From positions 32,354 to 96,353 of the forward strand of contig JAQTLZ010000004.1 in the NCBI GenBank assembly GCA_028714635.1: a DNA stretch of 64,000 bases. Reading direction: 5' to 3'. Under the pieces are notes generated by a model. The model searched no databases. It was not told the origin of the DNA and saw nothing but the letters and a program-made list of their open reading frames with translations. The DNA comes from Minisyncoccota bacterium. Its GTDB lineage: Bacteria > Patescibacteriota > Minisyncoccia > Phycocordibacterales > JAQTLZ01. Numbering within the stretch: position 1 is the stretch's first letter; each line of letters opens with the position of its first letter. This document shows, piece after piece, positions 1-64,000 of this stretch. The translations under genes and the position numbers were made by a program.

Positions 1-252
1 TGCTGTAATTTTTTTCAATTCATCCAAACTGCGGGCTTTAAATTGAATAAGTACCGCATTTTCTGCTTTTGTTTTCTCTCCATCTTTTCGTGTGCCATTT
101 CTTTCTATACCAATATTGGTCGAACCAGCTTTAAAAGCGTGGAAATTTTTCTCCAATCTTTCAGGTATTTCTTGGAGGCCAAGAACATCTCGATAAAAAG
201 CTATCGATTCATCGAAATTGGAGGCAAAAATACAAATGTAGGCTATTTCCAT
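1..252 (-). CDS. VOC/glyoxalase-family protein, partial. The start codon is at 252 and the ORF runs off the 5' edge of the window.
   Basis: My minus-strand translation gives MEIAYICIFASNFDESIAFYRDVLGLQEIPERLEKNFHAFKAGSTNIGIE..., which is typical of the glyoxalase/bleomycin-resistance fold. It is absent from the ORF track because it is open-ended. Confidence 0.5.
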   Translation of the reverse strand, partial: MEIAYICIFASNFDESIAFYRDVLGLQEIPERLEKNFHAFKAGSTNIGIERNGTRKDGEKTKAENAVLIQFKARSLDELKKITA

Positions 253-273
253 AGAGATTCGTAATTTTGAATT

Positions 274-1026
274 TTAAGCACCACCACAACCATGTGATGA
301 ATTAGATACGCCCCAACTTTCTCCGGTACGTAAATTAGTCGCCCCATATATTTTTCCTCTTTCATCCCCCGGCGGGCAGTCCGTAGGTATAGAAAACAAA
401 CAGAGATTTACTTTGTCTCCCGGTTTTGAATCGTCGATTCCTTTTATAGTAACATTAGAGACCTGTACTGCACCATTTGTGTAAGTTATTGCACTACCAC
501 TGTCTGGTATCCCCAGTCTTGTTAAGACATTTAAAACCGTCAGGTTGAAGCATTCGCCAATTGTCTCTGGGTATGTCGCGAACTTAATACTCGATTCTAT
601 GGTGTTGAGTAAGAATTGATCGCTTTTGTCGCTTCCGTCTATTTGAATGAGAAAGGCAAGATTTTTCACAATTTTCGTGAACTCACTCTCTCCTTCTCTC
701 ATCGCGCCGTAAATATCAGGCGTGTCTTTTTTCGTATAAACTCTTATAGTCACTTTATCCAACTCACTCGTTTCTTTTCCTGTTGAAGCGATAAGGCTAA
801 GACGTGCAGCAATAAAACCGCCCCCATTTTCTGGTTCTATTTTTGCATATGACGGATAATCAAATTGAAATCCGAATTCTGTATTCGTGTATGTTTTTAC
901 AGAGGTCGTCTCGGTGGGAGTTGGAGTTGATTGAACCTCGGTAATAATTGGGTGATTTTTTCGGTAAACATAGACGCCAGTGCCTATTAGAAGCAAAGCA
1001 ATAATGAGAAGTATGACGTTTTTCAT
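274..1026 (-). CDS. Hypothetical secreted or membrane-anchored protein.
   Basis: 250-aa ORF. The N-terminus has a hydrophobic signal/TM segment (MKNVILLIIALLLIGTGVYVY). I recognise no catalytic motif. Confidence 0.55.
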   Translation of the reverse strand: MKNVILLIIALLLIGTGVYVYRKNHPIITEVQSTPTPTETTSVKTYTNTEFGFQFDYPSYAKIEPENGGGFIAARLSLIASTGKETSELDKVTIRVYTKKDTPDIYGAMREGESEFTKIVKNLAFLIQIDGSDKSDQFLLNTIESSIKFATYPETIGECFNLTVLNVLTRLGIPDSGSAITYTNGAVQVSNVTIKGIDDSKPGDKVNLCLFSIPTDCPPGDERGKIYGATNLRTGESWGVSNSSHGCGGA

Positions 1027-1059
1027 ATGGTTACTCTAACAAATTGTATAGAAACAAGA

Positions 1060-1092
1060 AACCCGCCTCCAATGGGTTCTTGGAAAGCGGGT
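1060..1092 (-). terminator. Hairpin downstream of dapB (aacccgc...gcgggtt) followed by a T-rich run on the minus strand.
   Basis: Inverted repeat read directly from the sequence. Confidence 0.4.
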
Positions 1093-1116
1093 TATAGGTT
1101 CGACAGAACTTGTTGA

Positions 1117-1935
1117 TTATTCGAGTCCGAGCACCTGCGCCATCGTGTACATGCCGGGATCCTTGCCGACGATCCATTTCGCGGCGCGGAGTGCTCCTCG
1201 GGCAAACGTATCGCGACTGGACGCCTTGTGTGTCAGCTCGATTCGTTCGCCGCCGATGGCGAAGTAGACAGTGTGTTCACCGACGACGTCGGCCATGCGG
1301 ATGGCATGGATGCCGATTTCTTTCTTCGTTCGTACGCCACGATTGAAAGAAGATCGTCCGTGGACTGCGGTGTATCCTGCATTGGGTTCGAATCCTTTGA
1401 GGACGCTTTGGTACAATCTGAGGGCTGTACCGCTCGGAGCATCCTCTTTTTGGTTGTGATGTGCCTCGACGATCTCAACGTCGTAGCTATCACCCAACGC
1501 TTCGGCAGCTTGTTCAACGAGCTTGAAGAGCACATTCACGCCGACCGAGAAGTTCGGCGCGTGGATGACGGGAATGTGCTCGGCAGCACGGGCTATGCGA
1601 TCTTTCTCGTCCCCCACAACGCCTGTTGTGCCAATGATGATGGGGATTTTCAGATCGGCACAGACTTTGGCGTGGAACGATGCCGTTACGGGCTCGGTAA
1701 AATCAATAAAGACTTGCGCAGTGCTCTCATGGTGAAGGTCACTGTCCACCACCACTCCCAGGCCCTTCTCGACGCCGGCGACTTCACTCAAGTGATGGCC
1801 AACCCATTTGTGGCCCCGACGTTCAAGTGCCTCCACCAGCTTCAGTTCCGGGTCTTTCAAGGTGAGCGCGAGCAAGCACTGACCCATTCGTCCAGCAACG
1901 CCGGCAATGCAAATCCGAGTAGGATTCATGACCAT
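1117..1935 (-). CDS. dapB: 4-hydroxy-tetrahydrodipicolinate reductase.
   Basis: N-terminal Rossmann motif IAGVAGRMG, the HAPNFSxGVN motif, and EIxExHHxxKxDAPSGTA. The gene is much more GC-rich than its surroundings. Confidence 0.85.
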   Translation of the reverse strand: MVMNPTRICIAGVAGRMGQCLLALTLKDPELKLVEALERRGHKWVGHHLSEVAGVEKGLGVVVDSDLHHESTAQVFIDFTEPVTASFHAKVCADLKIPIIIGTTGVVGDEKDRIARAAEHIPVIHAPNFSVGVNVLFKLVEQAAEALGDSYDVEIVEAHHNQKEDAPSGTALRLYQSVLKGFEPNAGYTAVHGRSSFNRGVRTKKEIGIHAIRMADVVGEHTVYFAIGGERIELTHKASSRDTFARGALRAAKWIVGKDPGMYTMAQVLGLE

Positions 1936-2046
1936 TTTCCTTTCAAAATGTGTAGAAATGACTGTGTCGCACAGAGCAACACAAGACCTGTTCCGAGGGC
2001 AATATATATGAATGTGGGGACAAAATCAAACAAAAACTTCCCTTTC

Positions 2047-2825
2047 CACTGTAGCAAGGATTGTCCTTGCTACAGTGAGTTTGGTGCCGTACTGTGCTCA
2101 TTCTCCAAATAATCTTCGATAAAATCGTCCATCGAAGATTTCTGTCCGAAATAGTCGGGAAATGCTTCCCTGTTTAAAATAGATTTTTCGGATCTATCTT
2201 CTGCTATATAATCCGGATAACTTGAATACTGATAAGATTCCAAAAAGCTCTTCATCGTCTTTTTCTCGTTTGTAAGTGTATCAAGATTCTTTTTCCACTC
2301 CGGAAACTTGATATCAAGAGGATTGAGATGAATATATCCAAACATATGACGCATATATCTATCGTTTGCACCAATCAGTTTTGATTTAAATGGTCCACCA
2401 AACAATGCTCCCTGTCTCTGGTATTTAATATTAAAATACATCGAATACGCTGTGCCAAGTTTTTTCATAAACTTCGTAATTCCTCCGTCTACATCTTGCC
2501 TGACTAATATATGGAAATGATTTGAAAGAATGCACCACGCGCCGATGGAAACAATCGGCTTTTCTTTCTCAAGTTCTATGATTTCTTCATATTTTCTATG
2601 TTCATGATTTATCAGATTATCAAGTCGAATAGACTCTTCTGAGTTTGCGACAACAAGGAGCATCATAAACCGCTCATAATCGAATTTAGTTTTGAATATG
2701 ACTCGTTTATCTATTCCGCGATTATAGAGATGGTAGTATTCGTCGGTAACAAAAGGGTCATCTCGAAGCATTCTTATATTTTATCGGACGAGGACACCCG
2801 TAGCAAGGACTGTCCTTGCTACGGG
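2047..2825 (-). mobile_element. Minimal IS200/IS605-like or RAYT-type element: one HuH transposase gene bounded by two near-identical subterminal hairpins.
   Basis: Hairpins at 2047-2077 (cactgtagcaagga-ttg-tccttgctacagtg) and 2798-2825 (cccgtagcaagga-ctg-tccttgctacggg) flank ORF 2070-2771. Confidence 0.6.
2070..2771 (-). CDS. Y1 HuH transposase of the IS200/IS605 TnpA / REP-associated tyrosine transposase (RAYT) family (COG1943-like).
   Basis: Motifs YHLYNRG near the N-terminus, HuH motif NHFHILV, and the catalytic-Tyr region GYIHLNPL. Confidence 0.7.
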   Translation of the reverse strand: MLRDDPFVTDEYYHLYNRGIDKRVIFKTKFDYERFMMLLVVANSEESIRLDNLINHEHRKYEEIIELEKEKPIVSIGAWCILSNHFHILVRQDVDGGITKFMKKLGTAYSMYFNIKYQRQGALFGGPFKSKLIGANDRYMRHMFGYIHLNPLDIKFPEWKKNLDTLTNEKKTMKSFLESYQYSSYPDYIAEDRSEKSILNREAFPDYFGQKSSMDDFIEDYLENEHSTAPNSL

Positions 2826-2862
2826 TTTTATATGCAAGATTTACACATATATACTGGTAACA

Positions 2863-2895
2863 AAAAAATCGCCGACCTGGCGATTTTTTTTGTTG
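2863..2895 (-). terminator. Rho-independent (bidirectional) terminator after the rpsI operon.
   Basis: atcgccgacctggcgat stem flanked by A and T runs. Confidence 0.6.
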
Positions 2896-2900
2896 TTTGA

Positions 2901-3314
2901 TTAACGCTTACTCCATTGAGGCGACTTTCTCGCTTTCTTGAGACCGAATTTTCGTCTTTCTTTTGCTCTTGGATCTCGTTTTAGGAAGCCGAGTTTCTTC
3001 ATGTGCTTACGAAGTTCTGCATCGTGTTCTACGAGTGCTCGAGCTACTCCGTGTCGGAGTGCTTCTGCTTGGCCGGTGATTCCCCCGCCTTTCACCATTG
3101 CTGTGATTTTAAATTTGCTTGCAAGCTTCGCTTCTGTAAGAGGATTCATCACTGACATTCGAAGCTCATTAGTTCCAAAGTAGCTCTCTAGATCTTTGTT
3201 GTTTACGGTGAAAGATCCTTTTGTCGACGGAGTCATTCGAACTCGCGCAATCGCGGTCTTGCGTCGTCCCACGCATTCAATATATCGTCCTTCTTTTGTA
3301 TCTGTTGGTGTCAT
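2901..3314 (-). CDS. rpsI: 30S ribosomal protein S9.
   Basis: Conserved S9 C-terminus ...GGGITGQAEALRHGVARAL...RDPRAKERRKFGLKKARKSPQWSKR. Confidence 0.9.
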   Translation of the reverse strand: MTPTDTKEGRYIECVGRRKTAIARVRMTPSTKGSFTVNNKDLESYFGTNELRMSVMNPLTEAKLASKFKITAMVKGGGITGQAEALRHGVARALVEHDAELRKHMKKLGFLKRDPRAKERRKFGLKKARKSPQWSKR

Positions 3315-3319
3315 TTTAT

Positions 3320-3664
3320 TTATGCGGTGATAGTTAGGTTCTTCATCATTTTTCTCTGGAGCTTGTTCTTTGGAAGCATTCCGTAGACTGCATCAGAAAT
3401 GATTTCTTGGTGGCCGAGCTTTGAGACAACTTGCTTCATGCTCTTTGATTTCAAACCTCCTGGGTAGCCGGAATACTGCTTGTAGATTTTTTCTGTAAGC
3501 TTCTTTTCGGTAACAGAAACTTTTGAAGCGTTGGTGATTTCCACTTTCACTTCTGGCATCGCGTTCTTTGTGTAGCTCGCTTCGTTCTTGCCCATAAGAA
3601 GGCTCGCTGTCTTACTCGCAAGTCGTCCGAGTTTCTGATTTGTTGCGTCGATAGTATACTTCAT
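3320..3664 (-). CDS. rplM: 50S ribosomal protein L13.
   Basis: IDATNQKLGRLAS...GKN...YSGYPGG pattern, and the usual position upstream of rpsI. Confidence 0.85.
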   Translation of the reverse strand: MKYTIDATNQKLGRLASKTASLLMGKNEASYTKNAMPEVKVEITNASKVSVTEKKLTEKIYKQYSGYPGGLKSKSMKQVVSKLGHQEIISDAVYGMLPKNKLQRKMMKNLTITA

Positions 3665-3668
3665 GGTT

Positions 3669-4019
3669 TTATACGAAAGAAATTAATGCCATTCGCGCAC
3701 CGTCGCTCACTCTCTGTGGGAGCTTGACGATTCGTGTGTAGCCTCCTTTTCGGTCTTTATACTTTGGTGAAATGGTTTTGAAAAGGGTGTTCACTGCTGA
3801 CTTCATAGGAAGCTTTGCCTGTACAAGTCGGATTGCTTCACGATTGTCTACTCGAGATGCAGTCACAAGCTTCTCCATGTATGGTCGGAGTTCTTTTGCT
3901 TTTGCTTCGGTCGTAGTAATATGGCCGTGCTTGATGAGAGAGTATGCCAAAGAGCGCATGAGAGCTCGTCTCTGATCTGTTTCTCGTCCGAATTTTCTGT
4001 TTGAATTATGGTGACGCAT
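3669..4019 (-). CDS. rplQ: 50S ribosomal protein L17.
   Basis: MRHHNSNRKFGRETDQRRALMRSLA... is a classic L17 N-terminus. Confidence 0.9.
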   Translation of the reverse strand: MRHHNSNRKFGRETDQRRALMRSLAYSLIKHGHITTTEAKAKELRPYMEKLVTASRVDNREAIRLVQAKLPMKSAVNTLFKTISPKYKDRKGGYTRIVKLPQRVSDGARMALISFV

Positions 4020-4114
4020 GGGGTTAGCTTATTAGCTTCTATGCTTTTTAGCTTTTAAGTTTTGGATTTTGATTTGCATTTTCTAAGAAGCTTACAAGCT
4101 TATAAGCCAAAAAG

Positions 4115-5083
4115 CTATTTCAAAGCGATTCCGAAATTACTCAAAGCTTTCTTGATTTCCTGAACGCCCTTGTTGCCAAGACCGTCGATATCCAAGATAT
4201 CCTCTTCTTTCTTTCGTACAAGGCCTCCGACTGTTCGGATGTTTGCGCTTGCGAGAGCATTGAGAGTACGAGGAGAAAGATTCAAAGTTTCGATTCGAGT
4301 TTTGAGGAATTCTGCATCAAGCTCTTTCTTTGGCTTGCCTTCAGCTCCAGCCTCTTCTTTTGAATCAGCTTTTTCATTCTTCACTTCTTCTTCCTTGAAG
4401 CCGACGATAGCTTTCAACTGGTGAATCATGATCTCGATTGATTTCTCGAGAGCTTCTTTTGGAGTGATGGTGCCATCAGTCTGAATGAAGAGCTTGATTC
4501 GGTTGAAATCTGTTCGGTCGCCGACTCGCATATTTTCTACTTCGTAGTTTACGCGTCGGATAGGAGAGAAAATAGCATCAAGAGTGATTGCTCCGATATC
4601 TACTCGCTCTTTCATAAGAATTTCCTTTGGAATGTATCCGAGGCCCTTTTCAACCTTGAGCTCAATTTCAAGTTCGGTATTTTTTTCTGTAATGCTTGCG
4701 AGGTGAAGTTCAGGGTTCAAAATTTCAACTTGTCCGGAAGCTTTGATGTCTTCTGCAGTCACTTCCTTCGCGCCCTTTACTTTCAGGGTAAGGGTTTGAG
4801 GCTCGTTGGTGAGCATTTTGATTCGAACTCGTTTCAAATTGAGGATGATCGTAACAACATCTTCCTTCACGCCTGCGATAGTTGAAAATTCATGGCTTAC
4901 TCCGCTGATCTTCACAGAGGTGATCGCTGCGCCAGGGAGAGACGAGAGGATGATTCGGCGAAGAGAGTTGCCGATGGTGTGTCCGTATCCAGGATAAAAA
5001 CCGTCTATTTCATAGACTCCGTCGAATTCTTTTTCGGAGATGATCTTTGGCTTTGAAGGAAGAACGATTGTTGGATCAAACAT
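4115..5083 (-). CDS. rpoA: DNA-directed RNA polymerase subunit alpha.
   Basis: [28 protein letters not shown] motif plus the C-terminal domain; alpha-operon context. Confidence 0.9.
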   Translation of the reverse strand: [322 protein letters not shown]

Positions 5084-5191
5084 AGTTTTTGTGGTTAAAG
5101 TTTAAAAAAATGACTTGAAAAATATACCTTATTTTTGACAATTTTGCAAATGTGGATTGTATTGGAGGAAAGCGACCATTCCCCTACTTTG

Positions 5192-5803
5192 TTATCTGCT
5201 ATAAAATTCCAGTACCATTGCCAGATTAAACACGGTATTTATCGGCTCTGCCTTTGGCGCTCCCTGTATCGTTCCAGTCTTCTTTTCATTGTCGAATTTG
5301 ATCCATGAAGGGCAGGTGTAGGTCTTGAGTCTCTCTTCAAGCGGGCCAAAAAGAGGCTTCTTGACGCTTCGCTCTCGGATAGAGATAACATCTCCGATTT
5401 TTGTCTGTGCAGAAGGAATAGAAACTCGTTTTCCATTCAAATTGATGTGGCCGTGGTTTACCATTTGTCGTGCAGCAGCTCGTGTCGGAGCAAGTCCCAT
5501 TCGATAGACGACATTGTCGAGTCGAGATTCAAGCATTGTGTAGAGCTCTTCCGTAGGCTTTACTCCTTTCTTTGTCATTGATTCTTCGACGTATCGGCCG
5601 AATTGTCTTTCTCCCATTCCGTAGGTGAGGCGAGCTTTCTGCTTTTCGATAAGTTGAATGCCGAATTCAGAGCGCTGTTTTGGGTGCTTGTATTCCTTTC
5701 GTCCACGTCGAGCTTCTCGAATCGCAAATTTAGGATTCTGCGTCTTTTCGTAGATGGGAGCGCCGAGGCGTCGTGCTATTTTGTATCGTGGTCCAATTTT
5801 CAT
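5192..5803 (-). CDS. rpsD: 30S ribosomal protein S4.
   Basis: MKIGPRYKIARRLG N-terminus and an S4 RNA-binding domain. Confidence 0.9.
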   Translation of the reverse strand: MKIGPRYKIARRLGAPIYEKTQNPKFAIREARRGRKEYKHPKQRSEFGIQLIEKQKARLTYGMGERQFGRYVEESMTKKGVKPTEELYTMLESRLDNVVYRMGLAPTRAAARQMVNHGHINLNGKRVSIPSAQTKIGDVISIRERSVKKPLFGPLEERLKTYTCPSWIKFDNEKKTGTIQGAPKAEPINTVFNLAMVLEFYSR

Positions 5804-5815
5804 AATGGTAAAAAA

Positions 5816-6250
5816 TTATACGCGTCGAGGTTTTGGAGGCTTTGGGCCGTTATGCGGAACCGGGGTTCGGTCTGAAATTTCAAGTAAATTGATTCCTTTT
5901 GAAATAAATCCTCGGATCGCTGATTCTCGTCCAGAACCGACGCCTTTTACGACGACAGATACTTCTTTGATGCCCAAAACTGCGGCTTTTGCAGCGAGCG
6001 TTTCGCCGATCTTCGCAGCTGCGAAAGGAGTTCCCTTCTTTGCGCCCGCAAATCCGATAGAGCCAGATGAAGAAGCACAGAGAGCATTTCCTTTCTCGTC
6101 TGTGAGGAGGAGCTTGGTGTTGTTGTACGTAGATTCAACGTGGAGAATTCCCCGATCGTACTTCTTTTTTGTTGAAGCGCGCGAAGAAGCGTCTGTTTTC
6201 ACAGCACTTCCACCGGCTCCCGCTTCTGTTGTGATTCTTTTCTTTCCCAT
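5816..6250 (-). CDS. rpsK: 30S ribosomal protein S11.
   Basis: GILHVESTYNNT...SSSGSIGFAGAKKGTPFAA...ISDRTPVPHNGPKPPKPRRV. Confidence 0.9.
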   Translation of the reverse strand: MGKKRITTEAGAGGSAVKTDASSRASTKKKYDRGILHVESTYNNTKLLLTDEKGNALCASSSGSIGFAGAKKGTPFAAAKIGETLAAKAAVLGIKEVSVVVKGVGSGRESAIRGFISKGINLLEISDRTPVPHNGPKPPKPRRV

Positions 6251-6260
6251 TTAAATTATT

Positions 6261-6641
6261 TTATGTCTTTGTTTCTTTTCGTCGTCCGGTACCCATAGTC
6301 TTTCGTACATTTCCTCGTCGTGTTCGGGAATTGGTCTTTGTTCTCTGGCCTCGTGATGGAAGAGAACGGAGGTGTCGGATTCCTCGATATGCTTTGATGT
6401 CTTTCAAACGCTTAATATTTGCGCCGACTTCTCGCTTCAAATCTCCCTCGATCTTCATTTTTTCGATGATCTTTCGGATCTCGTTTTCTTCTTCAGGTTT
6501 CAAATCTTTCGCTTTTCGTCCGTGCTCGATCTTTGCTTCGTCGAGAATGCTTTGAGCTCGAGAACGTGCAATACCATAGAGGGAGGTAAGTCCGATTTCG
6601 AGTCTTTTATTATCTGGTATTGTGATTCCTACGATTCGCAT
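6261..6641 (-). CDS. rpsM: 30S ribosomal protein S13.
   Basis: MRIVGITIPDNKRLEIGLTSLYGIARSRA. Confidence 0.9.
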   Translation of the reverse strand: MRIVGITIPDNKRLEIGLTSLYGIARSRAQSILDEAKIEHGRKAKDLKPEEENEIRKIIEKMKIEGDLKREVGANIKRLKDIKAYRGIRHLRSLPSRGQRTKTNSRTRRGNVRKTMGTGRRKETKT

Positions 6642-6650
6642 GATTTTAAA

Positions 6651-6728
6651 TAGGGTTTAGGGTGAAGGGTTTAGGAGGTTCGGATGCTTGGTGTTTTTAT
6701 ACCCTCTACCCTATCCCCTTTACCCTGT
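6651..6728. repeat. G-rich arm / loop / C-rich arm inverted repeat built from GGGTNNN heptads, copy 1 of 2. It sits about 9 nt 5' of the rpsM start.
   Basis: tagggtttagggtgaagggtttagg ... accctctaccctatcccctttaccct. A homologous element lies at 16471-16569. Confidence 0.6.
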
Positions 6729-6732
6729 TTTG

Positions 6733-6849
6733 CTAGCCTTGTCGCTGTTTGTGCCGCGGGTCGCTTTTGCAAATGACATAAACATAGCCCTTTCGTCGGA
6801 CTACTTTGCATTGCGGACACATTTTTTTAACTGATGATTTTACCTTCAT
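6733..6849 (-). CDS. rpmJ: 50S ribosomal protein L36. Not in the ORF track (38 aa).
   Basis: My minus-strand translation gives [38 protein letters not shown]. It lies between infA and rpsM, as expected. Confidence 0.85.
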
Positions 6850-6912
6850 TTAAATACAAGAAAAACAGTATGTAACTGTTTCTGCTCCGGCAAATCTACC
6901 GGACATTAAATT

Positions 6913-7131
6913 TTACAAACGTCTGATGATCCTTCCCTTTCCTCCATAGGGTTCGAGCTCAACTTCTACTTTGTCGCCGATGAGTACTCGAATTCGATTC
7001 AAGCGCATTTTGCCTGAAAGGTACGTGAGCAACTCATCTTTCCCTTCAATTTTGACCTTAAAAAGAGCATTTGGAAGTGCTTCGGTAACTATACCGAGCA
7101 CTGATTCGGGTCTCTGTTGTGGGTTCTGCAT
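6913..7131 (-). CDS. infA: Translation initiation factor IF-1.
   Basis: S1-like fold and the ...[28 protein letters not shown]-terminus. Confidence 0.9.
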
Positions 7132-7221
7132 CTCCTTTTAAAACTTTGAGCTTCACAATACTAGCAAAAGAATGGGCAAAAAGTCAACACCCTAAGGGGT
7201 TTTTCGGGGGTTCGGCAAAAA

Positions 7222-8586
7222 TTAGTGCTGTTCGATAGTAATTTTTGAGGTATCGGAGGGGAAAGAACGAAGCCAGAATGGCTTGACGACTACCTCGGCT
7301 TTTTCTATTCCGTGGTATGTGGCAAGGATATTTTGGAGTTCTGCCCTTTGCTTGCCGGCAATCTCACTTACAATTTTATCTGTATCAATGACCCACTGCA
7401 TTTTTGGCTGGCCTTTCAGGTGAAATGAAAGGGTACCTGGATCGAAGGGATGTTTCGGATCAGCTTTTTTAGTTTCGTATGTGAGGTTTTCCATATTGAG
7501 AACGGCGACAGGGCCTCCATCAAAATCTTTCAAGGACTTCTCTGCAATCTGATTGCTCAAAGCTCTTTCATCGAACACGATCGCTTTCAAATTTGCGTGG
7601 ACGCCGACCTCAACTGAACCTCCCGCTGTCTGCTTGTCGGGAAGATTTGAGAAATCAGCAGCGTACGAGTTGGAAAAAAGTACAAAGCCGTCTTGTTTCT
7701 TGGTGTTCACTTGAGAAAGGAGTTCAGCAACAGCTTTTGTCTGCGCTCTTTTTATAGCATCTGTGCGATCTTTGTCGGTAATGGTATTGATCTTTCCGAT
7801 GAGTCCTCCCTGCATTGGAGTTTTTGACCTCGCGTAAAAATCTTTGTATTTTGTTGTACCTTTAAATCCTGGAACAGTGAAATCTACCAGTCCGACGTTG
7901 TATTCTTCGCCGGGAGAATCGGCATAGGCAAGGACGCTGACCGAGCCAGGAATGCTTTTCCCCGCTAAAGTGGCTTTCCCGGGGATTGTGACTGACGAAT
8001 CAATTCTAAAGATAAGGCCATCTGTTGTTTCAAGTCTTGTGTTTCGGATGAGTTTTTGCGGAGTGGTGGAGAAATTATTATAGAGGACCACTGTTCCAGA
8101 CGCTTTCTTTTTTGCATCTTGGGTACCGCTCGCTGTAACAAGTTCTTTCGAATCTTCCGATACCGCAATCGTTTTATATCCGATCCCCTTCATCTCTGGA
8201 ACTTCTTGGGCCACAAAATCGCTGTCGAGAGAGGCGTCTGCTTGCCGAGCGGTGACTTTGAGAGTTGCACTCGATGCAAAAGTAGTAATGAGAAATACCA
8301 AAAGGGCGATTCCCAAGATTCCTCCGACAACCCCGATGAGGATTTTTGGAAGCCGCTTCTTTTTTGGGTATTCGTAATAGGAATAATTCTTTTCTTTTAT
8401 CGGTACTGGTTGTTCTTCCCTTCTTGTTTCTCTTGGAGGGGCGTCAGGAATTCTTCTTTCTGTAGCTTTTTCAGCTTTTTCCCGGACAGGAGGAGGCGTG
8501 GGCGCTGGTTTTTGCCGTTTCAGAGGAATGCGCCTAATGCTTCGTTTTCCTGGCGGTATTACGTCTTGAAAAATTTCTTTTGCCAT
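7222..8586 (-). CDS. Hypothetical bitopic membrane protein: a proline-rich cytoplasmic N-terminus, one TM helix and a large extracytoplasmic domain.
   Basis: PAPTPPPVREK... followed by the TM segment ILIGVVGGILGIALLVFLITTF, then about 340 aa with no recognisable motif. Confidence 0.55.
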   Translation of the reverse strand: MAKEIFQDVIPPGKRSIRRIPLKRQKPAPTPPPVREKAEKATERRIPDAPPRETRREEQPVPIKEKNYSYYEYPKKKRLPKILIGVVGGILGIALLVFLITTFASSATLKVTARQADASLDSDFVAQEVPEMKGIGYKTIAVSEDSKELVTASGTQDAKKKASGTVVLYNNFSTTPQKLIRNTRLETTDGLIFRIDSSVTIPGKATLAGKSIPGSVSVLAYADSPGEEYNVGLVDFTVPGFKGTTKYKDFYARSKTPMQGGLIGKINTITDKDRTDAIKRAQTKAVAELLSQVNTKKQDGFVLFSNSYAADFSNLPDKQTAGGSVEVGVHANLKAIVFDERALSNQIAEKSLKDFDGGPVAVLNMENLTYETKKADPKHPFDPGTLSFHLKGQPKMQWVIDTDKIVSEIAGKQRAELQNILATYHGIEKAEVVVKPFWLRSFPSDTSKITIEQH

Positions 8587-8628
8587 ACTGTTTTGTATTA
8601 TATGCCTATTCTTTATCTTTACCTAACA

Positions 8629-9849
8629 CTATTTTTCTGCGCCGTCTTTTGAAAAGAGCTTGTTCAAGAAAATTGTCTCAAGACAGAGAAACATATCCCC
8701 ATCTCCGATGCCGTTTCTCTCATAATGCAGAGCAAGCGTCTTGCTTTCGAGGGGCACAACTTTTTTCGCGCCGGTTTTCTCGTCCGCTTTTTCTATTTTT
8801 TTGATGACACTGTTGAAAAGATTTGCGAACGGAGGTTCCGAGATGAGATAAAAGAGCGACGGGACAGCTCTATTCTCGCCGAGGTTGCCGAGAGCAGATT
8901 GGAATGCTTCATTCCATTTTGTTTGCATATCTTTCACGACGCCTTCTATCTTTCCGCCCGTTTTTTCGAATGTTTTGCCATCGAGAAAGAGCGAGAGGGA
9001 TGAAATGGCGACATCTCGAGATACTTCTAACGCTTCAGAAATTTTGCGAAGCGTCTGGTTGTGCCCGACTGGGAAAGAAAATGTTTCCAGAAGCCCTCCT
9101 CCTTTGATGAGCGAGATTTCGGTTGATTCTCCTCCGACATCGACAATGAAAAAATCGTTTTCACCCGGATAAATGTCGCGAAGCACGGAATGGGCAACTC
9201 CTGGGAAAGAATGTATGCCAACGTGCCGAGGGTGGAAAGAATGAAGCACGACATCTTTGACACGATTTAGAAGATGCGAATCAATGAAGCTTGAAAGTAT
9301 GTTTGCTTCCGCGGAAAAGATGATCTGGCCGAACGGTTTTGCTGTCTCGTAGCCGTTTAGTTTTATTTGGATGACCTTTTGTTCCAGGAAGTTTATTCCG
9401 CTTACGTTTTTATTTTGATTTGCTTCGACGGCTTTTTCGTACGATGTTTTTTCGTGCGCGAGCATTTCTTTGAGCAGTCTTTCCGTGAATGTAAAAGGCT
9501 TCTCTTTCTCGATGCGGGCAATTTTTGTCTCTGAAATATACCAAGGAGAAGAAAAGACCAAAAATACTTCTTTTACTTTGTGGTCTTTGAATTCGGTGGC
9601 TGAAAGGTGGGCAATCCCCTCTACTTGAAGCGAGCTTGTGACCTTAGTGAGCGCGGAGAGGGTTTCTGAAACTAATTCTTCTGAACCGGGGCTTTCGTGA
9701 AAAGGAATTTCGAGACGGGCTGTGTAGAGAATTTTAGGCTTGCCGTGGCGGGAAAGCTCCAAAAGGGCTCCGCCGACGCTTCGTGAGCTTATATCAAAGA
9801 GAACTGAAATTTCATGCTCTGGTTTTTTGAAAAGAGACGAGAGGAACAT
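8629..9849 (-). CDS. Actin-like ATPase of the FtsA/PilM/ParM superfamily, most likely FtsA-like.
   Basis: Phosphate-1 motif LFDISSRSVGGAL and phosphate-2 motif FIVDVGGESTEISLIKGGG; length is about 400 aa. Confidence 0.5.
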   Translation of the reverse strand: MFLSSLFKKPEHEISVLFDISSRSVGGALLELSRHGKPKILYTARLEIPFHESPGSEELVSETLSALTKVTSSLQVEGIAHLSATEFKDHKVKEVFLVFSSPWYISETKIARIEKEKPFTFTERLLKEMLAHEKTSYEKAVEANQNKNVSGINFLEQKVIQIKLNGYETAKPFGQIIFSAEANILSSFIDSHLLNRVKDVVLHSFHPRHVGIHSFPGVAHSVLRDIYPGENDFFIVDVGGESTEISLIKGGGLLETFSFPVGHNQTLRKISEALEVSRDVAISSLSLFLDGKTFEKTGGKIEGVVKDMQTKWNEAFQSALGNLGENRAVPSLFYLISEPPFANLFNSVIKKIEKADEKTGAKKVVPLESKTLALHYERNGIGDGDMFLCLETIFLNKLFSKDGAEK

Positions 9850-9892
9850 TCATTAATTGTATCATCTCCTCTAAATCCTTTGAAGTGGAAAG

Positions 9893-11665
9893 CTATTCCA
9901 ATACTGCCTTTATACGACGAACTCCGGCGGAGACGGCTTCTTCTTTTTGGATTTTGAAAGTTCCCTTTAATTCTGATGTGTTAGAGACGTGGGGGCCCCC
10001 GCAGAGCTCCATGCTCACGATTCCGGTTTTCTCATTGCCGATGGAATAGACTTTTACCACTTCTCCATATTTATCTTCAAAAACGCCGATAGCGCCGAGT
10101 TCTTTCGCTTCAATAATTGGCATTTCTCGAAAAGAAACTGGAAGTTCTGCCTTGATCTGCGCATTTATCCATTCTTCCACCTGTTTTTTCTCCTCGTCAG
10201 TCATTTTTGCAGTGTGAATGAAGTCGAATCGAAGCCGGTCGGGAGTGATGTTGCTTCCCTTTTGTTCAACGTGCGCGCCGAGCACTTTTCGTAATGCGGA
10301 ATTCAAAAGGTGCGTTGCTGTATGGTATTGAACTTCTTTATCGGAATGCCCCGCAAGTCCTCCTTTAAATTTCTGTTCTGCGCCTTTGCGAGAAAGTTCT
10401 TGGTGTTCTTTGAATTTTTTATTGAAACCAGCAACATCTACCGTCTTACCTTCTTCTTTTGCAAGCTCGAGCGTTACTTCGAGTGGAAAACCGTGGCTTG
10501 AGAAAAGGTCGAAGGCTTCTTCTCCGGAAATATGTTTTTCAGAGATCTTTTCAAATAATTTCAATCCGCTTGCGAGAGTTTTCCTGAATTTCTGCTCTTC
10601 CTCATCGATTTCTTTTCTTATCAGATCACGTTTTTTTGAAATACTATCATATATGATAGTATATTTTTCTATCACTGTTTCGGCAATCCAAGAAAGCGAA
10701 TCGTGCTTCATCTCTAATTTGTCTGCAAAGCGAACAGCTCGTCGAAGAAGTCGGCGCAAAATATATCCAGCATCTGTATTTGATGGAATGACCCCGTCGC
10801 CGATCATGAAAACAGCAGTACGAATGTGATCAGCAACAATTCTCTTCGCTTTTTCGTCGGCAGAAGTTGTGAACTCATTTATCTTTGCCATTATCGGCTG
10901 AAAAAGATCAGTGGCAAAAACATTTGCTACTCCTTGCGAAACCATACAAAGCCGTTCAAAGCCTCCGCCAAAGTCCACATTTTGTTGTTTGAGTTTTCCA
11001 ACCACAACCCCGTTCTTTTTTTCATAGCCCATGAAGACGTCGTTTCCAATTTCCACAACCTCCTGTTTGTTATCGGCTTCGAGATACTCTTCTTTTGTCA
11101 TTTTACCCAAACCTTTTTTCGTAAGGTCGTAGAAAATTTCGGTGTCGGGTCCGCATGGTCCGTTCTCACCCGCTTGCCACCAATTATTTTTTGCGGGAAG
11201 GAAATAGATGCGATCTTTGGGAATTCCAATTGATTCCCAGATTTCTGCCGATTCTGTATCTTTCGGAGCATTTTCATCACCCTCAAAACAGGTTACGTAG
11301 ATTCGATTTGGATCGAGACCGAGTCCCGCTTCCTTGCTTGTAAAGAATTCGTATGTCCAGGAAATAGCATCTTTTTTAAAATAATCACCGAGTGACCAGT
11401 TGCCAAGCATCTCAAAAAAGGTGTTGTGGGTATTGTCTCCCACCTCATCAATGTCTTGTGTACGGACGCATTTCTGAATATTCGCAAGACGTCTTTGTGT
11501 CGGCATAACTCTGCCAAGAAGAAAAGGCACGAGAGGCTGCATTCCGGCAGTTGTAAAAAGAACAGATGGATCATTTTCTGGCAAAAGCGAAGCCGAAGGC
11601 AAAATCATATGATCCCGCTTCTTAAAAAACTCTAAAAATTTGCTTCGAATTTCTTCGGATTGCAT
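9893..11665 (-). CDS. alaS: Alanine--tRNA ligase, a short form lacking the C-Ala domain.
   Basis: Class II catalytic core, the HxxxH editing motif (HTATHLLNSAL) and CGGPHV. The protein is 590 aa versus about 870 aa typically. Confidence 0.85.
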   Translation of the reverse strand: MQSEEIRSKFLEFFKKRDHMILPSASLLPENDPSVLFTTAGMQPLVPFLLGRVMPTQRRLANIQKCVRTQDIDEVGDNTHNTFFEMLGNWSLGDYFKKDAISWTYEFFTSKEAGLGLDPNRIYVTCFEGDENAPKDTESAEIWESIGIPKDRIYFLPAKNNWWQAGENGPCGPDTEIFYDLTKKGLGKMTKEEYLEADNKQEVVEIGNDVFMGYEKKNGVVVGKLKQQNVDFGGGFERLCMVSQGVANVFATDLFQPIMAKINEFTTSADEKAKRIVADHIRTAVFMIGDGVIPSNTDAGYILRRLLRRAVRFADKLEMKHDSLSWIAETVIEKYTIIYDSISKKRDLIRKEIDEEEQKFRKTLASGLKLFEKISEKHISGEEAFDLFSSHGFPLEVTLELAKEEGKTVDVAGFNKKFKEHQELSRKGAEQKFKGGLAGHSDKEVQYHTATHLLNSALRKVLGAHVEQKGSNITPDRLRFDFIHTAKMTDEEKKQVEEWINAQIKAELPVSFREMPIIEAKELGAIGVFEDKYGEVVKVYSIGNEKTGIVSMELCGGPHVSNTSELKGTFKIQKEEAVSAGVRRIKAVLE

Positions 11666-11797
11666 GAGGATAAATATAGCATAATTCGATCAGTTAAAAA
11701 ATTGAGTTGTCCGAACATGTTGACAAATACTAAATTCGTAGTAATCTATATTTTGGTAGACACTCGAATTTCGCAGTGTCGGATTGGGGAGGAAGTC

Positions 11798-12010
11798 ATG
11801 ATCAATAATTTCGTGCCAAGTCCAGATTGGACAGATGCAGAACGCCTCCAGTTGATCGCTCTTCTGGGGCAGGAGATGAAGGAGGCATCTCAACAAGTCC
11901 TCCTAGCATCGTCAAAGGTGTTTACTTGGGGGGAAAAGCTTGTGTTTCTCGCGACACAGAGCCCAGCCTTTCTTGAGGCTAATCGATCACAGATTTTGGG
12001 GGACGATTAG
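11798..12010 (+). CDS. Small hypothetical protein (70 aa). The start codon is at 11798, preceded by a GGAGG Shine-Dalgarno site.
   Basis: The ORF-track ORF 11660-12010 trimmed to the first ATG with an SD. Its GC content is higher than the backbone. Confidence 0.3.
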   Translation: MINNFVPSPDWTDAERLQLIALLGQEMKEASQQVLLASSKVFTWGEKLVFLATQSPAFLEANRSQILGDD

Positions 12011-12052
12011 CCTGCGGCTCCTACGTGACGCGCCGTTGTTCAACTAACATCT

Positions 12053-12100
12053 AGCTGTTTTGTTCGCCGCCAAGCGAACAAAACAGCTATTTTATTTATA
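12053..12100. terminator. Bidirectional rho-independent terminator between convergent genes.
   Basis: agctgttttgttcgc-cgccaa-gcgaacaaaacagct followed by a T run. Confidence 0.55.
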
Positions 12101-12685
12101 TTTTTTCAGAACTTCGAAATCTTTTTTTAAAGTGTCTTTAAGGTGTTGATTATAGATTGCGGCGGCGGGGTGGTAGAGCGGGATGACTGTGAGGCTACCG
12201 TAGGAGACTTCTACTTCAAAAGTTTTGCCGTGCATCATGCTTATTACTTGTAACTGTGCGCCAAGACCGAATTTTTTCATAATGTATTCCATCGAGAAAC
12301 GCCCCAATGTTGCGATGATTTTCGGCTCAATTATAGTGATTTGACGGTCTAAAAATGGCCCGTAAGCGTCTATTTCTGACGGTAGAGGGTCACGATTGTC
12401 AGTAGGCCTATCCTTGACGATGTTTGTCACATAGACGCCCTTTCGGTCAATCCCGACGCTCGCCAAAAGCTCGTCCAAAATCCTGCCTGATGCTCCGCAA
12501 AAAGGCTTGCCCGTTTTGGCCTCATTCTTTCCTGGCGCTTCGCCGATGAACATTATTTTCGCATAATGATCCCCTTCTCCGATCACAGGGAAAACTTTAT
12601 TTTTCCGGCGCTCATCAGCAAGCGGACTTTCCATTGCGAGAAGCTCGTCTTTAATCCGTTTGAGTTTTACTGTGTGTTCGTCCAT
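12092..12685 (-). CDS. Uracil-DNA glycosylase, family 4.
   Basis: Family 4 signature GEAPGxxE...GxPFxGxxG ... HPAA, present here as GEAPGKNEAKTGKPFCGASGRILDELL...YHPAAAIY. Confidence 0.8.
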   Translation of the reverse strand: MDEHTVKLKRIKDELLAMESPLADERRKNKVFPVIGEGDHYAKIMFIGEAPGKNEAKTGKPFCGASGRILDELLASVGIDRKGVYVTNIVKDRPTDNRDPLPSEIDAYGPFLDRQITIIEPKIIATLGRFSMEYIMKKFGLGAQLQVISMMHGKTFEVEVSYGSLTVIPLYHPAAAIYNQHLKDTLKKDFEVLKKYK

Positions 12686-12978
12686 TAATCTTCATTTCTA
12701 GCGAGGTTGTAGCGAGGTTGAACCTCGCTAAGAGCACCCTCCTTTTTAAGAAGTGCGATTTTTTGCATATCTCCGCGATTATAGTGTCCGGTTTTGCCGT
12801 CGGAACGGATGACTCGGTGGCACGGGATTCTCGGATTGTAGTTGGTTTTGAGGATGGAGCCGACAGCGCGGGAAGCCCGAGGGCTTCCCGCGCGCTCTGC
12901 CACTTCTTTGTACGTCAGAACTTTTCCTTTTGGAATTTTCGCCACTACTGCAAACACTTTTTCCGTAAACGTCTTCAT
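12685..12978 (-). CDS. ogt: Methylated-DNA--protein-cysteine methyltransferase (C-terminal DNA-binding/active-site domain).
   Basis: PCHRV active-site motif. It overlaps the UDG gene by 1 nt (ATGA), so a two-gene repair operon is likely. Confidence 0.75.
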   Translation of the reverse strand: MKTFTEKVFAVVAKIPKGKVLTYKEVAERAGSPRASRAVGSILKTNYNPRIPCHRVIRSDGKTGHYNRGDMQKIALLKKEGALSEVQPRYNLARNED

Positions 12979-12986
12979 TTTAAATG

Positions 12987-13469
12987 CTATTTTATTTCTC
13001 CGCTCTCTTCAGAATATTCGGAACCAGTTTCTTTGATCGCTGTCTCTACTTTCCACAGCACGGTAAAGACAAGGAGAGTAAGGACAGTTGCAAAAATTGA
13101 AAGCAAGTAGAGTTGAAATCCAATAGCAATTCCAATCCCGCAGGCGACCCAAAGTCCTGCCGCCGTGGTAAGTCCTTTCAATTTATCATCTTTGAAAATG
13201 ATGAGGCCCGCGCCGAGAAATCCGATGCCGGTAATGATCGCTCCGGGAATCTGTGTGGGAATGACATCGCCCACTCCAAGCGCTCGGGCATGTATGATCT
13301 CTGAAATGACAACAAAAAGACAAGAACCCATTGCGACAAGAGAAAAGGTCCTCATTCCCGCGCCTTTATGAGAGAGACTTCTTTGAATTCCTAAAATCCC
13401 GCCGAGCACCAGCGCGAGGAGTAGCTGGAAGAACATAACAGTATTTGGATTCGCAAAAAATGTATCCAT
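12987..13469 (-). CDS. MgtC/SapB-family membrane protein.
   Basis: Four to five TM helices with MgtC-like sequence (GIQRS...GMRT...GAIITGIGFLGAG...). Confidence 0.75.
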   Translation of the reverse strand: MDTFFANPNTVMFFQLLLALVLGGILGIQRSLSHKGAGMRTFSLVAMGSCLFVVISEIIHARALGVGDVIPTQIPGAIITGIGFLGAGLIIFKDDKLKGLTTAAGLWVACGIGIAIGFQLYLLSIFATVLTLLVFTVLWKVETAIKETGSEYSEESGEIK

Positions 13470-13528
13470 ATAATTTTAAATTGGATTAATTAATGTGGCT
13501 TTATTTTATCGCACCCGAAACTTTCCCG

Positions 13529-14635
13529 CTAGGAGATGATTGCACCGCCGAGGCAGGTGTTTTTGTCGTATACGACTAGAGATTGCCCCGAAGTGACTGC
13601 TTGAATCGGCTTTTCAAAGCTTACTATGGCCGTTTTTTTGGTTTTTATTTCGACGGTACATTTTTCGAGCGGCTGGCGATAGCGGACTCGGGCGCTGTAC
13701 ACCTTTCTTTTTTGAGGAATTTCAGAGATCCAATTGGTATCTTCAATTTTTACAATGTGAGTGTCTTTGAGGAAATTATTTTCCGGTTTTTTTTCTGAGA
13801 CGGTGAGGACGTTTTTCTTGATATCTTTTTTCACAATGTAGTATGGAGTGTCGTGAGGAGTTTTTTTGGTTATTGTGAACCCATGTCTCTGTCCCAAAGT
13901 GTAGAAAAATGCTCCCTCGTGCTTCCCTATCGTTTTCCCAGATTCATCGAGTACTTTTCCGGGTTTTTCTTTCACAAAATGGCTTAAGAATTCTTTAAGG
14001 TCTACTTTACCGATAAAGCAGAGCCCTTGGCTGTCTTTCTTCGTTGCTGTGTGGAGGTTGAATTTTTCTGCGAGCTTTCGCACTTCCGGTTTCTCGATAT
14101 TTCCTACTGGAAAAAATGTTTTTGAAAGTTCTTTTTGCGTGAGTGTCCAGAGAAAATAGCTTTGATCTTTATTGAAGTCAGAGCCAGCTTTCATTTCAAA
14201 TTTTCCACGTTTTGTTTTCGCAACTTGGGCGTAATGGCCAGTAGCGACATAGTCCGCTCCCATCTTGCGGGCCTTATCAAAAAACGCTCTGAATTTCACA
14301 TGGCGGTTGCACATCACGTCTGGATTAGGGGTTCGTCCCGCTTTGTATTCGCGAATCATGTAATCCACCACTTCTTTTTTGTATTCTTTTTGGAGGTCGA
14401 ATGTGAGAAAAGGAATGCCGAGTCGGGCGCAAATCCGCATTGCGTCCAGGCGTTCTTCTTTCCAGTTGCATGGCAGAAAATCTGCCTGCCAGACTTTGAT
14501 GAAAACCCCGGTTACGTCGTACCCGGCTTTTTTAAGGAGTGCAGCAGAAACAGAGGAGTCTACTCCCCCCGAAAGTCCTACAAAGACCTTTTGTTTGGGG
14601 CTTTTTTGAATCATTTCGAACACAGTATGCCACAA
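13529..14635 (-). CDS. mnmA: tRNA-specific 2-thiouridylase.
   Basis: PP-loop GLSGGVDSSV motif and the conserved MnmA middle and C-terminal regions. Confidence 0.9.
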   Translation of the reverse strand: MWHTVFEMIQKSPKQKVFVGLSGGVDSSVSAALLKKAGYDVTGVFIKVWQADFLPCNWKEERLDAMRICARLGIPFLTFDLQKEYKKEVVDYMIREYKAGRTPNPDVMCNRHVKFRAFFDKARKMGADYVATGHYAQVAKTKRGKFEMKAGSDFNKDQSYFLWTLTQKELSKTFFPVGNIEKPEVRKLAEKFNLHTATKKDSQGLCFIGKVDLKEFLSHFVKEKPGKVLDESGKTIGKHEGAFFYTLGQRHGFTITKKTPHDTPYYIVKKDIKKNVLTVSEKKPENNFLKDTHIVKIEDTNWISEIPQKRKVYSARVRYRQPLEKCTVEIKTKKTAIVSFEKPIQAVTSGQSLVVYDKNTCLGGAIIS

Positions 14636-14718
14636 TTGACAAGCTTTGAGAAATGTATACTATTTTCGTCGAAAGTTGGCGTTTAAATCCTTTGAAACCC
14701 TGTTTAAGGAGTCAGACA

Positions 14719-15450
14719 ATGGCCACAAGTCGTCGACAAGGAATTCTGGTGCCGGATTTTACGGCGCGCCCGGATCGCCCAAGCGGGACAATTCCAGCGA
14801 TTGTCCAACTTGAAGGAAATGGGGTCGTCATTGATCTCATTTACCTGAACCGAAGCAAGTTTTTTGAAATGCTTTGGACTGGAACGGTAAGCGCCTGCAG
14901 AAAGGAACTTCAGGTTGTCGGTGTGCGCATAAACTGCGAGGTGAACTCCCTTTTGGTATCGGTTTCAAGAAAATCGGCCAATGATCGTTCGGTGCTTTGT
15001 ACGGTAGAGCGCGACGAGCTTTTTCCCCACAAAAACGAGCCGAAGTTCAAGGATGGAGATGAGATCAGGCCCGTGATTGTCATGCAGACCTTTCCGGAAG
15101 GAATGGTCTCGATGCTTGGCTCAACGAATAGTCTGGCATTCGAAACAATGCGCGACCTAGGCCAGCTTGTACTTTGGTCGGTCTCGAGGAAAAAACTTTG
15201 GCACAAAGGCGCCGAAGAAAGTGGAAATTATGTTCCCGTGGAGCATGTCTACACACACCCAAGCGGCATGCTTCTCACTTATGTGACGAATTCGGCGGTG
15301 CCAGTCTGTCACACAAATTCCTTGGGATGCTACTCTCGCAGTGTTCTTGTCAGTACGCCTCTCCTTATGGATGTCCCGGAAGATAGGATTCCGAGGCTGA
15401 AAGTTCTTGATAGGAGAATGGCGGCGGTGTCCGAGCTGATCAAATCCTGA
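14719..15450 (+). CDS. Hypothetical protein. It is GC-rich and has a strong AAGGAG Shine-Dalgarno site.
   Basis: ORF trimmed to MATSRRQG..., which is preceded by aaggagtcagacaATG. I recognise no domain. Confidence 0.45.
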   Translation: MATSRRQGILVPDFTARPDRPSGTIPAIVQLEGNGVVIDLIYLNRSKFFEMLWTGTVSACRKELQVVGVRINCEVNSLLVSVSRKSANDRSVLCTVERDELFPHKNEPKFKDGDEIRPVIVMQTFPEGMVSMLGSTNSLAFETMRDLGQLVLWSVSRKKLWHKGAEESGNYVPVEHVYTHPSGMLLTYVTNSAVPVCHTNSLGCYSRSVLVSTPLLMDVPEDRIPRLKVLDRRMAAVSELIKS

Positions 15451-15503
15451 TCTTCTCGATGTTCATTTCACACGAAGACGGTTTTCCGAAAGGAGCCGTT
15501 TTT

Positions 15504-16463
15504 TTAATCCAAATATTTTTTCTTGTTTGCTAAATGTTCCGCATAAGTCGCTGCGTAATGCATCACCCCATCTCTTCCTGAAAGGTAAAAAAGATATTTC
15601 GAAGTTGTCGGATGGATGGCTGCGTCTATTGCATCCAAGCCGGGATTTGAAATTGGCCCCGGTGGAAGACCCGTGTGCAAATAGGTGTTGTAAGGAGAAT
15701 CAAATTTCAGATCTTTGAGCGTTAGTTCAAAGGTGGTTTTGTCTGTCACGTAGGAAAGAGGCGCGTCTACTTGAAGGCGCATTCCGAGTTTCAATCGTTT
15801 CCAAAGAACTCCAGCGACCATTTTTCTGTCTTCGCTTGTGAGCGCTTCTTCCTCAAGAATGGACGCCATTGTTATCGCATCTTTAAATGTTCTGCCTGAA
15901 ATAAGAACATCCGCTTTCAAAACCCCCGTCTTTTTTTCGAAATTTTCAGAAAGCGTTTTTATAATATTTTCCGTGGTGATATTTATCGGGAAAAAATAGG
16001 TGTCGGGGAAAAGGTACCCTTCATCTTTTGTAGTAAGCTTCAAAAATTCATTTTTACTGAAATGAAAGTACTCTGCGGGCATTAAATTCGCAATTTGGAG
16101 GGTGTTGAGCCCTTCAGGGATGGTAACGCGTTTCAAAGGAAACCCAAAATCTCCGGCACTCACTCTTTTTGCTATTGAGAAAACAGAGAGTGGTTTCGTG
16201 AAGACGTATTCTCCGGAGATAACTGCTTTTTCATGATTGAGAAGGATGACGAAGTTATCAAAGAGGAATGATGAGCGGATAATCCCCTTCTCTTTCAAAA
16301 ATGAACCGACTTCCTTTAAGGAACTGCCGGATTCGATCATCACTATTTTGTTGGAAGGAAAGCCCGAAGGAGGCAAGGAGAGAAAATAAAAAGCGACTAA
16401 CAAGACGCACCCTGCGATGATGAGGAGAGCTTTTCTTTTCAAAAGGTATTTGGGAAAGCGCAT
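15504..16463 (-). CDS. mltG: Endolytic murein transglycosylase (YceG family).
   Basis: N-terminal TM helix and the conserved YceG C-terminus (...LQVDAPLSYV...YNTYLHTGLPPGPISNPG...). Confidence 0.85.
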   Translation of the reverse strand: MRFPKYLLKRKALLIIAGCVLLVAFYFLSLPPSGFPSNKIVMIESGSSLKEVGSFLKEKGIIRSSFLFDNFVILLNHEKAVISGEYVFTKPLSVFSIAKRVSAGDFGFPLKRVTIPEGLNTLQIANLMPAEYFHFSKNEFLKLTTKDEGYLFPDTYFFPINITTENIIKTLSENFEKKTGVLKADVLISGRTFKDAITMASILEEEALTSEDRKMVAGVLWKRLKLGMRLQVDAPLSYVTDKTTFELTLKDLKFDSPYNTYLHTGLPPGPISNPGLDAIDAAIHPTTSKYLFYLSGRDGVMHYAATYAEHLANKKKYLD

Positions 16464-16470
16464 AGAAGAA

Positions 16471-16569
16471 GGGTAAAGGGTTTAGGGTACAGGGTACAGG
16501 GTAGAAAATACTGTGCTGAGAAAGTTTTGATTTTTATTCTCAACCCCATACCCTCCACCCTGTCCCCTA
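16471..16569. repeat. G-rich / C-rich GGGTNNN-heptad inverted repeat, copy 2 of 2. It sits about 7 nt 5' of the mltG start.
   Basis: gggtaaagggtttagggtacagggtacagggtag ... ccccataccctccaccctgtcccct. Confidence 0.6.
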
Positions 16570-17919
16570 TTATGTTGGCAAATTCGAAGGAGGTTCCACT
16601 TTCTTTGAAGGAATTCTGGTGAATGATGGCGTTGTCGCGGCTTCTCCTGGGAAGTGATAAATGGAAGCGAGGCTTTCTGCATTCATGATAAAGCCGGCTT
16701 CCCGGAAATGATGATAGGGACCTTGGAAGAAGGAGCGTTTCTTGTACGCATCAAGCATCTGCTTTTCCATTCTGTTTCTTCGGATTCTTCGGAAGTCTTG
16801 CCAAGGATAATCGAAATCAGTAAACCAAGCCAATTTTATTTCATTTAATTCTTTCGAATTAAATTGGTTGAAGATTCCAATGATACCCGTGTTCGATATT
16901 GGATTGTAGGCCTCGGCTTTTGCGATGTAAAAAGCGCGGATAGTTGTCTCGAAAGGATATTTAGAAATATTGCGTTCGATCGCAGTAATCGCATTTTTAT
17001 CTCCCTCGCTCATAACTGGATGAATTGGGAATCCGGTATCTGAAACTACGTCTGGTCCCTTGGTTTCCGGATCGCGCTTCATGATCTTATTTACTTCCGC
17101 TTTCCCGGCATCAGACCAGAACGGCTGTTTGTAGAGAAATCCCTCTTTGAGGCCTTGTTTTCTATGGCATTGGAAGAGAACTTGAATCCAAACCGTTTCG
17201 CCTTTTTTCATCGAGCCTAAATATTCAAGAAGCGGAGTCATTGGCTCGATCTTGTATTCCTCTTTTGGATTTTCATGCATGCGAAAATCCATGTATGTTT
17301 TTATCGGATAGATACTTGGCTTCGCGAGATTATAATACGTTCCCCAGATAGGAAGATTCACGGGATCGTGTTCAACTTTATGGACGTAGTCGTCTTCGGG
17401 CTTCACGTCCAAAATTTCAATATTCGGATATTGGCCGTAGAGCTGGTGAACAAGAAGCTCCTTGAATTTTTTGAATGTCCACATGTAGAAGCGAATATTC
17501 CCGTCTTCTGAAACAATTTCGAAAGAAAACCAGGGCTTCACTTTTCCTTTCCAATAAGTTTCAAGATAGGTCGCACTTCCCTTTTGCCATAATGATGTGA
17601 GGACAAGCTCCATTGCTTCGGGAGATTTCACTAGCTCTTTTGGCAACTTAATTTCTATGAGCGCCGAACCCTGCCCCATAAGAAACATTGCGCGCCTCCA
17701 GTGGAGCCAGATATGCATAAATTGCGGAAGAAGAACCAAAGGAAGCCAGATCGGCGAGGTTTCAAAGATAACGGAAATTGTTTTTTCGAGGGCTCCAGGA
17801 AATTGAGCGAGGATAACCAGTGCAACAACGGCGAAAACTCCCACCATGAAATTTTGGAATGGCAGAAGTCCTTTATTGCTCAAATCAAAGATCGCCGGTT
17901 TTTTGGAGCCTGATGACAT
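16570..17919 (-). CDS. Hypothetical membrane protein.
   Basis: 449 aa with two N-terminal TM helices followed by a long soluble domain; I recognise no motif. Confidence 0.55.
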   Translation of the reverse strand: MSSGSKKPAIFDLSNKGLLPFQNFMVGVFAVVALVILAQFPGALEKTISVIFETSPIWLPLVLLPQFMHIWLHWRRAMFLMGQGSALIEIKLPKELVKSPEAMELVLTSLWQKGSATYLETYWKGKVKPWFSFEIVSEDGNIRFYMWTFKKFKELLVHQLYGQYPNIEILDVKPEDDYVHKVEHDPVNLPIWGTYYNLAKPSIYPIKTYMDFRMHENPKEEYKIEPMTPLLEYLGSMKKGETVWIQVLFQCHRKQGLKEGFLYKQPFWSDAGKAEVNKIMKRDPETKGPDVVSDTGFPIHPVMSEGDKNAITAIERNISKYPFETTIRAFYIAKAEAYNPISNTGIIGIFNQFNSKELNEIKLAWFTDFDYPWQDFRRIRRNRMEKQMLDAYKKRSFFQGPYHHFREAGFIMNAESLASIYHFPGEAATTPSFTRIPSKKVEPPSNLPT

Positions 17920-17984
17920 TTGGTTCCTTATATTCTATCGCATAGAAATATGTTTTTCCATCTACAAAAGGTGGATACGGGGAA

Positions 17985-18022
17985 AACAAAAAACTGCCTT
18001 GCCGGCAGTTTTTTGTTTTTAT
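17985..18022. terminator. Hairpin with a T run.
   Basis: aactgcc-ttgcc-ggcagtt followed by ttttgttttt. Confidence 0.5.
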
Positions 18023-19053
18023 CCTACGAGAGAGTATTTTGCGTCTTTGTCTTTCTTGAAGTGCTTCGAGTTTTGGAGGTTAATCGCAATAGTGTTCTCC
18101 TTGACATATCGTTCTTTGAGCACTTTTTCAATGATTTCTTGTTTCGTCAATGGTCCGTGCTTTTCGAGAACCTTCTTGATAACGTCTTTTACCACTCCTG
18201 AAAGATATCCCCATTCAGAAAGAGCATAGAGTCCGCGTCCTACAAGCACGAATCGAGGATCTTTGATGAGCTCGTTGTGACAGGTTGCGACATGAGCCTT
18301 CTTTTTGAACGTATCGGTAATTGCTTTTGCAACTTGAGTGAAGTGGATCGGAGAGCCGTGCTTTCGGATAACGAGAAATGCGTAGTCTCTCATTCCTTTC
18401 GCTTTAATATTTGGAGAAGAAGTTAGTCCCCACTCGCCCATTGGATTTCGGCCGATCTTTTTTGAAACTGAAAGCCATCGCTTGATGATCTCTTCTTTTT
18501 TGAAATGATCAGAAAGATCTTTTACGTAATCAAGGAAAGTGTTGATGATCTCTGATTCCGGAATAATATCGTCGTCGCCAAGGTTTTTGTAAAGTTTTCG
18601 CAGTGATTCGTGTACCTTTGCAGAAAGAGCATCGTCAACATACCATCGGTGCTTGAATTCATCGTCCTCTTTCTCTCGCTTAAAGTTGTGGCTCAAAATC
18701 ATGAGAAAGTTGATGTGATTCTGGGTAGAAGCATCTTTTGCAAGATGACTTAGAAAATCCTCTTCCGCAACAAATCCACCCATTTCATGAAGGATCGCTT
18801 CAAGCTCGTCAAAAGCAGCCTTTTCTTTCTTGTAGCCTTCGGATTTCTTGATGTTGTGAATCGCGTAGTTTTCGATCTGTCGAACTCGTTCTCGAGTGAT
18901 GTTGTATGTCTTGCCGATCGCCTCAAGAGTCATTCGTTCCGGCTTTGCACCAAGCCCAAAACGGCTTACGAGCACATCCCTCGCGCGAGCAGGGAGAACG
19001 CCCAAAAGCTTCTTGGTTATCTGTTTTGGTTTAAATTTAATTGCTGGTGTCAT
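18019..19053 (-). CDS. Protein with an N-terminal sigma-70 region-4-like HTH domain and a long C-terminal domain of unknown function.
   Basis: ARDVLVSRFGLG...TLEAIGKTYNITRERVRQIE closely resembles sigma-70 region 4.2. Confidence 0.55.
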   Translation of the reverse strand: MTPAIKFKPKQITKKLLGVLPARARDVLVSRFGLGAKPERMTLEAIGKTYNITRERVRQIENYAIHNIKKSEGYKKEKAAFDELEAILHEMGGFVAEEDFLSHLAKDASTQNHINFLMILSHNFKREKEDDEFKHRWYVDDALSAKVHESLRKLYKNLGDDDIIPESEIINTFLDYVKDLSDHFKKEEIIKRWLSVSKKIGRNPMGEWGLTSSPNIKAKGMRDYAFLVIRKHGSPIHFTQVAKAITDTFKKKAHVATCHNELIKDPRFVLVGRGLYALSEWGYLSGVVKDVIKKVLEKHGPLTKQEIIEKVLKERYVKENTIAINLQNSKHFKKDKDAKYSLVG

Positions 19054-19234
19054 TTGAATAAAATTTTACGTGCGAAGCTTTTTGCTTACATACCTATTTT
19101 CTAGCATTTGTGTGAAATAAAGTCAATTCTGTTGTGAAATAGTGTCTTTTTGGCCTCATTCCCTGTGGTCTTACAATACTATACTCCTCATTTAATGTCA
19201 AATACCCCCCAGAAAAGCTTCAAAATTAAGGTTT

Positions 19235-22200
19235 TTATACGACGATACTCACTAATTTATTTTTTACGTAGATAATTTTTTTCGCGGTCTTTCCCTCCAT
19301 CCACTTCAGCGTTTCTGGAAGTGAGAGAGCTCTTTTCTTGGTCTCCTCCTCCCCCATCTCGCTTTCGACCCTAAATTCTCCGCGCACTTTTCCATTTACT
19401 TGTACGACGATTGTGAAGGACGATGTCCCGATCAAAGCACTATCAAATACAGGCCACTGTGCATCTTTTAGCTCTCCCTTTCCGAATAGTGACCATAATT
19501 CTTGCGTAACATGAGGAGCGAATGGTGAGAGAATTTTGAGAAAATCCGAGAATATTTCTGCTCCGATCTCTGTTTCTTTTTCGGCCTCATTTAAAAACAT
19601 CATCATTGAAGAGATCGCTGTATTGAATTTGAAATCAACGATATCTTCACCAACTTTTTTGATTGTTTTGTGAAGCGAGTTTAAAAGATTCTGCGATGGC
19701 GCTGTTTTGGGCTTTTGGGCGACCTTCTGTGAAAGTTTCCAGACGCGCTCTACAAAGCGCCGTGAACCGATCATGCTTTCTGTACTCCAATTGATGGCAT
19801 TTTCAAACGGACCCATAAACATTTCATAAATACGAAGTGTATCGGCGCCATAGAGCTTGATGATATCATCGGGATTAATAACATTTCCGAATCTTTTACT
19901 CATTTTCTTCCCGTCTTCGGCAAGTATGAGTCCTTGGTTCTTGAGACGCATGAATGGTTCAGTCGTCGAGACCGCTCCGATATCAAAAAGAAATTTGTGC
20001 CAGAAGCGCGCGTAAATAAGATGGCGTGTCGCATGTTCTGTCCCCCCGACGTAGACATCTACAGGCGCCCAATACTTTTCTTTTTTTGGATCTACAAATG
20101 TTTTAGAATTTTTGGGGTCCATGTAGCGGAGATAATACCAAGAAGAGCCCGCCCATTGGGGCATTGTGTTTGTTTCCCGCTTTGCAGGACCATAGCATTT
20201 CGGGCATTTCACATTTACCCATTTTGAAATTTCAGCAAGCGGAGACTCCCCCGTTCCTGTCGGCGCATATGACTTTACTTTGGGCAATTTTACCGGCAAA
20301 TCCTTTTCCGGAACTGGTACAGTCCCGCACTTTTCACAGTGGATTATTGGAATCGGTTCGCCCCAATATCTTTGGCGTGAAAAAACCCAATCGCGCAGGC
20401 GGTAAGTTGTTTTTTTCACAGCAAGCTTGTTTTTTTCCAGGTACGAGATGATGTTCTGTCTTTCCTTTCCGGAGAACTTTCCTTCGAATGCTTTTGGTTC
20501 GTTAAGAACCCCATTTTTCATATCACTGAAACAAACTTCAAGGTTTCGAACTTTTTCAGCAAGGACTTTGTCCGCCGGAAAGAGTACCGGTTTCAAACGA
20601 ATCTTATATTTTTTCGCAAAAGCAAAATCACGTTCGTCATGAACCGAACATTTTACAATTCCCGTACCATAATCAGCTAAAGCAAAACTGGCGATCCAAA
20701 TTGGAAGGTCTCCATTCCCTACCGGGTCTACAATATATCTGCCTGTGAAAATTCCTTCTGATTCTTTTTCTTCCGCGAAGCCTTGTCCCGCACGCTTTTT
20801 AATAAGTCCTGCCGCAAAATCAAGAATCTCTTTTTTGTTCGGTATTCCTTCAAGAAGTTTTGGTAGATATGGGTGATCCGGAGCAATCACGACGAATGTA
20901 TCGGCCGTAAATGCTTCAAAATGAGCCGAAAAGGTCTGAATTGTGAGCTTCGTGTCTTTGACGGGTGCCGTAAAAAGCATTCCTTCTGACTTCCCTATCC
21001 AATTTCTCTGGGATTCTTTGATTGACTCTGGCCAATTCAAGCCCGCTGTTCTTTGCCCCTTTTGGATTCTTGGCAGTATTTTTTTCTGTACCGCGTCTAT
21101 TACATGCGAATAGCGGATTTCATCAGATTCCTCTGATTTATATTCTCCTGTTTGCGGATCTTTGATGAGCGATTCTACCGGATATCCGTCCCAAAAAGTT
21201 TTTGACTGTTGATCCTGCAAAATATATTCCTTGCCTTTTGCAACTAAGTTTTCGGTACCCGATGCATCGGTAAAAGAAAGAGCATAAAGGAATCTGCTTT
21301 TCGATTCCCCGTTCTTTTTCACGAAATCTTTAAGATATTTCACAACCTCCTCATCGCTTGCCCGAGGAGAATTGGGATTCGCGTGTTTCCGCATATGAAC
21401 GACATTTCCATCATTTTCGGGCCATTTCTCCATCCAGAAAATGTGGTCGCTTGAAAGGGTAGGAATTCCAGTCTTTTTAAAATAATATTCGGATTTTTTC
21501 CGAGCGTTTTCCTCGAAGTCATCGCCTTCTACGAGATCGGAATCATCAATTTTTGCTATGTCGTCTAGGGATAGTAACGTTATTCCGCTTTCTTTGGGAA
21601 CGCATCTCCTCCACATTTCTACTTTGGCATTATTTCTCGTTCCGATAAGAATTTTCAGAGGTTCTTTTTGAACTGGCGCGTCGAGATCAGCAAGAAGACG
21701 TTCTGCGTAGTCGGTGATTTTCAAAATCCATTGCCGCATCGGACGTTTTTCCACGACAGAACCACATCGTTCGCATTTTCCATCTTCCAAGTCTTCATTC
21801 GCGAGTCCCGTCTGGCAGGATGGACACCAATTGATCGGTTCGTATGATTCATATGCCAATCCTTTTTTGAAAAGCTCCAAGAATATCCACTGCGTCCATT
21901 TGTAGTATTTCGGATCAGTCGTGTTTATCTCCCGGGTCCAATCATAATTGAAACCCATAATGGAGAGCTGTTCTTTAAAACGCTTGATATTTTTCTTCAC
22001 AGCAATTTCGGGATGAATCTTATTTTTTATCGCGTAGTTTTCCGCGGGCAAGCCAAAAGCGTCCCAACCCATAGGGTGGAGGATGTTATATCCTTTCATT
22101 TGCATAAAGCGCGAGTAGATGTCGGTAGCTATGTAGCCTTTTGGGTGACCCACATGAAGACCGTCTCCCGAAGGATATGGAAACATGTCCAAGACATAAT

Positions 22201-22300
22201 GTTTTGGCTTTTTCGGATCTTCATGGGAGGTGTAGACTTTTTTCCGAGCCCATTCTTTTTGCCACTTCTTTTCGATCTTTAGATGATCGTATTTTTGCAT
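19235..22300 (-). CDS. leuS: Leucine--tRNA ligase carrying a ~210-aa insertion between the catalytic core and the CP1 editing domain.
   Basis: HVGH and KMSK motifs, a CP1 editing domain and an anticodon-binding domain. I moved the start to MQKYD (22300) because the upstream terminator hairpin would otherwise lie inside the ORF. Confidence 0.9.
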   Translation of the reverse strand: MQKYDHLKIEKKWQKEWARKKVYTSHEDPKKPKHYVLDMFPYPSGDGLHVGHPKGYIATDIYSRFMQMKGYNILHPMGWDAFGLPAENYAIKNKIHPEIAVKKNIKRFKEQLSIMGFNYDWTREINTTDPKYYKWTQWIFLELFKKGLAYESYEPINWCPSCQTGLANEDLEDGKCERCGSVVEKRPMRQWILKITDYAERLLADLDAPVQKEPLKILIGTRNNAKVEMWRRCVPKESGITLLSLDDIAKIDDSDLVEGDDFEENARKKSEYYFKKTGIPTLSSDHIFWMEKWPENDGNVVHMRKHANPNSPRASDEEVVKYLKDFVKKNGESKSRFLYALSFTDASGTENLVAKGKEYILQDQQSKTFWDGYPVESLIKDPQTGEYKSEESDEIRYSHVIDAVQKKILPRIQKGQRTAGLNWPESIKESQRNWIGKSEGMLFTAPVKDTKLTIQTFSAHFEAFTADTFVVIAPDHPYLPKLLEGIPNKKEILDFAAGLIKKRAGQGFAEEKESEGIFTGRYIVDPVGNGDLPIWIASFALADYGTGIVKCSVHDERDFAFAKKYKIRLKPVLFPADKVLAEKVRNLEVCFSDMKNGVLNEPKAFEGKFSGKERQNIISYLEKNKLAVKKTTYRLRDWVFSRQRYWGEPIPIIHCEKCGTVPVPEKDLPVKLPKVKSYAPTGTGESPLAEISKWVNVKCPKCYGPAKRETNTMPQWAGSSWYYLRYMDPKNSKTFVDPKKEKYWAPVDVYVGGTEHATRHLIYARFWHKFLFDIGAVSTTEPFMRLKNQGLILAEDGKKMSKRFGNVINPDDIIKLYGADTLRIYEMFMGPFENAINWSTESMIGSRRFVERVWKLSQKVAQKPKTAPSQNLLNSLHKTIKKVGEDIVDFKFNTAISSMMMFLNEAEKETEIGAEIFSDFLKILSPFAPHVTQELWSLFGKGELKDAQWPVFDSALIGTSSFTIVVQVNGKVRGEFRVESEMGEEETKKRALSLPETLKWMEGKTAKKIIYVKNKLVSIVV

Positions 22301-22317
22301 GAACTTTAGAATACAAT

Positions 22318-22356
22318 ACAAAAAACGCCGGCGCAACACGCCGGCGTTTTTTTGGA
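22318..22356. terminator. Strong bidirectional rho-independent terminator.
   Basis: aacgccggcg-caaca-cgccggcgtt flanked by A and T runs. Confidence 0.65.
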
Positions 22357-22357
22357 A

Positions 22358-23281
22358 TTATTTTTTGGGAGGCGGATAGAGCTGTGTATCAATTACTCGG
22401 GCAAAACAGGTGTAGCCAGAGTCATGGCTCCAGTTGTAATCTTGCGATCGTATGGGTGCGAGAGGCGCGGACACTTCGGTAAATTTTGGAGACGTAACTT
22501 TTAAGTTGAAGGTGGCGCAAAGATCGAATAAAAGCCCACCAGTAAAACGGTAAACATACTCTCTTCCCTCAGGATCTTGAGGTACACTCCAGCCAGAAAT
22601 TGAATCATTTAGCTCAGAGAGTTTTTTGGGAAGTTCGCCCTTTTTCTGCCAATAGTTCACGATCTGATATTGGATATTCTGTAGGTCGTAGATTCTTTGT
22701 TCGTCGAAGCGTAATGCTCTCTCCCGCGCTGGCGAGCCTACGGTAAGAAGTCCGCCGACAAGGAGAGCTACGACTGCAAGAGCGGAGATGATGAATGCCC
22801 ATCGAGCACGCTTTTTTCCATCAGCTTCTTCCCGCAGATCAATGATGTAATAGCTAAAGATTCCTCCGGTCACGATGACGACTGACAGGACCTTCAGGAT
22901 AAATCGCAAGGTTATCTCGCCATTCAGGAATGTGTTGATGAGGACGATGAGAGTTACCGCAACAGCGGCTCCGGCCAGAAAAAGAGTGATGTAAGTGAGC
23001 CATCGGCGTACCCAGGTATTTTTCCGCGAAGGTTCAAGTCTTTCAGTCTTGCGCGCAAAATATGAAAAAACGATATAGAGCGGAAAGCCCACAATGAGCG
23101 TTGCCATGGCGATACGGATGCTTTGCGGTGCGCCATAGGAGTAATTCAGGGCATCTGGCATGAGGTATTCAAGAATACCGAAAAGGATATTGAGGAAAGC
23201 AATAGTTGATGCATACAGCGTTATCGAGATGGCGACGTTTAAAAAGAAGTCTTTTGGGGTGGTTTTGGTTTGTGGTTCCAT
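22358..23281 (-). CDS. Hypothetical polytopic membrane protein with a C-terminal extracytoplasmic domain.
   Basis: Several predicted TM helices; no recognisable motif. Confidence 0.55.
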   Translation of the reverse strand: MEPQTKTTPKDFFLNVAISITLYASTIAFLNILFGILEYLMPDALNYSYGAPQSIRIAMATLIVGFPLYIVFSYFARKTERLEPSRKNTWVRRWLTYITLFLAGAAVAVTLIVLINTFLNGEITLRFILKVLSVVIVTGGIFSYYIIDLREEADGKKRARWAFIISALAVVALLVGGLLTVGSPARERALRFDEQRIYDLQNIQYQIVNYWQKKGELPKKLSELNDSISGWSVPQDPEGREYVYRFTGGLLFDLCATFNLKVTSPKFTEVSAPLAPIRSQDYNWSHDSGYTCFARVIDTQLYPPPKK

Positions 23282-23326
23282 GGATTTATAAGTGAGGATA
23301 ATACCGAATTATATCCCCTTTTTTGC

Positions 23327-23358
23327 TTTGACAAAAGGGCGAGCGGGTATAATCTGGA
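23327..23358 (+). promoter_or_regulatory. Near-consensus sigma-70 promoter, TTGACA-N15-TATAAT.
   Basis: ttgacaaaagggcgagcgggtataat lies about 55 nt upstream of the 23414 start codon. Confidence 0.4.
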
Positions 23359-23413
23359 TGGAGGTTGTTTGGCGCTGTTACACATTGGAATCGAGCCTGG
23401 GAGGGCCACGGTA

Positions 23414-23914
23414 ATGAGTGAATCACCCGCTGTAAGTGTCGATCAAGATGTCCGCACACAATTGGAGCGTCTCATTTCGCTCTTTGACACGTTCCATTGT
23501 GTTGGCGCTATCGTCGCCTGCGCCTCGATCTTTGTTTTCGGAATTTTCATCTGGGATGTCTCCTATCTAGTGGCGGGAATCGAATCGGCATTTTCAGCGC
23601 TGGTCTTCTTCGTCTACTTTCTCGTCGCCGACATCTTTGATGAACGGAGTGATGACGATGAGGAAGACGATCTCAGGGAAGCCGTTACCAGCTATCCCGA
23701 AGAGTTTTTGCGGATAAGGAGCAATTCCTTCCTGATTGGGTGGGCCCTTCTTTTCCTCATCGTGACCTGCACTCCTATAGTCCAGGAGGGAATCCTTGCT
23801 TCGCTGGTGGGGACTGTGGCTTGTTTTGCTTTAGGGATAGGTTTCCCGACCAGACTCTGCACTATTTTCTGGTATTGGGGAGATAAAAAATCACGCTGGC
23901 AAACGATTGTATGA
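23414..23914 (+). CDS. Hypothetical small membrane protein (four TM helices and an acidic loop); GC-rich.
   Basis: ORF trimmed to MSESPAV..., preceded by a GGAGGG Shine-Dalgarno site. Confidence 0.45.
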   Translation: MSESPAVSVDQDVRTQLERLISLFDTFHCVGAIVACASIFVFGIFIWDVSYLVAGIESAFSALVFFVYFLVADIFDERSDDDEEDDLREAVTSYPEEFLRIRSNSFLIGWALLFLIVTCTPIVQEGILASLVGTVACFALGIGFPTRLCTIFWYWGDKKSRWQTIV

Positions 23915-24032
23915 CAGTTTCGCAGTGACTCTTGGGGTCCGTTTGGGCTCCGAGAGTTTTTTTATGTTTAATCCCCAAACCACTGATTTTTAAAAAAAAA
24001 GGAGAAACGCGGTAGCGGATCTCCTTTCCATT

Positions 24033-24857
24033 TCAAAACTTTTTGATTTGCAGGCATCTTTCCATTTTCTCAAAAAGCCTGGGGTTTCTTCGCACATGCT
24101 TGAATGCCGAACCCCAGGGATCCAAATGGTGTCTGGCATATGAATACACCTCGACGAGCCGATCAATCCCGATCGTCTTTTCGTCCGCTTCCGGTGCATA
24201 GTTATTCAGCCGGCGAGCGAGTGCTTCGAGTGCTTCATCGCCAACAGCTAGGATTCGCATCGACCAGTCGTTTTTTCCTATCCAGTGTCTGCGCACATAA
24301 AGTCCGGCTGATATTCTTTGATAGCCGAACAATGTTGTTGCTGACAAAGTCGTGCGGTTGAGCTGGAGACTTAGCAGTGTTCGATAGGGGTTAAACATCA
24401 TTGTCCGCCGATCGTACGTCAGAATTCCCTGGCCGGACTGTATGAGTGTCACATCCAAATTTTCCGGGTCGAATTCAAAGCCCTGTTCTGGGACTTTTCC
24501 GAAAACACATATTCCTTTCGGCAAGTGTTTGTCTACGCGAAAACAGTACACTTCGAAATGTCCCACCAGCTGTCCTGGACATTCTCTTGCGTCCTGAAGA
24601 AGTAAGTGAAGCTTCCTACTTTCTCTTTCTATCGTCGCGCCATTCTTCGTCTTTTTTTCTTCACGGTCCAATTTTGCCAGCTGTGCGAACACCAATGCAG
24701 TTATCTCTTCTCTTGAAAGGAGTTGGTGTTTATTCTCGTAGCCACCCTTCTCAATTCGTTCGACGAAGTCTAAAAGTTTTCTCCGCAACGCACTTTCCTT
24801 CCTGGTTACTCTTCGGTATTCGGCGTACAAGCGCCGAAAATCGTTCTCGACGCTCAT
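24033..24857 (-). CDS. Hypothetical protein; GC-rich.
   Basis: 274-aa ORF with no recognisable motif. Confidence 0.5.
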   Translation of the reverse strand: MSVENDFRRLYAEYRRVTRKESALRRKLLDFVERIEKGGYENKHQLLSREEITALVFAQLAKLDREEKKTKNGATIERESRKLHLLLQDARECPGQLVGHFEVYCFRVDKHLPKGICVFGKVPEQGFEFDPENLDVTLIQSGQGILTYDRRTMMFNPYRTLLSLQLNRTTLSATTLFGYQRISAGLYVRRHWIGKNDWSMRILAVGDEALEALARRLNNYAPEADEKTIGIDRLVEVYSYARHHLDPWGSAFKHVRRNPRLFEKMERCLQIKKF

Positions 24858-25023
24858 GGTTTTGTCCCCCTGGGTTTTTGTTGAACAGCACTATCCCCCA
24901 AACTATCATAGTCGACACATTATGCAAAGTTCTCGAAAAGAATTAAAAACTAGATTTTGAATTCGATGACCCCGGTACCACAGCGAAGCTGGCTACGGGG
25001 CAAGCATCCCCATCAATTTAGTG

Positions 25024-26022
25024 TTATATCTTAAACTCGATGACATCTCCGTCATGCACGACATATTCTTTTCCTTCAGTTCGAACGAGGCCTTTTTCAC
25101 GCGCTGTGGCATATGACCCGGCTTCTAGGAGTTTGTCTGATTCTATAATTTCCGCTCTCACGAATTTATCTTTAAAATCTGTATGAATTGCTGTGCCAGC
25201 GAGCGGAGCAGTCCAGCCTTTTTGAATTGTCCATGCGCGAGTTTCGTCTTCTCCTGTTGTGAAATAGGTGATGAGGCCAAGGATTTCATAGCTTTTTGCA
25301 ATCAGAGTATCAAGTCCTGTGCCGAATACTGGATCAATTTCAATAAATGGCCCTGGGATCTTTGCTTTCACGTCGTCTGCGTTTTCAGCTGCGGCGGAAA
25401 TATTGAGTGCGTAGAGAATCGGCTTCATGGTCAGAAGATGGAGTGATTTCACAATTTCTTTTTCCTCGACATTCATCTCGGTAGTTTGAGCGAGCTTCCC
25501 GGCTTCTAAAATCGGACGAATTTTTTCAAGGAGAGCATTTTCTGCAACAGCTTTCTTATCGCCGCGCTTAAGGTCGCTTTTTATGTTTGCCATCCGCTTT
25601 GTGACAGTTTCGAGGTCGGCGAGAATAAGTTCCAAGTTAATTACTTCAATATCAGAAAGAGGCTCAACTTTTCCTGCAACATGGATAATATCAGCGTCTT
25701 TGAAAATACGCACAACTTCGAGAATCGCATCAGTTTCGCGGATGTTTGCGAGAAATTTATTGCCAAGCCCCTGCCCTTCTGCCGCGCCCTTCACAAGTCC
25801 TGCAATGTCGACGAATTCTACTGCAGCTGGGATTGTTTTTTTAGATTTACTAAAATCAGAAAGTTTTTGCAGTCTCTCGTCCGGCACGGCGACAACTCCG
25901 ACAGACGGGTCTATAGTGCAGAAAGGATAATTTTCTGCAGGAACACTCTTTTTTGTGAGTGCATTAAAAAGAGTGCTTTTTCCAACATTTGGTAAACCAA
26001 CAATACCTATACTAAGTGCCAT
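25024..26022 (-). CDS. ychF: Ribosome-binding ATPase YchF.
   Basis: GIVGLPNVGKSTLFNALT and the C-terminal TGS domain (...VVHDGDVIEFKI). The start is trimmed to MALSIG. Confidence 0.9.
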   Translation of the reverse strand: MALSIGIVGLPNVGKSTLFNALTKKSVPAENYPFCTIDPSVGVVAVPDERLQKLSDFSKSKKTIPAAVEFVDIAGLVKGAAEGQGLGNKFLANIRETDAILEVVRIFKDADIIHVAGKVEPLSDIEVINLELILADLETVTKRMANIKSDLKRGDKKAVAENALLEKIRPILEAGKLAQTTEMNVEEKEIVKSLHLLTMKPILYALNISAAAENADDVKAKIPGPFIEIDPVFGTGLDTLIAKSYEILGLITYFTTGEDETRAWTIQKGWTAPLAGTAIHTDFKDKFVRAEIIESDKLLEAGSYATAREKGLVRTEGKEYVVHDGDVIEFKI

Positions 26023-26109
26023 TGTGGTACTGTAGCACAAAAGAAGGCCAAGAAAAAATGACGCTCCCCAATCGAGCGTCATTCGGTCTCTTTTTGCGTG
26101 AAAGAGATT

Positions 26110-26472
26110 TCATTCTGGGCAGAGATCTGTGAGGAGCTGAAGTCGGAAAGAAATCGGATCTTCCAGGCCTTTGGGAATGTCAGGCAAAACCTCCTCAAGA
26201 GTCATTCCGACAGTTGAAGAAATGTTGAGGATCTCATTCCAAGTCAGATCAGTCGCCGTGACCCGGCTTTTAAAATCAGGGTAAACAGCATCGATTGACG
26301 ACAAGCTTTCCCTCGTGCCGTTTTGTGGACCCTTCCTGATTCTCGCAATGTATTGAGCAAGTCGTTTGTGAATTTTGACCCGCTCTTTTGCGAGAACTTG
26401 TCGGAACTCCCTCTCCTGTCTTCTTGTGAAAGTCACTTGCGTACCCTCCTCACAAAAGTCGAACGCCACCAC
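26110..26472 (-). CDS. Hypothetical protein.
   Basis: 120-aa ORF with no motif. Confidence 0.4.
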   Translation of the reverse strand: MVAFDFCEEGTQVTFTRRQEREFRQVLAKERVKIHKRLAQYIARIRKGPQNGTRESLSSIDAVYPDFKSRVTATDLTWNEILNISSTVGMTLEEVLPDIPKGLEDPISFRLQLLTDLCPE

Positions 26473-26520
26473 TCAAAGTACGTCTGCTAAACTAGCATAT
26501 ATTGTACCAGCGGAAGCTCC

Positions 26521-26742
26521 TTAAAGTATAGAGCGTAATTCACTTTCGTAAGATTTCATGACTTCCATCGTTGCGGACATCTGATCTTTTTCTCCTTTTA
26601 TTTTTTCCTGGACTTCAAGAGCAATTTTTTGAAAAAGTTCCGGATTTTTTTCAATCATCTTTAGCATTTTCTCTTGCTCCGCTTCCGGCACGCCTTTCAT
26701 TTTGCTCGCAAGCATTTTCCGCATTAAAAATTCTTTGAACAT
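26521..26742 (-). CDS. Hypothetical small protein.
   Basis: 73 aa, charged and helical; no motif. Confidence 0.35.
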   Translation of the reverse strand: MFKEFLMRKMLASKMKGVPEAEQEKMLKMIEKNPELFQKIALEVQEKIKGEKDQMSATMEVMKSYESELRSIL

Positions 26743-26748
26743 AGAATT

Positions 26749-27336
26749 TTATTTTCCTTCTCTTCCCCATCGCTCGAGCATTTGTGCGTGCTTCGTTTTT
26801 CCTTCAGCCGTTTTAAATTTCATAAGACCGATCTTTTTTACTCTAACCGGAGAGAAGCCTGCAAATTTGAGAATACCGAAGTGCATTTCGTTCGTTATAT
26901 CTCCAAAGAGGAGCCTTGCAATAAAAGGAATATTATCCATTGTCACAATAATTCGAGCACTTCGCCCTTTGAGTGCCCCGTGCCAGATGACTCCCTTTAA
27001 AAACCCTTCTTTTTTGAAATGGTAGGCAAACCCGGGAAGCCAAACACGGTCGAAAAAACCCTTGAGAAGCGAAGGCATTCCTGCCCACCAGACAGGATAG
27101 AGAACCACAAAATGTTCGCACCATTTGATATCTTCTTGGGCTTTGAGAAGGTCGGGCTCTAGTGCCTGTATCTCTTTATATCCCTTATGCAGTATCGGGT
27201 CGAATTTCAGGTCTCCAAGTCTCGTCATACGCACCTCATGCTCGGCAGCACGAGCTCCAAGTTCATAGGCAGTGGCGAGGCGGGCGCACTCGCTGTCGCT
27301 GTCAGGATGCCCAACTAAAATAAAAATCTTTGCCAT
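26749..27336 (-). CDS. Flavodoxin-like-fold NAD(P)H dehydrogenase (quinone), NQO1/MdaB-type.
   Basis: KIFILVGHP...FVVLYPVWWAGMP...ARIIVTMD pattern. Confidence 0.7.
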   Translation of the reverse strand: MAKIFILVGHPDSDSECARLATAYELGARAAEHEVRMTRLGDLKFDPILHKGYKEIQALEPDLLKAQEDIKWCEHFVVLYPVWWAGMPSLLKGFFDRVWLPGFAYHFKKEGFLKGVIWHGALKGRSARIIVTMDNIPFIARLLFGDITNEMHFGILKFAGFSPVRVKKIGLMKFKTAEGKTKHAQMLERWGREGK

Positions 27337-27381
27337 ATTTTTATAAGAAGTTATGCGCCATATTCTATCATAATCGTGAGT

Positions 27382-28089
27382 TTATGCCTCAATATCCGAA
27401 AAAAGTATCACATGTTTCATTTCTTTAAGAATTCTTGCCGGGGTTTCTGAAAGATGTCCGGCTGGCGCAAATATTTTTCCTAAAGCTTGCCGTTTCTTCT
27501 CTCCAGTTGCGTACACAATAGATTTTTGTATTTTGCTTCGAATAAATGGAAGTGTGATTGTTACTCGATGCGGATACAGATTTTTCCCTTTAGCATCATA
27601 AGCTACAGCAATTTCATTTTGTTCGAAAAGTTTGTCGAAAAGATCAGGGTTTTCTGCAAATGGCAGAATACCTGCAGTATGGCCGTCTTCTCCTATTCCA
27701 AGAATTGCGATGATGTTTCCTTCCGGATTTTTCAAAATCCAATCCTCGATATTTTTTCTGAACCTCTCGCCGAATTGTTCGAAGGTCTCGTCCGTCTCAA
27801 CTCGTGAGTCAAAAAATTGCACCCCTCCTTTTGTTGCATCAGCAAAAAATTGAGTTTTTTGGAGCTGGCTGAAATTATTTATATTTTCATCAATACTGTA
27901 TCTTTCATCCCCCATTCCTATAGTAAGATTTGAAGAGAAAACTTTTGAATCTACAAAATCCAAAAAAGAGAAAGCGGAACCTCCCGCAAGGAGAAGGAGG
28001 GTGGGAATTTTTTCCGAAAAAAGATGCGAAAGTTTCTCACCAGCCCTTTCTTTTAAGATATTTTCGTTTTTTTCAAAATTTCTTTCCAT
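27382..28089 (-). CDS. pgl: 6-phosphogluconolactonase (NagB/RpiA-like fold).
   Basis: GIGEDGHTAGILP motif, and it is immediately downstream of zwf. Confidence 0.7.
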   Translation of the reverse strand: MERNFEKNENILKERAGEKLSHLFSEKIPTLLLLAGGSAFSFLDFVDSKVFSSNLTIGMGDERYSIDENINNFSQLQKTQFFADATKGGVQFFDSRVETDETFEQFGERFRKNIEDWILKNPEGNIIAILGIGEDGHTAGILPFAENPDLFDKLFEQNEIAVAYDAKGKNLYPHRVTITLPFIRSKIQKSIVYATGEKKRQALGKIFAPAGHLSETPARILKEMKHVILFSDIEA

Positions 28090-28171
28090 CCCGTTAGAAG
28101 CTAGCTTCGATTATTTTATAAACCTTCAAATTAAGCACGGTTTGCAGATGTTGGTTGCTTCTAACGGGATC
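28087..28171. repeat. 85-bp MITE-like element, copy A. It has 14-bp terminal inverted repeats ATCCCGTTAGAAGC and an internal GAAGCTAGCTTC palindrome.
   Basis: catcccgttagaagctagcttcgattat...gcttctaacgggat. The other copies are at 36101-36185 and 51704-51788 (inverted). Confidence 0.7.
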
Positions 28172-28182
28172 CATCCTCTTAG

Positions 28183-29598
28183 TTAAAAAGATGTCTTGGG
28201 GCCTTCCGACCCCTTTTTATACGAGAGAAGCGGGAGAGATTCCCAATGTTTGATGATGGGACTTACATATTTCCACGTCAGGTCTACTTCGCTTGTCGAG
28301 GGGAAAAGCGTCTGGTCTCCGCGGATACAATCGTAGAGCACTTTTTCGTAGGCGTCAGGAAGGGCTTTTTCTTCTACGCTTTCCCGATAAACATAGGATA
28401 GGTCTTTCGGTTCGACGGAAGAATCAAATCCAGGTTTTTTCATAAAATATTCTATAGAAATTCCTTCATTTGGTTGGATGGTGAATGTGATTTTGTTGCG
28501 GTGCTCGTGACCGTCGCCATTTGGACAAAGGCAGGTCGTGCAGGGTTTAAAAATCACCACAATTTCAGTCCGCATTTCGCTCAGAGCCTTTCCGCTTTCA
28601 AGATAAAAAGGTACATCCCGCCATCGTTCGTTATTGACGAACGCTTTGAGTTTGAAATATGTTTCGGTCGTGGATTCGGGATTTACATTCGACTCTCCTC
28701 GATAGCCTTCATATTGCGCGCGGACTGCATATTCTTCAATGTTTTTTACCGCCATAGGTACTAGCTTTTCAAATACTCGTGCCCGTTCTCGGCGGATACT
28801 CTCTGGTGTAAGGTTCCTTGGTCTTTCCATTGCTACAAGCGCGAGCATTTGCAAGATATGATTTTGTCCGACGTCTCGAAGCGCGCCGGTTGAATCATAG
28901 AAAGTTCCGCGCCCCAAAATATCGAGAGTTTCGAATAGTTTTACAGAAACCGATTCTATATGTTCTCCGCTCCAAAGATGTTCGAAAAGAGCGTTGGAAA
29001 AGCGGAATGTCAAGATATTTTGAAGCGTTTCTTTTGCTAAATAGTGGTCAATGCGAAAAATCTGCTCTTCTTCAAAGAGGTCAGAAAGGTGATGGTCGAG
29101 CTTGTGTGCAGTCTCTACGTCTCTTCCAAATGGCTTTTCAATGAGGACTCGTGTCCAACCCATATCGCCCCCGCATGGAATAGTAAGTCCAGAAAAGGAA
29201 AGGTGTCCAAGAATTCCTTCGTAGAGATCTGGAGGAACGGCTAGGTAGAAAAGTTTATTCGAGCATTGCCCGAGTCCGCCATCAATTTTTGAGAGCGTGT
29301 CCGAAAGATTTTTGTACGAATCAGCATTATCAAATGAACCTTCTCGGTAGCTTAAGTGATTAAGAAAATCAGAGAGATCGCTTTCACTCGCGGGCATCTT
29401 TTTGGTAATGAGCGTCTCTTTTATAAAATTCCTGAACTCGTCCGTAGAAAGGGAGCGGCGGGAGAAACCAACGATCTGGTATTTTGAAGGCAGAAACCCT
29501 TTCGTATGAAGCTCATAGAGAGACGGAAAAAGCTTTCTTTGAGACAAATCTCCCGTAACGCCGAATATGACAATTGTGGTGGGAGAAGTGGTCTCCAT
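28183..29598 (-). CDS. zwf: Glucose-6-phosphate 1-dehydrogenase.
   Basis: GVTGDLSQRKLFPSLY and RIDHYLAKE motifs. Confidence 0.9.
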   Translation of the reverse strand: METTSPTTIVIFGVTGDLSQRKLFPSLYELHTKGFLPSKYQIVGFSRRSLSTDEFRNFIKETLITKKMPASESDLSDFLNHLSYREGSFDNADSYKNLSDTLSKIDGGLGQCSNKLFYLAVPPDLYEGILGHLSFSGLTIPCGGDMGWTRVLIEKPFGRDVETAHKLDHHLSDLFEEEQIFRIDHYLAKETLQNILTFRFSNALFEHLWSGEHIESVSVKLFETLDILGRGTFYDSTGALRDVGQNHILQMLALVAMERPRNLTPESIRRERARVFEKLVPMAVKNIEEYAVRAQYEGYRGESNVNPESTTETYFKLKAFVNNERWRDVPFYLESGKALSEMRTEIVVIFKPCTTCLCPNGDGHEHRNKITFTIQPNEGISIEYFMKKPGFDSSVEPKDLSYVYRESVEEKALPDAYEKVLYDCIRGDQTLFPSTSEVDLTWKYVSPIIKHWESLPLLSYKKGSEGPKTSF

Positions 29599-29672
29599 GT
29601 AAAAAGTATATCAGACAGGCATATATTCTCATATAAAGAAATAAGGAACGGTCGCGAGCACGTTCCTTGGAC

Positions 29673-30032
29673 TTATGGAGGCAAAATTTCTGCCTTATCT
29701 GGTTCGAATGGGAGTTTGTCGCGGGTCAACAACCTTACTTCGATTCCGGTATCGATGTCGAGGACGTCCGCAATCTCTCGCGCGTTGCAGGTTGCCTCGA
29801 TGACGATCTTAAGTCTTCCCGGGTCTTTCATGAAACCATTGGTGTAAACGATAAATCTGCGTTCCACCAAAGTATTGATTTCATGTTCAGACCACCCACC
29901 CATTCGCGTAACCAATGAGTAAAGCTTGGGCTTCTCTTCAACCACAGTTGTGGTCTTCTGGCCACCTCTCCTGCCTTTCCCCAAATGCCTCCGGTGAGGA
30001 AAGTCTGCTGAGAGACGTATTTTTCTGTCCAC
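29673..30032 (-). CDS. Hypothetical small protein with an uncertain start. The alternative start MGGWSE at 29903 would give 76 aa.
   Basis: ORF-track ORF. The 5' third sits in a GC-rich stretch that may be noncoding. Confidence 0.3.
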   Translation of the reverse strand: MDRKIRLSADFPHRRHLGKGRRGGQKTTTVVEEKPKLYSLVTRMGGWSEHEINTLVERRFIVYTNGFMKDPGRLKIVIEATCNAREIADVLDIDTGIEVRLLTRDKLPFEPDKAEILPP

Positions 30033-30117
30033 TGCCTTTTCCTCCGTTTGGGGTTAACTTTGATGTTATGTTCACAGAGAGCCCGAGAACTGCTCTAATT
30101 CTTACTGTACAACTAGG

Positions 30118-30762
30118 CTATATTTTGTCAAAGTCAATGGTTTTCCCCAGCTCCATTTCTTGAAAAAAGATTTTACGGGGAGAAAACGCTATTTTTGATA
30201 ATCTATCGGTAATTTCAGTGTTTTTAAGGCCTCCATCGTGTACAGGAAAGATGATTTTCGGCTTACAGGCGAGCGCGAAATCAAAACTTTCTGAAATTTT
30301 GAGCCACGGTCCCGCTACTGGCAGGGCAAGAATTTCCGGCAGTTTAGGGGGGATATGAAGCGCGTCTCCCGGGTAATACAGACGGTTTGAAATAAAGTAT
30401 CCTGTGTTTTGAACTCGGGGAATCGTTTCGTAAACTTCGGCGTGGATGGTACCGAAGCCTTCGATTAAAACTCCTTCCTGTGTTTTGTTTTGTCCTTCTT
30501 CAAGAATTTCGTATTTAATTCCCTCTTTCTCTAAAAGAAGTCCGACGGCAGTATTGGTCATGATTCGCGCTTTTGGATTATTTTTGAGAACCGTTTTTAC
30601 CGAAGGAATATGAAAATGGTCTTGATGCTCGTGAGTGATCAAGATGATATCTATATTTTTGATTGAATCCTGGAGAGTTGAAAAACTTCCCGGGTCGGTC
30701 AAAATCCGCAAACTCTTTTCTTCAATAAGGAGACAGCAGTGACCGAGCTTGGTAATCTTCAT
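30118..30762 (-). CDS. MBL-fold metallo-hydrolase.
   Basis: HEHQDH metal-binding motif. Confidence 0.8.
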   Translation of the reverse strand: MKITKLGHCCLLIEEKSLRILTDPGSFSTLQDSIKNIDIILITHEHQDHFHIPSVKTVLKNNPKARIMTNTAVGLLLEKEGIKYEILEEGQNKTQEGVLIEGFGTIHAEVYETIPRVQNTGYFISNRLYYPGDALHIPPKLPEILALPVAGPWLKISESFDFALACKPKIIFPVHDGGLKNTEITDRLSKIAFSPRKIFFQEMELGKTIDFDKI

Positions 30763-30780
30763 TCCTCTAGTATACCAAAA

Positions 30781-31464
30781 TCACTTTCTTGCATTCAAGA
30801 TTTCTTCTGCGGTTTTAAGATCTTCAGGATAGCCGATTGGTATCCAAAGATCAGATACGACGCCGTACACGGGATACTCTTTTAGCATTTGCTCAATAAG
30901 TACTGGTAAATAGAGCTCTCCTTTGTATTCGTGAGCTTTGTAATTGAATACATTGTCATCAAGAAGATAGACACCATTTGAGACGAGATTGCTTTTCGGT
31001 TCGTCTGGTTTTTCAACAAGTTCTAGAATGCGATTATCTTTATCCATTTCCACTACGCCGAATCGCTCTGGATGTTCAGCCCGAGAAAGAAGTAAGGCGC
31101 GCTGGTAGACAAGCATTTTCTGGATGCTCTCTTTGTGATGGATATCGTCTGCGTACATAACCAAGAATCGCTCGCCTTCTGTAAGGAGATGCCGGCAGAG
31201 TTCCAATGCATGGGCCGTTCCTTTTTGCTCTTTTTGTTCAACGTAATCAATTTTTTTGCCTTTGTATGAATTACCGAATTTCTCTCGTATCATCTCGCCT
31301 TTGTAGCCGATTACAACAATTATTTCAGTAACTTCGTTTGGTAAAACATCAAAAACGCGCTCGAGAAGTGATTTTCCAAGGACAGTGAGGAGGGGTTTCG
31401 GAGTTGTGAGGGTGAGTGGCTGCATTCTCTTTCCCACTCCCGCGGCGATAATGACGGCTTTCAT
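30781..31464 (-). CDS. Sugar-phosphate nucleotidyltransferase (NTP_transferase family).
   Basis: MKAVIIAAGVGKRMQPLTLTTPKPLL. Confidence 0.8.
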   Translation of the reverse strand: MKAVIIAAGVGKRMQPLTLTTPKPLLTVLGKSLLERVFDVLPNEVTEIIVVIGYKGEMIREKFGNSYKGKKIDYVEQKEQKGTAHALELCRHLLTEGERFLVMYADDIHHKESIQKMLVYQRALLLSRAEHPERFGVVEMDKDNRILELVEKPDEPKSNLVSNGVYLLDDNVFNYKAHEYKGELYLPVLIEQMLKEYPVYGVVSDLWIPIGYPEDLKTAEEILNARK

Positions 31465-31478
31465 TTCTTAAAGAAAGA

Positions 31479-31721
31479 TTATGCGCTGGCTAAGATAACG
31501 ATACGGCTTTCTGGACGAATTTCTAAAACTCCGGATTTAATTTCGATAGATTTCTCTTGCCCGTCTTTTTCGATGATTTTCAAAATTCCAGGAACGAGCG
31601 TAGAAACCAAAGGGAGATGGTTCGGGAGAATAGTAATTTCTCCAGTCGTCGTCTTTGCGATAACTTTTGTAGCCTCTCCATTAAAGAGGGTGTCTTTGAT
31701 TGTATAGACTCCGACTTGCAT
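31479..31721 (-). CDS. atpC: ATP synthase epsilon chain.
   Basis: Start trimmed to the ATG MQVGVYTIKD...; the longer ORF uses a TTG start. Confidence 0.75.
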   Translation of the reverse strand: MQVGVYTIKDTLFNGEATKVIAKTTTGEITILPNHLPLVSTLVPGILKIIEKDGQEKSIEIKSGVLEIRPESRIVILASA

Positions 31722-31830
31722 ATGTTGATTGTTAGAGTTTTTTCTCGTCACACCTTTTAAAAAGACCGCTCCGGGCCGCTTGGCCAAGTCTTAGTCATTT
31801 TAAAAGCTGCAACTTCAAAAAAACTTTTAC

Positions 31831-34157
<2,327 letters not shown>

Positions 34158-34184
34158 TTGATTCTACTTACTACTTTCTACTGA

Positions 34185-35717
34185 CTATTTCTGCATCTTC
34201 ACCCATTCCGCCAAAGAATCTTTCAAAGTTTTAAGGATATCGTCTGACATTTCACCTGATTTCTTGATCGCTTCAAAAATTTTCTCTTTGTGCATCTTTT
34301 CAAGATAATCAATCACAGAAAGTGAGGCATCAACGATTTTCTCTGGAGCAATCGCGTCAAAATATCCATTTGTCGCTGTGTAAATAAGGACAGCTTGTTT
34401 CTCGAATGGAATTGGAGCGAGCTCATCTTGCTTCAAAGATTCTGAAAGCGCTTTTCCGCGAGTAAGGGTTTTTCGTGTCGATTCATCGAGATCAGATGCA
34501 AATTGAGAGAAAGCAGCGAGTTCTCGATACTGGGCGAGCTCAAGTCGTAGTTTCCCTGCCACTTTCTTCATCGCCTTTGTCTGCGCCGCAGAACCCACGC
34601 GTGATACGGAGAGTCCGACGTTTACCGCAGGACGAGTTCCTTGGTTGAAAAGTTCTGATTCGAGATAAATCTGTCCGTCGGTGATAGAAATAACGTTTGT
34701 TGGAATGTATGCAGCCACGTCTCCAAGCTGTGTTTCGATGATTGGAAGCGAAGTAAGCGAGCCTCCCCCATTTTCTTTCGAAAGTTTTGCTGATCGCTCG
34801 AGAAGTCTTGAGTGGAGATAGAAAATGTCTCCAGGATAAGCTTCACGGCCTGGCGGACGTCGGAGAAGAAGAGAAATTTCTCGATATGCTGTCGCCTGCT
34901 TTGAAAGATCGTCGTAAATCACGAGGGCATCTTTCCCTTTGTACATAAAATATTCTCCGATGGCGGTTGCACTGTATGGAGCCAAATATCGCATTGAAGT
35001 CGGAGCAGAAGATGGAGCAGAGACGACAATCGTGTATTTCATCGCGCCCGCAGCTTCAAGGGTCGCAATAATTTTTGCAATTTTTGATTCCTTCTGTCCG
35101 ATTGCGACGTAAATACAGATTGGTGTCTGGAACCGAGTATCGTTTTTCTGATTGATGATGGTGTCGATGCAAATAGACGTCTTACCCACTTGTCGATCTC
35201 CAATGACGAGCTGTCTCTGCCCTCGGCCGATCGGAATCATCGAGTCGATAGCTTTGATTCCGGTGTGAATCGGAGTATTTACAGGAGAACGTGCGATAAC
35301 AGACGGTGCTGTTCGTTCTGTAGGATAAAATTCGTGTTTTGAACCAGTTTTAAAAATAGGGCCTTTGCCATCAAGGGGATTTCCAAGAGGGTCAACCACT
35401 CGTCCGATCATTTCGTTCCCTACTGGTACAGAAAGCACGCGTCCTGCGTGAGTAACGATATCCCCCTCTTTAATTTTTTTATAATCTCCGAGAACGATAA
35501 CTCCGACGCTGTCTTCTTCGAGGTTGAAAGCCACGCCGGAAACTTTGCCAGAACTTGTTTCAAATTCCACCATTTCCTGCATCGAAACGTCAGAAAGTCC
35601 CGAAAGGCGGGCAATTCCGTCTCCCACTTCGGTCACTTTCCCGATCTTTTGGGCACGAGCTTCTCGTTTGTACCCAGTGATCTCATTTTTCAGATTTTCG
35701 ATGATTGGTGAAGGCAT
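34185..35717 (-). CDS. atpA: ATP synthase subunit alpha.
   Basis: GDRQVGKT Walker A motif and overall alpha-subunit sequence. Confidence 0.95.
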
Positions 35718-35719
35718 AA

Positions 35720-36103
35720 TTATGCGTTTATAAAAAGATTGTTAATGTGTTTGAGCGCGCTTGAATCGATAAAGACGGAATTATTTAAAAGTATTCGGAT
35801 TCCAGCGATAAGTCTTGGATTTACTTTTTCTTCGAGGAGTACTTTGTCTTTAAATATTCCTTCAATTTCTTTTCTTGTTTTTGCGGTCAAGGGATACGCT
35901 GATTCAACTTCTACTTTTGTCAGACCGTTCTTTTCGACAAATATTTTCTCGAAATGTTTGAGAATAAGCGGCAATCGAATCCAGTCTTTGTTTTTCTTTA
36001 CCGTCTGAACAAAATGCTGGATAAGTTTTTTTTCTTCTCCTTTTTTCGCTCCTTCCAGTGTCTCGTAGAGCGCTTCAGCATATTGTTTCGGCTTGTATTT
36101 CAT
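35720..36103 (-). CDS. atpH: ATP synthase delta (OSCP) subunit, a short form.
   Basis: Position between atpF and atpA, and OSCP-like sequence. It is 127 aa. Confidence 0.7.
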
Positions 36104-36185
36104 CCCGTTAGAAGCTAGCTTCGATTATCTGATAATGGTTCGATTTGGGCATGGTTTGTAAATATTGATTGCTTCTAACGGGATT
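36101..36185. repeat. 85-bp MITE-like element, copy B, inserted between atpF and atpH.
   Basis: catcccgttagaagctagcttcgattatctga...gcttctaacgggat. Confidence 0.7.
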
Positions 36186-36191
36186 CATAGG

Positions 36192-36707
36192 TTATTTATG
36201 GGTTGAAGCAGACTTCATCTCTTTCAATGCTTCCGCGATAAGTGCATTATCACGCTCATTGAAATCCATCTTTCCGATGACTTTTTCAAGCCCCATTCGG
36301 ACGAACATGCTCGCCTCTTTCCCCACTTCTTCGGCCATTCGTCCTCTTTCCTGCTCGATTGATTTGTGAGCGCTTTCCACCATTCCCTCGCTCTTTTTCT
36401 TCGAGTCTTCCATAATAGCTTCACCGCGCACTTTTGCAGTTGTCTCCGCAGCTTGCACCATTGAAAGCGCTTTTTTGTCAGCGGCGAGAATCCTTTCTTC
36501 CTCGATTATTTTTGTCTTGCTCAATCTCTCTTTCGATTCTTCGCTTGCTCGAAGTCCTTCCTCGATATCATCGGAGCGCTTTTTGAGCATCCCAAGGATC
36601 GGCTTGTAAGCAAATTTACCGAGAACAAAAGCGAGAATGGCAAAATTCACTACTTGTGCGAGTAGCAATTTCCAATCCACCCCCAGATGATTAAGAAGGT
36701 CACTCAT
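36192..36707 (-). CDS. atpF: ATP synthase subunit b.
   Basis: N-terminal TM helix plus a long charged helix. Confidence 0.8.
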   Translation of the reverse strand: MSDLLNHLGVDWKLLLAQVVNFAILAFVLGKFAYKPILGMLKKRSDDIEEGLRASEESKERLSKTKIIEEERILAADKKALSMVQAAETTAKVRGEAIMEDSKKKSEGMVESAHKSIEQERGRMAEEVGKEASMFVRMGLEKVIGKMDFNERDNALIAEALKEMKSASTHK

Positions 36708-36728
36708 GGCAGTATCTAACCTCCTTTA

Positions 36729-36956
36729 CTAGACGAACTTGATTATGAGTGCAACCACCAACGCGTAAATAGCGATAGCTTCAGCGAAAGCGATAGAAAG
36801 CACCATAGCTGTCTGAATTTTTGATGCTGCTTCTGGGTTTCGGCCGATAGATTCAAGGCCTTTTGATCCGATTTTTCCGATAGCAAGTGCTGGGAAAAGG
36901 GTTCCTCCGATAATAGTTGCTGCAACTGCGATCAACTTAATTGTGTCTATGTCCAT
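36729..36956 (-). CDS. atpE: ATP synthase subunit c.
   Basis: Two-TM hairpin with GRNPEAASK...the conserved Glu-containing FAEAIAIYALVVALI. Confidence 0.9.
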   Translation of the reverse strand: MDIDTIKLIAVAATIIGGTLFPALAIGKIGSKGLESIGRNPEAASKIQTAMVLSIAFAEAIAIYALVVALIIKFV

Positions 36957-37078
36957 TTTTATGTTTTTTAATGGCTAATAATAATGACTAAAATAAAGAA
37001 AACAAAAAAAGAAGCGCCCCCAGTATATCTCATGACTTGAAGAAAGTAAACGTACTTTACTCACGCGCTTCGTGGGGT

Positions 37079-37822
37079 CTAATGAGCCTCGTGTTCGACC
37101 GCAATGCTCAAAAATACAAGCGTTAGCATCGAAAACACCAGCGCTTGTATGAAGCCCACGAAGATTTCGAGCATGAGAAACGGAATGGGAGCGAGAAACG
37201 GCGCAAGCGCGCCCATAATGATGAGAAGCACCTCTCCAGCGAAGACGTTTCCGAAGAGTCGGAACGAAAAAGAGATGACCTTTGCAAATTCACCGAGAAT
37301 TTCGAGAATTCCGACGAAAAATTCTATTGGACCCTTGAAATTGAAAAATTTACCGAAATGAATTTTTGCGCCGAGCTCTCGGATGGCATAAATATTTACC
37401 ATTACTACGGAAATGAGAGCAATTGCGAGAGTGAAGTTAAGATCAGCAGCTGCGGAGCGAGTTAATGGTACGAATTTTGTGACCCCCTCGCTGACCTCAT
37501 TAAATCCAACAGAACCAACCCCTGGGAAAATCCCCAGCCAGTTTGAAATGAGAACGAAGGTGAAAATGGTGGCAATAAGCGGGAAAAATTTCTCCGCTTT
37601 TTTTCGAGAATGAAGCACTCCCTGCATCATTCCTACGAGCTCCTCTACCCCGCTTTCGACGATATTTTGAAACATTTTCGGCACTTTGCGGATGTTTCTC
37701 GAGAGAATATAGGAAGCAACAACAAGCAAAATAACCACGATCCAGCTTGTAAGAAGGCCGTTTGTGATGGGCAAGCCCATAAATGAAAAAAGCTTTTCAG
37801 CTGCAATTTCTATATTCAACAT
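37079..37822 (-). CDS. atpB: ATP synthase subunit a.
   Basis: Polytopic protein with the conserved Arg region (...FSFRLFGNVFAGEVLL). Confidence 0.85.
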   Translation of the reverse strand: MLNIEIAAEKLFSFMGLPITNGLLTSWIVVILLVVASYILSRNIRKVPKMFQNIVESGVEELVGMMQGVLHSRKKAEKFFPLIATIFTFVLISNWLGIFPGVGSVGFNEVSEGVTKFVPLTRSAAADLNFTLAIALISVVMVNIYAIRELGAKIHFGKFFNFKGPIEFFVGILEILGEFAKVISFSFRLFGNVFAGEVLLIIMGALAPFLAPIPFLMLEIFVGFIQALVFSMLTLVFLSIAVEHEAH

Positions 37823-37853
37823 GGCTCATATCATACGGATTTAGCGGAATTTA

Positions 37854-38708
37854 TCAAATTGTCTCTCCAAGGAATCTTTGCCAAACCCCATCATTACTTT
37901 CGCACTTTCCCAAAGCGTCATGATATTTCGATTGTGAACGGTAACTTTGTTTGTTTATCTCTTTCATAAATTTTCGACTGAAGAATTTCCTCATTATATT
38001 TAGAGCGAATGCATCAGCATAACGTTCATCATTTATAATCGAAGCTCTTTCGATTGCTTTCAATGGTTTTTCTTCGACCATTTTTCCTCTCACGGTATCT
38101 GCCCTGTCTTGAGCATCCATTGTCATATCTCTGTCTCTCTTAGCGTGTCCCATCTCGTGCAGGAGGTAGCTTATCCCCCGCTTTGAAATGGGGCTACTTC
38201 CAACCATAATAATATGAGTTCCCCCGTTGAAAAATCCTCCAAGCTCTTTCGATTCTCCGATTTTTGTTTTTCCTCGCATCTTCGTATCTGGCATAGCTCC
38301 CGTGTATACATATACTGAAACTTCTTCGCAGATATCCTTGAGATTTACAATCTCTCCTTTAGAATTTTGAAATGTTAGATTTGTTATTCGGCGATAGTTG
38401 GGAAGATCGGGGATACTTTCCAACCCGCCATCCGGGTCGGAGGAATCTGAAAAATGATTCAGGATATTTTCATCAAGTATCGAATTGTATTCGATTATGC
38501 ATTTTGAGGGTGCACTCCCTTCTTCACTTGGGAGATCAAATGTAACAGTTCCCTTCAGCTTTTCCCACGAGACATCGGCAAAATGAGCCTTTAAATCCTC
38601 GATTTCAGGGTCGACACCCCCCTTCTTCTCCGGCGGATACTCTGTGTCGGCACGTTTTTTAGTCCGTTCCAGATATTTTTCCGGATTATGTTCAAAGGCT
38701 TCTTTCAT
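37854..38708 (-). CDS. Putative zinc metallopeptidase (HEXXH).
   Basis: LLHEMGHAKRD motif; the rest is unrecognised. Confidence 0.5.
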   Translation of the reverse strand: MKEAFEHNPEKYLERTKKRADTEYPPEKKGGVDPEIEDLKAHFADVSWEKLKGTVTFDLPSEEGSAPSKCIIEYNSILDENILNHFSDSSDPDGGLESIPDLPNYRRITNLTFQNSKGEIVNLKDICEEVSVYVYTGAMPDTKMRGKTKIGESKELGGFFNGGTHIIMVGSSPISKRGISYLLHEMGHAKRDRDMTMDAQDRADTVRGKMVEEKPLKAIERASIINDERYADAFALNIMRKFFSRKFMKEINKQSYRSQSKYHDALGKCESNDGVWQRFLGETI

Positions 38709-38812
38709 GTCGAGATTACTGTAACATTTCTCCCTGCTTTATTAAAGGGGGAATTGCGGGTTTTTTCTAGAAGAGTCATACTAGAAGTGATTATTTCTTA
38801 ATTCAAATCACC

Positions 38813-39106
38813 ATGGCATCAAAATCAGAAGAATTGAAACGAAAAGCTAGGGAAGCAGAAGATCAGCTCAGATTTACTAATGACAAAATCAGACTACTAG
38901 CCGGAGAAACAGAGACCCTGGGCAGAAGAAATAAGCAGGAAAAATTTGATCTTGAAATGAAAGAGCAGAAATTAAAGCGAGAAATGAATGAGATGAAGGA
39001 GTTGAAATTCAGAAAGACAAAATTTGAAGATGAATTGAATCAAGCTCGGCGGGGAGCGGAGGACGCACAGAGGCAGGAAGAGCGGGAGAAAAATTCTCGA
39101 CGCTAA
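38813..39106 (+). CDS. Hypothetical charged coiled-coil protein.
   Basis: 97 aa rich in K/E/R heptads. Confidence 0.4.
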   Translation: MASKSEELKRKAREAEDQLRFTNDKIRLLAGETETLGRRNKQEKFDLEMKEQKLKREMNEMKELKFRKTKFEDELNQARRGAEDAQRQEEREKNSRR

Positions 39107-39180
39107 TCTTAAGACAGAATTCCCTTCTTTTGTTATTGTCACAAAACATAAATTCGTGTAGAATCTATCGCGTTCTTAGA

Positions 39181-39253
39181 GGGCCCATAGCTCAGCTGGT
39201 AGAGCAGTGCTTTTGCAAAGCAAAGGTCAGCGGTTCGAATCCGCTTGGGTCCA
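39181..39253 (+). tRNA. tRNA-Ala(UGC).
   Basis: Cloverleaf folded by hand. Anticodon TGC in the loop ctTTTGCAAag, the G3:U70 Ala identity pair, a TTCGAAT T-loop, discriminator A, and CC encoded. Confidence 0.9.
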
Positions 39254-39261
39254 CCGAACAG

Positions 39262-39293
39262 AAAAAAACCTCCATTATTGGAGGTTTTTTTCT
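39262..39293 (+). terminator. Rho-independent terminator after the tRNA.
   Basis: aaacctcca-ttat-tggaggttt followed by ttttttt. Confidence 0.6.
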
Positions 39294-39301
39294 GTATTTG
39301 T

Positions 39302-40270
39302 TTAGTTTTTACGAGCCAGTTCAATCAAGTGCTCTATCAAATCTGACATTTTAGCTCCCACAACAGAAAGCGAATGAGCTATGGAAGTGTTTTCAGAAAA
39401 ACCTTGAAGAGGATCTATTTCAAGCAGATAAACGCCCCGTCTTGGATGGACAACAAAGTCGGTTTTTGAAATGTGCCGAATGCCTAAAATCTGATGAGCC
39501 TGGGCGGAGACTTTCTCCATTTTTTCTTTTTCTTTTTTAGTAAAATTGCCCGGACTTGCTCTTTCTAGAATTTCTTCAGCACGCATTTCGCTGTTAATAA
39601 ATTCGATTCCTTTTGATTTTCTCACTTCTATCGGAAAGAAAGAGTAATATTTCTTACCACGAAAATTTTCGACAACAATGCATTTTGCGTCCTTTCCCTT
39701 TATATATTCTTCGATAAGTGCGATCGGTGAATGCAGAAAAACATACCGTAGGGATTCTTTCAGTTCCTGCAAGGTTTTTGCGAGCGATACTCCGCGGGAA
39801 AGCGAATCCGAAACGGGCTTCACCACTGCGGGCATTGGAAACGACCTGAAAATTTCCATTATCCGATTCTCGTTGTATTCATCTTTGTGCATCACAATCG
39901 AGTGAGGGGTTTTTATGCCATGTTTTTCGAGAATTCTTTTTGTCAGAGCTTTATTTCTCGATAAAACGGAAGAGAGAGGATCTCCACCAGTGTAAGGAAT
40001 ATTATGAGATTCAAAAATATGCTCTACTTGCGCGTTTTCTGAATAATTGCCGACTATAAGAGCATTAAAGATTACGTCTATTCTCGGAAAAAGTTTTTCC
40101 GGAATGATCGGCAGTCCCTGGAAATGCCATGTTCCATCTTTCGTTATGAGAATGTCATAGCCGACATACTTTTCCGGTAGATTTTTAAGAACATTCGCTC
40201 CGCTTTTGAGAGATTTTTCATATTCGCGGGAAGTTCCTCCGCGCAAAACTCCGACACGGATCTTTGACAT
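39302..40270 (-). CDS. ddl: D-alanine--D-alanine ligase.
   Basis: ATP-grasp architecture with an MSKIRVGVLRGG N-terminus. Confidence 0.85.
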   Translation of the reverse strand: MSKIRVGVLRGGTSREYEKSLKSGANVLKNLPEKYVGYDILITKDGTWHFQGLPIIPEKLFPRIDVIFNALIVGNYSENAQVEHIFESHNIPYTGGDPLSSVLSRNKALTKRILEKHGIKTPHSIVMHKDEYNENRIMEIFRSFPMPAVVKPVSDSLSRGVSLAKTLQELKESLRYVFLHSPIALIEEYIKGKDAKCIVVENFRGKKYYSFFPIEVRKSKGIEFINSEMRAEEILERASPGNFTKKEKEKMEKVSAQAHQILGIRHISKTDFVVHPRRGVYLLEIDPLQGFSENTSIAHSLSVVGAKMSDLIEHLIELARKN

Positions 40271-40303
40271 AGAAAAATTATACCACAGAGAACATAGCCT
40301 AGA

Positions 40304-41515
40304 TTAGAACAGTTTTCCCCTGACTCTTTTATGATACGAAATTGCGAATCGGTGCGCTTCGCTGTTTGCTAAGAGAATTTCTTTCTTATATTTTCGAGCA
40401 AGTAATTCGTCTCCCAGGAAATGATCGGGCTTGTGGCGGTCGTCTTTTACTACGTTTATGATTGGAGTTTTCAGTCCAAAATTTTCTAGCACTTTTTCTG
40501 CCAAATTTCTTTGTGCAATTCCCCCGTCTATTACTATCAAATTTGCAGTTGGCCATTCAGAGTGTTTCAGTCTGCGTTCAAGTACTTCTCGAAGCGCTCC
40601 CGTGTCGCTTCCCGCTTTGGCAGTGCGGATTTTAAACATCCGATAATCGGCCTTTTTTACTTCCCCATCTTCCACAACAGTCATTACGCCAACGGTTGAA
40701 GTTCCGCTTATATGAGCAACGTCATAAGCTTCGATTCTCATGTATCCCTTATTCGCGCGAATTAGGGATATATCAGATTTGAGGAGAGCGACGTCTTGGA
40801 TATGGCCGAGCGCGAAAATTTGTTTTTTGATCTTGTCTGCTTTTTCAAATTCTCTATTCTTGGCGAGGGTTTTCATCTCTTTCTCAAGAGATCTTACAAG
40901 AGTAGATTTTTTCCCCTCAAAAAAGAGTTTCAAGTGTGTGATTTGCCGAGCATACTCAACTTTTCCCATTCGTCCATCGCATACGCCCGGGCAAAGGCCG
41001 ATTTGGGCGTTGAAACACAATTTTCCTTGAAGTGGAGTACAAGTGTCCCGATATGGGAAAATTTTCCGAATAATTTTGAGTGCAATTTTTAACTGTCCGC
41101 CATTTGGAAAGGGGCCGAAAATATCTTTCACTTTATAATCCAGAGAATCTAGATTTTTACCGCGAACCAAAAGAATACGAGGAAAATCTTCTTTTGTGAA
41201 AACGACATAGTTGTAGCTTTTATCATCTTTTTCATCCGTATTGTATTTTGGCTGATGCTTCTTTATAAGAGCAGCTTCAAGAATGAGGGCTTCAAGAACC
41301 GAATCAGTAATCTGAAAATCAATTGAATCGGCTTTTTCAACCATTTTGGTGATAAGCGGGCTCCGAGCTTCCCCAAGCCGTGCTGAAAAATAGCTCTTTA
41401 CTCGGTCGTGAAGAGATGTGGCTTTGCCGATATAAAGAATCTCTTTTTCATATCGAAAAAAGTATACTCCGGGCAAGTCTGGCAGATTTTTTAATGATTC
41501 TTGACTAATTGACAT
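40304..41515 (-). CDS. uvrC: Excinuclease ABC subunit C, a short form with the GIY-YIG and EndoV/RNaseH-like domains but no C-terminal HhH.
   Basis: GVYFFRYEKEILYIGKATSLHDRVKSYF is a GIY-YIG motif. The start is trimmed to MSISQESL. Confidence 0.8.
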   Translation of the reverse strand: MSISQESLKNLPDLPGVYFFRYEKEILYIGKATSLHDRVKSYFSARLGEARSPLITKMVEKADSIDFQITDSVLEALILEAALIKKHQPKYNTDEKDDKSYNYVVFTKEDFPRILLVRGKNLDSLDYKVKDIFGPFPNGGQLKIALKIIRKIFPYRDTCTPLQGKLCFNAQIGLCPGVCDGRMGKVEYARQITHLKLFFEGKKSTLVRSLEKEMKTLAKNREFEKADKIKKQIFALGHIQDVALLKSDISLIRANKGYMRIEAYDVAHISGTSTVGVMTVVEDGEVKKADYRMFKIRTAKAGSDTGALREVLERRLKHSEWPTANLIVIDGGIAQRNLAEKVLENFGLKTPIINVVKDDRHKPDHFLGDELLARKYKKEILLANSEAHRFAISYHKRVRGKLF

Positions 41516-41588
41516 AATAGTGTTTTGAATGATACAGTAAGGGCCGTTACTTTGGCAAGGAAACCGAAAAGAAAAGGAGAATTCAGAG

Positions 41589-42341
41589 ATGACAAAAAAA
41601 GTGCTGATCGTGGAGGACAGCGAAGGAATCCAGGATCTTTGCTGGCAAGCGTTGGTAAAGGGTGTGGGATTTCCCCAAGAAGACATCCTTCAGGCCTACA
41701 CCATCGGAGAGGCCAAGGGTTTGTTCAAGACAAACAGCGCCGATATCGCCATCATTTTCTTTGATGGAAAGCTTGGCGAGAAGACATCCATTAAGCTGGT
41801 GAAGGAGATTCGTCAGAAGTTCGACGGTGTGATGGTCGCAGCGTCGAGTGACATCAACGATGAACTCATCGCCGCTGGCTGTACCAAAACGTGGGCCAAG
41901 AATCCGATGGCAGACTTTGTCTCAATGGTCGTTGAGGCGACAGGGTGGGTCAAAAAGAAGAAGATTCTCGCCATAGAATCCTGCTCACCCGCAAGCAGGG
42001 AGGCAATGCTCCGAGCGTTTGAAGTCGAAGCAGAACGGATTGGCGTAGACCTCATCCTGCCCCAGAGACTGGGGAAGGAGTTTGACGCAGAGAATGTTGT
42101 TGCTGTAGTTCAAATGTCGCGGATCGACGGAGTCATTCTGAGCGGATTTACGATCATCGAGGACCAATGGCTCTTTGCTATCTTTACCCGGTTACAAGAG
42201 GAAAAGATTCCGGTGTTGGTTGTATCTGAAGACGGCCCGTGGATCAAGCGCATTGCGGAAGCTGGCTGTCCTGAAGATTTTCGCATGCACGACAAGAGCA
42301 AGGCTTTGGAAAGATTCAAGGCATTACTCACCACGCAATGA
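41589..42341 (+). CDS. Stand-alone protein with two tandem receiver (REC)-like domains and no output domain; GC-rich.
   Basis: KVLIVEDSEGI...DIAIIFFDGKL in the first half and KKILAIESCS...VDLILPQ in the second. Strong AAGGAGA Shine-Dalgarno site. Confidence 0.5.
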   Translation: MTKKVLIVEDSEGIQDLCWQALVKGVGFPQEDILQAYTIGEAKGLFKTNSADIAIIFFDGKLGEKTSIKLVKEIRQKFDGVMVAASSDINDELIAAGCTKTWAKNPMADFVSMVVEATGWVKKKKILAIESCSPASREAMLRAFEVEAERIGVDLILPQRLGKEFDAENVVAVVQMSRIDGVILSGFTIIEDQWLFAIFTRLQEEKIPVLVVSEDGPWIKRIAEAGCPEDFRMHDKSKALERFKALLTTQ

Positions 42342-42392
42342 GTTTCTGAAGTTTGTTAGACGATATTGGGGTAAGCGCAAGCTTGCTCCTTT

Positions 42393-44999
42393 TTATTTCA
42401 AAGCTTTCTTCAAATATTTGCCTGTGTAAGACTTAGTATTATTGGCAACTTCTTCCGGAGTCCCCTTTGCCACCACTTTCCCTCCCCCATTTCCTCCTTC
42501 TGGACCGATATCAATAATATAGTCAGAACTTTTTATGACATCCATGTTGTGTTCGATCACGAGCACTGTGTTACCGTGCTTCACCAGCCTTTGCAAAATT
42601 TCAATTAGTTTTCGCACATCTTCGTAGTGAAGGCCGATTGTCGGCTCATCCAAAATGTAAAGTGTCTTTTGAAGATGAGGACGGTATAGCTCTGACGAAA
42701 TTTTTACTCTTTGCGCTTCCCCGCCGGAAAGCGTTGTCGCTGATTGGCCAAGTCTTAAATATCCAAGACCCACCTCATCAAGTGTCTTCATTCGATCATA
42801 AATAGCTGGAATATCCTCGAAGAATTTGAGTCCTTCTTCTACTGTCATCTGAAGCACATCATAAATACTTTTCTTTTTGTATTTAATTTCGAGCGTTTCT
42901 TTCATGAATCGCTTTCCTTCACAGACTTCGCAAGGAACGTAGACTGTCGGCAAAAAATGCATTTCAACGGCAATCATTCCGTTTCCCTGGCAGTTTTCAC
43001 AGCGTCCGCCTTTTACATTGAATGAAAATCGATTGGCTTTCCATCCGCGAGCGCGAGCTTCGGCTGAAGCTGCAAAAAGATCTCGGATGAATATCCACGA
43101 ACCTGTGTAGGTTACAGGATTTGAACGAGGAGTTCGGCCGATCGGACTTTGGTCAATGAGAATCGTTCGTCCAATATATTCGCTTCCTGTGAATGAAGAG
43201 CAATTGTGAGTATCGTTTGAACGGAAATGGCGTTCAAGTCGGCATTGGAGATTTTTATGGATTATTTCGTACACGAGGGAGGATTTCCCAGAACCAGACA
43301 CACCGGTCACGCTCACAAGTCTGCCAAGCGGAACATCGAGATCCATATTTTTAATATTGAAGATATTTCCGTTGCGGATTTTCAGCGCACCTTTTTCTTC
43401 AGTTCGTCTTTCTTCCGGCGGTTCTATTGCCGTTTCTCCGCGCAGATATGAAAGAGTAAGAGATTTCGAATCATTTTTCTTGGCCAGAAGAAGTTTTTCA
43501 AGATAATCGGCGACAACGATTTCTCCGCCGTGTACTCCTGCTCCCGGGCCAATGTCTACTATGTAATCCGATGCAAAAATCGTATCTTCGTCATGTTCTA
43601 CAACGACAATAGTGTTTCCAATATCACGAAGGTGGAGCAGGGTTTTAATAAGTCGGTCATTATCTCTCGCATGAAGACCGATGGTCGGCTCATCAAGCAC
43701 ATAGAGCGCTCCCACAAGCCCGGAACCAAGTTGTGAAGCGAGGCGAATTCGCTGCGCTTCTCCACCCGAGAGCGTATGGGCGCGCCTATCGAGAGAGAGA
43801 TAATCAATACCGACATCGATCATAAATTGGAGCCTACTTTCAATTTCTTTTATGATCACCTTCGAGATATTTTTTTCTGTGGCGGTGAGTTTGAGTTTCG
43901 AGAAAAAATCAAAACAATCCGCGATAGACATTCCAACCAGATTCACAATATTTACTTTTCCTTCGCCAAGAAATACATGAAGGGCTTCTTCCCGAAGCCG
44001 AGCGCCTTTGCACTTTGGACAGGGTTCTTCACCGAAAAAATGTTTTGTTCCAAGTCCGTTACATTCTGGACACGCTCCATATGGGGAATTGAAGGAGAAA
44101 AGGCGGGGCTCGATTTCTGGATATGAAAATCCATCATATGCGCACATGAATTTTGCAGAGATGAGATGCTCTTTTGTTTCTCCGCCTTCTCCGGGGTATT
44201 CGATTCGGAGAAGTCCGTCAGATTCGGCAAGTGCACGTTCAATCGCTTCACTAAGCCTTTCGTGAGCTCCACTTTTTGATTTTAGATCTTTGAGTTCTGT
44301 GACGAAAATTTCATCAACAACCACATCAATGTCGTGCTTTTGAGTTTTGGAAAGAATAATTTGTTCCCGCAACTTTTTATTTTTCCCATCCACTCGCACT
44401 TCTTTATATCCTTTCCCGAGAAGATCGTAGAGAAGTTGGTAATATTCACCTTTTCTTCCAACAACAAGGGGCGACAGAATTCGAATTTTAAGAGTATCGT
44501 ATACGACTCCCATTACCTTTTTAGTTGTACCAGTTTCGATAGATTCGACAGTTTTGAGAATCGTTTCAAGAATTTCTTCGTTCGTATGCTTTTTAATAAC
44601 TCTTCCGCAAATGAGACAGTGTGGTTTGCCTACACGAGCGTAAAGAATACGGAGGTAGTCGTAAATTTCTGTGATAGTAGCAACAGTTGAGCGAGGATTA
44701 TTCGAGCGGGATTTTTGGTCGATTGAAATTGCAGGAGAAAGGCCGATGATCTCGTCCACATCCGGCTTTTGCATTTGGCGCAAGAATTGTCGAGCGTATG
44801 AAGAAAGAGATTCGACATATCGCCGCTGTCCTTCAGCAAAAATGGTATCGAACGCCAAAGACGACTTCCCGCTTCCGGAAAGCCCTGTGAAAACAACCAT
44901 TTTATTGCGAGGCATCTCTACCGTCACATTTTTTAGGTTGTGGGTGCGGGCGCCCCTGATAACTAATTTATCTTGATTTTCCTTCATAAAAGACAGCAA
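42393..44999 (-). CDS. uvrA: Excinuclease ABC subunit A.
   Basis: Two ABC cassettes ([12 protein letters not shown] / [11 protein letters not shown]) and zinc-finger cysteines. Confidence 0.95.
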
Positions 45000-45057
45000 A
45001 GACCTACGCGGTGACGCATAGGGTTATGTATGAATTGTTCTAGTCTACTATAATCTT

Positions 45058-45092
45058 AGAAAAAGAAAAAGCTCGAACCGAAGTCCGAGCTC
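45058..45092 (-). terminator. Minus-strand hairpin with a T run that ends the uvrB/kinase transcript.
   Basis: gagctcggacttcggttcgagc followed by tttttcttttt on the minus strand. Confidence 0.45.
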
Positions 45093-45405
45093 CGTGGAAA
45101 TCCTTTCGAACTTCTAAAAGAGTATGCTTCCAGGGCTCCAACTGAAGGAGCGATGATTTTTCTTGATCGTTTCCGGATGTGATCTCGGAGACGACTCGAA
45201 GTCTTGGGGTTGGGATGGTTCTACTTGGGGCATGATCTTTTCGCCCCTTCGTTCCATCTCTGCGAAAACCTCGACAATGTTACAGCGTTTTGAAAGGCCA
45301 CCGCGAGCCTCTTTTCCTTGTAGCATTTGCGCTAATCTCCTTTCCCGTGTTGTACTTCCCCGAACAGGTATAGCAAAAAGAAACCTTGAGGTCAAAGTGG
45401 AAAAG

Positions 45406-46122
45406 TTAGGAAACTGTCTTATTTGTTGGAATAGTGAAGAAAAATGTGGTTCCTTTTCCCTCTTCGCTTTCAAACCATATTTTTCCTCCCTGTCCTTCGA
45501 GCACATTTTTGATGATGTAAAGCCCAAGTCCGATTCCATCCCTTCTCTGCTTAATTGCGTTTTTCGCGCGGAAAAATTCGCTGAAAATCTTCGGCTGTTC
45601 TTCTTTCGAAATTCCAATTCCTTGGTCAGAAACTGATACTGTAAATTCATCTTTACCCGGAACTAATTTCACGCTTATTTTCGTACCTGGTTTTGAATAA
45701 GTTACGGCGTTTTCTATGAGGTTTTGAAGTATGGTATGAATTTTATTTGGATCTACAACCAAGGGAGGAAGTGAAAGTCCTTCTGTCTCAAAAACTAAAT
45801 CAATTCCATAGCGTTCTGCCAAAGGAAGGAAGCTTGTGACAATATTTGAGATGAGATCCACAACTTGGGTTTCCTCGTAGTTGTACTGAAATTTTCCAGA
45901 CTTCAATGTATCTAAACTTAAAATATCATTCACAATTGCAATGGTGTTGTCGTTGTCCTCATAACATTTTTCCAGAACTTTCATTTGCTCGTCATTCAAA
46001 GGCCCAAGATCGCCTTTGAGTACTCCGGATAATGTCCATTTAATTCCTGCGAGAGGTGTGCGCAACTGGTGTACGAGAATAGTAGCAAAATCACCTTTTG
46101 CATCTTTTTTTTCTTCAGACAT
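45406..46122 (-). CDS. Soluble sensor histidine kinase (HisKA + HATPase_c), with no TM segment or sensor domain.
   Basis: H-box HQLRTPL, the G-box GIGLGLYIIK, and the GKIWFESEEGKGTTF region. Confidence 0.85.
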   Translation of the reverse strand: MSEEKKDAKGDFATILVHQLRTPLAGIKWTLSGVLKGDLGPLNDEQMKVLEKCYEDNDNTIAIVNDILSLDTLKSGKFQYNYEETQVVDLISNIVTSFLPLAERYGIDLVFETEGLSLPPLVVDPNKIHTILQNLIENAVTYSKPGTKISVKLVPGKDEFTVSVSDQGIGISKEEQPKIFSEFFRAKNAIKQRRDGIGLGLYIIKNVLEGQGGKIWFESEEGKGTTFFFTIPTNKTVS

Positions 46123-46137
46123 GGGAATATTCTAACA

Positions 46138-48171
46138 CTAAGACTTTTTCTTAGCCATTGAGTTTTGCAACATCGCAATCTCGTCTCGAAGAAGTGCTGC
46201 GGTCTCAAAATCGAGTACTTTTACGGCAGCATTCATCTGTTTCTCTTTTTCTTTAATAAATTTTGCAGGATTCTTCTTAAAAAATTTATCATCAAGCTCG
46301 ATCAAATTTTTGAGCGTTTTCGAGTGCTTGTTTTCCATTGTCTCGGTAATGTCATGAATTTTCTTCAGAATCGTTTTGGGAGTGATGCTGTGTTTCGTAT
46401 TATAAGCGACTTGAAGAGCCCTGCGACGATTGGTCTCGCTTATCGCTCTTTCCATTGAACCGGTCATGTTGTCAGCATAAAGAATCACGTGGCCAAGCAC
46501 GTTTCGGGCGGCACGGCCGATAGTTTGAATGAGCGAGGTTTCAGAGCGGAGAAATCCCTCCTTGTCAGCATCCAAAATTCCGATGAGCTCAACTTCCGGC
46601 AGATCAAGCCCTTCTCGCAGTAAGTTTACCCCGACTATGCAGTCAAATTTCCCTTTTCGAAATTCAGTTAGAATTCTAATGCGATCAAGCGTTTCGATGT
46701 CGCTATGCAGATATTCCGCTTTTACGCCGCGCTCTTTGAGATATTCGCTCAAATCTTCTGCCATTTTTTTGGTGAGCGTTGTCGCGATAACACGATTCCC
46801 TCTTTTAATCACCGCTTCGGCTTCCATTATGAAGTCCTTGATTTGACCTTGAAATTTTCCTTTTGAAATGATTGGACGGATAATTATTTCAGGATCAATA
46901 AGACCTGTTGGGCGAATGACCTGCTCAACTATCTGTTGGCTTTCTTTTTTTTCATATTCTCCCGGAGTGGCGGACGTATAAATTACTTGTCCAACTCTTT
47001 CTCGAAATTCTTCGGCCTTGAGTGGGCGATTATCTTTCGCGGAAGGAAGTCGGAAGCCGTGTTCGATCAAAGTTTTCTTTCGAGAAGCATCCCCAGCGTA
47101 CATTCCTCCAATTTGGGGCACAGTTACGTGCGATTCATCTATAATAGTGAGAAAATCTGCTGAACCATCTGCTTTGTGCGGGAAATAGGAAAGCAAAGAG
47201 TCTGGCGGTTCACCTTCCATTTTCCCCGAGAAGTGTCGAGAATAGTTTTCAATTCCGTTGCAATAGCCAACTTCGCGGATGAGCGCCAGATCGTATCTTG
47301 TTCGTCGCTTGATTCTCTCTGCTTCCAAAAGCTTTCCTTCCTTATCGAATTTTTTGATTTGTTCTTTGAGCTCGGCTTCGATAGTTTGGAGGGCGCTTTT
47401 TACTCCTTCGGAAGTGCTGATGAAATGTTTTGCCGGAAAAAGGAAAAAATTGTCCACGTTTTCTAAAACTGAACGGCTGATTGCATCAATGACTTCAATC
47501 TCGTCGATGACACTTTCTTTGAAACTTAAACGGTAAATGAGTTTCTCATTGACCGGCATTATTTCAATCGCATTTCCAAGTGCCCTGAAAAGTCCGGGCT
47601 CAAGGTCAGCATTAGTGCGTTCAAAATGGAGATTTACCAGTTTTCGAATGAAATCTGCGCGTGAAATAACCTGATTCTTTTCAATTTTCAAATTCACCTT
47701 CTCATATTCAACCGGAGAACCCAAACCGTAAATACAAGAAACCGAAGCAACAATAATGACATCACTTCGCGTGAGAAGTGCCTGTGTCGATGCGTGGCGA
47801 AGTCGGTCAATTTCATCATTTATCATTGCCTCCTTTTCGATATATGTGTCGGTGGTTGGCAAATACGCTTCCGGCTGGTAGTAGTCGTAATACGAAACAA
47901 AATAATGCACAGCATTTTCTGGGAAAAATTCTTTGTATTCTTGAGCGAGCTGGGCAGCGAGCGTTTTGTTGTGAGCAATGACAAGCGTCGGTTTCTGAAC
48001 TTTTTCGATGATGTTTGCGACAGTAAAAGTTTTCCCAGAACCGGTAACCCCAAGAAGTGTTTGGTGATTCATTCCTTCTTTGAGCCCCTTTACGAGTGCA
48101 GAAATAGCGAGTGGCTGGTCACCCGCAGGTTTGAATTCCGATTTCAACTTGAATTTCTTTTCTAACTTCAT
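46138..48171 (-). CDS. uvrB: Excinuclease ABC subunit B.
   Basis: GVTGSGKTFT Walker A motif, helicase motifs, and a C-terminal UVR domain (...AALLRDEIAML). Confidence 0.95.
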   Translation of the reverse strand: MKLEKKFKLKSEFKPAGDQPLAISALVKGLKEGMNHQTLLGVTGSGKTFTVANIIEKVQKPTLVIAHNKTLAAQLAQEYKEFFPENAVHYFVSYYDYYQPEAYLPTTDTYIEKEAMINDEIDRLRHASTQALLTRSDVIIVASVSCIYGLGSPVEYEKVNLKIEKNQVISRADFIRKLVNLHFERTNADLEPGLFRALGNAIEIMPVNEKLIYRLSFKESVIDEIEVIDAISRSVLENVDNFFLFPAKHFISTSEGVKSALQTIEAELKEQIKKFDKEGKLLEAERIKRRTRYDLALIREVGYCNGIENYSRHFSGKMEGEPPDSLLSYFPHKADGSADFLTIIDESHVTVPQIGGMYAGDASRKKTLIEHGFRLPSAKDNRPLKAEEFRERVGQVIYTSATPGEYEKKESQQIVEQVIRPTGLIDPEIIIRPIISKGKFQGQIKDFIMEAEAVIKRGNRVIATTLTKKMAEDLSEYLKERGVKAEYLHSDIETLDRIRILTEFRKGKFDCIVGVNLLREGLDLPEVELIGILDADKEGFLRSETSLIQTIGRAARNVLGHVILYADNMTGSMERAISETNRRRALQVAYNTKHSITPKTILKKIHDITETMENKHSKTLKNLIELDDKFFKKNPAKFIKEKEKQMNAAVKVLDFETAALLRDEIAMLQNSMAKKKS

Positions 48172-48278
48172 ATCGAGAAACTATACTATTCTGATAGATA
48201 AAAACAAAGGGCATCTTGACGACGCCCTTGTAACACGAATATTGCTGCAAAGATATGAGTCGGTTCTGGCCCCGACAA

Positions 48279-48530
48279 TCAGCATCCGATGAGATGACAC
48301 AGGCGGGTCCACCAGCTCACTTTTTTCAGATGGCCGACATAGACATGCCTGACCTCGTTCGGGTGGCCATCGAACCGCACGTGGCAGTGACTGATATCGA
48401 ATTGCGAATGATTAGTGATCCTTCCGGAGGTGCCGGCATCAACGACGAGCTTATAATTGTCGCCGTAAATTGGCGCTCCCGTAATCACTGACGTCCCAAC
48501 TGGCAGATCTGCCACCGTAACTGTTCTCAT
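48279..48530 (-). CDS. Hypothetical small protein in a GC-rich island.
   Basis: ORF-track ORF only. Confidence 0.25.
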   Translation of the reverse strand: MRTVTVADLPVGTSVITGAPIYGDNYKLVVDAGTSGRITNHSQFDISHCHVRFDGHPNEVRHVYVGHLKKVSWWTRLCHLIGC

Positions 48531-48709
48531 GGCTTGTCCCTCTCCTAATCTGGTCTTCCCCCGTTTGTACTACGCCCAACGCCAAATTGCATCATACACA
48601 AATATCCAATTTTTCTCAATAATGAAAAGTAGCCACGGTCGTGAGACACGTGGCTACGGTTATTGTTTATCTGCTCGCCCAGTGCGAAGCAGATTTACTT
48701 CTGGTTTTG

Positions 48710-50038
48710 TTACGCGCCCGGCTTAAAGCTGAAGCTCTGCACTTGCACGGCTTTCTTCAAGTTGGCCTTCTTTTTGGGGTTGTGTACAAAGACGATCACC
48801 CCCGTGCTGCTGTCTATTGTACGGCCGGTAAATGTTGCTTCTAGGCCATACAATACAGGATCCTGCTCTGCAACGCCGGTGAGCGTTTTCTTCCCATTCA
48901 AACCGTCCACAACATAGTAGTGAACAATCAAATGGTCGGAGCTTGTAGTTGTCGGGTTCACTGTCGGCTTCACAACACCCTTACCGCCCGCGGAAATCGT
49001 AAACGGCGCCGAAAATGCTCGAAAGGTGCGGTCAGTCTTCTCAACGAAGATCTGATACACACCCGGCGGAACATCATACTCGATGTACCATTGCGTTTCC
49101 TCGGAGTCGGGGAAAAAGTTTTCGGCAATAGAGCCGACCCACTTCATCGAGGTGTCAATCCTTCGGACCATCACATTTGCCCTGACGAGTCCGTCAGAGC
49201 TATACCCAAACCTCAGGTAATCCCCCAAGGAGTACTCATACTGGAGCGGGTATACGCTGATTTGCGTATCAGTGATCGTGAAATAGCTTTCGCTTTGACC
49301 GCCGTAATACCCCTGCACGGTAACGCGATACACACCTGCATGTGTTCCGATTGGTATCGGCGCGTCTCCTTTTCCCGCGATAAACATTTCATCGGGGATA
49401 GTGATAAACAACCGGTGGCCGTAGCCGTATTCAGATTCCAGATACTCGAACCTGCGGAACGCTCCCGTGTCGATATTTTGAATCAACACGGAACTTCCAT
49501 ATTGCTGGAAATCACCGCCGTAGATGGTCAACTCCTCTCCCACAGCTATGATTTCCGGATCGAGAAATGAAATCGTCGGCGGCGAAATCAAATTGAAAAC
49601 GCTGCCACGAATGTTCCCGACGAACGTTCCGTTACCCTTCCCATCGCTGAAAAGGGAAATTTGGATGAAGTACAGGCCGTCCGGCAGCTGTGCGCCGGTA
49701 TCGGTTGTTCGTGGTTGGAAATCCACCCACGTGTACTCATCCTGTACTGGTGTCCCGAAACTAATCGTAGACACATACACATCCTGATAGCCCATCGGGC
49801 TCGGCATCAAGTACCAGAGGCTTGCCTGCAGGTTCGTGATGCCGAGATCCGGATTGATTCGCACAGTCACCGTGTAGTACTCACCGGTGACCAACGTCGA
49901 GCCGTTATCGGGCCATCTGACCTCAGCGTCAAGCCCAGCCGCGGGCATTGCTTGCGGTTCCTCCGCCACAGCGAATGTCATGGGCGCACAGCCCAGAAAC
50001 ATCGCGACCAAAAAACCAGAAAAGATTTTGAAGAACAT
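48710..50038 (-). CDS. Secreted protein with beta-sandwich (Ig/IPT-like) repeats; GC-rich.
   Basis: Signal peptide MFFKIFSGFLVAMFLGCAPMTFAVA. A GGAGG Shine-Dalgarno site lies 7 nt upstream of the ATG at 50038. Repeated ...ISPPTISFLDP.../...ITDTQISVYP... modules. Confidence 0.6.
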   Translation of the reverse strand: MFFKIFSGFLVAMFLGCAPMTFAVAEEPQAMPAAGLDAEVRWPDNGSTLVTGEYYTVTVRINPDLGITNLQASLWYLMPSPMGYQDVYVSTISFGTPVQDEYTWVDFQPRTTDTGAQLPDGLYFIQISLFSDGKGNGTFVGNIRGSVFNLISPPTISFLDPEIIAVGEELTIYGGDFQQYGSSVLIQNIDTGAFRRFEYLESEYGYGHRLFITIPDEMFIAGKGDAPIPIGTHAGVYRVTVQGYYGGQSESYFTITDTQISVYPLQYEYSLGDYLRFGYSSDGLVRANVMVRRIDTSMKWVGSIAENFFPDSEETQWYIEYDVPPGVYQIFVEKTDRTFRAFSAPFTISAGGKGVVKPTVNPTTTSSDHLIVHYYVVDGLNGKKTLTGVAEQDPVLYGLEATFTGRTIDSSTGVIVFVHNPKKKANLKKAVQVQSFSFKPGA

Positions 50039-50170
50039 TGTGTAGCCTCCTAAATTTGAAGCCTCCGCCACGAAATGAAAAAGCCGGATGATTCCAGCTT
50101 TAATTCATCTCCCTACCTACTAGGAGTATAGCACATCTGGGCATTAAAGTCAATAGTTTTTAGCCTTACT

Positions 50171-51442
50171 TTAGGCCATATTTGGGCGGAATCTTGCTAA
50201 GAATTCTTCTTTGAGTTCTTGAAAGTTGCCGTCGATAATCCCCTGTCGAGCTGTTTTTACCAGATTTACAAGAAAATAAATGTTATGAATTGAACCGAGC
50301 GTTCCCGCAAGCATTTCATCAGAGCGGAAAAGGTGCGAAATATAAGCGCGAGAATAATTCTGGCAAGTGTAGCATCCGCAATCTTTTTCGATTGGAGAAA
50401 AATCTTTTGTGAACCGAGCGTTCGTAATCCCCACTCTTCCGTCTTTTGTATAAATAGAACCATTGCGCGCGAGACGAGTCGGAAGCACGCAATCAAAAAG
50501 ATCTACGCCATTTTCAACTCCTTCCCACAAGTCAGTTGGTTCACCGATTCCTAAAAGGTGTCTCGGCTTCTCTTCTGGTAAAATTTCATTCACCCATTTC
50601 ACCGCAGTTCCCATATCTTCTTTGTTAAATGAACCTCCAATTCCAAATCCGTCAAAATCCATTCCACTGATTTGTTTTGCGGAAATTTTTCGCAAATCTT
50701 CGTATCTGCCCCCCTGAACTATTCCGAACAAAGCCTGCTTTTCGGAATGCGGTTGTGATTTGTGGTAATCGAGAGAGCGTTTTGCCCAGCGATGAGTCCT
50801 GTCCATTGCCTCTTTTTGATATTGAAGCGGAGCACTCGGAGATGTACATTCGTCAAAAGCAAAGATCATATCGGCGCCGATGTTGTGCTGAATTTCGATA
50901 GAGCGTTCTGGCGTAAAACGATGCATGCTTCCGTCGCGGTGCGATTTGAACGTTACCCCTTCTTCGTCGATGACTGCGAGTTGTGGTGAGATTTTATTCT
51001 CTTCTTGTTCATTCGTATCATCGTGAAGGTCTTCTGTTTTGGCGAATTTCGTAATACCTTTTTTATACGCAACGCCAAGTGAAAAAACCTGAAATCCTCC
51101 CGAGTCTGTCATGGTGGGTCCGTGCCAGTTCATGAATTTGTGAAGTCCGCCGGCGTCTTTCACCAGTTTGTCTCCGGGTTGAAGATAGAGGTGATAGGTA
51201 TTGGCGAGTACAACTTCTGTCCCGCAAGCCCTCACTTGTTCCACGTTTACTGATTTTATGGTTGCATTTGTCCCCACCACTACATATGCGGGCGTTTCAA
51301 TTTTCCCATGAGGCGTTTCCAAAATACCGGCTCGCCCCAGCTTTCCTTTGAGTTTCTTTTCAATTTTGAATTTTATGGCTCGCATAGTTTTTTGGTGGGG
51401 GGACATAAAAGGCCGTATTGATACGGCCTTTTCCTTATACAA
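50171..51442 (-). CDS. tgt: Queuine tRNA-ribosyltransferase. The true start is probably MRAIKF at 51385.
   Basis: DSGGFQVFSLG motif and the zinc site CxCxxC...H. Confidence 0.9.
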   Translation of the reverse strand: MYKEKAVSIRPFMSPHQKTMRAIKFKIEKKLKGKLGRAGILETPHGKIETPAYVVVGTNATIKSVNVEQVRACGTEVVLANTYHLYLQPGDKLVKDAGGLHKFMNWHGPTMTDSGGFQVFSLGVAYKKGITKFAKTEDLHDDTNEQEENKISPQLAVIDEEGVTFKSHRDGSMHRFTPERSIEIQHNIGADMIFAFDECTSPSAPLQYQKEAMDRTHRWAKRSLDYHKSQPHSEKQALFGIVQGGRYEDLRKISAKQISGMDFDGFGIGGSFNKEDMGTAVKWVNEILPEEKPRHLLGIGEPTDLWEGVENGVDLFDCVLPTRLARNGSIYTKDGRVGITNARFTKDFSPIEKDCGCYTCQNYSRAYISHLFRSDEMLAGTLGSIHNIYFLVNLVKTARQGIIDGNFQELKEEFLARFRPNMA

Positions 51443-51454
51443 TAGAAAAATATT

Positions 51455-51616
51455 CTATTGTGGTAACTGTGCCGTATCGATTGCCGCCGGTGAAATTTCC
51501 GGCATGGCTGAATTTCCCTGGATGCTTTTAAGCACCTGAGGGAATATCATAAAAACTCCCACGATGACAAGAGCAACCACCACTCCAATCCACTCCTTTT
51601 TGCTTAATTTTTTCAT
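51455..51616 (-). CDS. Candidate small membrane protein (53 aa); not in the ORF track.
   Basis: My translation gives MKKLSKKEWIGVVVALVIVGVFMIFPQVLKSIQGNSAMPEISPAAIDTAQLPQ, with one TM helix. A terminator hairpin (aaaaggccgtattgatacggcctttt) follows at 51398-51426. Confidence 0.35.
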   Translation of the reverse strand: MKKLSKKEWIGVVVALVIVGVFMIFPQVLKSIQGNSAMPEISPAAIDTAQLPQ

Positions 51617-51703
51617 GCGATAAAATGAAAAAGGATATTAATATAGTGTAATCATATACTCACAGACTATTTTACGCAATGCATGTTATAGTACCTTCCT
51701 ATG

Positions 51704-51788
51704 AATCCCGTTAGAAGCAACCAATATTTACAAACCATGCATAAACTTAACATTTACCAGATAATCGAAGCTAGCTTCTAACGGGATG
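51704..51788. repeat. 85-bp MITE-like element, copy C, inverted relative to A and B. It ends exactly at the ATG of the pseudouridine synthase gene.
   Basis: atcccgttagaagcaaccaatattt...ataatcgaagctagcttctaacgggATG. Confidence 0.7.
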
Positions 51789-52523
51789 AAGAAATCACTG
51801 CCAAAAGAGCCTGAAATCGCCTATCCAATGCGGATTAATCGCTACTTGGCGCTCCAAGGACACTCAACTCGCCGTGGCGCCGATACTTTAGTTGAACAGA
51901 AAAAGGTGACCATAAATGGCAAAATTGCCGTACTTGGGGATAAGGTGAATAAGGATGATAAGGTGGAAATACAAAATGCGGGCAGAGAGAAAAACAATTA
52001 CGTTTATCTCGCATACAACAAGGCTCCGGGGATTACGACCACAATGCCCCAGCCTGGCGAAAAAGCGATCGTTGATCTTGTAAAATTTCGCACCAAAGTG
52101 TTTCCTGTGGGCCGGCTTGATAAAGAATCTCGTGGGCTCATTATTCTCACAAATGACGGAAGAATTATTGAAAGGCTTTTGAGTCCCGATAAAGATCACG
52201 AAAAAGAATATCAAGTGGTGGTGAATAAGCCGATCACAGAACAATTTATTCAAAGGCTCGAAAAAGGCATCGCTCTTGAAGATTTCACGACTAAGCCTGC
52301 CGTCGTAGAAGAGTTAGACGAAAAAACTCTCACTATTACGATTACCGAAGGGAAACGACATCAAATCCGAAGAATGTGTACCGCATGCGGGTACGAAGTG
52401 AGAGACCTTCAGCGCATTCGTATCATGAATATTCGACTTTCGAATATAAAAGAGGGGCAATACCGGGAACTTAGCGGTAAAGAACTGACTTTGTTTCTCG
52501 AAAGTATTGGATTAAAAAAGTAA
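51786..52523 (+). CDS. rluB: Pseudouridine synthase, RsuA/RluB family (S4 domain plus catalytic domain).
   Basis: RINRYLALQGHSTRRGADTLV S4 domain and the catalytic-Asp motif GRLDKESRGLIILTNDG. Confidence 0.85.
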   Translation: MKKSLPKEPEIAYPMRINRYLALQGHSTRRGADTLVEQKKVTINGKIAVLGDKVNKDDKVEIQNAGREKNNYVYLAYNKAPGITTTMPQPGEKAIVDLVKFRTKVFPVGRLDKESRGLIILTNDGRIIERLLSPDKDHEKEYQVVVNKPITEQFIQRLEKGIALEDFTTKPAVVEELDEKTLTITITEGKRHQIRRMCTACGYEVRDLQRIRIMNIRLSNIKEGQYRELSGKELTLFLESIGLKK

Positions 52524-52544
52524 TTCTTGATAAAATAAAATCCA

Positions 52545-53240
52545 ATGGCAACCGATAACAACACCGAGGCTCTTGTTTCTTTCATAGACAAGATCAAACA
52601 TCACGCACATGTCACAGCGAAAGACCGTGTGTCTGAAATTGATAACGAATTCTTGAGGGGCTTCGAATTCGTTGCTCAATATCCGAAAACTGTCACTATC
52701 TATGGAGGAACGAAGATTCAAGAAGGAACTGTCTATTACGAAAAGGCTCGGATTTTGGGAAAAAGAATTGTTGAAGAAACCAACTGCGCGGTTGTCACAG
52801 GTGGAGGCCCCGGGATTATGGAAGCGGCCAACAGGGGCGCAAAGGATGCAAATGGAGATTCGATAGGCATCACTATCCGGCTCCCCCACGAACAGGCAAC
52901 AAATCAATACGTTACCGATAGTGTTGATTTTTATTATTTTTTTGTCCGACGATTTATTCTCTCCTTCACGGCTAAATGCTGTATCTTTTTTCCTGGGGGC
53001 TTCGGTACGCTCGATGAATTTTTTGAGATATTAACGCTTCGACAAACGCATAAAATTTCTCCAGTGCCGATTGTTCTTTTTGGCTCGGAATACTGGCAAC
53101 CCCTTGAGAAACTTTTCCGTGCTACCCTTTTGGAAAAATACGGCACGATCCGAGCCGAAGATTTGCTCATTTATAGCATTACAGATGATGAAGACCAGAT
53201 CATCGAAATAATAAAAAAAGCACACCTAAGAGGACAGTAA
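52545..53240 (+). CDS. LOG-family protein (TIGR00730; cytokinin riboside 5'-monophosphate phosphoribohydrolase-like).
   Basis: TGGGPGIMEAANRGA and PGGFGTLDEFFE motifs. Confidence 0.8.
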   Translation: MATDNNTEALVSFIDKIKHHAHVTAKDRVSEIDNEFLRGFEFVAQYPKTVTIYGGTKIQEGTVYYEKARILGKRIVEETNCAVVTGGGPGIMEAANRGAKDANGDSIGITIRLPHEQATNQYVTDSVDFYYFFVRRFILSFTAKCCIFFPGGFGTLDEFFEILTLRQTHKISPVPIVLFGSEYWQPLEKLFRATLLEKYGTIRAEDLLIYSITDDEDQIIEIIKKAHLRGQ

Positions 53241-53247
53241 AGTCACT

Positions 53248-53562
53248 CGCCCACACCTTTTGGGAAACAGCTGCCACTGGTTCTCTGATTGCGGAATAGT
53301 CACTTTTCTACTTCGGAAAACGTGAAAACTCGCCCGCCTGTAAGGCGAGGCTCAGACAGTTCAATTTTCCGGAAAAGCTCGTGATTTTTGCCACACAAAA
53401 ATCACGTCAGAAGATTTTTAGCCGAAGGCGCAAAAATTTCTGACGCTTGCGTTGCACATCTCCTTACAGGAGCGGTACACCTTTCGCTTTCTGAGTACAG
53501 AACGCTCAAGGTCTTGCGGTGCTCCGCACCTCGCCCAGTGAGTTTCCCAAAAGGTGTGGGGC
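53248..53562. repeat. ~315-bp GC-rich noncoding element bounded by 19-bp perfect terminal inverted repeats (CCCACACCTTTTGGGAAAC). It has several internal hairpins. A MITE or a structured RNA are both possible.
   Basis: Left TIR at 53250-53268 and its reverse complement at 53543-53562. Internal perfect hairpin cgtgatttttg-ccaca-caaaaatcacg. Confidence 0.55.
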
Positions 53563-53584
53563 TCGCTTGGGTGGTAAGGAATTC

Positions 53585-53968
53585 CTAGAAAGAAAGCGGC
53601 CAAGGAGTCGGAAACGAGAGAAGCATAAGTACTGCTCCGAGAAGAGCAATGTTTCTTAAGAAGTTGCTAACCTGTATTCTTCTCTGAAGGGGGTCAGTTT
53701 CCTTCCAAAATTGATGCATGATGAAAGTTACAGGAATAAGAAAGACGATAAGACAGACAAGCGACCAGACTGGAGAAATACCGAGAATAACTCCGGCTCC
53801 TCCCAAAAGGATGAGTATGCCCGTAGCATACACGGCAATTTTAGGGCTTGGCACATGACGATTTGATGCACGAGCGACTAAAACAGCTGATTGTGTAAAA
53901 TGGCCGATTCCTTTGTAAAGAAAGTAGCCTCCAAACAACACTCGTCCCAAAAGAAATAGTAAATCCAT
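53585..53968 (-). CDS. DoxX-family membrane protein.
   Basis: MDLLFLLGRVLFGGYFLYKGIGHF... with four TM helices. Confidence 0.75.
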   Translation of the reverse strand: MDLLFLLGRVLFGGYFLYKGIGHFTQSAVLVARASNRHVPSPKIAVYATGILILLGGAGVILGISPVWSLVCLIVFLIPVTFIMHQFWKETDPLQRRIQVSNFLRNIALLGAVLMLLSFPTPWPLSF

Positions 53969-54028
53969 ACGCTCTAATAGTTAAGAAAGCCTTATAATAA
54001 GCTGTATCCTTCTATTTTAGTCCTCAAG

Positions 54029-54673
54029 TTAGCGCAAAGCAAGCAGTAAGTATTGGAACAAATATGCACCTAATATCGGTAAAAGAAGGTTATCGAGGCC
54101 GTTTATCGAGAAAAGTTCGACAAAAGTTAGGAAAAAGGCAATGAAAAGCCCGGCAATAATCGCTAAAAATGAAGTTGGAGCAAGAAAAGCGATGATAAGG
54201 ATGACGGTTGTGACAAAAAAGGCACCGCTTCCCTCGATACTTTTTTGATGTCCCCAGATTTTTAATTTATGAGAGCCAAACTCTATTCCAACAATGCTCG
54301 CCAATGCGTCAGAAAACCCAAGGACTAAAACTCCAAATTGAGCCGAAAGTACGTGATTTGGAAGAAAGAAATAAGCCAAAAGTCCAAGAGAAAGCGGGAA
54401 ATAAATTTCGCCCCACGTTTTGCGGGATACTCCATGGATACTTCCAAATAATCCGAGTGTTTTCGTGACAAAAACAATTCCAATAAATAAAACCGACAGA
54501 ACAATAAGTTCCCGGCGGGTAAGAAGATACGGCAGAAAAAAGGCAAAGACACCCGAAAACATATGGGCGATCTTCCGTGTTATATCCGCTGAAAAATGAA
54601 AATGCTTCTTGCAAGCTTCTGAAACAAGAAGTATAAGAAGAAATCCGAGCGATGCGAGAATTATGTGCAGCAT
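54029..54673 (-). CDS. Polyprenol/dolichol-kinase-like or CTP-transferase-superfamily membrane protein.
   Basis: Polytopic, with KIAHMFSGVFAF and KSIEGSGAFFVT motifs reminiscent of the CdsA/dolichol-kinase superfamily. Confidence 0.45.
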   Translation of the reverse strand: MLHIILASLGFLLILLVSEACKKHFHFSADITRKIAHMFSGVFAFFLPYLLTRRELIVLSVLFIGIVFVTKTLGLFGSIHGVSRKTWGEIYFPLSLGLLAYFFLPNHVLSAQFGVLVLGFSDALASIVGIEFGSHKLKIWGHQKSIEGSGAFFVTTVILIIAFLAPTSFLAIIAGLFIAFFLTFVELFSINGLDNLLLPILGAYLFQYLLLALR

Positions 54674-54674
54674 A

Positions 54675-55574
54675 TCAGCCAGTCACAGTAAGCGAGAGCG
54701 ATATTACTCCGAGAACTGCGAGAATGACGCCGAGCACTTGATGCCGATTAAGCGTTTCTTTATTCACAGAGACGCCGAGTAGCACTGCCATCACAATGTA
54801 GCTTTCGGCTATTGAGGTCGCGATACTGATTGGAATAAGGGTCATTGCAAACGCGTAGGCAAGCCAGGCGATGTTGTCAAAAAGGCTTTCTTCAAGAATG
54901 ACTTTCGAGTGCCTTCTCATGTCGTTTGGCAAGCTTCTCCATTCCCCTTTTGCAAAAAGGTATACGAAGGTTGCAATGGTTAAGAAAAAATTGATGAACC
55001 AGATTGTCATAAGCGGAGAAATAAGCTGGCTCCCTACTCCAGTCAGGAAATTGGTAAGAGCCATCGCCAAAGTTCCAAGAATTGCGATGAAGACTCCTTT
55101 CTCCCAAATAATCCGATTATAACGAAAAGAACCTCGGACCATAACTGAAAGGATTATTCCGATGAAGATAGCGCCGATCAGAAGACTTTGGGTGAGACTT
55201 AAAATATCGTGCCCAGAGATAACGGCCAGGAAGACAGTAAAAGGAATTCCGAGACCGAACACAGGCTCGACAACGGCGATCTTCCCTCGTTTCAGGGCCT
55301 CAAAATCGAGTAAAGCAGCGAGAAAGACAGATGCTCCGAGAATGACAAGAAGGATGAGGCTTTGCGGGCTTAGAAAAATCTTTTGCACCTCAACCCAGAC
55401 AAAAGGCAACTCCAAGACCATTCCGAAAAAACTTATGAAAAAAAGGGATTTCCAAATACCCACTATTCGGGTTGATTTCTGGATATAAAAATCGCCAACG
55501 CTCCAGAGAAGAAGTGTTGAGACTGACAAAAGAACTCCGAGGGAATTCTGCATGGATCTATTATACCCAGGCAC
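54675..55574 (-). CDS. EamA/DMT-superfamily transporter.
   Basis: About 10 TM helices arranged as a duplicated EamA domain. Confidence 0.7.
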   Translation of the reverse strand: MPGYNRSMQNSLGVLLSVSTLLLWSVGDFYIQKSTRIVGIWKSLFFISFFGMVLELPFVWVEVQKIFLSPQSLILLVILGASVFLAALLDFEALKRGKIAVVEPVFGLGIPFTVFLAVISGHDILSLTQSLLIGAIFIGIILSVMVRGSFRYNRIIWEKGVFIAILGTLAMALTNFLTGVGSQLISPLMTIWFINFFLTIATFVYLFAKGEWRSLPNDMRRHSKVILEESLFDNIAWLAYAFAMTLIPISIATSIAESYIVMAVLLGVSVNKETLNRHQVLGVILAVLGVISLSLTVTG

Positions 55575-55624
55575 TAACTTTTTGGAAAGTTAGTGCCTGG
55601 GTATACCCGTGTAAAAAAGGAGAG

Positions 55625-56953
55625 TTACTTTTTCACCAGAGGAAATACAAGCCGTAAGTCAGCTTTCATTTTTCGAAGAGAAAGCTTGTAGCCAGAAAAT
55701 GCTTTCAGTATCGAATCTCTTCGTGTTTTCACGAGAGCGTCGAAGGTGGGAGCTGTTTTAGAGAGAGAAGTTTGATTTGTTTTAAGGCTGGCTTCTGCGG
55801 CATTCAGAGCTTTTATAAGATTTGATTGGGTCGTGTCTTTTGAAATGGAACTTGCGCAATCGGTCTGCGCCTTCTGAAATGCGCCCTGTACAGACGTTCC
55901 GAAGTTTTGGAGTGCGGTTAAGCTCGCGGTTTTCTTCGCGTCAGTCAAACTTGCTACCGCATCTCCAAAAACTTTAACAGCCCCATCTACGGCAACAAGG
56001 CGTGCTGCGCGAGCTTTTTCTACGGCCTGTTGGAAGTCAGAAATTGCTTGTTTTTGTTCGGTTGTTGAGGCGGCATCTGAAAATGAAAGCACTTGGGATG
56101 CGAAGGACGCTTCGGCAGCATCTCTCTTGTCTTTTAATTCTTGAGTTGTGCTCGCCAGTTTTTGCTCCTGTTTTTCCTGTTCAAGATTATATGCGGTTTC
56201 GAACTTTACCTGTTTCCCGCTAATTTGTGCATTCGCATCAGCGCTTGCGGCTGAAATTCGCTCACAAACTCCCTTATCTGTCTCATTCGCATCTATAATT
56301 GTGCCCGTATCCAAGAGAGCCGACGCAGAAACTGGAGTCATTGCCTCTACTGTTGCTGTCACACTGCTCAATTCATCCTCTGTTTCTTTATCCAAGTCAT
56401 TGAAGATCTCATCGATAGTTACGGGATTTTCCATTGCGGATTTTGTGAGAAAAGCTTGCGTGGCTTCGGAAGAAGGAAGAATGGTGTTTGTAGTTGGGGT
56501 ACTTCCGGGTTTAAGAATAAGAAAAAGAAAGAGGACAACGGCCACCGCACCAACAGGCAGAAAGATTTTTTTATTCAAGAAGGTGTCTTTTAATTTAGAA
56601 ATGTCGAAAATAGGACGCTCTTTTATTTTTTTCTTCAAACCCTCGTCAGAAATCGGAGGAACCTCTGTGGCGGCAGCAATTTTCTCTGCGTGAGGTACGT
56701 GAGCCAAAATGGTGCGAAGGAGAAGTGGCGAGGGAGAAATACTTTTGCCCTCGTTTTCTACCCAAGCCAAACATTCAAGGATCTCTTCCAGTTCCTCTTT
56801 ATTACCGTTTGGAACAAGCCGAGAGATGATCTCTTGGTTCACTTTGCCCGCCTCGTGCATTTCGAGGGCTTTCGCTATTAGATTTTCGTCAATTTCTTTT
56901 TTAGGAGCTGCCATAGAATTATTTTTTTTCTTCACCACTGCCGGAAAGCTCAA
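55625..56953 (-). CDS. Putative anti-sigma factor: a cytoplasmic N-terminal domain, one TM helix and an extracytoplasmic domain. The likely start is MAAPKK at 56914.
   Basis: It is immediately downstream of, and overlapping, the ECF sigma gene, and it is bitopic (LPVGAVAVVLFLFLILKP). The assignment rests on context only. Confidence 0.4.
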   Translation of the reverse strand: MSFPAVVKKKNNSMAAPKKEIDENLIAKALEMHEAGKVNQEIISRLVPNGNKEELEEILECLAWVENEGKSISPSPLLLRTILAHVPHAEKIAAATEVPPISDEGLKKKIKERPIFDISKLKDTFLNKKIFLPVGAVAVVLFLFLILKPGSTPTTNTILPSSEATQAFLTKSAMENPVTIDEIFNDLDKETEDELSSVTATVEAMTPVSASALLDTGTIIDANETDKGVCERISAASADANAQISGKQVKFETAYNLEQEKQEQKLASTTQELKDKRDAAEASFASQVLSFSDAASTTEQKQAISDFQQAVEKARAARLVAVDGAVKVFGDAVASLTDAKKTASLTALQNFGTSVQGAFQKAQTDCASSISKDTTQSNLIKALNAAEASLKTNQTSLSKTAPTFDALVKTRRDSILKAFSGYKLSLRKMKADLRLVFPLVKK

Positions 56954-57500
56954 GAAGGATCACTCGCAGTGATTTGAGCCCCCTCGACTGAAGTTGTCGG
57001 ACTGATTCTTCCGTTCTTTCCATATGTTTCGCGATCTCTTTATTCGGAATTTCGTTTAAAAATCTCATTGAAATAGCTTCCCGCTCATCTTGCTTTAACA
57101 TATTCACCGCCTTGTACAAAAGAGCTTTTGTTTCTTGTTTTTCGTACGATTGCTCCGGATTATCAGCGGTATCTGGAACTACCAGCATAAGGTCTTCCTT
57201 TCCGAACGAAATCTTATTTCTATCTTTTCGCCAATGGTCAATGATGGTATTTCTCGCGACTGTAAAGAAATACGAAAGCGGAGATGCTCCTTTAGATTGA
57301 AACTGGCCGAGCGAACTATATACTTTTATAAAAACATCTTGGGTAAGCATCTCAACGAGCTTCTTGTCTTTTACCCGAAGATAGACATATCGATAGACTG
57401 GCGTAAAGAAAAGGCGGTACACTTCTTCAAAAGCATGCTTATCGCCTTTTTTCGCCTCCTCTAACAGCGTTCGGGTATTTTCATCATCGGTGCGTCTCAT
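56919..57500 (-). CDS. RNA polymerase sigma factor, ECF (sigma-24) subfamily.
   Basis: Region 2 (FTPVYRYVYLRVKDKKLVEMLTQDVFIKVY...IIDHWRK) and region 4 (AISMRFLNEIPNKEIAKHMERTEESVRQLQSRGLKSL). Confidence 0.85.
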   Translation of the reverse strand: MRRTDDENTRTLLEEAKKGDKHAFEEVYRLFFTPVYRYVYLRVKDKKLVEMLTQDVFIKVYSSLGQFQSKGASPLSYFFTVARNTIIDHWRKDRNKISFGKEDLMLVVPDTADNPEQSYEKQETKALLYKAVNMLKQDEREAISMRFLNEIPNKEIAKHMERTEESVRQLQSRGLKSLRVILLELSGSGEEKK

Positions 57501-57542
57501 AGAATAACGTTAAAAATTTTAGTACGTGACAATTTCTTGTGT

Positions 57543-58235
57543 TTATATCTCGTATACGACATCCTTCCTTTCCACGACAACTCTCCATTTTGAGCGTTTT
57601 GCCTGCTTCCAAAGCATCGAATTTGGGTTAAAACATATTGGTTTAGCCACCATTTCCAAAAACGGAATATCGCTTTCAGTGTCTCCAACTCCGACAGAAT
57701 TTTCGAGGGTCAGATTTTCTTTAAGTACCGCCCTGCGCACAATATTGGCCTTATTGCTTATGAGATGTTCGTCCGTTACCGCACCAGTCAATTTGTCCGA
57801 AGGCCCAGTCTCATAAATCCTGCCATACACTTTATCAAATCCGAGCGGAATACAAAACTTATCGAGAATTGTTTTCGGAGACTGTGAGATGGCGAGAAGG
57901 TAGTAACCTTTCTTTTTCAAATCTTTGATGAGGTCTCGGGTAAAGCGATAATTTTTGTCTTTGTGCCGGGCGATTACTTCTGTGCAAGCATCGTCAAATT
58001 CTTTATAAGAAACGCCTTTAATATTTGCGACAAAAACTTTTATGATAGCCTGAATGTAGGCTTCATAATCCCCTTTTCTCTCAAGCCAATGTAAACGCTC
58101 TCGTTCGTAATCTACCCGCACAGACTCCTGAAAAAGCCCCTTTTCTATCATTATTTCCACCAATTCGATAAGGAGGCTAGAGCGAAATATCGTTCCGTCT
58201 ACATCAAAAATGGCGACTTTTCGGCCGGTGCTCAT
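57543..58235 (-). CDS. HAD-superfamily hydrolase (HAD-IB / phosphoserine-phosphatase-like).
   Basis: IFDVDGTI motif I and the downstream GDTESD motif. Confidence 0.75.
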   Translation of the reverse strand: MSTGRKVAIFDVDGTIFRSSLLIELVEIMIEKGLFQESVRVDYERERLHWLERKGDYEAYIQAIIKVFVANIKGVSYKEFDDACTEVIARHKDKNYRFTRDLIKDLKKKGYYLLAISQSPKTILDKFCIPLGFDKVYGRIYETGPSDKLTGAVTDEHLISNKANIVRRAVLKENLTLENSVGVGDTESDIPFLEMVAKPICFNPNSMLWKQAKRSKWRVVVERKDVVYEI

Positions 58236-58247
58236 AAACCCATACTA

Positions 58248-59567
58248 TCACAAAAACGAGCCTCTATCTCGCATTGCGGCCGCGATTTTTTCTACCGCCA
58301 CGAAATATGCTGCGTTACGAAGGGTCAACTTTTTCTCTTTTGAAAGGCGCCAGACGCTTTCAAAAGCTTTGAGCATGATCGGCTTCAGCTTGTCTCGAAC
58401 CTCTTCTTCAGTCCATCTTTGGCCAGTAATATTTTGTACCCACTCAAAATAGGAAACCGTTACTCCCCCAGCGTTTGCCAAAACATCCGGTACAACAATC
58501 GCCCGCTTTTTCGCCAAGATAAGATCGGCTTCTGGCGTTGTCGGATCATTTGCGAGTTCGAGAATGATTTTCGCTTTGACGTTTTTAGCATTTTTCGCAT
58601 CGATCGCATTGTCGAGAGCAGCAGGAATCAGAATATCACAGGGGCACGTTACGAAATCTTTTTCACTATAGATCTTCGCTTCATCGTGCATAAGTTTATC
58701 CATATCGCACACAGTTCCCTTGCAATAAAATTCAGTGACAGCATTACGCTCTTCTTTCACCGCATTTACTTCTTCCGGATCAAGTCCGCGAGCGCTCCAA
58801 ATTCCTCCTTTACTATCAGAAAGACCCACAATTCTATAGCCAAGTCCGTGTAAAATTGATGCCGCATGATATCCAGCATTTCCAAATCCTTGCACTGCAA
58901 CGCGCAGATCTTTTCTCCTTAAACCAAGTGTATTTACAAGTTCCTCCAAAACGTACACGCCCCCTTGTGCGGTTGCGGTGTCACGCCCCAGACTTCCTCC
59001 AAGAGAAAGCGGTTTGCCCGTGATCATTCCGGGATCGCTGTAACCGACAATCTTTTCATATTCATCAAGCATGTATGACATAATCGCGCCGTTGGTGTAG
59101 ACATCTGGAGCTGGAATATCTTTTCTGCTTCCGACATGCTCTGCCATCGCCCTCATCCACGCGCGGGAAACAGCTTCAATTTCTTTTGAGGAGTATTGCT
59201 TGGGATCAAATTCTACTCCGCCCTTGCCTCCTCCCATCGGAATTCCCACAACCGCACATTTTACTGCCATTCCTAAAGCGAGTGCTTTTACTTCATTCAA
59301 ATTTGCCTTTGGATGAAAACGGATGCCACCTTTATAAGGACCGCGAGCATTATTAAACTGAACTCGGTAGGCTTTGAGGCTCTCGATCTGGCCATTGTCG
59401 CGCTCGATTTCGATATCTTTTTCGATGACATTATTGGGTGTTGAAAGAGTCTTGAATTCCTTGCCAGAAAGACCCAAAAGGGTCGAGGCGCTCTTAAGCC
59501 TTACGAGATAGTTGTTGAACGGTGAATTGGCCATAAAATGAAGGATTAATTGATTAATTATAGGCAA
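58248..59567 (-). CDS. gdhA: Glutamate dehydrogenase.
   Basis: KGGIRFHP...GGGKGG motifs. Confidence 0.9.
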   Translation of the reverse strand: MPIINQLILHFMANSPFNNYLVRLKSASTLLGLSGKEFKTLSTPNNVIEKDIEIERDNGQIESLKAYRVQFNNARGPYKGGIRFHPKANLNEVKALALGMAVKCAVVGIPMGGGKGGVEFDPKQYSSKEIEAVSRAWMRAMAEHVGSRKDIPAPDVYTNGAIMSYMLDEYEKIVGYSDPGMITGKPLSLGGSLGRDTATAQGGVYVLEELVNTLGLRRKDLRVAVQGFGNAGYHAASILHGLGYRIVGLSDSKGGIWSARGLDPEEVNAVKEERNAVTEFYCKGTVCDMDKLMHDEAKIYSEKDFVTCPCDILIPAALDNAIDAKNAKNVKAKIILELANDPTTPEADLILAKKRAIVVPDVLANAGGVTVSYFEWVQNITGQRWTEEEVRDKLKPIMLKAFESVWRLSKEKKLTLRNAAYFVAVEKIAAAMRDRGSFL

Positions 59568-59677
59568 ACATTATATACCGAAATGGCGGGAATGCGAGTG
59601 GTTACAGCAAAAATTTTGTGTCTTAAAAATAGTCTGGTATAATGAGTACTCTTTTACTAATCTTATCTCACACTTCT

Positions 59678-59911
59678 ATGAAAGACGTAATAATCTACTC
59701 AACTCCAACCTGCCACTTCTGTCATATGGCGAAAGATTTTTTCAACGCAAATGGCGTAAAATTTACCGATAAAAATGCTGCGAGTGATATGACTGCGCGC
59801 AAAGAAGCAGTTGAAAAATCAGGACAAATGGGAGTGCCTGTTATTGATATTGGAGGAAAAATAATCGTCGGCTTTAACGAACCAGAACTCCGAAAGGCTC
59901 TTAGTCTCTAA
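59678..59911 (+). CDS. Glutaredoxin-like protein (NrdH/YruB type).
   Basis: CHFC active site within IIYSTPTCHFCHMAKDF, and GVPVI...G. The start is trimmed to MKDVIIY. Confidence 0.75.
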   Translation: MKDVIIYSTPTCHFCHMAKDFFNANGVKFTDKNAASDMTARKEAVEKSGQMGVPVIDIGGKIIVGFNEPELRKALSL

Positions 59912-61650
59912 TTCGTCGGCGACTGCTCTCTCCACAAAGCAGCGTACAATCCTTTTTTCTTAAGGAGTGATTCGTGCGTCCCTTCTTCAATAATTTTGCC
60001 TTTTTCTAAGACGTAAATTCTCTTTGCGTGGGCAATTGTTGAAAGCCTGTGAGCAACTAGAATTTGCATAACTCCTTTTGCCGCGATCTCGACGCTCTGA
60101 ATCGTGTCCGTAATTTCTTTTTCAGTAATCGAATCGAGGCTCGAAGTCGCTTCATCGAAAATAATAAGTTCCGGCTTTCGAAGAAGCGCACGAGCGATAG
60201 CGAGACGCTGGCGTTCTCCTCCTGAAACTTTCACTCCTCCTTCGCCGATCTTTGTATCGAGTCCTTGCCCGCTCCTCTCTAAAATAGTTGTGGCTTGAGC
60301 AAAAGAAAGCGCTAAAAGACACTCTTCATCTGTAGCGTCAGTTTTCACGAATAAAAGATTATCTCGAATGGTTCCTGAAAAAAGCTGGGTCTCCTGCGCA
60401 ACAAGCCCGACACGACTTCGTAATGCCTCGAAATCGATCTTGGACGCGTTTACAGTATTGAAGGAAAGAGAACCTTTCTCCGGTTGGTAAAGGCCAAGCA
60501 CAAGCTTTACGAGAGTCGATTTGCCGGAACCAGAAGGGCCCACAAAAGCGACTGTTTCCCCGACATGTACTTTTAAGTTAATCCCCGAAACAGCCGAACT
60601 TCGAGCTCCCGAGTAAGCAAAGTCAACATTTTTAAATTCAATTGATTCAAGTGATTTGAGTCGCACGGGAGAAAGAGGAACCGGAGCAACTTGGCGAGAA
60701 AGGAGCTCCGCTACGGCAGCGAGGCTTGCGCTGGCTTCCTGAAATTGTGCGAAAACGTTTGCGAGTTCACCAAGCGGGTTGAAAATAAAGAATGAGTAGA
60801 TAAAGAGGCTGAAAAATTCTCCGACCGTGATGGCAGAATTCCAGATGAGCCAAAGCATAAGGAGAAGAAGCGAAGAACGAAGGGCATTGATGCATGTGCC
60901 TTGAATAAAGCTTAAGGTGCGAATAAGTTTTATTTTCTTAAGTTCGAGGGTGAGGATCTTTTGATTTACAATATTAAGGCGAGTGATCTCTTGTTCTTCA
61001 AGTCCCAAACTTTTCACCATCTCGACGTTTCGAATCGTCTCTGTCGTCGAACCGGCAAGATTTGCAGTTTCGATGACGATATTTTTCTGCGCCCGTTTGA
61101 TCTTCCTTGAAATAGTGAAGGTTACCGTTCCAAGCACCGGAATGATAAGAATATAGACGAGCCCAACTGACCAGTGCACATTGAGTGCGTAGATGATCAC
61201 AAAAATAATCCCAACGAGTGCGATGAAAATGCTTCCAATCGCACTCATAATGAGCGTTTGAGCATCAAGACGGGCTTTCTGAAGTTTCTGGAGCATCTCC
61301 CCGCTTCTTTCATCCTCAAAAATAGCGTAGGGCAGGGCAAAAGTATGAGCGACGGATTCGCTGTACATTTCAGTTCCCACCCTTTGAGTTATCACGTTCG
61401 CATAATAATCTTGGAAATTTTTAGCAATTCGCGAGACAAGCGCAACGCCGATCGAAGCAAGGAGAAGAAGAAGAACACCCCGAAGAAATCCGGAATGGGT
61501 GTAGCTCGCCGCCTGGGTCGCATATCTATCAACAATGATCCGGAAAATTTGCGGATCCAAAAGCGAAAAACCCTGGTTTATTGTCGCCAAAGCTAAAGTC
61601 CCCACCAGAAGCCATCTTTGTTTTTTTACGTATTTCCAGAGAAGTTGCAT
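59908..61650 (-). CDS. ABC exporter, a fused permease plus ATP-binding protein (MsbA-like).
   Basis: Six-TM domain, a Walker A motif GPSGSGKST, the LSGGERQR signature, and a Walker B motif IIFDEATSSLD. Confidence 0.9.
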   Translation of the reverse strand: MQLLWKYVKKQRWLLVGTLALATINQGFSLLDPQIFRIIVDRYATQAASYTHSGFLRGVLLLLLASIGVALVSRIAKNFQDYYANVITQRVGTEMYSESVAHTFALPYAIFEDERSGEMLQKLQKARLDAQTLIMSAIGSIFIALVGIIFVIIYALNVHWSVGLVYILIIPVLGTVTFTISRKIKRAQKNIVIETANLAGSTTETIRNVEMVKSLGLEEQEITRLNIVNQKILTLELKKIKLIRTLSFIQGTCINALRSSLLLLMLWLIWNSAITVGEFFSLFIYSFFIFNPLGELANVFAQFQEASASLAAVAELLSRQVAPVPLSPVRLKSLESIEFKNVDFAYSGARSSAVSGINLKVHVGETVAFVGPSGSGKSTLVKLVLGLYQPEKGSLSFNTVNASKIDFEALRSRVGLVAQETQLFSGTIRDNLLFVKTDATDEECLLALSFAQATTILERSGQGLDTKIGEGGVKVSGGERQRLAIARALLRKPELIIFDEATSSLDSITEKEITDTIQSVEIAAKGVMQILVAHRLSTIAHAKRIYVLEKGKIIEEGTHESLLKKKGLYAALWREQSPTN

Positions 61651-61656
61651 ACAGAA

Positions 61657-64000
61657 TTATTTATTCTTTTTTAAAAATGCCGGCAAAGTTTTAAGAAGTC
61701 TTTCTCTCCACAGAGCATTCGAGTAAATTTGCTCGACTGCCTGCTCCAAAGTTCTTTTTGCACCAGGAGCTGGGTGAGTTTTAAAGAATTTTTGAATCTC
61801 TTTCGCTTTTTCGGTTGTTGCAAAAACAGACGCACTTTCCAATATATGAGCAATAATTCCTGCTCCTCCGTACCGAGACAAAAGCTCGTCCCAGTGTTTT
61901 TTCACAAATTTCCAGGTCAACTCTTGCCCGTGCGGATTTCTCCATGCCAAAATAATGAGTATAAAAGCATCTTGTGCCCGCACCTCCTTAGAAAGAGCAA
62001 AATTGAGAGTTTCTTCTATGAGTTTTTCAGTAGAGAAATTTGCAAGTGCCCTCCCGATTCGATTTTTTTCTTCTTGAAGTTTCTCTTTCTTGTACAGATT
62101 AGTGAGAGTTTCGTGCTCTTTTTTACTTCCATAGCGAGCTACGAGCATGAAAACAACACCCCGAATATCTGCGTAAATTGGAGCACCTTTTTCTATAAAA
62201 TCATGAAAAAGCCTCTGCGCTCGTTTTATAACCTCTTTATTGCCATAAATTCCCGCACTTCCGAGAATAAGTGAGCGCAAAAGTGTTACTGTGTGTCTTT
62301 CTTCATCTTTCTTTGCCCAGCCTAATTTTTTGACAACTCCTAGAAATATCTTTCCGGCATATTCCTTGTATTCATCTTTCAACTTCCCTGCTGGCAAAAC
62401 TCCGGCGAGCGAAGAAAGCCCAGACGCCAATTCTCCCCAAACAGCATAATCATCTTCGTTCTTGAAACTCTCCGAAAGAGTGAGAACATCTTCAACTTTG
62501 ATTTTGCCAGCCTCTAGAAGAGCAAAAGCGTCTCGAATAATACCGAGTCTATCAATTGGACCAAATACCTTATCTTCGATCGGTTTTTTAAAACTTTCGA
62601 GCATCTCTTTCGGATATGCTGTGCGGAAAAAACCCGTTTCTCCGTAATTTATCTTTGTCCACTTTGAACCGGCTTTTCTCAAAACCGCAAAGGTCTTTTT
62701 ATTCGAAATAGTTTTTTCTACTTCACTTTTATTATTCGATTTGGAAATTACAGGAATATGCCACAAAGTTTTATCCTTAGCTTTCTTTTCTGAAATAGGG
62801 CTTGAAAAAAAACGTGATTGGGTCAAATTGTATTTGCTTTGTACTTGCGAAACCTGGAGAACTGGATATCCGGGATGTTCCGTCCAATCTCGCATTATTT
62901 TCGCCACAGGTTTGCCAGAAACTTTTTCGAGAGCTTTCCAAAGATCAGCAGTTTCAGCATTCGCGTAGCTGTGTTTTTTCAAATAATGCGAAAGGCCTTT
63001 TCGGAAATTTTCTTTCCCAAGATATTCTGCGAGCATTCTGATAACGCTTCCCCCTTTCGAATAGCTGACTTTGTCGAAAATCTCACTGATTTCGTTTGGA
63101 TGATGCACGGGAACTTCGATCGGATGAGTATTCGCGAGAGCATCAAGTTGAAGGGCGACGCCGTGATCTTCGATAAGAAATTGCGTCCACATATCCCACT
63201 CTGGAAACATTGCATCAACCGCGAGATACTCGATGTACGTTGCGAATCCCTCGTTGAGCCACAAATGCGTCCACCATTCCATCGTTACAAGATTTCCAAA
63301 CCACTGATGGGCGATCTCGTGAGCAATTACAATAGCTACTCGCTGTTTTGTGGCAAGCGCGGAATGTTCTTCGTCATACAAAAGCGCAGTCTCTCGATAG
63401 GTAATGGCTCCCCAATTTTCCATGGCTCCTGATTGGAAATCCGGAATGGCAATGAGATCAAGGGCAGGAAGCGGATAATGAATGCCGAAATATTTTTCAA
63501 AGAATGAGAGAGATTTTTTCGCAACTTCCAGAGCAAATTTTCCTTGATGAATTTTTCCGGGAGTAGTAAAAATTCGCACAAGAGTCCCCCGGGCAGTTTT
63601 CCCTTCGATAGATTCAAAATCTCCAACAATAAATGCCGCGAGGTAGGTAGACATCTTCGGAGTTGGTTCAAAAGTAACAGTTTTGTATCCTCCCTCATGC
63701 TCCCGAATGTTCGAAGGCATGGTATTTGAAATAGCCGTCAGGTTTGTCGGCACAACAAGTGAGATATCGAAAATAGCCTTCAAAGCGGGCTCATCAAAGC
63801 AGGGAAAGGCCTGACGGGCATCTGTTGACTCAAATTGGGTTGTGGCGAGGTGTTTCGTTTGACCCTTGTGTTCATACCGACTCCGATAAAAGCCCCGCAT
63901 TAAATCGTTTAAAACTCCTCGAAACACTAGAGCAAGCTTAAGCTTCCCTTTAGGAATTTCATTTTGAAAGTGAAATGTAGCAGTCTCTGCCTTCTCATCG
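61657..64000 (-). CDS. pepN: M1-family aminopeptidase N. It is N-terminally incomplete: the reading frame stays open up to the window edge.
   Basis: GAMENWG and HEIAHQWFGNLVTMEWW...E motifs. The in-frame upstream codons read ...TATFHFQNEIPKGKLKLALV with no stop before 64000. Confidence 0.85.
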   Translation of the reverse strand, partial: DEKAETATFHFQNEIPKGKLKLALVFRGVLNDLMRGFYRSRYEHKGQTKHLATTQFESTDARQAFPCFDEPALKAIFDISLVVPTNLTAISNTMPSNIREHEGGYKTVTFEPTPKMSTYLAAFIVGDFESIEGKTARGTLVRIFTTPGKIHQGKFALEVAKKSLSFFEKYFGIHYPLPALDLIAIPDFQSGAMENWGAITYRETALLYDEEHSALATKQRVAIVIAHEIAHQWFGNLVTMEWWTHLWLNEGFATYIEYLAVDAMFPEWDMWTQFLIEDHGVALQLDALANTHPIEVPVHHPNEISEIFDKVSYSKGGSVIRMLAEYLGKENFRKGLSHYLKKHSYANAETADLWKALEKVSGKPVAKIMRDWTEHPGYPVLQVSQVQSKYNLTQSRFFSSPISEKKAKDKTLWHIPVISKSNNKSEVEKTISNKKTFAVLRKAGSKWTKINYGETGFFRTAYPKEMLESFKKPIEDKVFGPIDRLGIIRDAFALLEAGKIKVEDVLTLSESFKNEDDYAVWGELASGLSSLAGVLPAGKLKDEYKEYAGKIFLGVVKKLGWAKKDEERHTVTLLRSLILGSAGIYGNKEVIKRAQRLFHDFIEKGAPIYADIRGVVFMLVARYGSKKEHETLTNLYKKEKLQEEKNRIGRALANFSTEKLIEETLNFALSKEVRAQDAFILIILAWRNPHGQELTWKFVKKHWDELLSRYGGAGIIAHILESASVFATTEKAKEIQKFFKTHPAPGAKRTLEQAVEQIYSNALWRERLLKTLPAFLKKNK

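What the first reader, a model, noticed from the sequence alone, without database searches (positions are those of the whole stretch)
28087..51788. An 85-bp MITE-like palindromic element in three copies, each ending exactly at a start codon
Seen in sequence:
- Three copies of an element with 14-bp terminal inverted repeats ATCCCGTTAGAAGC and an internal perfect palindrome GAAGCTAGCTTC. They are at 28087-28171, 36101-36185 and, inverted, 51704-51788.
- In all three, the palindrome-proximal end reads ...GAAGCTAGCTTCTAACGGG-ATG. The ATG is the annotated start of an unrelated gene: pgl, atpH and rluB respectively.
- The distal ends read GGGATC or GGGATT, not GGGATG.
- None of the three genes has a Shine-Dalgarno site.

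Inference: the element is a small non-autonomous mobile element. It either carries or creates a start codon, and possibly a promoter or operator, for the gene it lands beside. Alternatively it is a shared cis-regulatory leader with a 12-bp palindromic operator 7 nt from the ATG. Copy B splits the atp operon between atpF and atpH.
Basis: partly seen in the sequence, partly recalled or inferred. Interest (0 to 1): 0.75.

Follow-up and report, generated by a model that had tools for sequence, protein, structure and literature searches.

The report
Start-codon-inserting MITE with coupled mini-ORF
An 85-base mobile element in a tiny-genome (Paceibacterota) bacterium has landed exactly on the start codons of three unrelated genes, copying each start codon, and it reads as a 26-codon mini-gene that stops 4 bases before the real gene, so the insertion probably does not shut the gene off.

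Summary
There are three copies in the window and a fourth in a sister species, against about zero expected by chance.

**Insertions, not conserved leaders.** The orthologous atpF-atpH, zwf-pgl, rluB and M15-peptidase junctions in 2-4 related Paceibacterota genomes lack the 85 nt. There the same start codon sits 1-8 nt after the upstream stop, or 6-8 nt after a conserved extended -10.

- Each insertion is bounded by a 5-nt direct repeat, ATGRA, which is the host start codon duplicated.
- From the distal ATG, every copy is an open 26-codon frame. It ends in a TAA inside the proximal arm, 4 nt before the host ATG.
- The 14-bp arms would pair in RNA (-22 to -27 kcal/mol) and cover that ATG.

**Context.** The genome almost lacks Shine-Dalgarno sites and has many apparently leaderless genes.

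**Best reading.** This is a low-copy MITE that survives at, or targets, start codons. Its mini-ORF probably hands ribosomes on by termination-reinitiation; this step is inferred.

**Open points.**
- No autonomous partner was found.
- The peptide has no homologues.
- Nothing supports an internal promoter or an operator.

**Comparison.** The closest functional analogue is the mycobacterial MIRU, but this element has inverted-repeat ends and no tandem repeats. I rate it a new variant of a known kind.

The parts
28085..28174 (-). Copy A. The 85-nt insertion plus the second copy of the 5-nt direct repeat. On the gene strand it reads ATGGA-TCCCGTT...AACGGG-ATGGA.
   Evidence: Absent between zwf and pgl in L004, L006 and L009.
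28094..28174 (-). Mini-ORF A, 26 codons plus TAA: MDPVRSNQHLQTVLNLKVYKIIEASF. It starts 8 nt after the zwf stop and ends 4 nt before the pgl ATG.
28157..28170 (-). Copy A, 5' arm of the inverted repeat (ATCCCGTTAGAAGC on the gene strand). It covers codons 2-6 of the mini-ORF.
28088..28101 (-). Copy A, 3' arm (GCTTCTAACGGGAT on the gene strand). It contains the mini-ORF stop codon TAA and the AT of the pgl ATG. The palindrome GAAGCTAGCTTC lies at 28097-28108.
27382..28089 (-). pgl (6-phosphogluconolactonase, 235 aa). Its start ATGGA at 28085-28089 is the proximal copy of the direct repeat.
   Evidence: Glucosamine_iso. The same start, ATGGAA, is present in the sister species.
28183..29598 (-). 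zwf (glucose-6-phosphate dehydrogenase), the gene upstream of copy A.
36099..36188 (-). Copy B. The 85-nt insertion plus the second ATGAA repeat, placed in what is a 2-3-nt atpF-atpH spacer in relatives.
   Evidence: In L004 the two blastn alignment blocks overlap by exactly ATGAA.
36108..36188 (-). Mini-ORF B: MNPVRSNQYLQTMPKSNHYQIIEASF. Layout is atpF TAA - CCT - ATG(mini-ORF) ... TAA - CGGG - ATG(atpH). Arms at 36171-36184 and 36102-36115; palindrome at 36111-36122.
35720..36103 (-). atpH (ATP synthase delta subunit/OSCP, 127 aa). Its start ATGAA is at 36099-36103.
   Evidence: The start is conserved in 4 relatives.
36192..36707 (-). atpF (ATP synthase b subunit), the gene upstream of copy B.
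51701..51790 (+). Copy C. The 85-nt insertion plus the second ATGAA repeat.
   Evidence: Absent in L011 and L012. Identical in a second assembly of the same species, L002.
51701..51781 (+). Mini-ORF C: MNPVRSNQYLQTMHKLNIYQIIEASF. Arms at 51705-51718 and 51774-51787; palindrome at 51767-51778.
51684..51692 (+). Extended -10 box TGTTATAGT, 8 nt upstream of the ATG. It is conserved at the same distance from the rluB ATG in relatives that lack the element. After the insertion it would drive a leaderless or near-leaderless mRNA that begins with the mini-ORF.
   Evidence: The same architecture is seen genome-wide. The transcription start itself is inferred.
51786..52523 (+). rluB/rluF-type pseudouridine synthase (245 aa). 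Its start ATGAA is at 51786-51790.
   Evidence: The orthologues P0006 and P0007 are also 245 aa.

Best explanation

**Anatomy (shown).** The core is 80-83 bp, depending on how the ends are assigned, with 12-14-bp terminal inverted repeats (ATCCCGTTAGAAGC). It sits exactly on the start codon of a host gene and is flanked by a duplicated ATGRA. One copy of the start codon therefore stays with the gene. The other keeps the gene's original upstream context, which is either the stop codon of the preceding cistron or a promoter 6-8 nt away.

**The mini-ORF (shown).** From that displaced ATG the element is an open 26-codon frame. It ends at a TAA inside the proximal arm, 4 nt before the gene's ATG.

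**How it probably works (inferred).**
- Ribosomes start where they always did, translate the mini-ORF, and terminate.
- They then reinitiate 4 nt downstream, so the gene is still expressed.
- In RNA the two arms can pair and cover the gene's AUG. Translation of the gene would then depend on ribosomes coming through the mini-ORF.

**Why only such copies are seen (inferred).** The genome has almost no 5' UTRs or Shine-Dalgarno sites. Only copies in this position and orientation should be tolerated, or the unknown transposase targets ATGRA start sites.
For: **Real repeat family**
- Three copies lie in the window.
- A fourth lies in the sister-species MAG STB_28, at L001 1796-1880.

**Insertion against orthologous empty sites**

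| Site | Junction | Loci lacking the 85 nt |
|---|---|---|
| B | atpF-atpH | L004, L006, L007, L009 |
| A | zwf-pgl | L004, L006, L009 |
| C | rluB | L011, L012 |
| D | M15 peptidase | L014, L015 |

- In blastn, the window-versus-L004 alignment breaks exactly at the element. The two blocks overlap by 5 nt (ATGAA) in L004, which is the signature of a target-site duplication.
- The repeat is ATGGA at site A, where the sister species' pgl also starts ATGGAA. It is ATGAA at the other three sites.

**Mini-ORF**
- It is intact in 4 of 4 copies. It is the only forward frame that runs open from the ATG to the terminal TAA.
- Copy D carries AGA>CGA. This change is synonymous but breaks one stem pair.
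- Only the observed orientation gives a 4-nt stop-to-start spacer. Modelled inverted insertions give 22-64 nt, or a 17-nt overlap for copy A under the 5-bp duplication model.
- Termination-reinitiation is strongly distance-dependent. Spacers of about 20 nt almost abolish it (PMC10666635).

**Hairpin**
- The 14-bp stem is predicted in all three copies, at -22.5 to -27.4 kcal/mol, with z-scores of -2.4 to -4.7.

**Genome context**
- Only 4 of 57 starts have an SD-like motif.
- 11 of 57 have TGnTAnnnT ending 6-9 nt before the start codon.
- The extended -10 box is conserved across species at sites C and D.

**Placement**
- The window has 352 ATGRA sites. Only 16 are at gene starts and 25 are intergenic, yet all copies sit at starts in the sense orientation.

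**Ends versus middle**
- The terminal ~41 nt are almost invariant, while the loop differs by 14-32% between copies.
- Four-fold degenerate sites differ by 20-53% between the two species. This pattern is typical of a MITE family.

**Precedent**
- MIRUs 'insert themselves at start codons' with a coupled internal ORF (PMC12548453).
Against: - No autonomous element or transposase with matching ends was found. No further arm-like sequences occur in the window or in about 190 kb of relatives' DNA.
- The only transposase-like gene in the window is a Y1/IS200-type ORF, and its hairpins are not significantly similar to the arms.
- Copy number is very low: 3 + 1. The exact 19-mer has no other true hit in the GTDB species representatives, the JGI metagenomes or IMG/VR.
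- With four copies, transposase targeting cannot be separated from survival of only the harmless insertions. If only start-codon and intergenic ATGRA sites are tolerated, the chance of 4 of 4 at starts is about 0.02.
- The duplication length is ambiguous. It could be 5, 4 or 2 bp, because the inverted repeat overlaps the direct repeat.
- Translation of the mini-ORF, reinitiation and leaderless transcription are all inferred. None was measured.
- A stable stem starting 4 nt after the mini-ORF's AUG could hinder initiation rather than be neutral.
Confidence: 0.7

Rival explanations
1. It is an exapted regulatory cassette. Whatever its origin, the hairpin plus mini-ORF is now kept by the host as a translational control module that co-regulates pgl, atpH and rluB. 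For example, downstream translation might be gated by how well the mini-ORF is translated, or by a protein that binds the GAAGCTAGCTTC palindrome.
For: - The terminal ~41 nt are virtually invariant, while the loop has diverged 14-32%. This fits constraint acting on resident copies.
- The stem sequesters the gene's AUG.
- The palindrome is perfect in 4 of 4 copies.
Against: - The element is absent from every orthologous locus in relatives.
- The host genes are functionally unrelated, and the fourth copy sits on yet another kind of gene.
- There is no covariation in the stem. The one change seen breaks a pair while keeping the amino acid.
- The palindrome is found nowhere else in the window.
- Invariant ends are equally expected if the ends are transposase-binding sites.
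Confidence: 0.12
2. It is a mobile microprotein gene. The 26-aa peptide (MNPVRSNQYLQT...YQIIEASF) is the functional product, and the repeat is a small gene family that borrows host expression signals.
For: - The frame is open in all four copies.
- pN/pS is about 0.35 in the ORF frame, against 0.49 and 1.26 in the other two frames. Only 3 of 20 variable columns fall on second codon positions.
- Several Leu, Arg, Asn and Tyr codons differ synonymously.
Against: - The codon-position bias is not significant (my chi-square on the counts gives p of about 0.2).
- Frame 2 gives a similar ratio.
- There is no hit in Pfam or NCBIfam. The search of 1.84 billion protein representatives gave one hit, which proved spurious.
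- The best-conserved parts are conserved at the nucleotide level, including synonymous sites, which points to DNA or RNA constraint.
- Selection only for an open frame, as coupling requires, explains the absence of stops.
Confidence: 0.08
3. It is moved by a single-strand HUH (Y1) transposase, as a REPIN- or PATE-like hairpin element, rather than by a DDE transposase. It would insert 3' of an ATGRA target, and the apparent duplication would really be target plus element end.
For: - The only transposase-like gene in the window is a Y1_Tnp ORF (2070-2771, minus strand). It is flanked by two GTAG-headed 23-nt palindromes.
- The element can fold as one long hairpin in single-stranded DNA.
- Y1 elements have 4-5-nt target specificity (established knowledge of IS200/IS605).
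Against: - The arms do not resemble the GTAG palindromes beyond chance. Dozens of equal or better matches exist in the window.
- The element has true terminal inverted repeats, not two like-oriented subterminal hairpins.
- At site A both flanking repeats are ATGGA, matching the sister species' native pgl start. A true duplication explains this better than a fixed element end.
Confidence: 0.07
4. It is an ancestral conserved leader peptide or attenuator, or the three junctions are chance or an assembly artefact.
For: The only support is the superficial resemblance to leader-peptide arrangements: a short ORF plus a hairpin before a gene.
Against: - Orthologous sites are empty in 2-4 relatives per site.
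- The chance expectation is about zero.
- The copies are present in independent assemblies, L002 and L016.
Confidence: 0.02

Closest known systems
Mycobacterial interspersed repetitive units (MIRUs)
   Same: [quoted passage not shown] This is thought to minimise the effect on expression (PMC12548453, citing Supply et al. 1997). Their hosts are also rich in leaderless transcripts; one search lists the title of Shell et al. 2015 on this point.
   Different: - From my own knowledge, MIRUs are 46-101-bp units, often in tandem (VNTR) arrays, without long terminal inverted repeats.
- Their coupling uses a -4 overlap (ATGA), not a +4 spacer.
- Here there is a single unit with 14-bp inverted ends, a 5-nt ATGRA duplication, and a long-range stem over the gene's AUG, in a different phylum (Patescibacteria/CPR).
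- Sequence similarity to MIRUs was not tested.
Bacterial MITEs (for example Correia/NEMIS, RUP, MITEAba12)
   Same: Small size, terminal inverted repeats, target-site duplication, no transposase, several dispersed copies, co-transcription with neighbouring genes, and the ability to fold as RNA hairpins (PMC3184786, PMC2229807).
   Different: - Known families are mostly scattered through intergenic DNA, or fused in-frame to gene ends.
- I found no described bacterial MITE whose target duplication is the start codon and that forms a complete stand-alone coupled ORF.
- Copy number here is very low, and no parent IS is known.
Neisseria REP2 repeats and Borrelia IR sequences
   Same: They are repeats found immediately upstream of unrelated genes and are fused to their translational starts (PMC3184786).
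   Different: REP2 units carry their own promoter, ribosome-binding site and ATG, and they lack terminal inverted repeats. Here no conserved promoter or RBS lies in the element, the gene's ATG is native, and the element adds a separate upstream ORF.
Rickettsia palindromic elements (RPEs) and other repeats with open frames
   Same: These are palindromic mobile repeats whose reading frame stays open, so that insertion is tolerated by translation (PMC3184786 section 15).
   Different: RPEs insert in-frame inside coding sequences and become part of the host protein. This element is 85 nt (3n+1), stays a separate cistron, and relies on stop-restart.
REP/REPIN elements with RAYT (Y1) transposases; IS200/IS605 PATEs
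   Same: They are hairpin-forming short repeats. A Y1 transposase gene flanked by GTAG palindromes is present in the same window.
   Different: There is no GTAG-headed REP unit in the element, the arms are not significantly similar to those palindromes, and direct repeats flank the element.

Membership tests
Bacterial MITE | Small size (tens to a few hundred bp) with no transposase gene | tested here: met
   The insertion is 85 nt. Its only ORF is 26 codons, with no Pfam or NCBIfam hit.
Bacterial MITE | Terminal inverted repeats | tested here: met
   The 14-nt arms ATCCCGTTAGAAGC/GCTTCTAACGGGAT are perfect in the three window copies and have one mismatch in copy D.
Bacterial MITE | Target-site duplication, verified against an empty site | tested here: met
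   A 5-nt ATGRA direct repeat flanks all 4 copies, and the empty orthologous sites carry one ATGRA (GTGAA at site D). The length could be 5, 4 or 2 bp, because the inverted repeat overlaps the repeat.
Bacterial MITE | Multiple dispersed copies and evidence of mobility | tested here: met
   There are 3 copies in this species and 1 at a different locus in the sister species, all absent from orthologous loci elsewhere. The copy number is low.
Bacterial MITE | A related autonomous IS with matching termini | tested here: inconclusive
   No matching termini were found in the window or in about 190 kb of relatives' DNA. The whole genomes could not be scanned for the arm alone.
MIRU (mycobacterial interspersed repetitive unit) | Inserted at start codons, with an internal ORF translationally coupled to the downstream gene | tested here: met
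   The architecture is shown. The MIRU property is as described in PMC12548453. Coupling itself is inferred, not measured.
MIRU (mycobacterial interspersed repetitive unit) | Tandem direct-repeat (VNTR) organisation; -4 overlap of stop and start | tested here: not met
   Each site holds a single unit. The stop-to-start spacing is +4. That MIRUs are organised in tandem comes from my own knowledge.
MIRU (mycobacterial interspersed repetitive unit) | Sequence homology to MIRU consensus sequences | not tested
REP/REPIN-RAYT | GTAG-headed short palindromic units similar to those flanking a RAYT gene; no target duplication | tested here: not met
   The arms are not significantly similar to the GTAG palindromes at 2051-2073 and 2800-2822, and direct repeats are present.
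IS200/IS605-derived PATE | Subterminal like-oriented hairpins at both ends, no terminal inverted repeats, no duplication | tested here: not met
   Terminal inverted repeats are present, and only the proximal end has a local palindrome. The ATGGA repeat at site A matches the native target.
Neisseria REP2-type expression cassette | The repeat carries its own promoter, RBS and the gene's ATG | tested here: not met
   No conserved promoter-like site lies in the element. There is no SD. The gene's ATG exists in relatives that lack the element.
Leader peptide / attenuator | Conserved at orthologous loci; codon content tied to the regulated pathway | tested here: not met
   It is absent from all orthologous loci. 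The same peptide precedes four functionally unrelated genes.
Rfam RNA families | A match at gathering score | tested here: not met
   The only hit in the window is a tRNA at 39181-39253.

The most novel reading that the evidence does not exclude
The element, or its unknown transposase, actively recognises start codons of leaderless or tightly coupled genes. It is a portable translational-coupling cassette: a TIR-type, independently evolved counterpart of mycobacterial MIRUs in CPR bacteria. Its hairpin makes the host gene's translation strictly dependent on the 26-codon ORF. That dependence could have been co-opted to tune pgl, atpH and rluB together.
Probability: 0.2. Interest if true: 0.7.

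Novelty: new variant of a known kind. Interest (0 to 1): 0.55.

Why it matters
- **How a repeat survives in a packed genome.** This genome is about 90% coding and appears to lack 5' UTRs and Shine-Dalgarno sites. The element seems to persist by landing on the start codon, copying it, and being a translatable spacer that hands ribosomes on.
- **Possible convergence with MIRUs.** If the coupling step holds, two unrelated lineages, both apparently rich in leaderless mRNAs, would share one solution. That would suggest a general rule for tolerated insertions in such genomes.
- **A natural test case.** It offers a minimal 85-nt system for studying leaderless initiation followed by termination-reinitiation.
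- **A practical warning.** Gene callers skip this 26-codon ORF. No gene is called in these gaps in the NCBI MAG contigs (gene tables), so operon and start-site annotation around such elements can mislead.

Tried and rejected
- **More copies by exact pattern.** The 19-mer gave one true extra copy in GTDB species genomes. JGI metagenomes gave only a GC-rich chance hit, L003. IMG/VR gave nothing. blastn against the plasmid and phage collections gave nothing.
- **Diverged copies.** An nhmmer profile and a tblastn of the peptides found nothing new in the window or L001. nhmmer and an arm search allowing up to 3 mismatches found nothing new in any fetched locus.
- **Known RNA family.** Rfam at gathering score matched only a tRNA.
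- **Peptide homologues.** Pfam and NCBIfam gave nothing. The 1.84-billion-representative search gave one hit at E=2e-4 in a 4126-aa protein, but it has no local alignment and is spurious.
- **Internal promoter.** The consensus scan found one promoter-like site only in copy D, and its -10 is not conserved. Rejected.
- **Link to the Y1/IS200-like gene at 2070-2771.** By eye, CCCGTAGCAAGG resembles CCCGTTAGAAGC. A window-wide alignment scan showed dozens of equal or better matches. Rejected as chance.
- **Other transposases in the window.** Pfam on 34 further ORFs found none.
- **Integron attC.** The arms contain GTTAGAA/TTCTAAC, but the polarity is opposite to attC R''/R' and the last core base does not fit. 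Rejected by inspection only.
- **Coding constraint on the peptide.** The pN/pS and codon-position tests were suggestive but not significant.
- **Strain-level presence/absence.** Look-ups with the window's own AtpH and RluB proteins returned only assemblies that carry the element.

Full report
**1.

- The conserved end GAAGCTAGCTTCTAACGGGAT occurs exactly three times. None of 100 dinucleotide-preserving shuffles gave a match, even with three mismatches allowed.
- The arm core CCCGTTAGAAGC occurs six times as three inverted pairs, against 0.19 expected.
- The palindrome GAAGCTAGCTTC occurs nowhere else in the window.
- An nhmmer profile and a peptide tblastn found no further, more diverged copy in the window.
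- Each copy runs into the ATG of an ORF: 27382-28089(-), 35720-36103(-) and 51786-52523(+).
- Pfam hits on identical or orthologous proteins identify these as pgl (Glucosamine_iso), atpH (OSCP) and an RluB/RluF-type pseudouridine synthase.

**2.

When the copies are aligned in gene orientation, conservation starts three bases further out, at an ATG.
- On the gene strand every copy reads ATG-R-ATCCCGTTAGAAGC ... GCTTCTAACGGG-ATG-R-A.
- From the outer ATG the sequence is an open 26-codon frame. It ends at the TAA inside the proximal arm, 4 nt before the gene's ATG.

| Copy | Mini-ORF product |
|---|---|
| A | MDPVRSNQHLQTVLNLKVYKIIEASF |
| B | MNPVRSNQYLQTMPKSNHYQIIEASF |
| C | MNPVRSNQYLQTMHKLNIYQIIEASF |

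- The five bases ATGRA are repeated on both sides, and the R matches within each copy: ATGGA/ATGGA at A, and ATGAA/ATGAA at B and C.

**3. Source organism and a fourth copy**

- Scanning one genome per GTDB species for the 19-mer gave one further locus. It lies in a MAG labelled Candidatus Paceibacterota, STB_28 (JAQTSY010000006.1, locus L001).
- That copy has the same layout and the product MNPVRSNKYLQTMLNLNIYQIIEASF. It sits on the start of an M15/VanY-type peptidase gene.
- It carries AGA>CGA in the 5' arm. This change is synonymous for Arg but breaks one stem pair.
- The window's species is also represented by GCA_028711105.1. Contig L002 is 99.99% identical to window 43807-55071, and L016 has the gene spacings expected if copies A and B are present. 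Assembly artefact is therefore excluded.
- JGI metagenomes gave only a GC-rich chance hit. IMG/VR, plasmids and phages gave nothing.
- Rfam matched only a tRNA in the window.

**4. The copies are insertions**

I fetched the orthologous loci of relatives through AtpH, RluB and M15-peptidase homologues.

*Site B.*
- In the sister species STB_28, atpF and atpH read TAA-CCC-ATGAAATAT. This species is about 73-93% identical to the window in nucleotide sequence.
- Three more distant genomes have 2-3-nt spacers.
- The window has TAA-CCT-ATGAA-[80 nt]-ATGAAATAC.

*Site A.*
- zwf and pgl are 1-8 nt apart in three relatives. The sister species' pgl starts ATGGAA.

*Site C.*
- Two relatives read TGyTATAGT-N8-ATGAAGAAA, and the 85 nt are missing.

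*Site D.*
- Two relatives read TGyTAsAAT-N6-GTGAAAAAA without the element.

*What this shows.*
- In blastn, the window-versus-L004 alignment splits at the element. The two blocks overlap by exactly ATGAA in L004.
- This is the signature of a transposable element with a target-site duplication that contains the start codon.
- Each site is filled in only one lineage and empty in sister and outgroup lineages. Gain is therefore more parsimonious than repeated precise loss.

**5. Length of the duplication**

The direct repeat is 5 nt. The inverted repeat overlaps it, because the left A and the right AT belong to both. Three geometries fit equally well:
- a 5-bp duplication with an 80-bp core;
- a 4-bp duplication (TGRA) with 13-bp inverted repeats;
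- a 2-bp duplication (GR) with 14-bp inverted repeats.

The sequence alone cannot decide between them.

**6. Genome context**

- A crude gene map gives 65 genes and about 91% coding sequence.
- Only 4 of 57 start regions have an SD-like motif.
- 11 have an extended -10 box (TGnTAnnnT) ending 6-9 nt before the start codon. From the motif's frequency I estimate that well under one would be expected by chance.
- At sites C and D this box is conserved across species at a fixed distance from the start.
- I infer that first genes of transcription units are leaderless, and that downstream genes are translated by coupling across very short spacers. No transcript data are available.
- The absence of an SD site is therefore a property of the genome, not of the element.

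**7. Mechanism (inferred)**

- After insertion, the copy of the ATG that keeps the original context now opens the mini-ORF. That context is 3-8 nt after the upstream stop at sites A and B, and 6-8 nt after the -10 box at sites C and D.
- The mini-ORF terminates 4 nt before the gene's own ATG.
- Termination-reinitiation depends steeply on distance. Spacers of about 20 nt almost abolish it, while very short spacers are tolerated to varying degrees (PMC10666635).
- Modelling an inverted insertion gives stop-to-start distances of 22-64 nt, or an out-of-frame 17-nt overlap for copy A under the 5-bp duplication model. Only the observed orientation gives 4 nt. This explains why all four copies share one orientation.
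- In RNA, the 14-bp stem is the dominant predicted structure. Energies are -22.5 to -27.4 kcal/mol and z-scores -2.4 to -4.7. The stem pairs codons 2-6 of the mini-ORF with the stop codon, the spacer and the AU of the gene's AUG.
- The gene would then be translated only by ribosomes that have opened the stem while reading the mini-ORF.
- None of this has been measured. A stem that begins 4 nt after the first AUG could also lower initiation.

**8. Targeting or survival?**

- The window holds 352 ATGRA sites on both strands. Sixteen are at predicted starts, 25 are intergenic, and the rest lie inside genes.
- Random insertion over all ATGRA sites is excluded, since (16/352)^4 is about 4e-6. An 85-nt (3n+1) insertion inside a gene would be lost anyway.
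- Against start-codon plus intergenic sites only, the chance of four of four at starts is about 0.02.
- The association is real. Four copies cannot tell whether the enzyme targets start sites or whether only such insertions survive.

**9. Selection on the element**

- The 20 variable columns all lie between positions 4 and 60.
- The terminal ~41 nt show two variable positions in four copies. One of these lies in the duplication.
- The loop differs by 14-32% between copies. Four-fold degenerate sites of flanking genes differ by 20-53% between the two species.
- So either the copies are old and their ends are constrained in place, or several diverged source elements with conserved ends inserted more recently. 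Conserved ends are the usual MITE pattern.
- Evidence for selection on the peptide is weak. pN/pS is 0.35 in frame 1, against 0.49 and 1.26 in the other frames, and the codon-position bias is not significant.
- The peptide has no homologue. A requirement only for an open frame is enough to explain the data.

**10. The mobilising enzyme is unknown**

- No other arm-like sequence exists in the window or in about 190 kb of relatives' DNA.
- Pfam on the ORFs not already annotated through synteny found one transposase-like gene. It is a Y1/IS200-type ORF at 2070-2771(-), flanked by GTAG-headed palindromes.
- The similarity of those hairpins to the element's arms is within the chance range.

**11. 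Comparison with known elements**

- The element meets every testable MITE criterion except a known parent IS.
- Its behaviour closely matches what is described for mycobacterial MIRUs. These are repeats that 'insert themselves at start codons' with an internal ORF coupled to the downstream gene, 'with minimal impact on expression' (PMC12548453).
- It is not a MIRU by structure. It is a single unit with terminal inverted repeats, a +4 spacer and a long-range stem, and it occurs in another phylum.
- Neisseria REP2 and Borrelia IR repeats supply a promoter, RBS and ATG (PMC3184786). This element supplies none of these to the gene.
- Rickettsia RPEs stay in-frame inside genes. This element stays a separate cistron.
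- Three literature searches found no MITE described with a start-codon duplication, and none in Patescibacteria.

**12. Verdict**

- The MITE reading is supported and sharpened. The operator/leader and promoter ideas are not supported.
- It is a new variant of a known kind. The idea of a start-codon-inserting, translationally coupled repeat already exists for MIRUs.
- What is new is the inverted-repeat/duplication form, the hairpin over the AUG, and the CPR host.
- Interest is moderate (0.55).

Noticed in passing
window 2048-2826: An IS200-like or RAYT-like unit. The ORF 2070-2771(-) is 233 aa and matches Pfam Y1_Tnp (E=6.7e-7). It is flanked by two 23-nt GTAG-headed perfect palindromes, GTAGCAAGGAyTGTCCTTGCTAC, at 2051-2073 and 2800-2822. 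Each stem extends by 4 further paired bases that differ between the two copies (CACT..AGTG against ACCC..GGGT). The ORF's stop codon lies inside one hairpin, and the convergent ORF 1228-2112(+) runs through it. It lies next to the rpsI-rplM ribosomal protein genes.
   Followed up: partly
window, whole (for example 1032-1040, 9856-9864, 29605-29613, 40277-40285, 46129-46137, 58242-58250): The genome almost lacks Shine-Dalgarno motifs (4 of 57 starts). Many genes have an extended -10 box (TGnTAnnnT) ending 6-9 nt before the start codon. This implies that leaderless mRNAs are the main way first cistrons are translated in this Paceibacterota genome.
   Followed up: partly
L004 18316-18329 versus window 28085-28098: At site A, the sister species' empty-site spacer (TAA-CGAACGGG-ATGGAA) matches the element's own proximal end (TAA-CGGG-ATGGAA; CTAACGGG) at 7 of 8 bases. 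The window's left junction reads CTAAGAGG. This could be coincidence, a target preference for sequences like the element's end, or a footprint. It is unexplained.
   Followed up: no
window 19235-22339 (-): The leucyl-tRNA synthetase ORF (1034 aa) carries a Ham1p_like (ITPase family) Pfam hit at residues 230-370 (E=7.8e-6). That is an unusual inserted domain for LeuRS.
   Followed up: no
window 6652-6675 and 16477-16500: A telomere-like AGGGTTTAGGGT(N)AGGGT motif (CCCTAAACCCT on the gene strand) lies directly upstream of two unrelated genes, rpsM (6261-6641) and yceG (15504-16463). It may be a shared promoter-region motif.
   Followed up: no
window 55562-55605: A perfect 20-nt inverted repeat with a 4-nt loop (TATACCCAGGCACTAACTTT/AAAGTTAGTGCCTGGGTATA) lies at the 5' end of the EamA-type ORF 54675-55574 and overlaps its predicted GTG start.
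   Followed up: no
L001 1822-1849: Copy D contains a promoter-like match (TTTACA-16 nt-AATATT) inside the element. The -35-like TTTACA is shared by copies B, C and D, but the -10-like part is not conserved.
   Followed up: yes
window 28175-28182: The spacer between the zwf stop and mini-ORF A reads CTAAGAGG, an SD-like AGAGG directly abutting the ATG. It is too close to the ATG to act as a normal Shine-Dalgarno site.
   Followed up: no

Follow-up and report, generated by a model that had tools for sequence, protein, structure and literature searches.

A core histidine kinase and a predicted receiver protein in the uvrB-uvrA-uvrC cluster of a Minisyncoccota bacterium: a possible remnant of a two-component module

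Why should a histidine kinase and a receiver-like protein be encoded among the nucleotide-excision-repair genes of a Minisyncoccota bacterium? Bacteria of the candidate phyla radiation have very few regulators, and very little is known of the control of DNA repair or pili in these organisms. We analyzed a 64-kb stretch of DNA (the window), which belongs to a Ca. Pacebacteria (Patescibacteria) MAG and for which an earlier sequence-only reading had proposed a phosphorelay linked to DNA damage or excision repair in an organism that may lack LexA/SOS control. PMC7739468 cites a paper on a DNA-damage-inducible network in Patescibacteria.

The excinuclease genes uvrB, uvrA and uvrC all lie on the minus strand and span positions 40304-48171 (7.9 kb), in line with the earlier statement that all three lie within 8 kb. 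Their products are true equivalogs, matching above the curated NCBIfam cut-offs (UvrA, 1241 bits against 1147; UvrB, 969 against 743; UvrC, 321 against 285). The first gene of its transcription unit is uvrB (46138-48171, 677 aa; Pfam UvrB, UvrB_inter, Helicase_C and UVR), and a terminator-like hairpin upstream of it on the minus strand (48207-48229) closes the preceding unit. For uvrA (42393-44987), the most likely start is the ATG at 44987, giving a protein of 864 aa (864-865 aa in relatives); upstream of the gene lies the 20-mer TTCATACATAACCCTATGCG (45015-45034, minus strand), which is unique in the window and conserved in the related genomes L001, L002 and L004. The uvrC open reading frame was listed as running to 41686, which is too long and would bring it into overlap with the receiver gene. 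Comparison with the family points to Met58, at 41515, as the start; this yields a 403-aa protein (40304-41515; 404-407 aa in relatives) with GIY-YIG, UVR and RNase H-like domains. As had been noticed, this short UvrC is without the C-terminal (HhH)2 domain: the RNase H-like domain stops 11 residues before the stop codon, and 49 of 53 relatives stop within 11 residues of the same point. Both the uvrB-uvrA-uvrC clustering and the UvrC without (HhH)2 are the norm of the clade (Paceibacteria), not special features of this locus, and the clustering is not linked to the kinase.

Starting 15 nt after the uvrB stop, on the same strand, is a gene for a 238-aa core histidine kinase made up of DHp and CA domains only (45406-46122). 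HisKA covers residues 8-75 (44.9 bits against a cut-off of 26.9) and HATPase_c residues 124-233 (101 bits). To judge from its sequence, the protein has all of the H, N, G1, F and G2 boxes of a class I (HisKA) kinase, with H18 (H-box), N138, D166/G168/G170, F180 and G196/G198/G200 invariant in the family alignment (A3). An input domain or membrane anchor is missing, with only 7 residues ahead of HisKA; an in-frame stop 12 nt upstream of the ATG leaves no room for a sensor domain, and no hydrophobic segment was found in kinase orthologues. The earlier description of a sensor-less kinase without transmembrane segments was therefore accurate. The kinase reading frame is intact in all four close genomes, every catalytic box being kept, and is under purifying selection, with a dN/dS of 0.045 against the L001 orthologue; its divergence from that of L004 is high, with a dN/dS of 0.21. 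No other parts of the locus differ as much from the nearest genome as the kinase and the receiver-like gene: identity is 53% for the kinase but 98% for UvrA, and synonymous divergence is also raised. This pattern fits allele replacement or loosened constraint.

The stretch of about 310 nt between the kinase and the terminator had been called unexplained. It has no Rfam match and its folding is not unusual (z = -1.2), but it does hold a promoter-like element, TTGACC-17 nt-TATACC, immediately past the end of the kinase gene (45367-45395, minus strand; conserved in L002 and L004) and a 70-codon open reading frame with GGAGA ahead of it (45114-45326, minus strand). This small frame, which has no family match, occupies the slot of the relatives' canonical receiver gene, and the interval contains no trace of a receiver gene. 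In L002 and L004 the frame has the same start position and 62-63 codons, and the intervening DNA no longer aligns. An intrinsic terminator with an 11-bp stem, 4-nt loop and T-run (45068-45093, minus strand) ends the unit of uvrB, the kinase and possibly the small frame, at essentially the place (45058-45092) where one had been predicted. The 15-nt gap between uvrB and the kinase and the terminators on both sides of the unit support an operon.

Between uvrA and uvrC, on the plus strand, lies the receiver gene (41589-42341, 250 aa). A terminator-like hairpin (42368-42389, plus strand) separates it from the convergent uvrA, and overlapping divergent promoter-like sites (41509-41558) face the receiver gene on the plus strand and uvrC on the minus strand; on the uvrC side the element TTGCCA...TATCAT is kept in L001 and L004. 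The N-terminal half of the protein (41589-41948) is by hhalign and AlphaFold a true receiver, divergent and of the stand-alone type, with a (beta/alpha)5 fold and the phosphorylation residues E9-D10, D59, S86 and K104. Against canonical receivers hhalign gives a probability of 95.9%, with D59 aligned to the acceptor Asp; the AlphaFold model (pLDDT about 90) has receiver domains as its top PDB matches in Foldseek, those of KdpE, DivK and Spo0F among them (TM about 0.8, rmsd 2.1-2.7 Å), and Pfam Response_reg reaches only 18 bits, below its 30.2 cut-off. The domain has 172 library matches; in alignment A1 D10 is invariant, and E9, D59, S86 and K104 are at least 90% conserved. The C-terminal half (41961-42341, plus strand) can be called receiver-like at most: strands and helices alternate, the hhalign probability is 12-13%, model confidence is low (43-72), there is no Pfam match, and the phospho-acceptor Asp is absent, with Ser-Gly conserved at its position. 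Its homologues are a 146-aa protein in L002, a 117-aa protein in L093, and P0122 and P0123. Of the earlier claim of two receiver domains without an output domain, the first domain thus holds, whereas the second is a pseudo-domain.

The presence of the phospho-acceptor Asp, which had been named as a check, likewise divides the protein and its relatives. The window's N-terminal domain keeps it together with the other key residues, but in L001 and L004, the two nearest genomes, the orthologous domains have His at this position and altered acidic residues. Domain content of the receiver-like genes also differs among the four close genomes, L002 having the C-type domain alone; conserved transfer from the kinase to Asp59 is therefore unlikely across the group. 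Other members of the N-terminal receiver's family lie in unrelated contexts, and in L096 a complete receiver occupies the corresponding divergent position between uvrA and uvrC. No canonical receiver gene was found in the 64-kb window. We rejected the 250-aa protein as the ancestral partner of the kinase, since in relatives a canonical or tandem receiver sits between the kinase and uvrA.

Kinase/receiver modules embedded in the uvr cluster occur in 16 of 32 near-relative species, in at least three arrangements, and in 0 of 47 more distant ones; all carriers fall within one clade on the UvrB tree, that of the 32 species, and far relatives have the uvr cluster without any module. Adjacency of uvrB and the kinase, on which the earlier proposal depended, is indeed conserved: it is found in three relatives with 53-74% kinase identity (gap 15-16 nt in L001 and L002), in L093 and, with extra genes, in seven more (L013, L019, L020, L030, L086, L095 and L096). 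The order in L093 is uvrB, a 270-aa kinase, a canonical 128-aa receiver, uvrA, a divergent C-type gene and uvrC, the same layout as in the window except that the receiver gene has been kept. Kinases of relatives have PAS-like N-termini (L013, L019 and L020) or a weak six-transmembrane PilS-like match (L030), and a FIST protein is added in L086, L095 and L096. In a sister group (L008-L010) the receiver has been kept and the kinase lost.

Beyond the uvr cluster, 59 metagenome loci were surveyed for the gene immediately downstream of the module: it is pilB 14 times, fpg 6 times, recG twice, and holA and uvrA once each. The repair-gene contexts were counted post hoc. The commonest neighbour of the family is thus pilB-pilC, with gaps of 0-20 nt, and not repair genes. 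The module nevertheless stands directly upstream of fpg, recG or uvrA in different lineages; L088 and L094 share the order kinase-receiver-recG, and L098 combines a PAS-kinase and two receivers with fpg and holA and has uvrB and ruvA next to them. Receivers from all four contexts (pilB-pilC, fpg-holA, recG and uvr) share one common sequence signature. A DNA-binding output is absent throughout the module family, neither an Hpt/Spo0B-type phosphotransferase nor a terminal output regulator was found in the window or the related loci examined, and the window has no pilus genes. In genomes that are small and strongly co-directional, gene neighbourhood is weak evidence; between 1 and 52 kb of the window almost every gene is on one strand, so co-direction means little.

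These results lead us to hold, with middling confidence, that the locus is a Paceibacteria-type uvrB-uvrA-uvrC cluster carrying a reduced two-component remnant, derived from a protein-level signalling module linked to pili and DNA. The module would have entered the uvr cluster in the ancestor of one clade. In full form it would comprise an input (a PAS or transmembrane domain, or a separate FIST protein), a HisKA kinase and one or two stand-alone CheY-like receivers, often with a further divergent receiver between uvrA and uvrC. In this genome the kinase would be reduced to its catalytic core and share the transcript that starts at the uvrB promoter; the canonical receiver gene would have been lost, with the small promoter-like element, reading frame and terminator in its place, and in the gene between uvrA and uvrC an intact though divergent receiver would have been fused to a pseudo-receiver. 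The kinase would autophosphorylate on His18 and pass the phosphoryl group to a stand-alone receiver, either at Asp59 of the 250-aa protein or on a canonical receiver encoded outside the window. As the family has no DNA-binding output, the receiver would act by binding protein targets, and as the kinase has no sensor, its dosage would follow uvrB transcription. Gene neighbourhood, the sole line of evidence here, makes a link of the module to DNA repair or uptake plausible.

How far does this link extend to a damage response? It is unlikely, in our judgment, that the kinase and the double receiver are a DNA-damage phosphorelay controlling nucleotide-excision repair in place of LexA/SOS. The conserved uvrB-kinase adjacency, the recurrence of uvr-embedded modules in half of the near relatives in several arrangements and the related modules ahead of fpg, recG and uvrA speak for it, as does the lack of a GAAC-N4-GTTC box at the uvr promoters, a consensus that may not be the clade's own; the lexA gene may also lie outside the window. 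However, no Hpt protein or output regulator is present, so the term phosphorelay in the sequence-only reading is not supported. The kinase has no input domain able to sense damage, the 250-aa protein is not its ancestral partner and the Asp is lost in the nearest orthologues; uvrA and uvrC have promoter-like sites and terminators of their own, and far relatives keep the uvr cluster without the module. The main neighbour of the family, moreover, is pilB-pilC, and on balance the sequence-only reading is partly supported.

That same neighbour is what a reading of linkage without function would predict, with the module controlling something else, likely type IV pili, and lying in the uvr cluster by descent and local rearrangement. 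In L098, pilB and uvrB are each no more than about 6 kb from the module, the uvr linkage is limited to one clade, nearly all genes over much of the window share a strand, and co-transcription of gacA-uvrC and uvrY-uvrC provides a precedent (PMC10875052). We regard this reading as rather unlikely, given that fpg, recG and uvr genes recur as tight downstream neighbours in different lineages with differing flanking genes and that the window has no pilus genes. A decaying remnant, in which a former system has been taken apart and what is left of it, the kinase and the receiver-like gene, has little or no signalling role, would account for the loss of the sensor and the canonical receiver, the complementary halves of the module kept in sister lineages, the differing receiver-like domains with Asp changed to His in two genomes, and the divergence of the kinase from L004. 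Yet the kinase is intact in four genomes with every catalytic box and a low dN/dS against L001, and the window's N-terminal receiver keeps all four key residues, making such decay very unlikely. The interpretation most easily defended is that the module signals at the protein level and is connected with pili and DNA transactions, rather than replacing SOS as a transcriptional system.

A module without transcription-factor output that recurs beside pilB-pilC, fpg-holA, recG and uvrBAC is a concrete candidate, open to experiment, for a system that controls DNA uptake and repair at the protein level. A bolder version, which we consider distinctly unlikely, is a LexA-free kinase system of Patescibacteria in which output-less CheY-like receivers connect type IV pilus activity, and with it DNA uptake, with recombinational repair and the base- and nucleotide-excision pathways, the window kinase being a sensor-less subunit with dosage tied to uvrB. 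The locus also presents a staged dismantling of a module (loss of the sensor, loss of the partner and conversion to a pseudo-receiver), each stage in closely related genomes. If the linkage is incidental, it becomes, after gacA/uvrY-uvrC, a second reminder that function should not be deduced from the neighbours of uvr genes.

Among known systems, ComDE-driven competence in Streptococcus pneumoniae is a LexA-independent damage response. It indicates how a two-component system, DNA uptake and repair could be tied in a small genome, a likeness to the window by neighbourhood only; ComE is a DNA-binding regulator, and the window module has no such output. In gamma-proteobacteria, gacA-uvrC and uvrY-uvrC likewise place a two-component gene beside an excinuclease gene, and the two are co-transcribed across many species (PMC10875052). 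GacA and UvrY are DNA-binding NarL/FixJ-type regulators with the kinase encoded elsewhere, whereas in the window the kinase itself adjoins uvrB and the receivers have no output domain. We know of no established role of GacA or UvrY in excision repair. DivJ/PleC-DivK, LovK-LovR and KinA-Spo0F resemble the window in pairing a soluble or minimal HisKA kinase with a receiver without output domain, and the N-terminal domain of the 250-aa protein has DivK and Spo0F among its closest matches in structure; unlike those systems, the window and related loci have no Hpt protein, Spo0B-like protein or terminal regulator, and the PAS-like domains of relatives have no LOV signature. In contrast to the Chp system, the window kinase is of HisKA type and not CheA type, and the window has no PilR-type DNA-binding regulator and no pilus genes. 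The modules of relatives nonetheless approach PilG/PilH and PilS/PilR: immediately ahead of pilB-pilC they place a kinase together with between one and three single-domain receivers, the kinase of one relative weakly matches a PilS-like six-transmembrane domain, and the paired CheY-like receivers recall PilG and PilH.

The excinuclease genes of the window lie among housekeeping genes (rpoA, rpsD, alaS, leuS, the ATP synthase operon, ddl, tgt and gdh), in DNA of about 43% G+C in which nearly all genes at 1-52 kb are on the minus strand. A protein from a Candidatus Pacebacteria MAG at NCBI matches the window's kinase with 100% identity, which assigns the window to a Patescibacteria (CPR) genome. 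UvrA, UvrB and UvrC alike passed their NCBIfam equivalog cut-offs. We place the start of uvrA (42393-44987, minus strand, 864 aa) at 44987 and that of uvrC (40304-41515, minus strand, 403 aa) at 41515 and not at 41686, because relatives' UvrC proteins have 404-407 aa and the longer reading frame would overlap the receiver gene. To survey this arrangement, we performed a scan with UvrB as query and one genome per species, which gave 80 Patescibacteria loci. In every locus with enough contig, uvrB is followed by uvrA on the same strand and then by uvrC, and nearer relatives have tgt on the upstream side and ddl on the downstream side. The clustering of the three genes that the sequence-only reading had connected with a kinase is therefore real, but it is the clade norm. 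As that reading also proposed, UvrC is short: it ends 11 residues after the RNase H-like domain and has no (HhH)2, a domain that matters for 5' incision in E. coli. Among 53 UvrC homologues from sampled Patescibacteria (L006-L085), 49 terminate at most 11 residues from the end point of the window protein, making the lack of a C-terminal (HhH)2 the rule in this sample. Thus neither feature sets this genome apart or is linked to the kinase.

Elsewhere in the window, leucyl-tRNA synthetase (19235-22339, minus strand, 1034 aa) has a Ham1-like (ITPase family) match at aa 230-370, suggesting an inserted domain, and a 344-aa protein (18019-19053, minus strand) contains both sigma-70 region 4 and a HARE-HTH domain. 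An IS200-type Y1 transposase match (2070-2771, minus strand) stands amid otherwise housekeeping genes. One of the few plus-strand genes (14653-15450) codes for 265 aa that include a phosphoribosyl-AMP cyclohydrolase (HisI) domain, which is unexpected because histidine biosynthesis is usually absent from this type of genome.

A sensor-less histidine kinase had been proposed to start 15 bp after uvrB (46138-48171, minus strand), and this proved correct. The kinase (45406-46122, minus strand, 238 aa) has two domains, HisKA (aa 8-75) and HATPase_c (aa 124-233), and no others. An in-frame stop 12 nt and the uvrB stop codon 15 nt upstream of its ATG imply that the absence of a sensor is genuine and does not come from faulty annotation. 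The catalytic boxes (H18, N138, D166/G168/G170, F180 and G196/G198/G200) are all invariant in a 20-member family alignment. In the H-box (46069 region, HQLRT), most family members carry Gln after the phospho-His, a position at which Glu or Asp is usual for HisKA (H-E/D-x-x-T/N); one relative (L093) has Glu. Terminator-like hairpins flank the uvrB-kinase stretch on the minus strand, one 5' of uvrB (48229-48207) and one 3' of the kinase region (45093-45068), the latter where a terminator had been predicted, so uvrB and the kinase most likely share one mRNA. With a dN/dS of 0.045 relative to the locus L001, the kinase is a maintained gene. Membership of an anti-phage defence system was rejected, as a check for it returned only generic ATPase-domain matches.

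To determine how the kinase and receivers are arranged in near relatives, we searched their uvr loci for receiver domains by iterated profile search and for kinases by phmmer. The adjacency of uvrB and kinase, on which the earlier proposal depended, is kept in several of them. The window type (uvrB, kinase, uvrA, divergent small gene, uvrC) recurs in L001, L002 and L004. In L013, L019, L020 and L030, and partially in L017, uvrB and the kinase are followed by a tandem receiver of 264-276 aa with both halves canonical, then uvrA and uvrC. L086, L095 and L096 have uvrB, a FIST gene, the kinase, a tandem receiver and uvrA, and L093 has uvrB, a 270-aa kinase, a single canonical 128-aa receiver, uvrA, a divergent 117-aa gene and uvrC. 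A single receiver separates uvrB from uvrA in L008-L010, with no kinase, and in L021, L026, L031 and L033 the kinase and receiver follow uvrB, uvrA and uvrC and precede ddl. Inputs to the kinase vary too: PAS-like N-termini (L013, L019, L020), one to six transmembrane segments (L021, L026, L030, L031) or the separate FIST protein. LOV-type light sensing by the PAS domains was dropped, as no NCRFLQ-like motif was seen when the sequences were read by eye. One assembly, GCA_040384425.1, is the source of both L002 and L093. Its two tgt-uvrB-kinase-uvrA-uvrC loci differ and lie on separate contigs, which means that this bin mixes two populations.

In a UvrB tree, embedded modules are confined to one clade (16 of 32 species, against 0 of 47 in the other), and the receiver-only group L008-L010 is sister to the window's kinase-only group. 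The simplest history would be that a complete module entered between uvrB and uvrA once, with moves, fusions and piecemeal losses afterwards; the window would represent an advanced stage of loss.

The genes of the locus have changed at very different rates. Compared with L004, which with L006 represents the nearest genome, amino-acid identity is 97% for UvrB (dS 0.82), 98% for UvrA (dS 0.63), 92% for UvrC (dS 0.72) and 94% for TGT, whereas it is 53% for the kinase, with a dS of 2.0. This raised synonymous divergence suggests allele replacement. Housekeeping genes are 85-89% identical to L006 at the DNA level, and blastn against L006 left three islands without a match: 48710-50071, a 453-aa lipoprotein-like gene; 45400-46122, most of the kinase and the following gap; and 41589-42341, the receiver-like gene. 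In the kinase tree, L004 falls outside a group of the window, L001 and L002, which differs from the UvrB tree. Together, the islands and the conflict between trees point to allele replacement or recombination at the kinase, receiver and lipoprotein-like genes.

The receiver-like gene (41589-42341, plus strand) encodes 250 aa and had been read as two REC-like domains. This was upheld for the N-terminal half, which hhalign matched to canonical receivers (95.9% probability), aligning D59 with the acceptor Asp. A full-library search with this half found 172 proteins, nearly all stand-alone, of 112-135 aa and 35-45% identity. When these are aligned, all share D10, and each of D59, S86, K104 and an 'AGC' motif is kept in at least 90%. 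By profile search the family has 1137 members, mostly from Patescibacteria and mostly missed by Pfam Response_reg. It (41589-41948 in the window; library proteins P0124-P0382) comprises orphan receivers of about 115 aa in which the 'AGC' motif is conserved and the phosphorylation residues are intact; the four other members examined have unrelated neighbourhoods with neither kinase nor uvr genes nearby. Single-sequence structure prediction was uninformative (pLDDT 51); an alignment-based AlphaFold model resolved the N-terminal half (pLDDT about 90; top PDB matches receiver domains) and left the C-terminal half at low confidence. For the latter half the claim holds only loosely: this half is no more than receiver-like, with no Pfam match, only 12-13% hhalign probability against receivers, and Ser-Gly conserved in its family at the receivers' Asp position. 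It matches only the 146-aa and 117-aa genes in the same slot between uvrA and uvrC of L002 and L093 and two library proteins. Descent of the protein from relatives' tandem receivers was therefore rejected for both halves, the N-terminal one joining the separate orphan receivers and the C-terminal one grouping only with small same-slot proteins.

Slot contents vary among relatives: L002 and L093 have the C-type domain only, L096 has a complete and more canonical 125-aa receiver, and L001 and L004 have the N-type domain only, with His replacing Asp and acidic residues altered. The phospho-acceptor is thus present in the window but lost from these two orthologues, and the window gene alone in its close group still looks phosphorylatable. 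Judged from this variety, the slot is a long-standing home of a fast-changing receiver-type gene.

About 290 nt after the kinase had been called unexplained. The stretch from kinase stop to terminator, about 310 nt, indeed gave no Rfam match at gathering or relaxed threshold and folds no better than shuffled sequence (z-score -1.2), so a known or structured RNA was rejected. It does contain, at 45114-45395 on the minus strand, a promoter-like TTGACC-17 nt-TATACC, then GGAGA and the ATG of a 70-codon ORF. Both this block and the start position are kept in L002 and L004, with ORFs of 63 and 62 codons, although the intervening DNA is no longer alignable; the promoter-like element is missing from L001. 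The product is a barely conserved peptide with no family match. Because three diverged sequences all keep the frame open from one start position, which is unlikely by chance, we read block and ORF as a putative small separate gene. It stands exactly where L093 carries its canonical receiver; a relic receiver gene was not detectable there by tblastn with the receivers of six relatives and, afterwards, of L093 (best E = 0.5). Upstream of uvrA, the 20-mer TTCATACATAACCCTATGCG (45015-45034, minus strand), kept in L001, L002 and L004, could be a piece of the uvrA promoter or an operator. An operator shared by the uvr promoters was rejected, since the 20-mer occurs once in the window and no GAAC-N4-GTTC site, a Gram-positive-type SOS motif that may not be this clade's, was found at them.

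To place the module in a wider family, we scanned metagenomes with a kinase alignment and obtained 80 loci, 68 of them with at least 700 nt after the kinase; in 45 of the 68, one to three stand-alone receivers lie directly downstream. The next gene was readable in 59 loci: pilB in 14 (usually followed by pilC, with gaps often of 0-20 nt), fpg/mutM in 6, recG in 2, holA and uvrA in 1 each, and unrelated singletons in the remainder. Protein look-ups added kinase-receiver-recG loci with different flanks (L088, L094) and a pilB-pilC locus (L087). In L088 (11431-12836), diversity-generating retroelement parts, an RVT_1 reverse transcriptase and bAvd, adjoin the kinase-receiver-recG unit. In a further locus, L098, the gene order is 5'-3' exonuclease, ..., PAS-kinase, receiver, receiver, fpg, holA, uvrB (opposite strand), ruvA, so that replication and repair genes surround the module (2462-13384); a HAMP-domain protein is encoded directly upstream of its kinase. 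Because L098 has both, one origin may underlie the fpg and uvr contexts. One receiver signature, with two subtypes, is common to all four contexts, and the modules are therefore orthologous across them; in the tandem receivers linked to uvr genes, both subtypes are fused. The window kinase's four best metagenome matches (44-46% identity) all lie near uvrB.

What, then, does the locus represent? Of the neighbours that stay with the module in diverged genomes, three are DNA-repair genes of different pathways and one is the pilus motor and platform, more than we would expect by chance, although this count is post hoc. The analysis covered 64 kb of the genome, and lexA, recA, pilus genes and further receivers may be encoded outside it. 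We see about an even chance that the window locus belongs, as a reduced form, to a pilus- and DNA-associated type of kinase/receiver module. The strongest rival, which we nevertheless consider unlikely, is incidental linkage of the module to the uvr cluster: long co-directional gene arrays weaken any argument from operons, and the recurrence of repair neighbours speaks the other way.

Damage-responsive control of excision repair by kinase and receiver, as the sequence-only reading had it, ranks behind incidental linkage and is doubtful; uvrB and kinase do stay adjacent, and the uvr cluster keeps its order in species without the module. Least probable is a decaying remnant, a reading that the loss of parts would fit and the conserved catalytic boxes and low dN/dS of the kinase would not. 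Any control by the receivers would act through protein contacts and not transcription, because they have no output domain. No account of a kinase/receiver module inside a Patescibacteria uvr cluster turned up in literature searches. GacA and UvrY are not known to have an established role in excision repair. The closest likeness is in gamma-proteobacteria, where gacA/uvrY is co-transcribed with uvrC (PMC10875052), an example of long-lasting proximity between a two-component gene and a uvr gene.

Follow-up and report, generated by a model that had tools for sequence, protein, structure and literature searches.

The 64,000-nt stretch of DNA analyzed here (referred to as the window), assigned to a Candidatus Pacebacteria metagenome-assembled genome (GCA_028711105.1), contains two genes that converge on a 344-nt spacer (53241 to 53584), all of which is occupied by a palindromic element. 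The gene on the plus strand (52545 to 53240) encodes a 231-amino-acid LOG/TIGR00730 Rossmann-fold protein, identified by Pfam domains PF03641 and PF18306 and by the names of its homologues, and its stop codon abuts the element. The gene on the minus strand (53585 to 53968) encodes a DoxX-family membrane protein of 127 amino acids (PF07681) and is the last of a run of minus-strand genes. The element is closed by a perfect 19-nt inverted repeat, with one arm at 53250 to 53268 (CCCACACCTTTTGGGAAAC) and its exact reverse complement at 53542 to 53560, leaving 273 nt between the arms. This confirms the repeat noted in a preliminary description of the sequence, which had placed the right arm 1 to 2 nt away, at 53543 to 53562. 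None of 100 shuffles of the window gave two matches to the repeat with 3 mismatches allowed, and we estimate the number expected in 64 kb, for perfect inverted repeats of 19 nt within 600 nt, at about 1e-4; the window holds only one other perfect inverted repeat of at least 19 nt. Past a bulge the closing helix resumes, with CACTGG (53275 to 53280) pairing with CCAGTG (53535 to 53540).

Eight further Pacebacteria loci were found through close homologues of the two flanking proteins, and the gene order TGT, small ORF, Rlu, LOG, DoxX, 214-amino-acid gene, EamA is kept in all eight. The element itself is absent from seven of them. In six relatives (L086, L087, L089, L105, L106/L107, and L109) the LOG-DoxX spacer is 46 to 70 nt long and contains a classical bidirectional terminator consisting of an A-run, a hairpin, and a T-run, and in L108 LOG and DoxX lie directly next to each other. 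The element is shared by L085 (GCA_028711065.1) alone, with the same ends and left half but without the central ~143 nt, in a spacer of 208 nt. Since the relatives carry a terminator at the position of the element and not a clean empty site, a replacement is indicated rather than a simple insertion. Canonical terminators are used elsewhere in the window, for example at 17983 to 18019, 22320 to 22352, and 39258 to 39295. In a comparison of five genes, the window grouped with L085, with L086 outside (6, 2, and 0 informative sites for the three possible groupings; 96% of bootstraps), and the simplest history given this grouping is a single gain in the common ancestor of the window and L085, replacing the terminator.

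Two side observations were made on these relatives. The metagenome-assembled genome GCA_028710915.1 holds two versions of the syntenic locus, L086 and L089, whose LOG proteins are 70% identical to each other and, respectively, 89% and 71% identical to that of the window; this bin thus mixes two Pacebacteria lineages. The DoxX protein of the window is unusually divergent, with 72% identity to that of L085, compared with 84% between L085 and L086. As four other genes place the window nearest L085, the divergence of the DoxX sequence suggests accelerated evolution or recombination beside the element.

Alignment with L085 divides the spacer into several parts. The 9 nt to the left of the inverted repeat (AGTCACTCG, 53241 to 53249) differ from L085 at 1 nt, so that conservation extends over the entire spacer and is not confined to its repeat-bounded part. 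Within the left arm, L085 has A for G at 53264, which yields an A.C mismatch on the plus strand and a G.U pair on the minus strand. Module A (53269 to 53380), which we take as the left half and apex of an ancestral rod, is common to L085 and includes CACTGG, GCGGAA, CTTTTC, CGGAAAAC, and the apical hairpin CTCGCC...GGCGAG. From 53241 to 53380, 131 of 140 positions are identical in L085, in which the left and right halves of the rod are almost perfectly paired. The window-specific center begins with module B1 (53381 to 53446, plus strand; nhmmer E = 8e-6, together with spacer comparison), which comprises the two hairpins GTGATTTTTG-CCACA-CAAAAATCAC and GTCAGAAGATTTTT-AGCCGAAGGCGC-AAAAATTTCTGAC. 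A linker (CTTGCGTTGCACA, 53447 to 53459), weakly similar in the nhmmer alignment to an insert in L087 that is described below, leads to module B2 (53460 to 53518, plus strand; nhmmer E = 3e-12 and 5e-10), which is made up of hairpin a (CTCCT-TAC-AGGAG), a joiner, hairpin b (ACCTTTCGCTTTCTGAGTACAGAACGCTCAAGGT), and CTTGCG. The right half of the rod (GTGCTCCGCACCTCGCCCAGTGA, 53519 to 53541) is remodeled: its TCCGC still pairs with GCGGA, as does its CCAGTG with CACTGG, and the CAGAG partner present in the rod of L085 has been lost. The right arm is followed by a flank of 24 nt (GCTCGCTTGGGTGGTAAGGAATTC, 53561 to 53584) with 22 positions identical in L085. By eye, this flank resembles the loop and 3' arm of the L086 terminator and may be a remnant of the ancestral terminator.

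The absence of a convincing open reading frame, as stated in the preliminary description, was borne out, as the spacer offers just 66 amino acids on the plus strand (53388 to 53588) and 61 on the minus strand (53418 to 53603). A protein-coding reading was rejected, because both frames start at TTG and fall in the part absent from L085, and a protein database search with a chimeric peptide from the open frames across B2, made to find miscalled ORFs, returned nothing relevant. GC content had been called clearly higher than that of the backbone; it is indeed raised (49.8% versus 43.7% for the window), but modestly so, at the 93rd percentile of 311-nt windows. Gene strand and GC skew are unchanged at the site, and a replication origin or terminus was rejected on these grounds. 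The internal hairpins cgtgatttttg/caaaaatcacg (53380 to 53406) and cgcc-tgtaa-ggcg pointed out earlier are both present. For the long-range partners cctgtaagg and ccttacagg, the complementarity is real but a genuine pairing is improbable and was discarded as not conserved: the 3' partner lies in the covarying hairpin CTCCT-TAC-AGGAG of B2, and the 5' partner is changed in L085.

Both strands of the element are predicted to fold more stably than shuffled sequences, at -128.9 kcal/mol for the plus strand (z = -5.1) and -138.9 kcal/mol for the minus strand (z = -6.2). The 208-nt version of L085 folds as a single, almost perfect rod, with z scores of -7.6 and -9.0 on the two strands. Watson-Crick pairs make up 93 to 97% of the predicted pairs and G.U counts are about equal on both strands, so that no transcribed strand can be inferred; the G.U pairs show no strand bias that would discriminate between the strands. 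Among the stem substitutions, those at 53264 and 53364 would give G.U on the minus strand only and one in B1 would give G.U on the plus strand only.

The rod is the best-conserved stretch of the locus. Of the rod sequence shared by the window and L085, 181 of 192 positions are identical (94%), compared with 72 to 88% for the flanking genes, 50 to 88% for other spacers, and 62% for pooled third codon positions; given the third-position rate, the binomial probability of the rod identity is 7e-26. The flanks outside the inverted repeat (9 nt and 24 nt) are identical at 30 of 33 positions, and identity drops to ~80% right at both stop codons, from which it follows that the conserved block coincides with the spacer, flanks of the repeat included. 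The 11 differences within the rod are not significantly enriched at unpaired positions (Fisher p = 0.10 to 0.34). At 94% against 62%, the rod would appear either to be under selection or to have been exchanged recently and very precisely between the two lineages, which co-occur in sequencing run SRR22315509; in either case, the comparison argues against a neutral relic.

When the window-specific center was used as an nhmmer query, matches appeared at other loci of the sister genomes. B1 is missing from the element of L085 but is found elsewhere in L085 (2913 to 2979) as a clean insertion of ~65 nt directly after the Rlu stop codon, where the spacer is merely 20 to 45 nt long in the window and in other relatives. 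The left boundary of B1 (TGATTTTTG...) is identical in both copies; from this, together with the fuller pairing of the L085 rod, we read the center of the window element as an insertion into the rod and not a deletion from that of L085. B2, whose 59 nt form two hairpins and include an invariant 3' segment of 20 nt (CAGAACGCUCAAGGUCUUGC), was found in L087 (2037 to 2095, minus strand) and in L110 (17773 to 17831, plus strand), a second locus of the L085 genome, and its alignment is 92% identical per column. Covariation was read from only two to three copies of each module, a very small number of sequences. Between the two copies of B1, 26 pairs include 6 compensatory changes, 1 wobble, and no broken pair, and the 12-nt loop is conserved. 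Among the three copies of B2, hairpin a has compensatory changes in 3 of 5 pairs with none broken, and hairpin b and the next 20 nt are invariant. The conserved loops are TAC in B2 and AGCYGAAGGCGC in B1. With covariance models of B1 and B2 (the latter designated R1), the 64-kb window and the related loci yielded no additional copies, and each module was seen once per genome, in 64 kb of the window genome and up to 20 kb per relative. Discrete modules thus recur at other loci in other combinations.

The surroundings of the two B2 copies were also inspected. In L087, B2 lies inside a separate insert of ~215 nt (~1955 to 2172) upstream of Rlu, which is closed by a different helix, of ~30 bp (AATTACGAAACCCT.../...AGGGTTTCGTAATT), and separates CGCAATG from TATAGT in an Rlu promoter region that is otherwise conserved. 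This insert folds with z scores of -6.6 and -7.4 on the two strands and has no relevant Rfam match at E <= 10. In L110, an insertion of ~80 nt (17773 to 17850) in the last codons of uvrB consists of B2 and a hairpin (AAATGGGT-CCCA-ACCCATTT). Compared with uvrB of the window, this insertion brings a new stop codon, and the old C-terminal codons are still readable downstream but untranslated.

The conserved loops, the compensatory changes in the stems, the folding z scores of -5 to -9, and the conservation of the rod relative to third codon positions could be taken as signs of a new trans-acting or autonomous structured RNA gene, whose ends would be joined by the closing helix and whose functional domains would be B2 and possibly B1. 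The L087 insert would then be a homologue at another locus with a fully covaried closing helix, and a conserved interior with variable closing helices is the opposite of what a MITE family displays. However, the L085 copy keeps the rod entirely without B1 and B2, and the occurrence of B2 alone at the 3' end of uvrB and of B1 alone after Rlu makes the supposed domains separable insertions. Most close relatives lack the element, G.U pairs are without strand bias, two substitutions favoring the minus strand and one the plus strand, and neither a sigma-70-like promoter nor an intrinsic terminator was predicted on either strand within 53241 to 53584. We consider an RNA gene of this kind unlikely.

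A resemblance to 6S RNA or RNase P, raised in the preliminary description, was not supported by comparison with known families. The rod of L085 (~190 nt) is like 6S RNA (RF00013) in having its ends paired in a long closing stem, but it has no large central bubble in the predicted structure, its sole sizeable internal loop adjoining the apex. The window version additionally has a branched insertion of 143 nt, and the element differs further from 6S RNA in its absence from close relatives and its lack of a predicted promoter. At gathering thresholds, Rfam placed no family near the element in the window and four relatives, and at E <= 10 the element and its L085 copy had no meaningful match to any family, RF00013, RNase P, tmRNA, and SRP RNA included. 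ARAGORN found no tRNA or tmRNA in the element and one tRNA-Ala elsewhere in the window. The element belongs to no catalogued RNA family.

The other proposal of the preliminary description, a MITE, was upheld in part: the element is bounded by an inverted repeat, is of the insertion type, and contains interior sequences that recur elsewhere in the sister genomes, but a second copy and a clean target-site duplication are missing. As an ordinary selfish MITE, it would be a nonautonomous element with 19-bp terminal repeats, a transposase located elsewhere, and no host function, and the similarity between the two copies would reflect recent spread or exchange. The perfect terminal repeats, the absence of the element from most relatives, and the presence of both lineages in SRR22315509 agree with this, and the same genome has what looks like a bona fide MITE of 86 nt, with three copies, 14-nt repeats, ATGR flanks, and a site that is empty in relatives. 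CTCG (4 nt) adjoins both arms as a possible target-site duplication, but the right one is offset by 1 nt and the repeat is not kept in L085 (CTCG versus CTTG). No transposase was present among the 20 window genes scanned.

Searches for further copies also weigh against a selfish MITE. No second copy of the unit with the 19-nt repeat was found in the 64-kb window, which covers about 6% of the genome, or in ~640 kb of the relatives' loci; the only other copy lies at the same locus in L085, which fits vertical inheritance. Searches with the element by blastn and nhmmer in 80 loci around LOG homologues of GTDB genomes (at most 56% identity) gave nothing relevant. JGI metagenome contigs scanned with the repeat gave 15 matches, all of them one-armed chance matches in unrelated contexts, and there were no matches in IMG/VR to the repeat, two rod cores, or the B2 core and none by blastn against phages and plasmids. 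Flanks that are 30/33 identical outside the repeat, next to coding DNA of ~80% identity at the stops, are unlike either a recent recombination tract or two independent insertions.

Logan contigs of SRR22315509 that contain the flanking genes stop at 53294 on the left and start at 53534 on the right, which coincides with the first 31-mers common to the L085 variant (53265 to 53295 and 53533 to 53563). The same run contains an L085-type DoxX gene, whose contig breaks at the equivalent point. As judged from these k = 31 graphs, the breaks at 31-mers shared with L085 reflect two co-occurring lineages and not inversion or extra genomic copies. The contig of the left flank enters the element by 45 nt, whereas a further copy that began identically on the left but had other flanking sequence would be expected to break it ~15 nt earlier, near 53279. 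Overall, a selfish MITE without host function seems to us an unlikely explanation of the element.

The same contig ends bear on a third possibility, namely, that the segment is an inverton, a promoter-bearing stretch flipped by a recombinase between the 19-bp repeats. Although 273 nt between such repeats is generally a typical size for invertons, the contigs do not end at the inner edges of the repeats, and their ends are explained by the 31-mers in common with L085. There is no recombinase among the neighboring genes and no promoter-like site inside, the L085 version is a simple rod, and an internal promoter would drive only antisense RNA given that the flanking genes converge. An inverton is accordingly very improbable.

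The explanation that we favor, at about an even chance of being correct, is that small palindromic repeats form a nested mosaic, which resembles MITE, BIME, or BOX elements, took over the position of a terminator, and probably forms a hairpin on both convergent transcripts. In a first step, the outer rod of ~190 nt (module A, closed by the 19-nt repeat) would have displaced the bidirectional terminator in the ancestor of the window and L085, and in a second step, in the window lineage only, ~143 nt (B1 and B2) would have been inserted into the right arm of the rod. Both convergent transcription units would run into the element, which at the RNA level could act as a two-way structural barrier, substituting for the lost terminator by blocking read-through or by protecting 3' ends against exonucleases. 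A need to fold on both strands would slow the evolution of the stem, because an intermediate that pairs as G.U on one strand leaves A.C mismatched on the opposite strand, and could account for the high conservation of the rod within the locus. We infer this two-way function from the predicted hairpins and the position between the genes.

Compared with a bidirectional intrinsic terminator, the element has the exact position of the terminators in the relatives and likewise folds on both strands. In contrast to such a terminator, it has no flanking A-run and T-run and no U-tract after a hairpin on either strand, its stem is about 10 times longer, and it was missed by the terminator scan.

The closest analogues of the element are small, modular, palindromic repeats that are intergenic and cotranscribed with their neighbors. 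Among these, enterobacterial BIMEs are mosaics of palindromic REP units; they occupy transcribed spacers downstream of genes, in many cases where two genes converge, and form hairpins in the mRNA. The element is similar to these in its palindromic units, which are combined differently at different loci, in its location between convergent genes, and in its predicted hairpins. REP units are ~35 nt long and present in hundreds of copies, whereas the modules described here are 59 to 190 nt long, were seen in one to three copies, and have no sequence similarity to REP. The BOX elements of Streptococcus pneumoniae, of which there are more than 100 per genome, are composed of boxA, boxB repeats, and boxC, with conserved complementary terminal modules. 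They share with the element a modular organization, complementary ends, a length of 100 to 300 nt, a stable predicted structure, an intergenic location, and a variable number of internal modules. Unlike in BOX, the window and L087 elements do not have the same terminal helix, and it is the interior module B2 that is conserved. Correia elements of Neisseria and ERIC (IRU) sequences are cotranscribed with their neighbors and form long RNA hairpins, and copies of ERIC vary by internal insertions and deletions. Again, the element is bounded by an inverted repeat, noncoding, and 100 to 300 nt long, and the copies of the window and L085 differ by an internal insertion; in contrast to Correia and ERIC elements, no target-site duplication, second copy, or parent insertion sequence was detected, and the locus is the same in both genomes. 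Membership in any of these named repeat families is not claimable, because there is no sequence similarity and the test for a target duplication failed. Literature searches returned no account of repeats of this sort from the Candidate Phyla Radiation.

A different view of the interior takes B2 as a domain of an undescribed structured RNA, or of an RNA-guided mobile element, of Patescibacteria, with B1 and the rod as further domains. This is quite unlikely in our estimation. If it were so, the closing helices, instead of being inert repeat DNA, would belong to a functional RNA, and an RNA with a function of its own would constitute a new family.

Patescibacteria (Candidate Phyla Radiation) have very small genomes that are usually described as streamlined. 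The locus shows that in one such lineage several families of small hairpin modules have entered spacers, gene ends, and even each other. One composite of these took over from a normal terminator and has since been better preserved than the genes around it. If its hairpin does substitute for a bidirectional terminator, repeat DNA would have been recruited to shape transcript ends in an unculturable organism. The restriction of the element to two genomes limits its general impact.

Other palindromic elements were noted in the window. One of ~86 nt is present in three copies (28088 to 28170 and 36102 to 36184 on the minus strand and 51705 to 51787 on the plus strand), whose ends are perfect inverted repeats of 14 nt (ATCCCGTTAGAAGC ... 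GCTTCTAACGGGAT). An ATGR direct repeat borders every copy, and the insertion point coincides exactly with the start codon of the gene that follows, the ATG being restored; the genes concerned encode 6-phosphogluconolactonase (after zwf), ATP synthase subunit delta (after subunit b), and Rlu. For two of the copies, the genes on either side seem to belong to an operon. L085, L086, and L089 have an empty site ahead of Rlu. The element has the appearance of a true small MITE with ATGR as its insertion site; it had no Rfam match and was found in none of the other related loci searched.

A perfect 20-nt hairpin with a 4-nt loop (TATACCCAGGCACTAACTTT / AAAGTTAGTGCCTGGGTATA) at 55562 to 55605 overlaps the start of EamA. 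Of all spacers of the locus, the one there has diverged most between the window and L085 (13 of 26 positions identical, with 24 gapped columns), which suggests another insertion. Finally, hairpins at 2047 to 2077 and 2796 to 2826 share the core GTAGCAAGGA / TCCTTGCTAC, of which these are the only two exact copies in the window; they may be terminators or members of a small palindromic repeat family.
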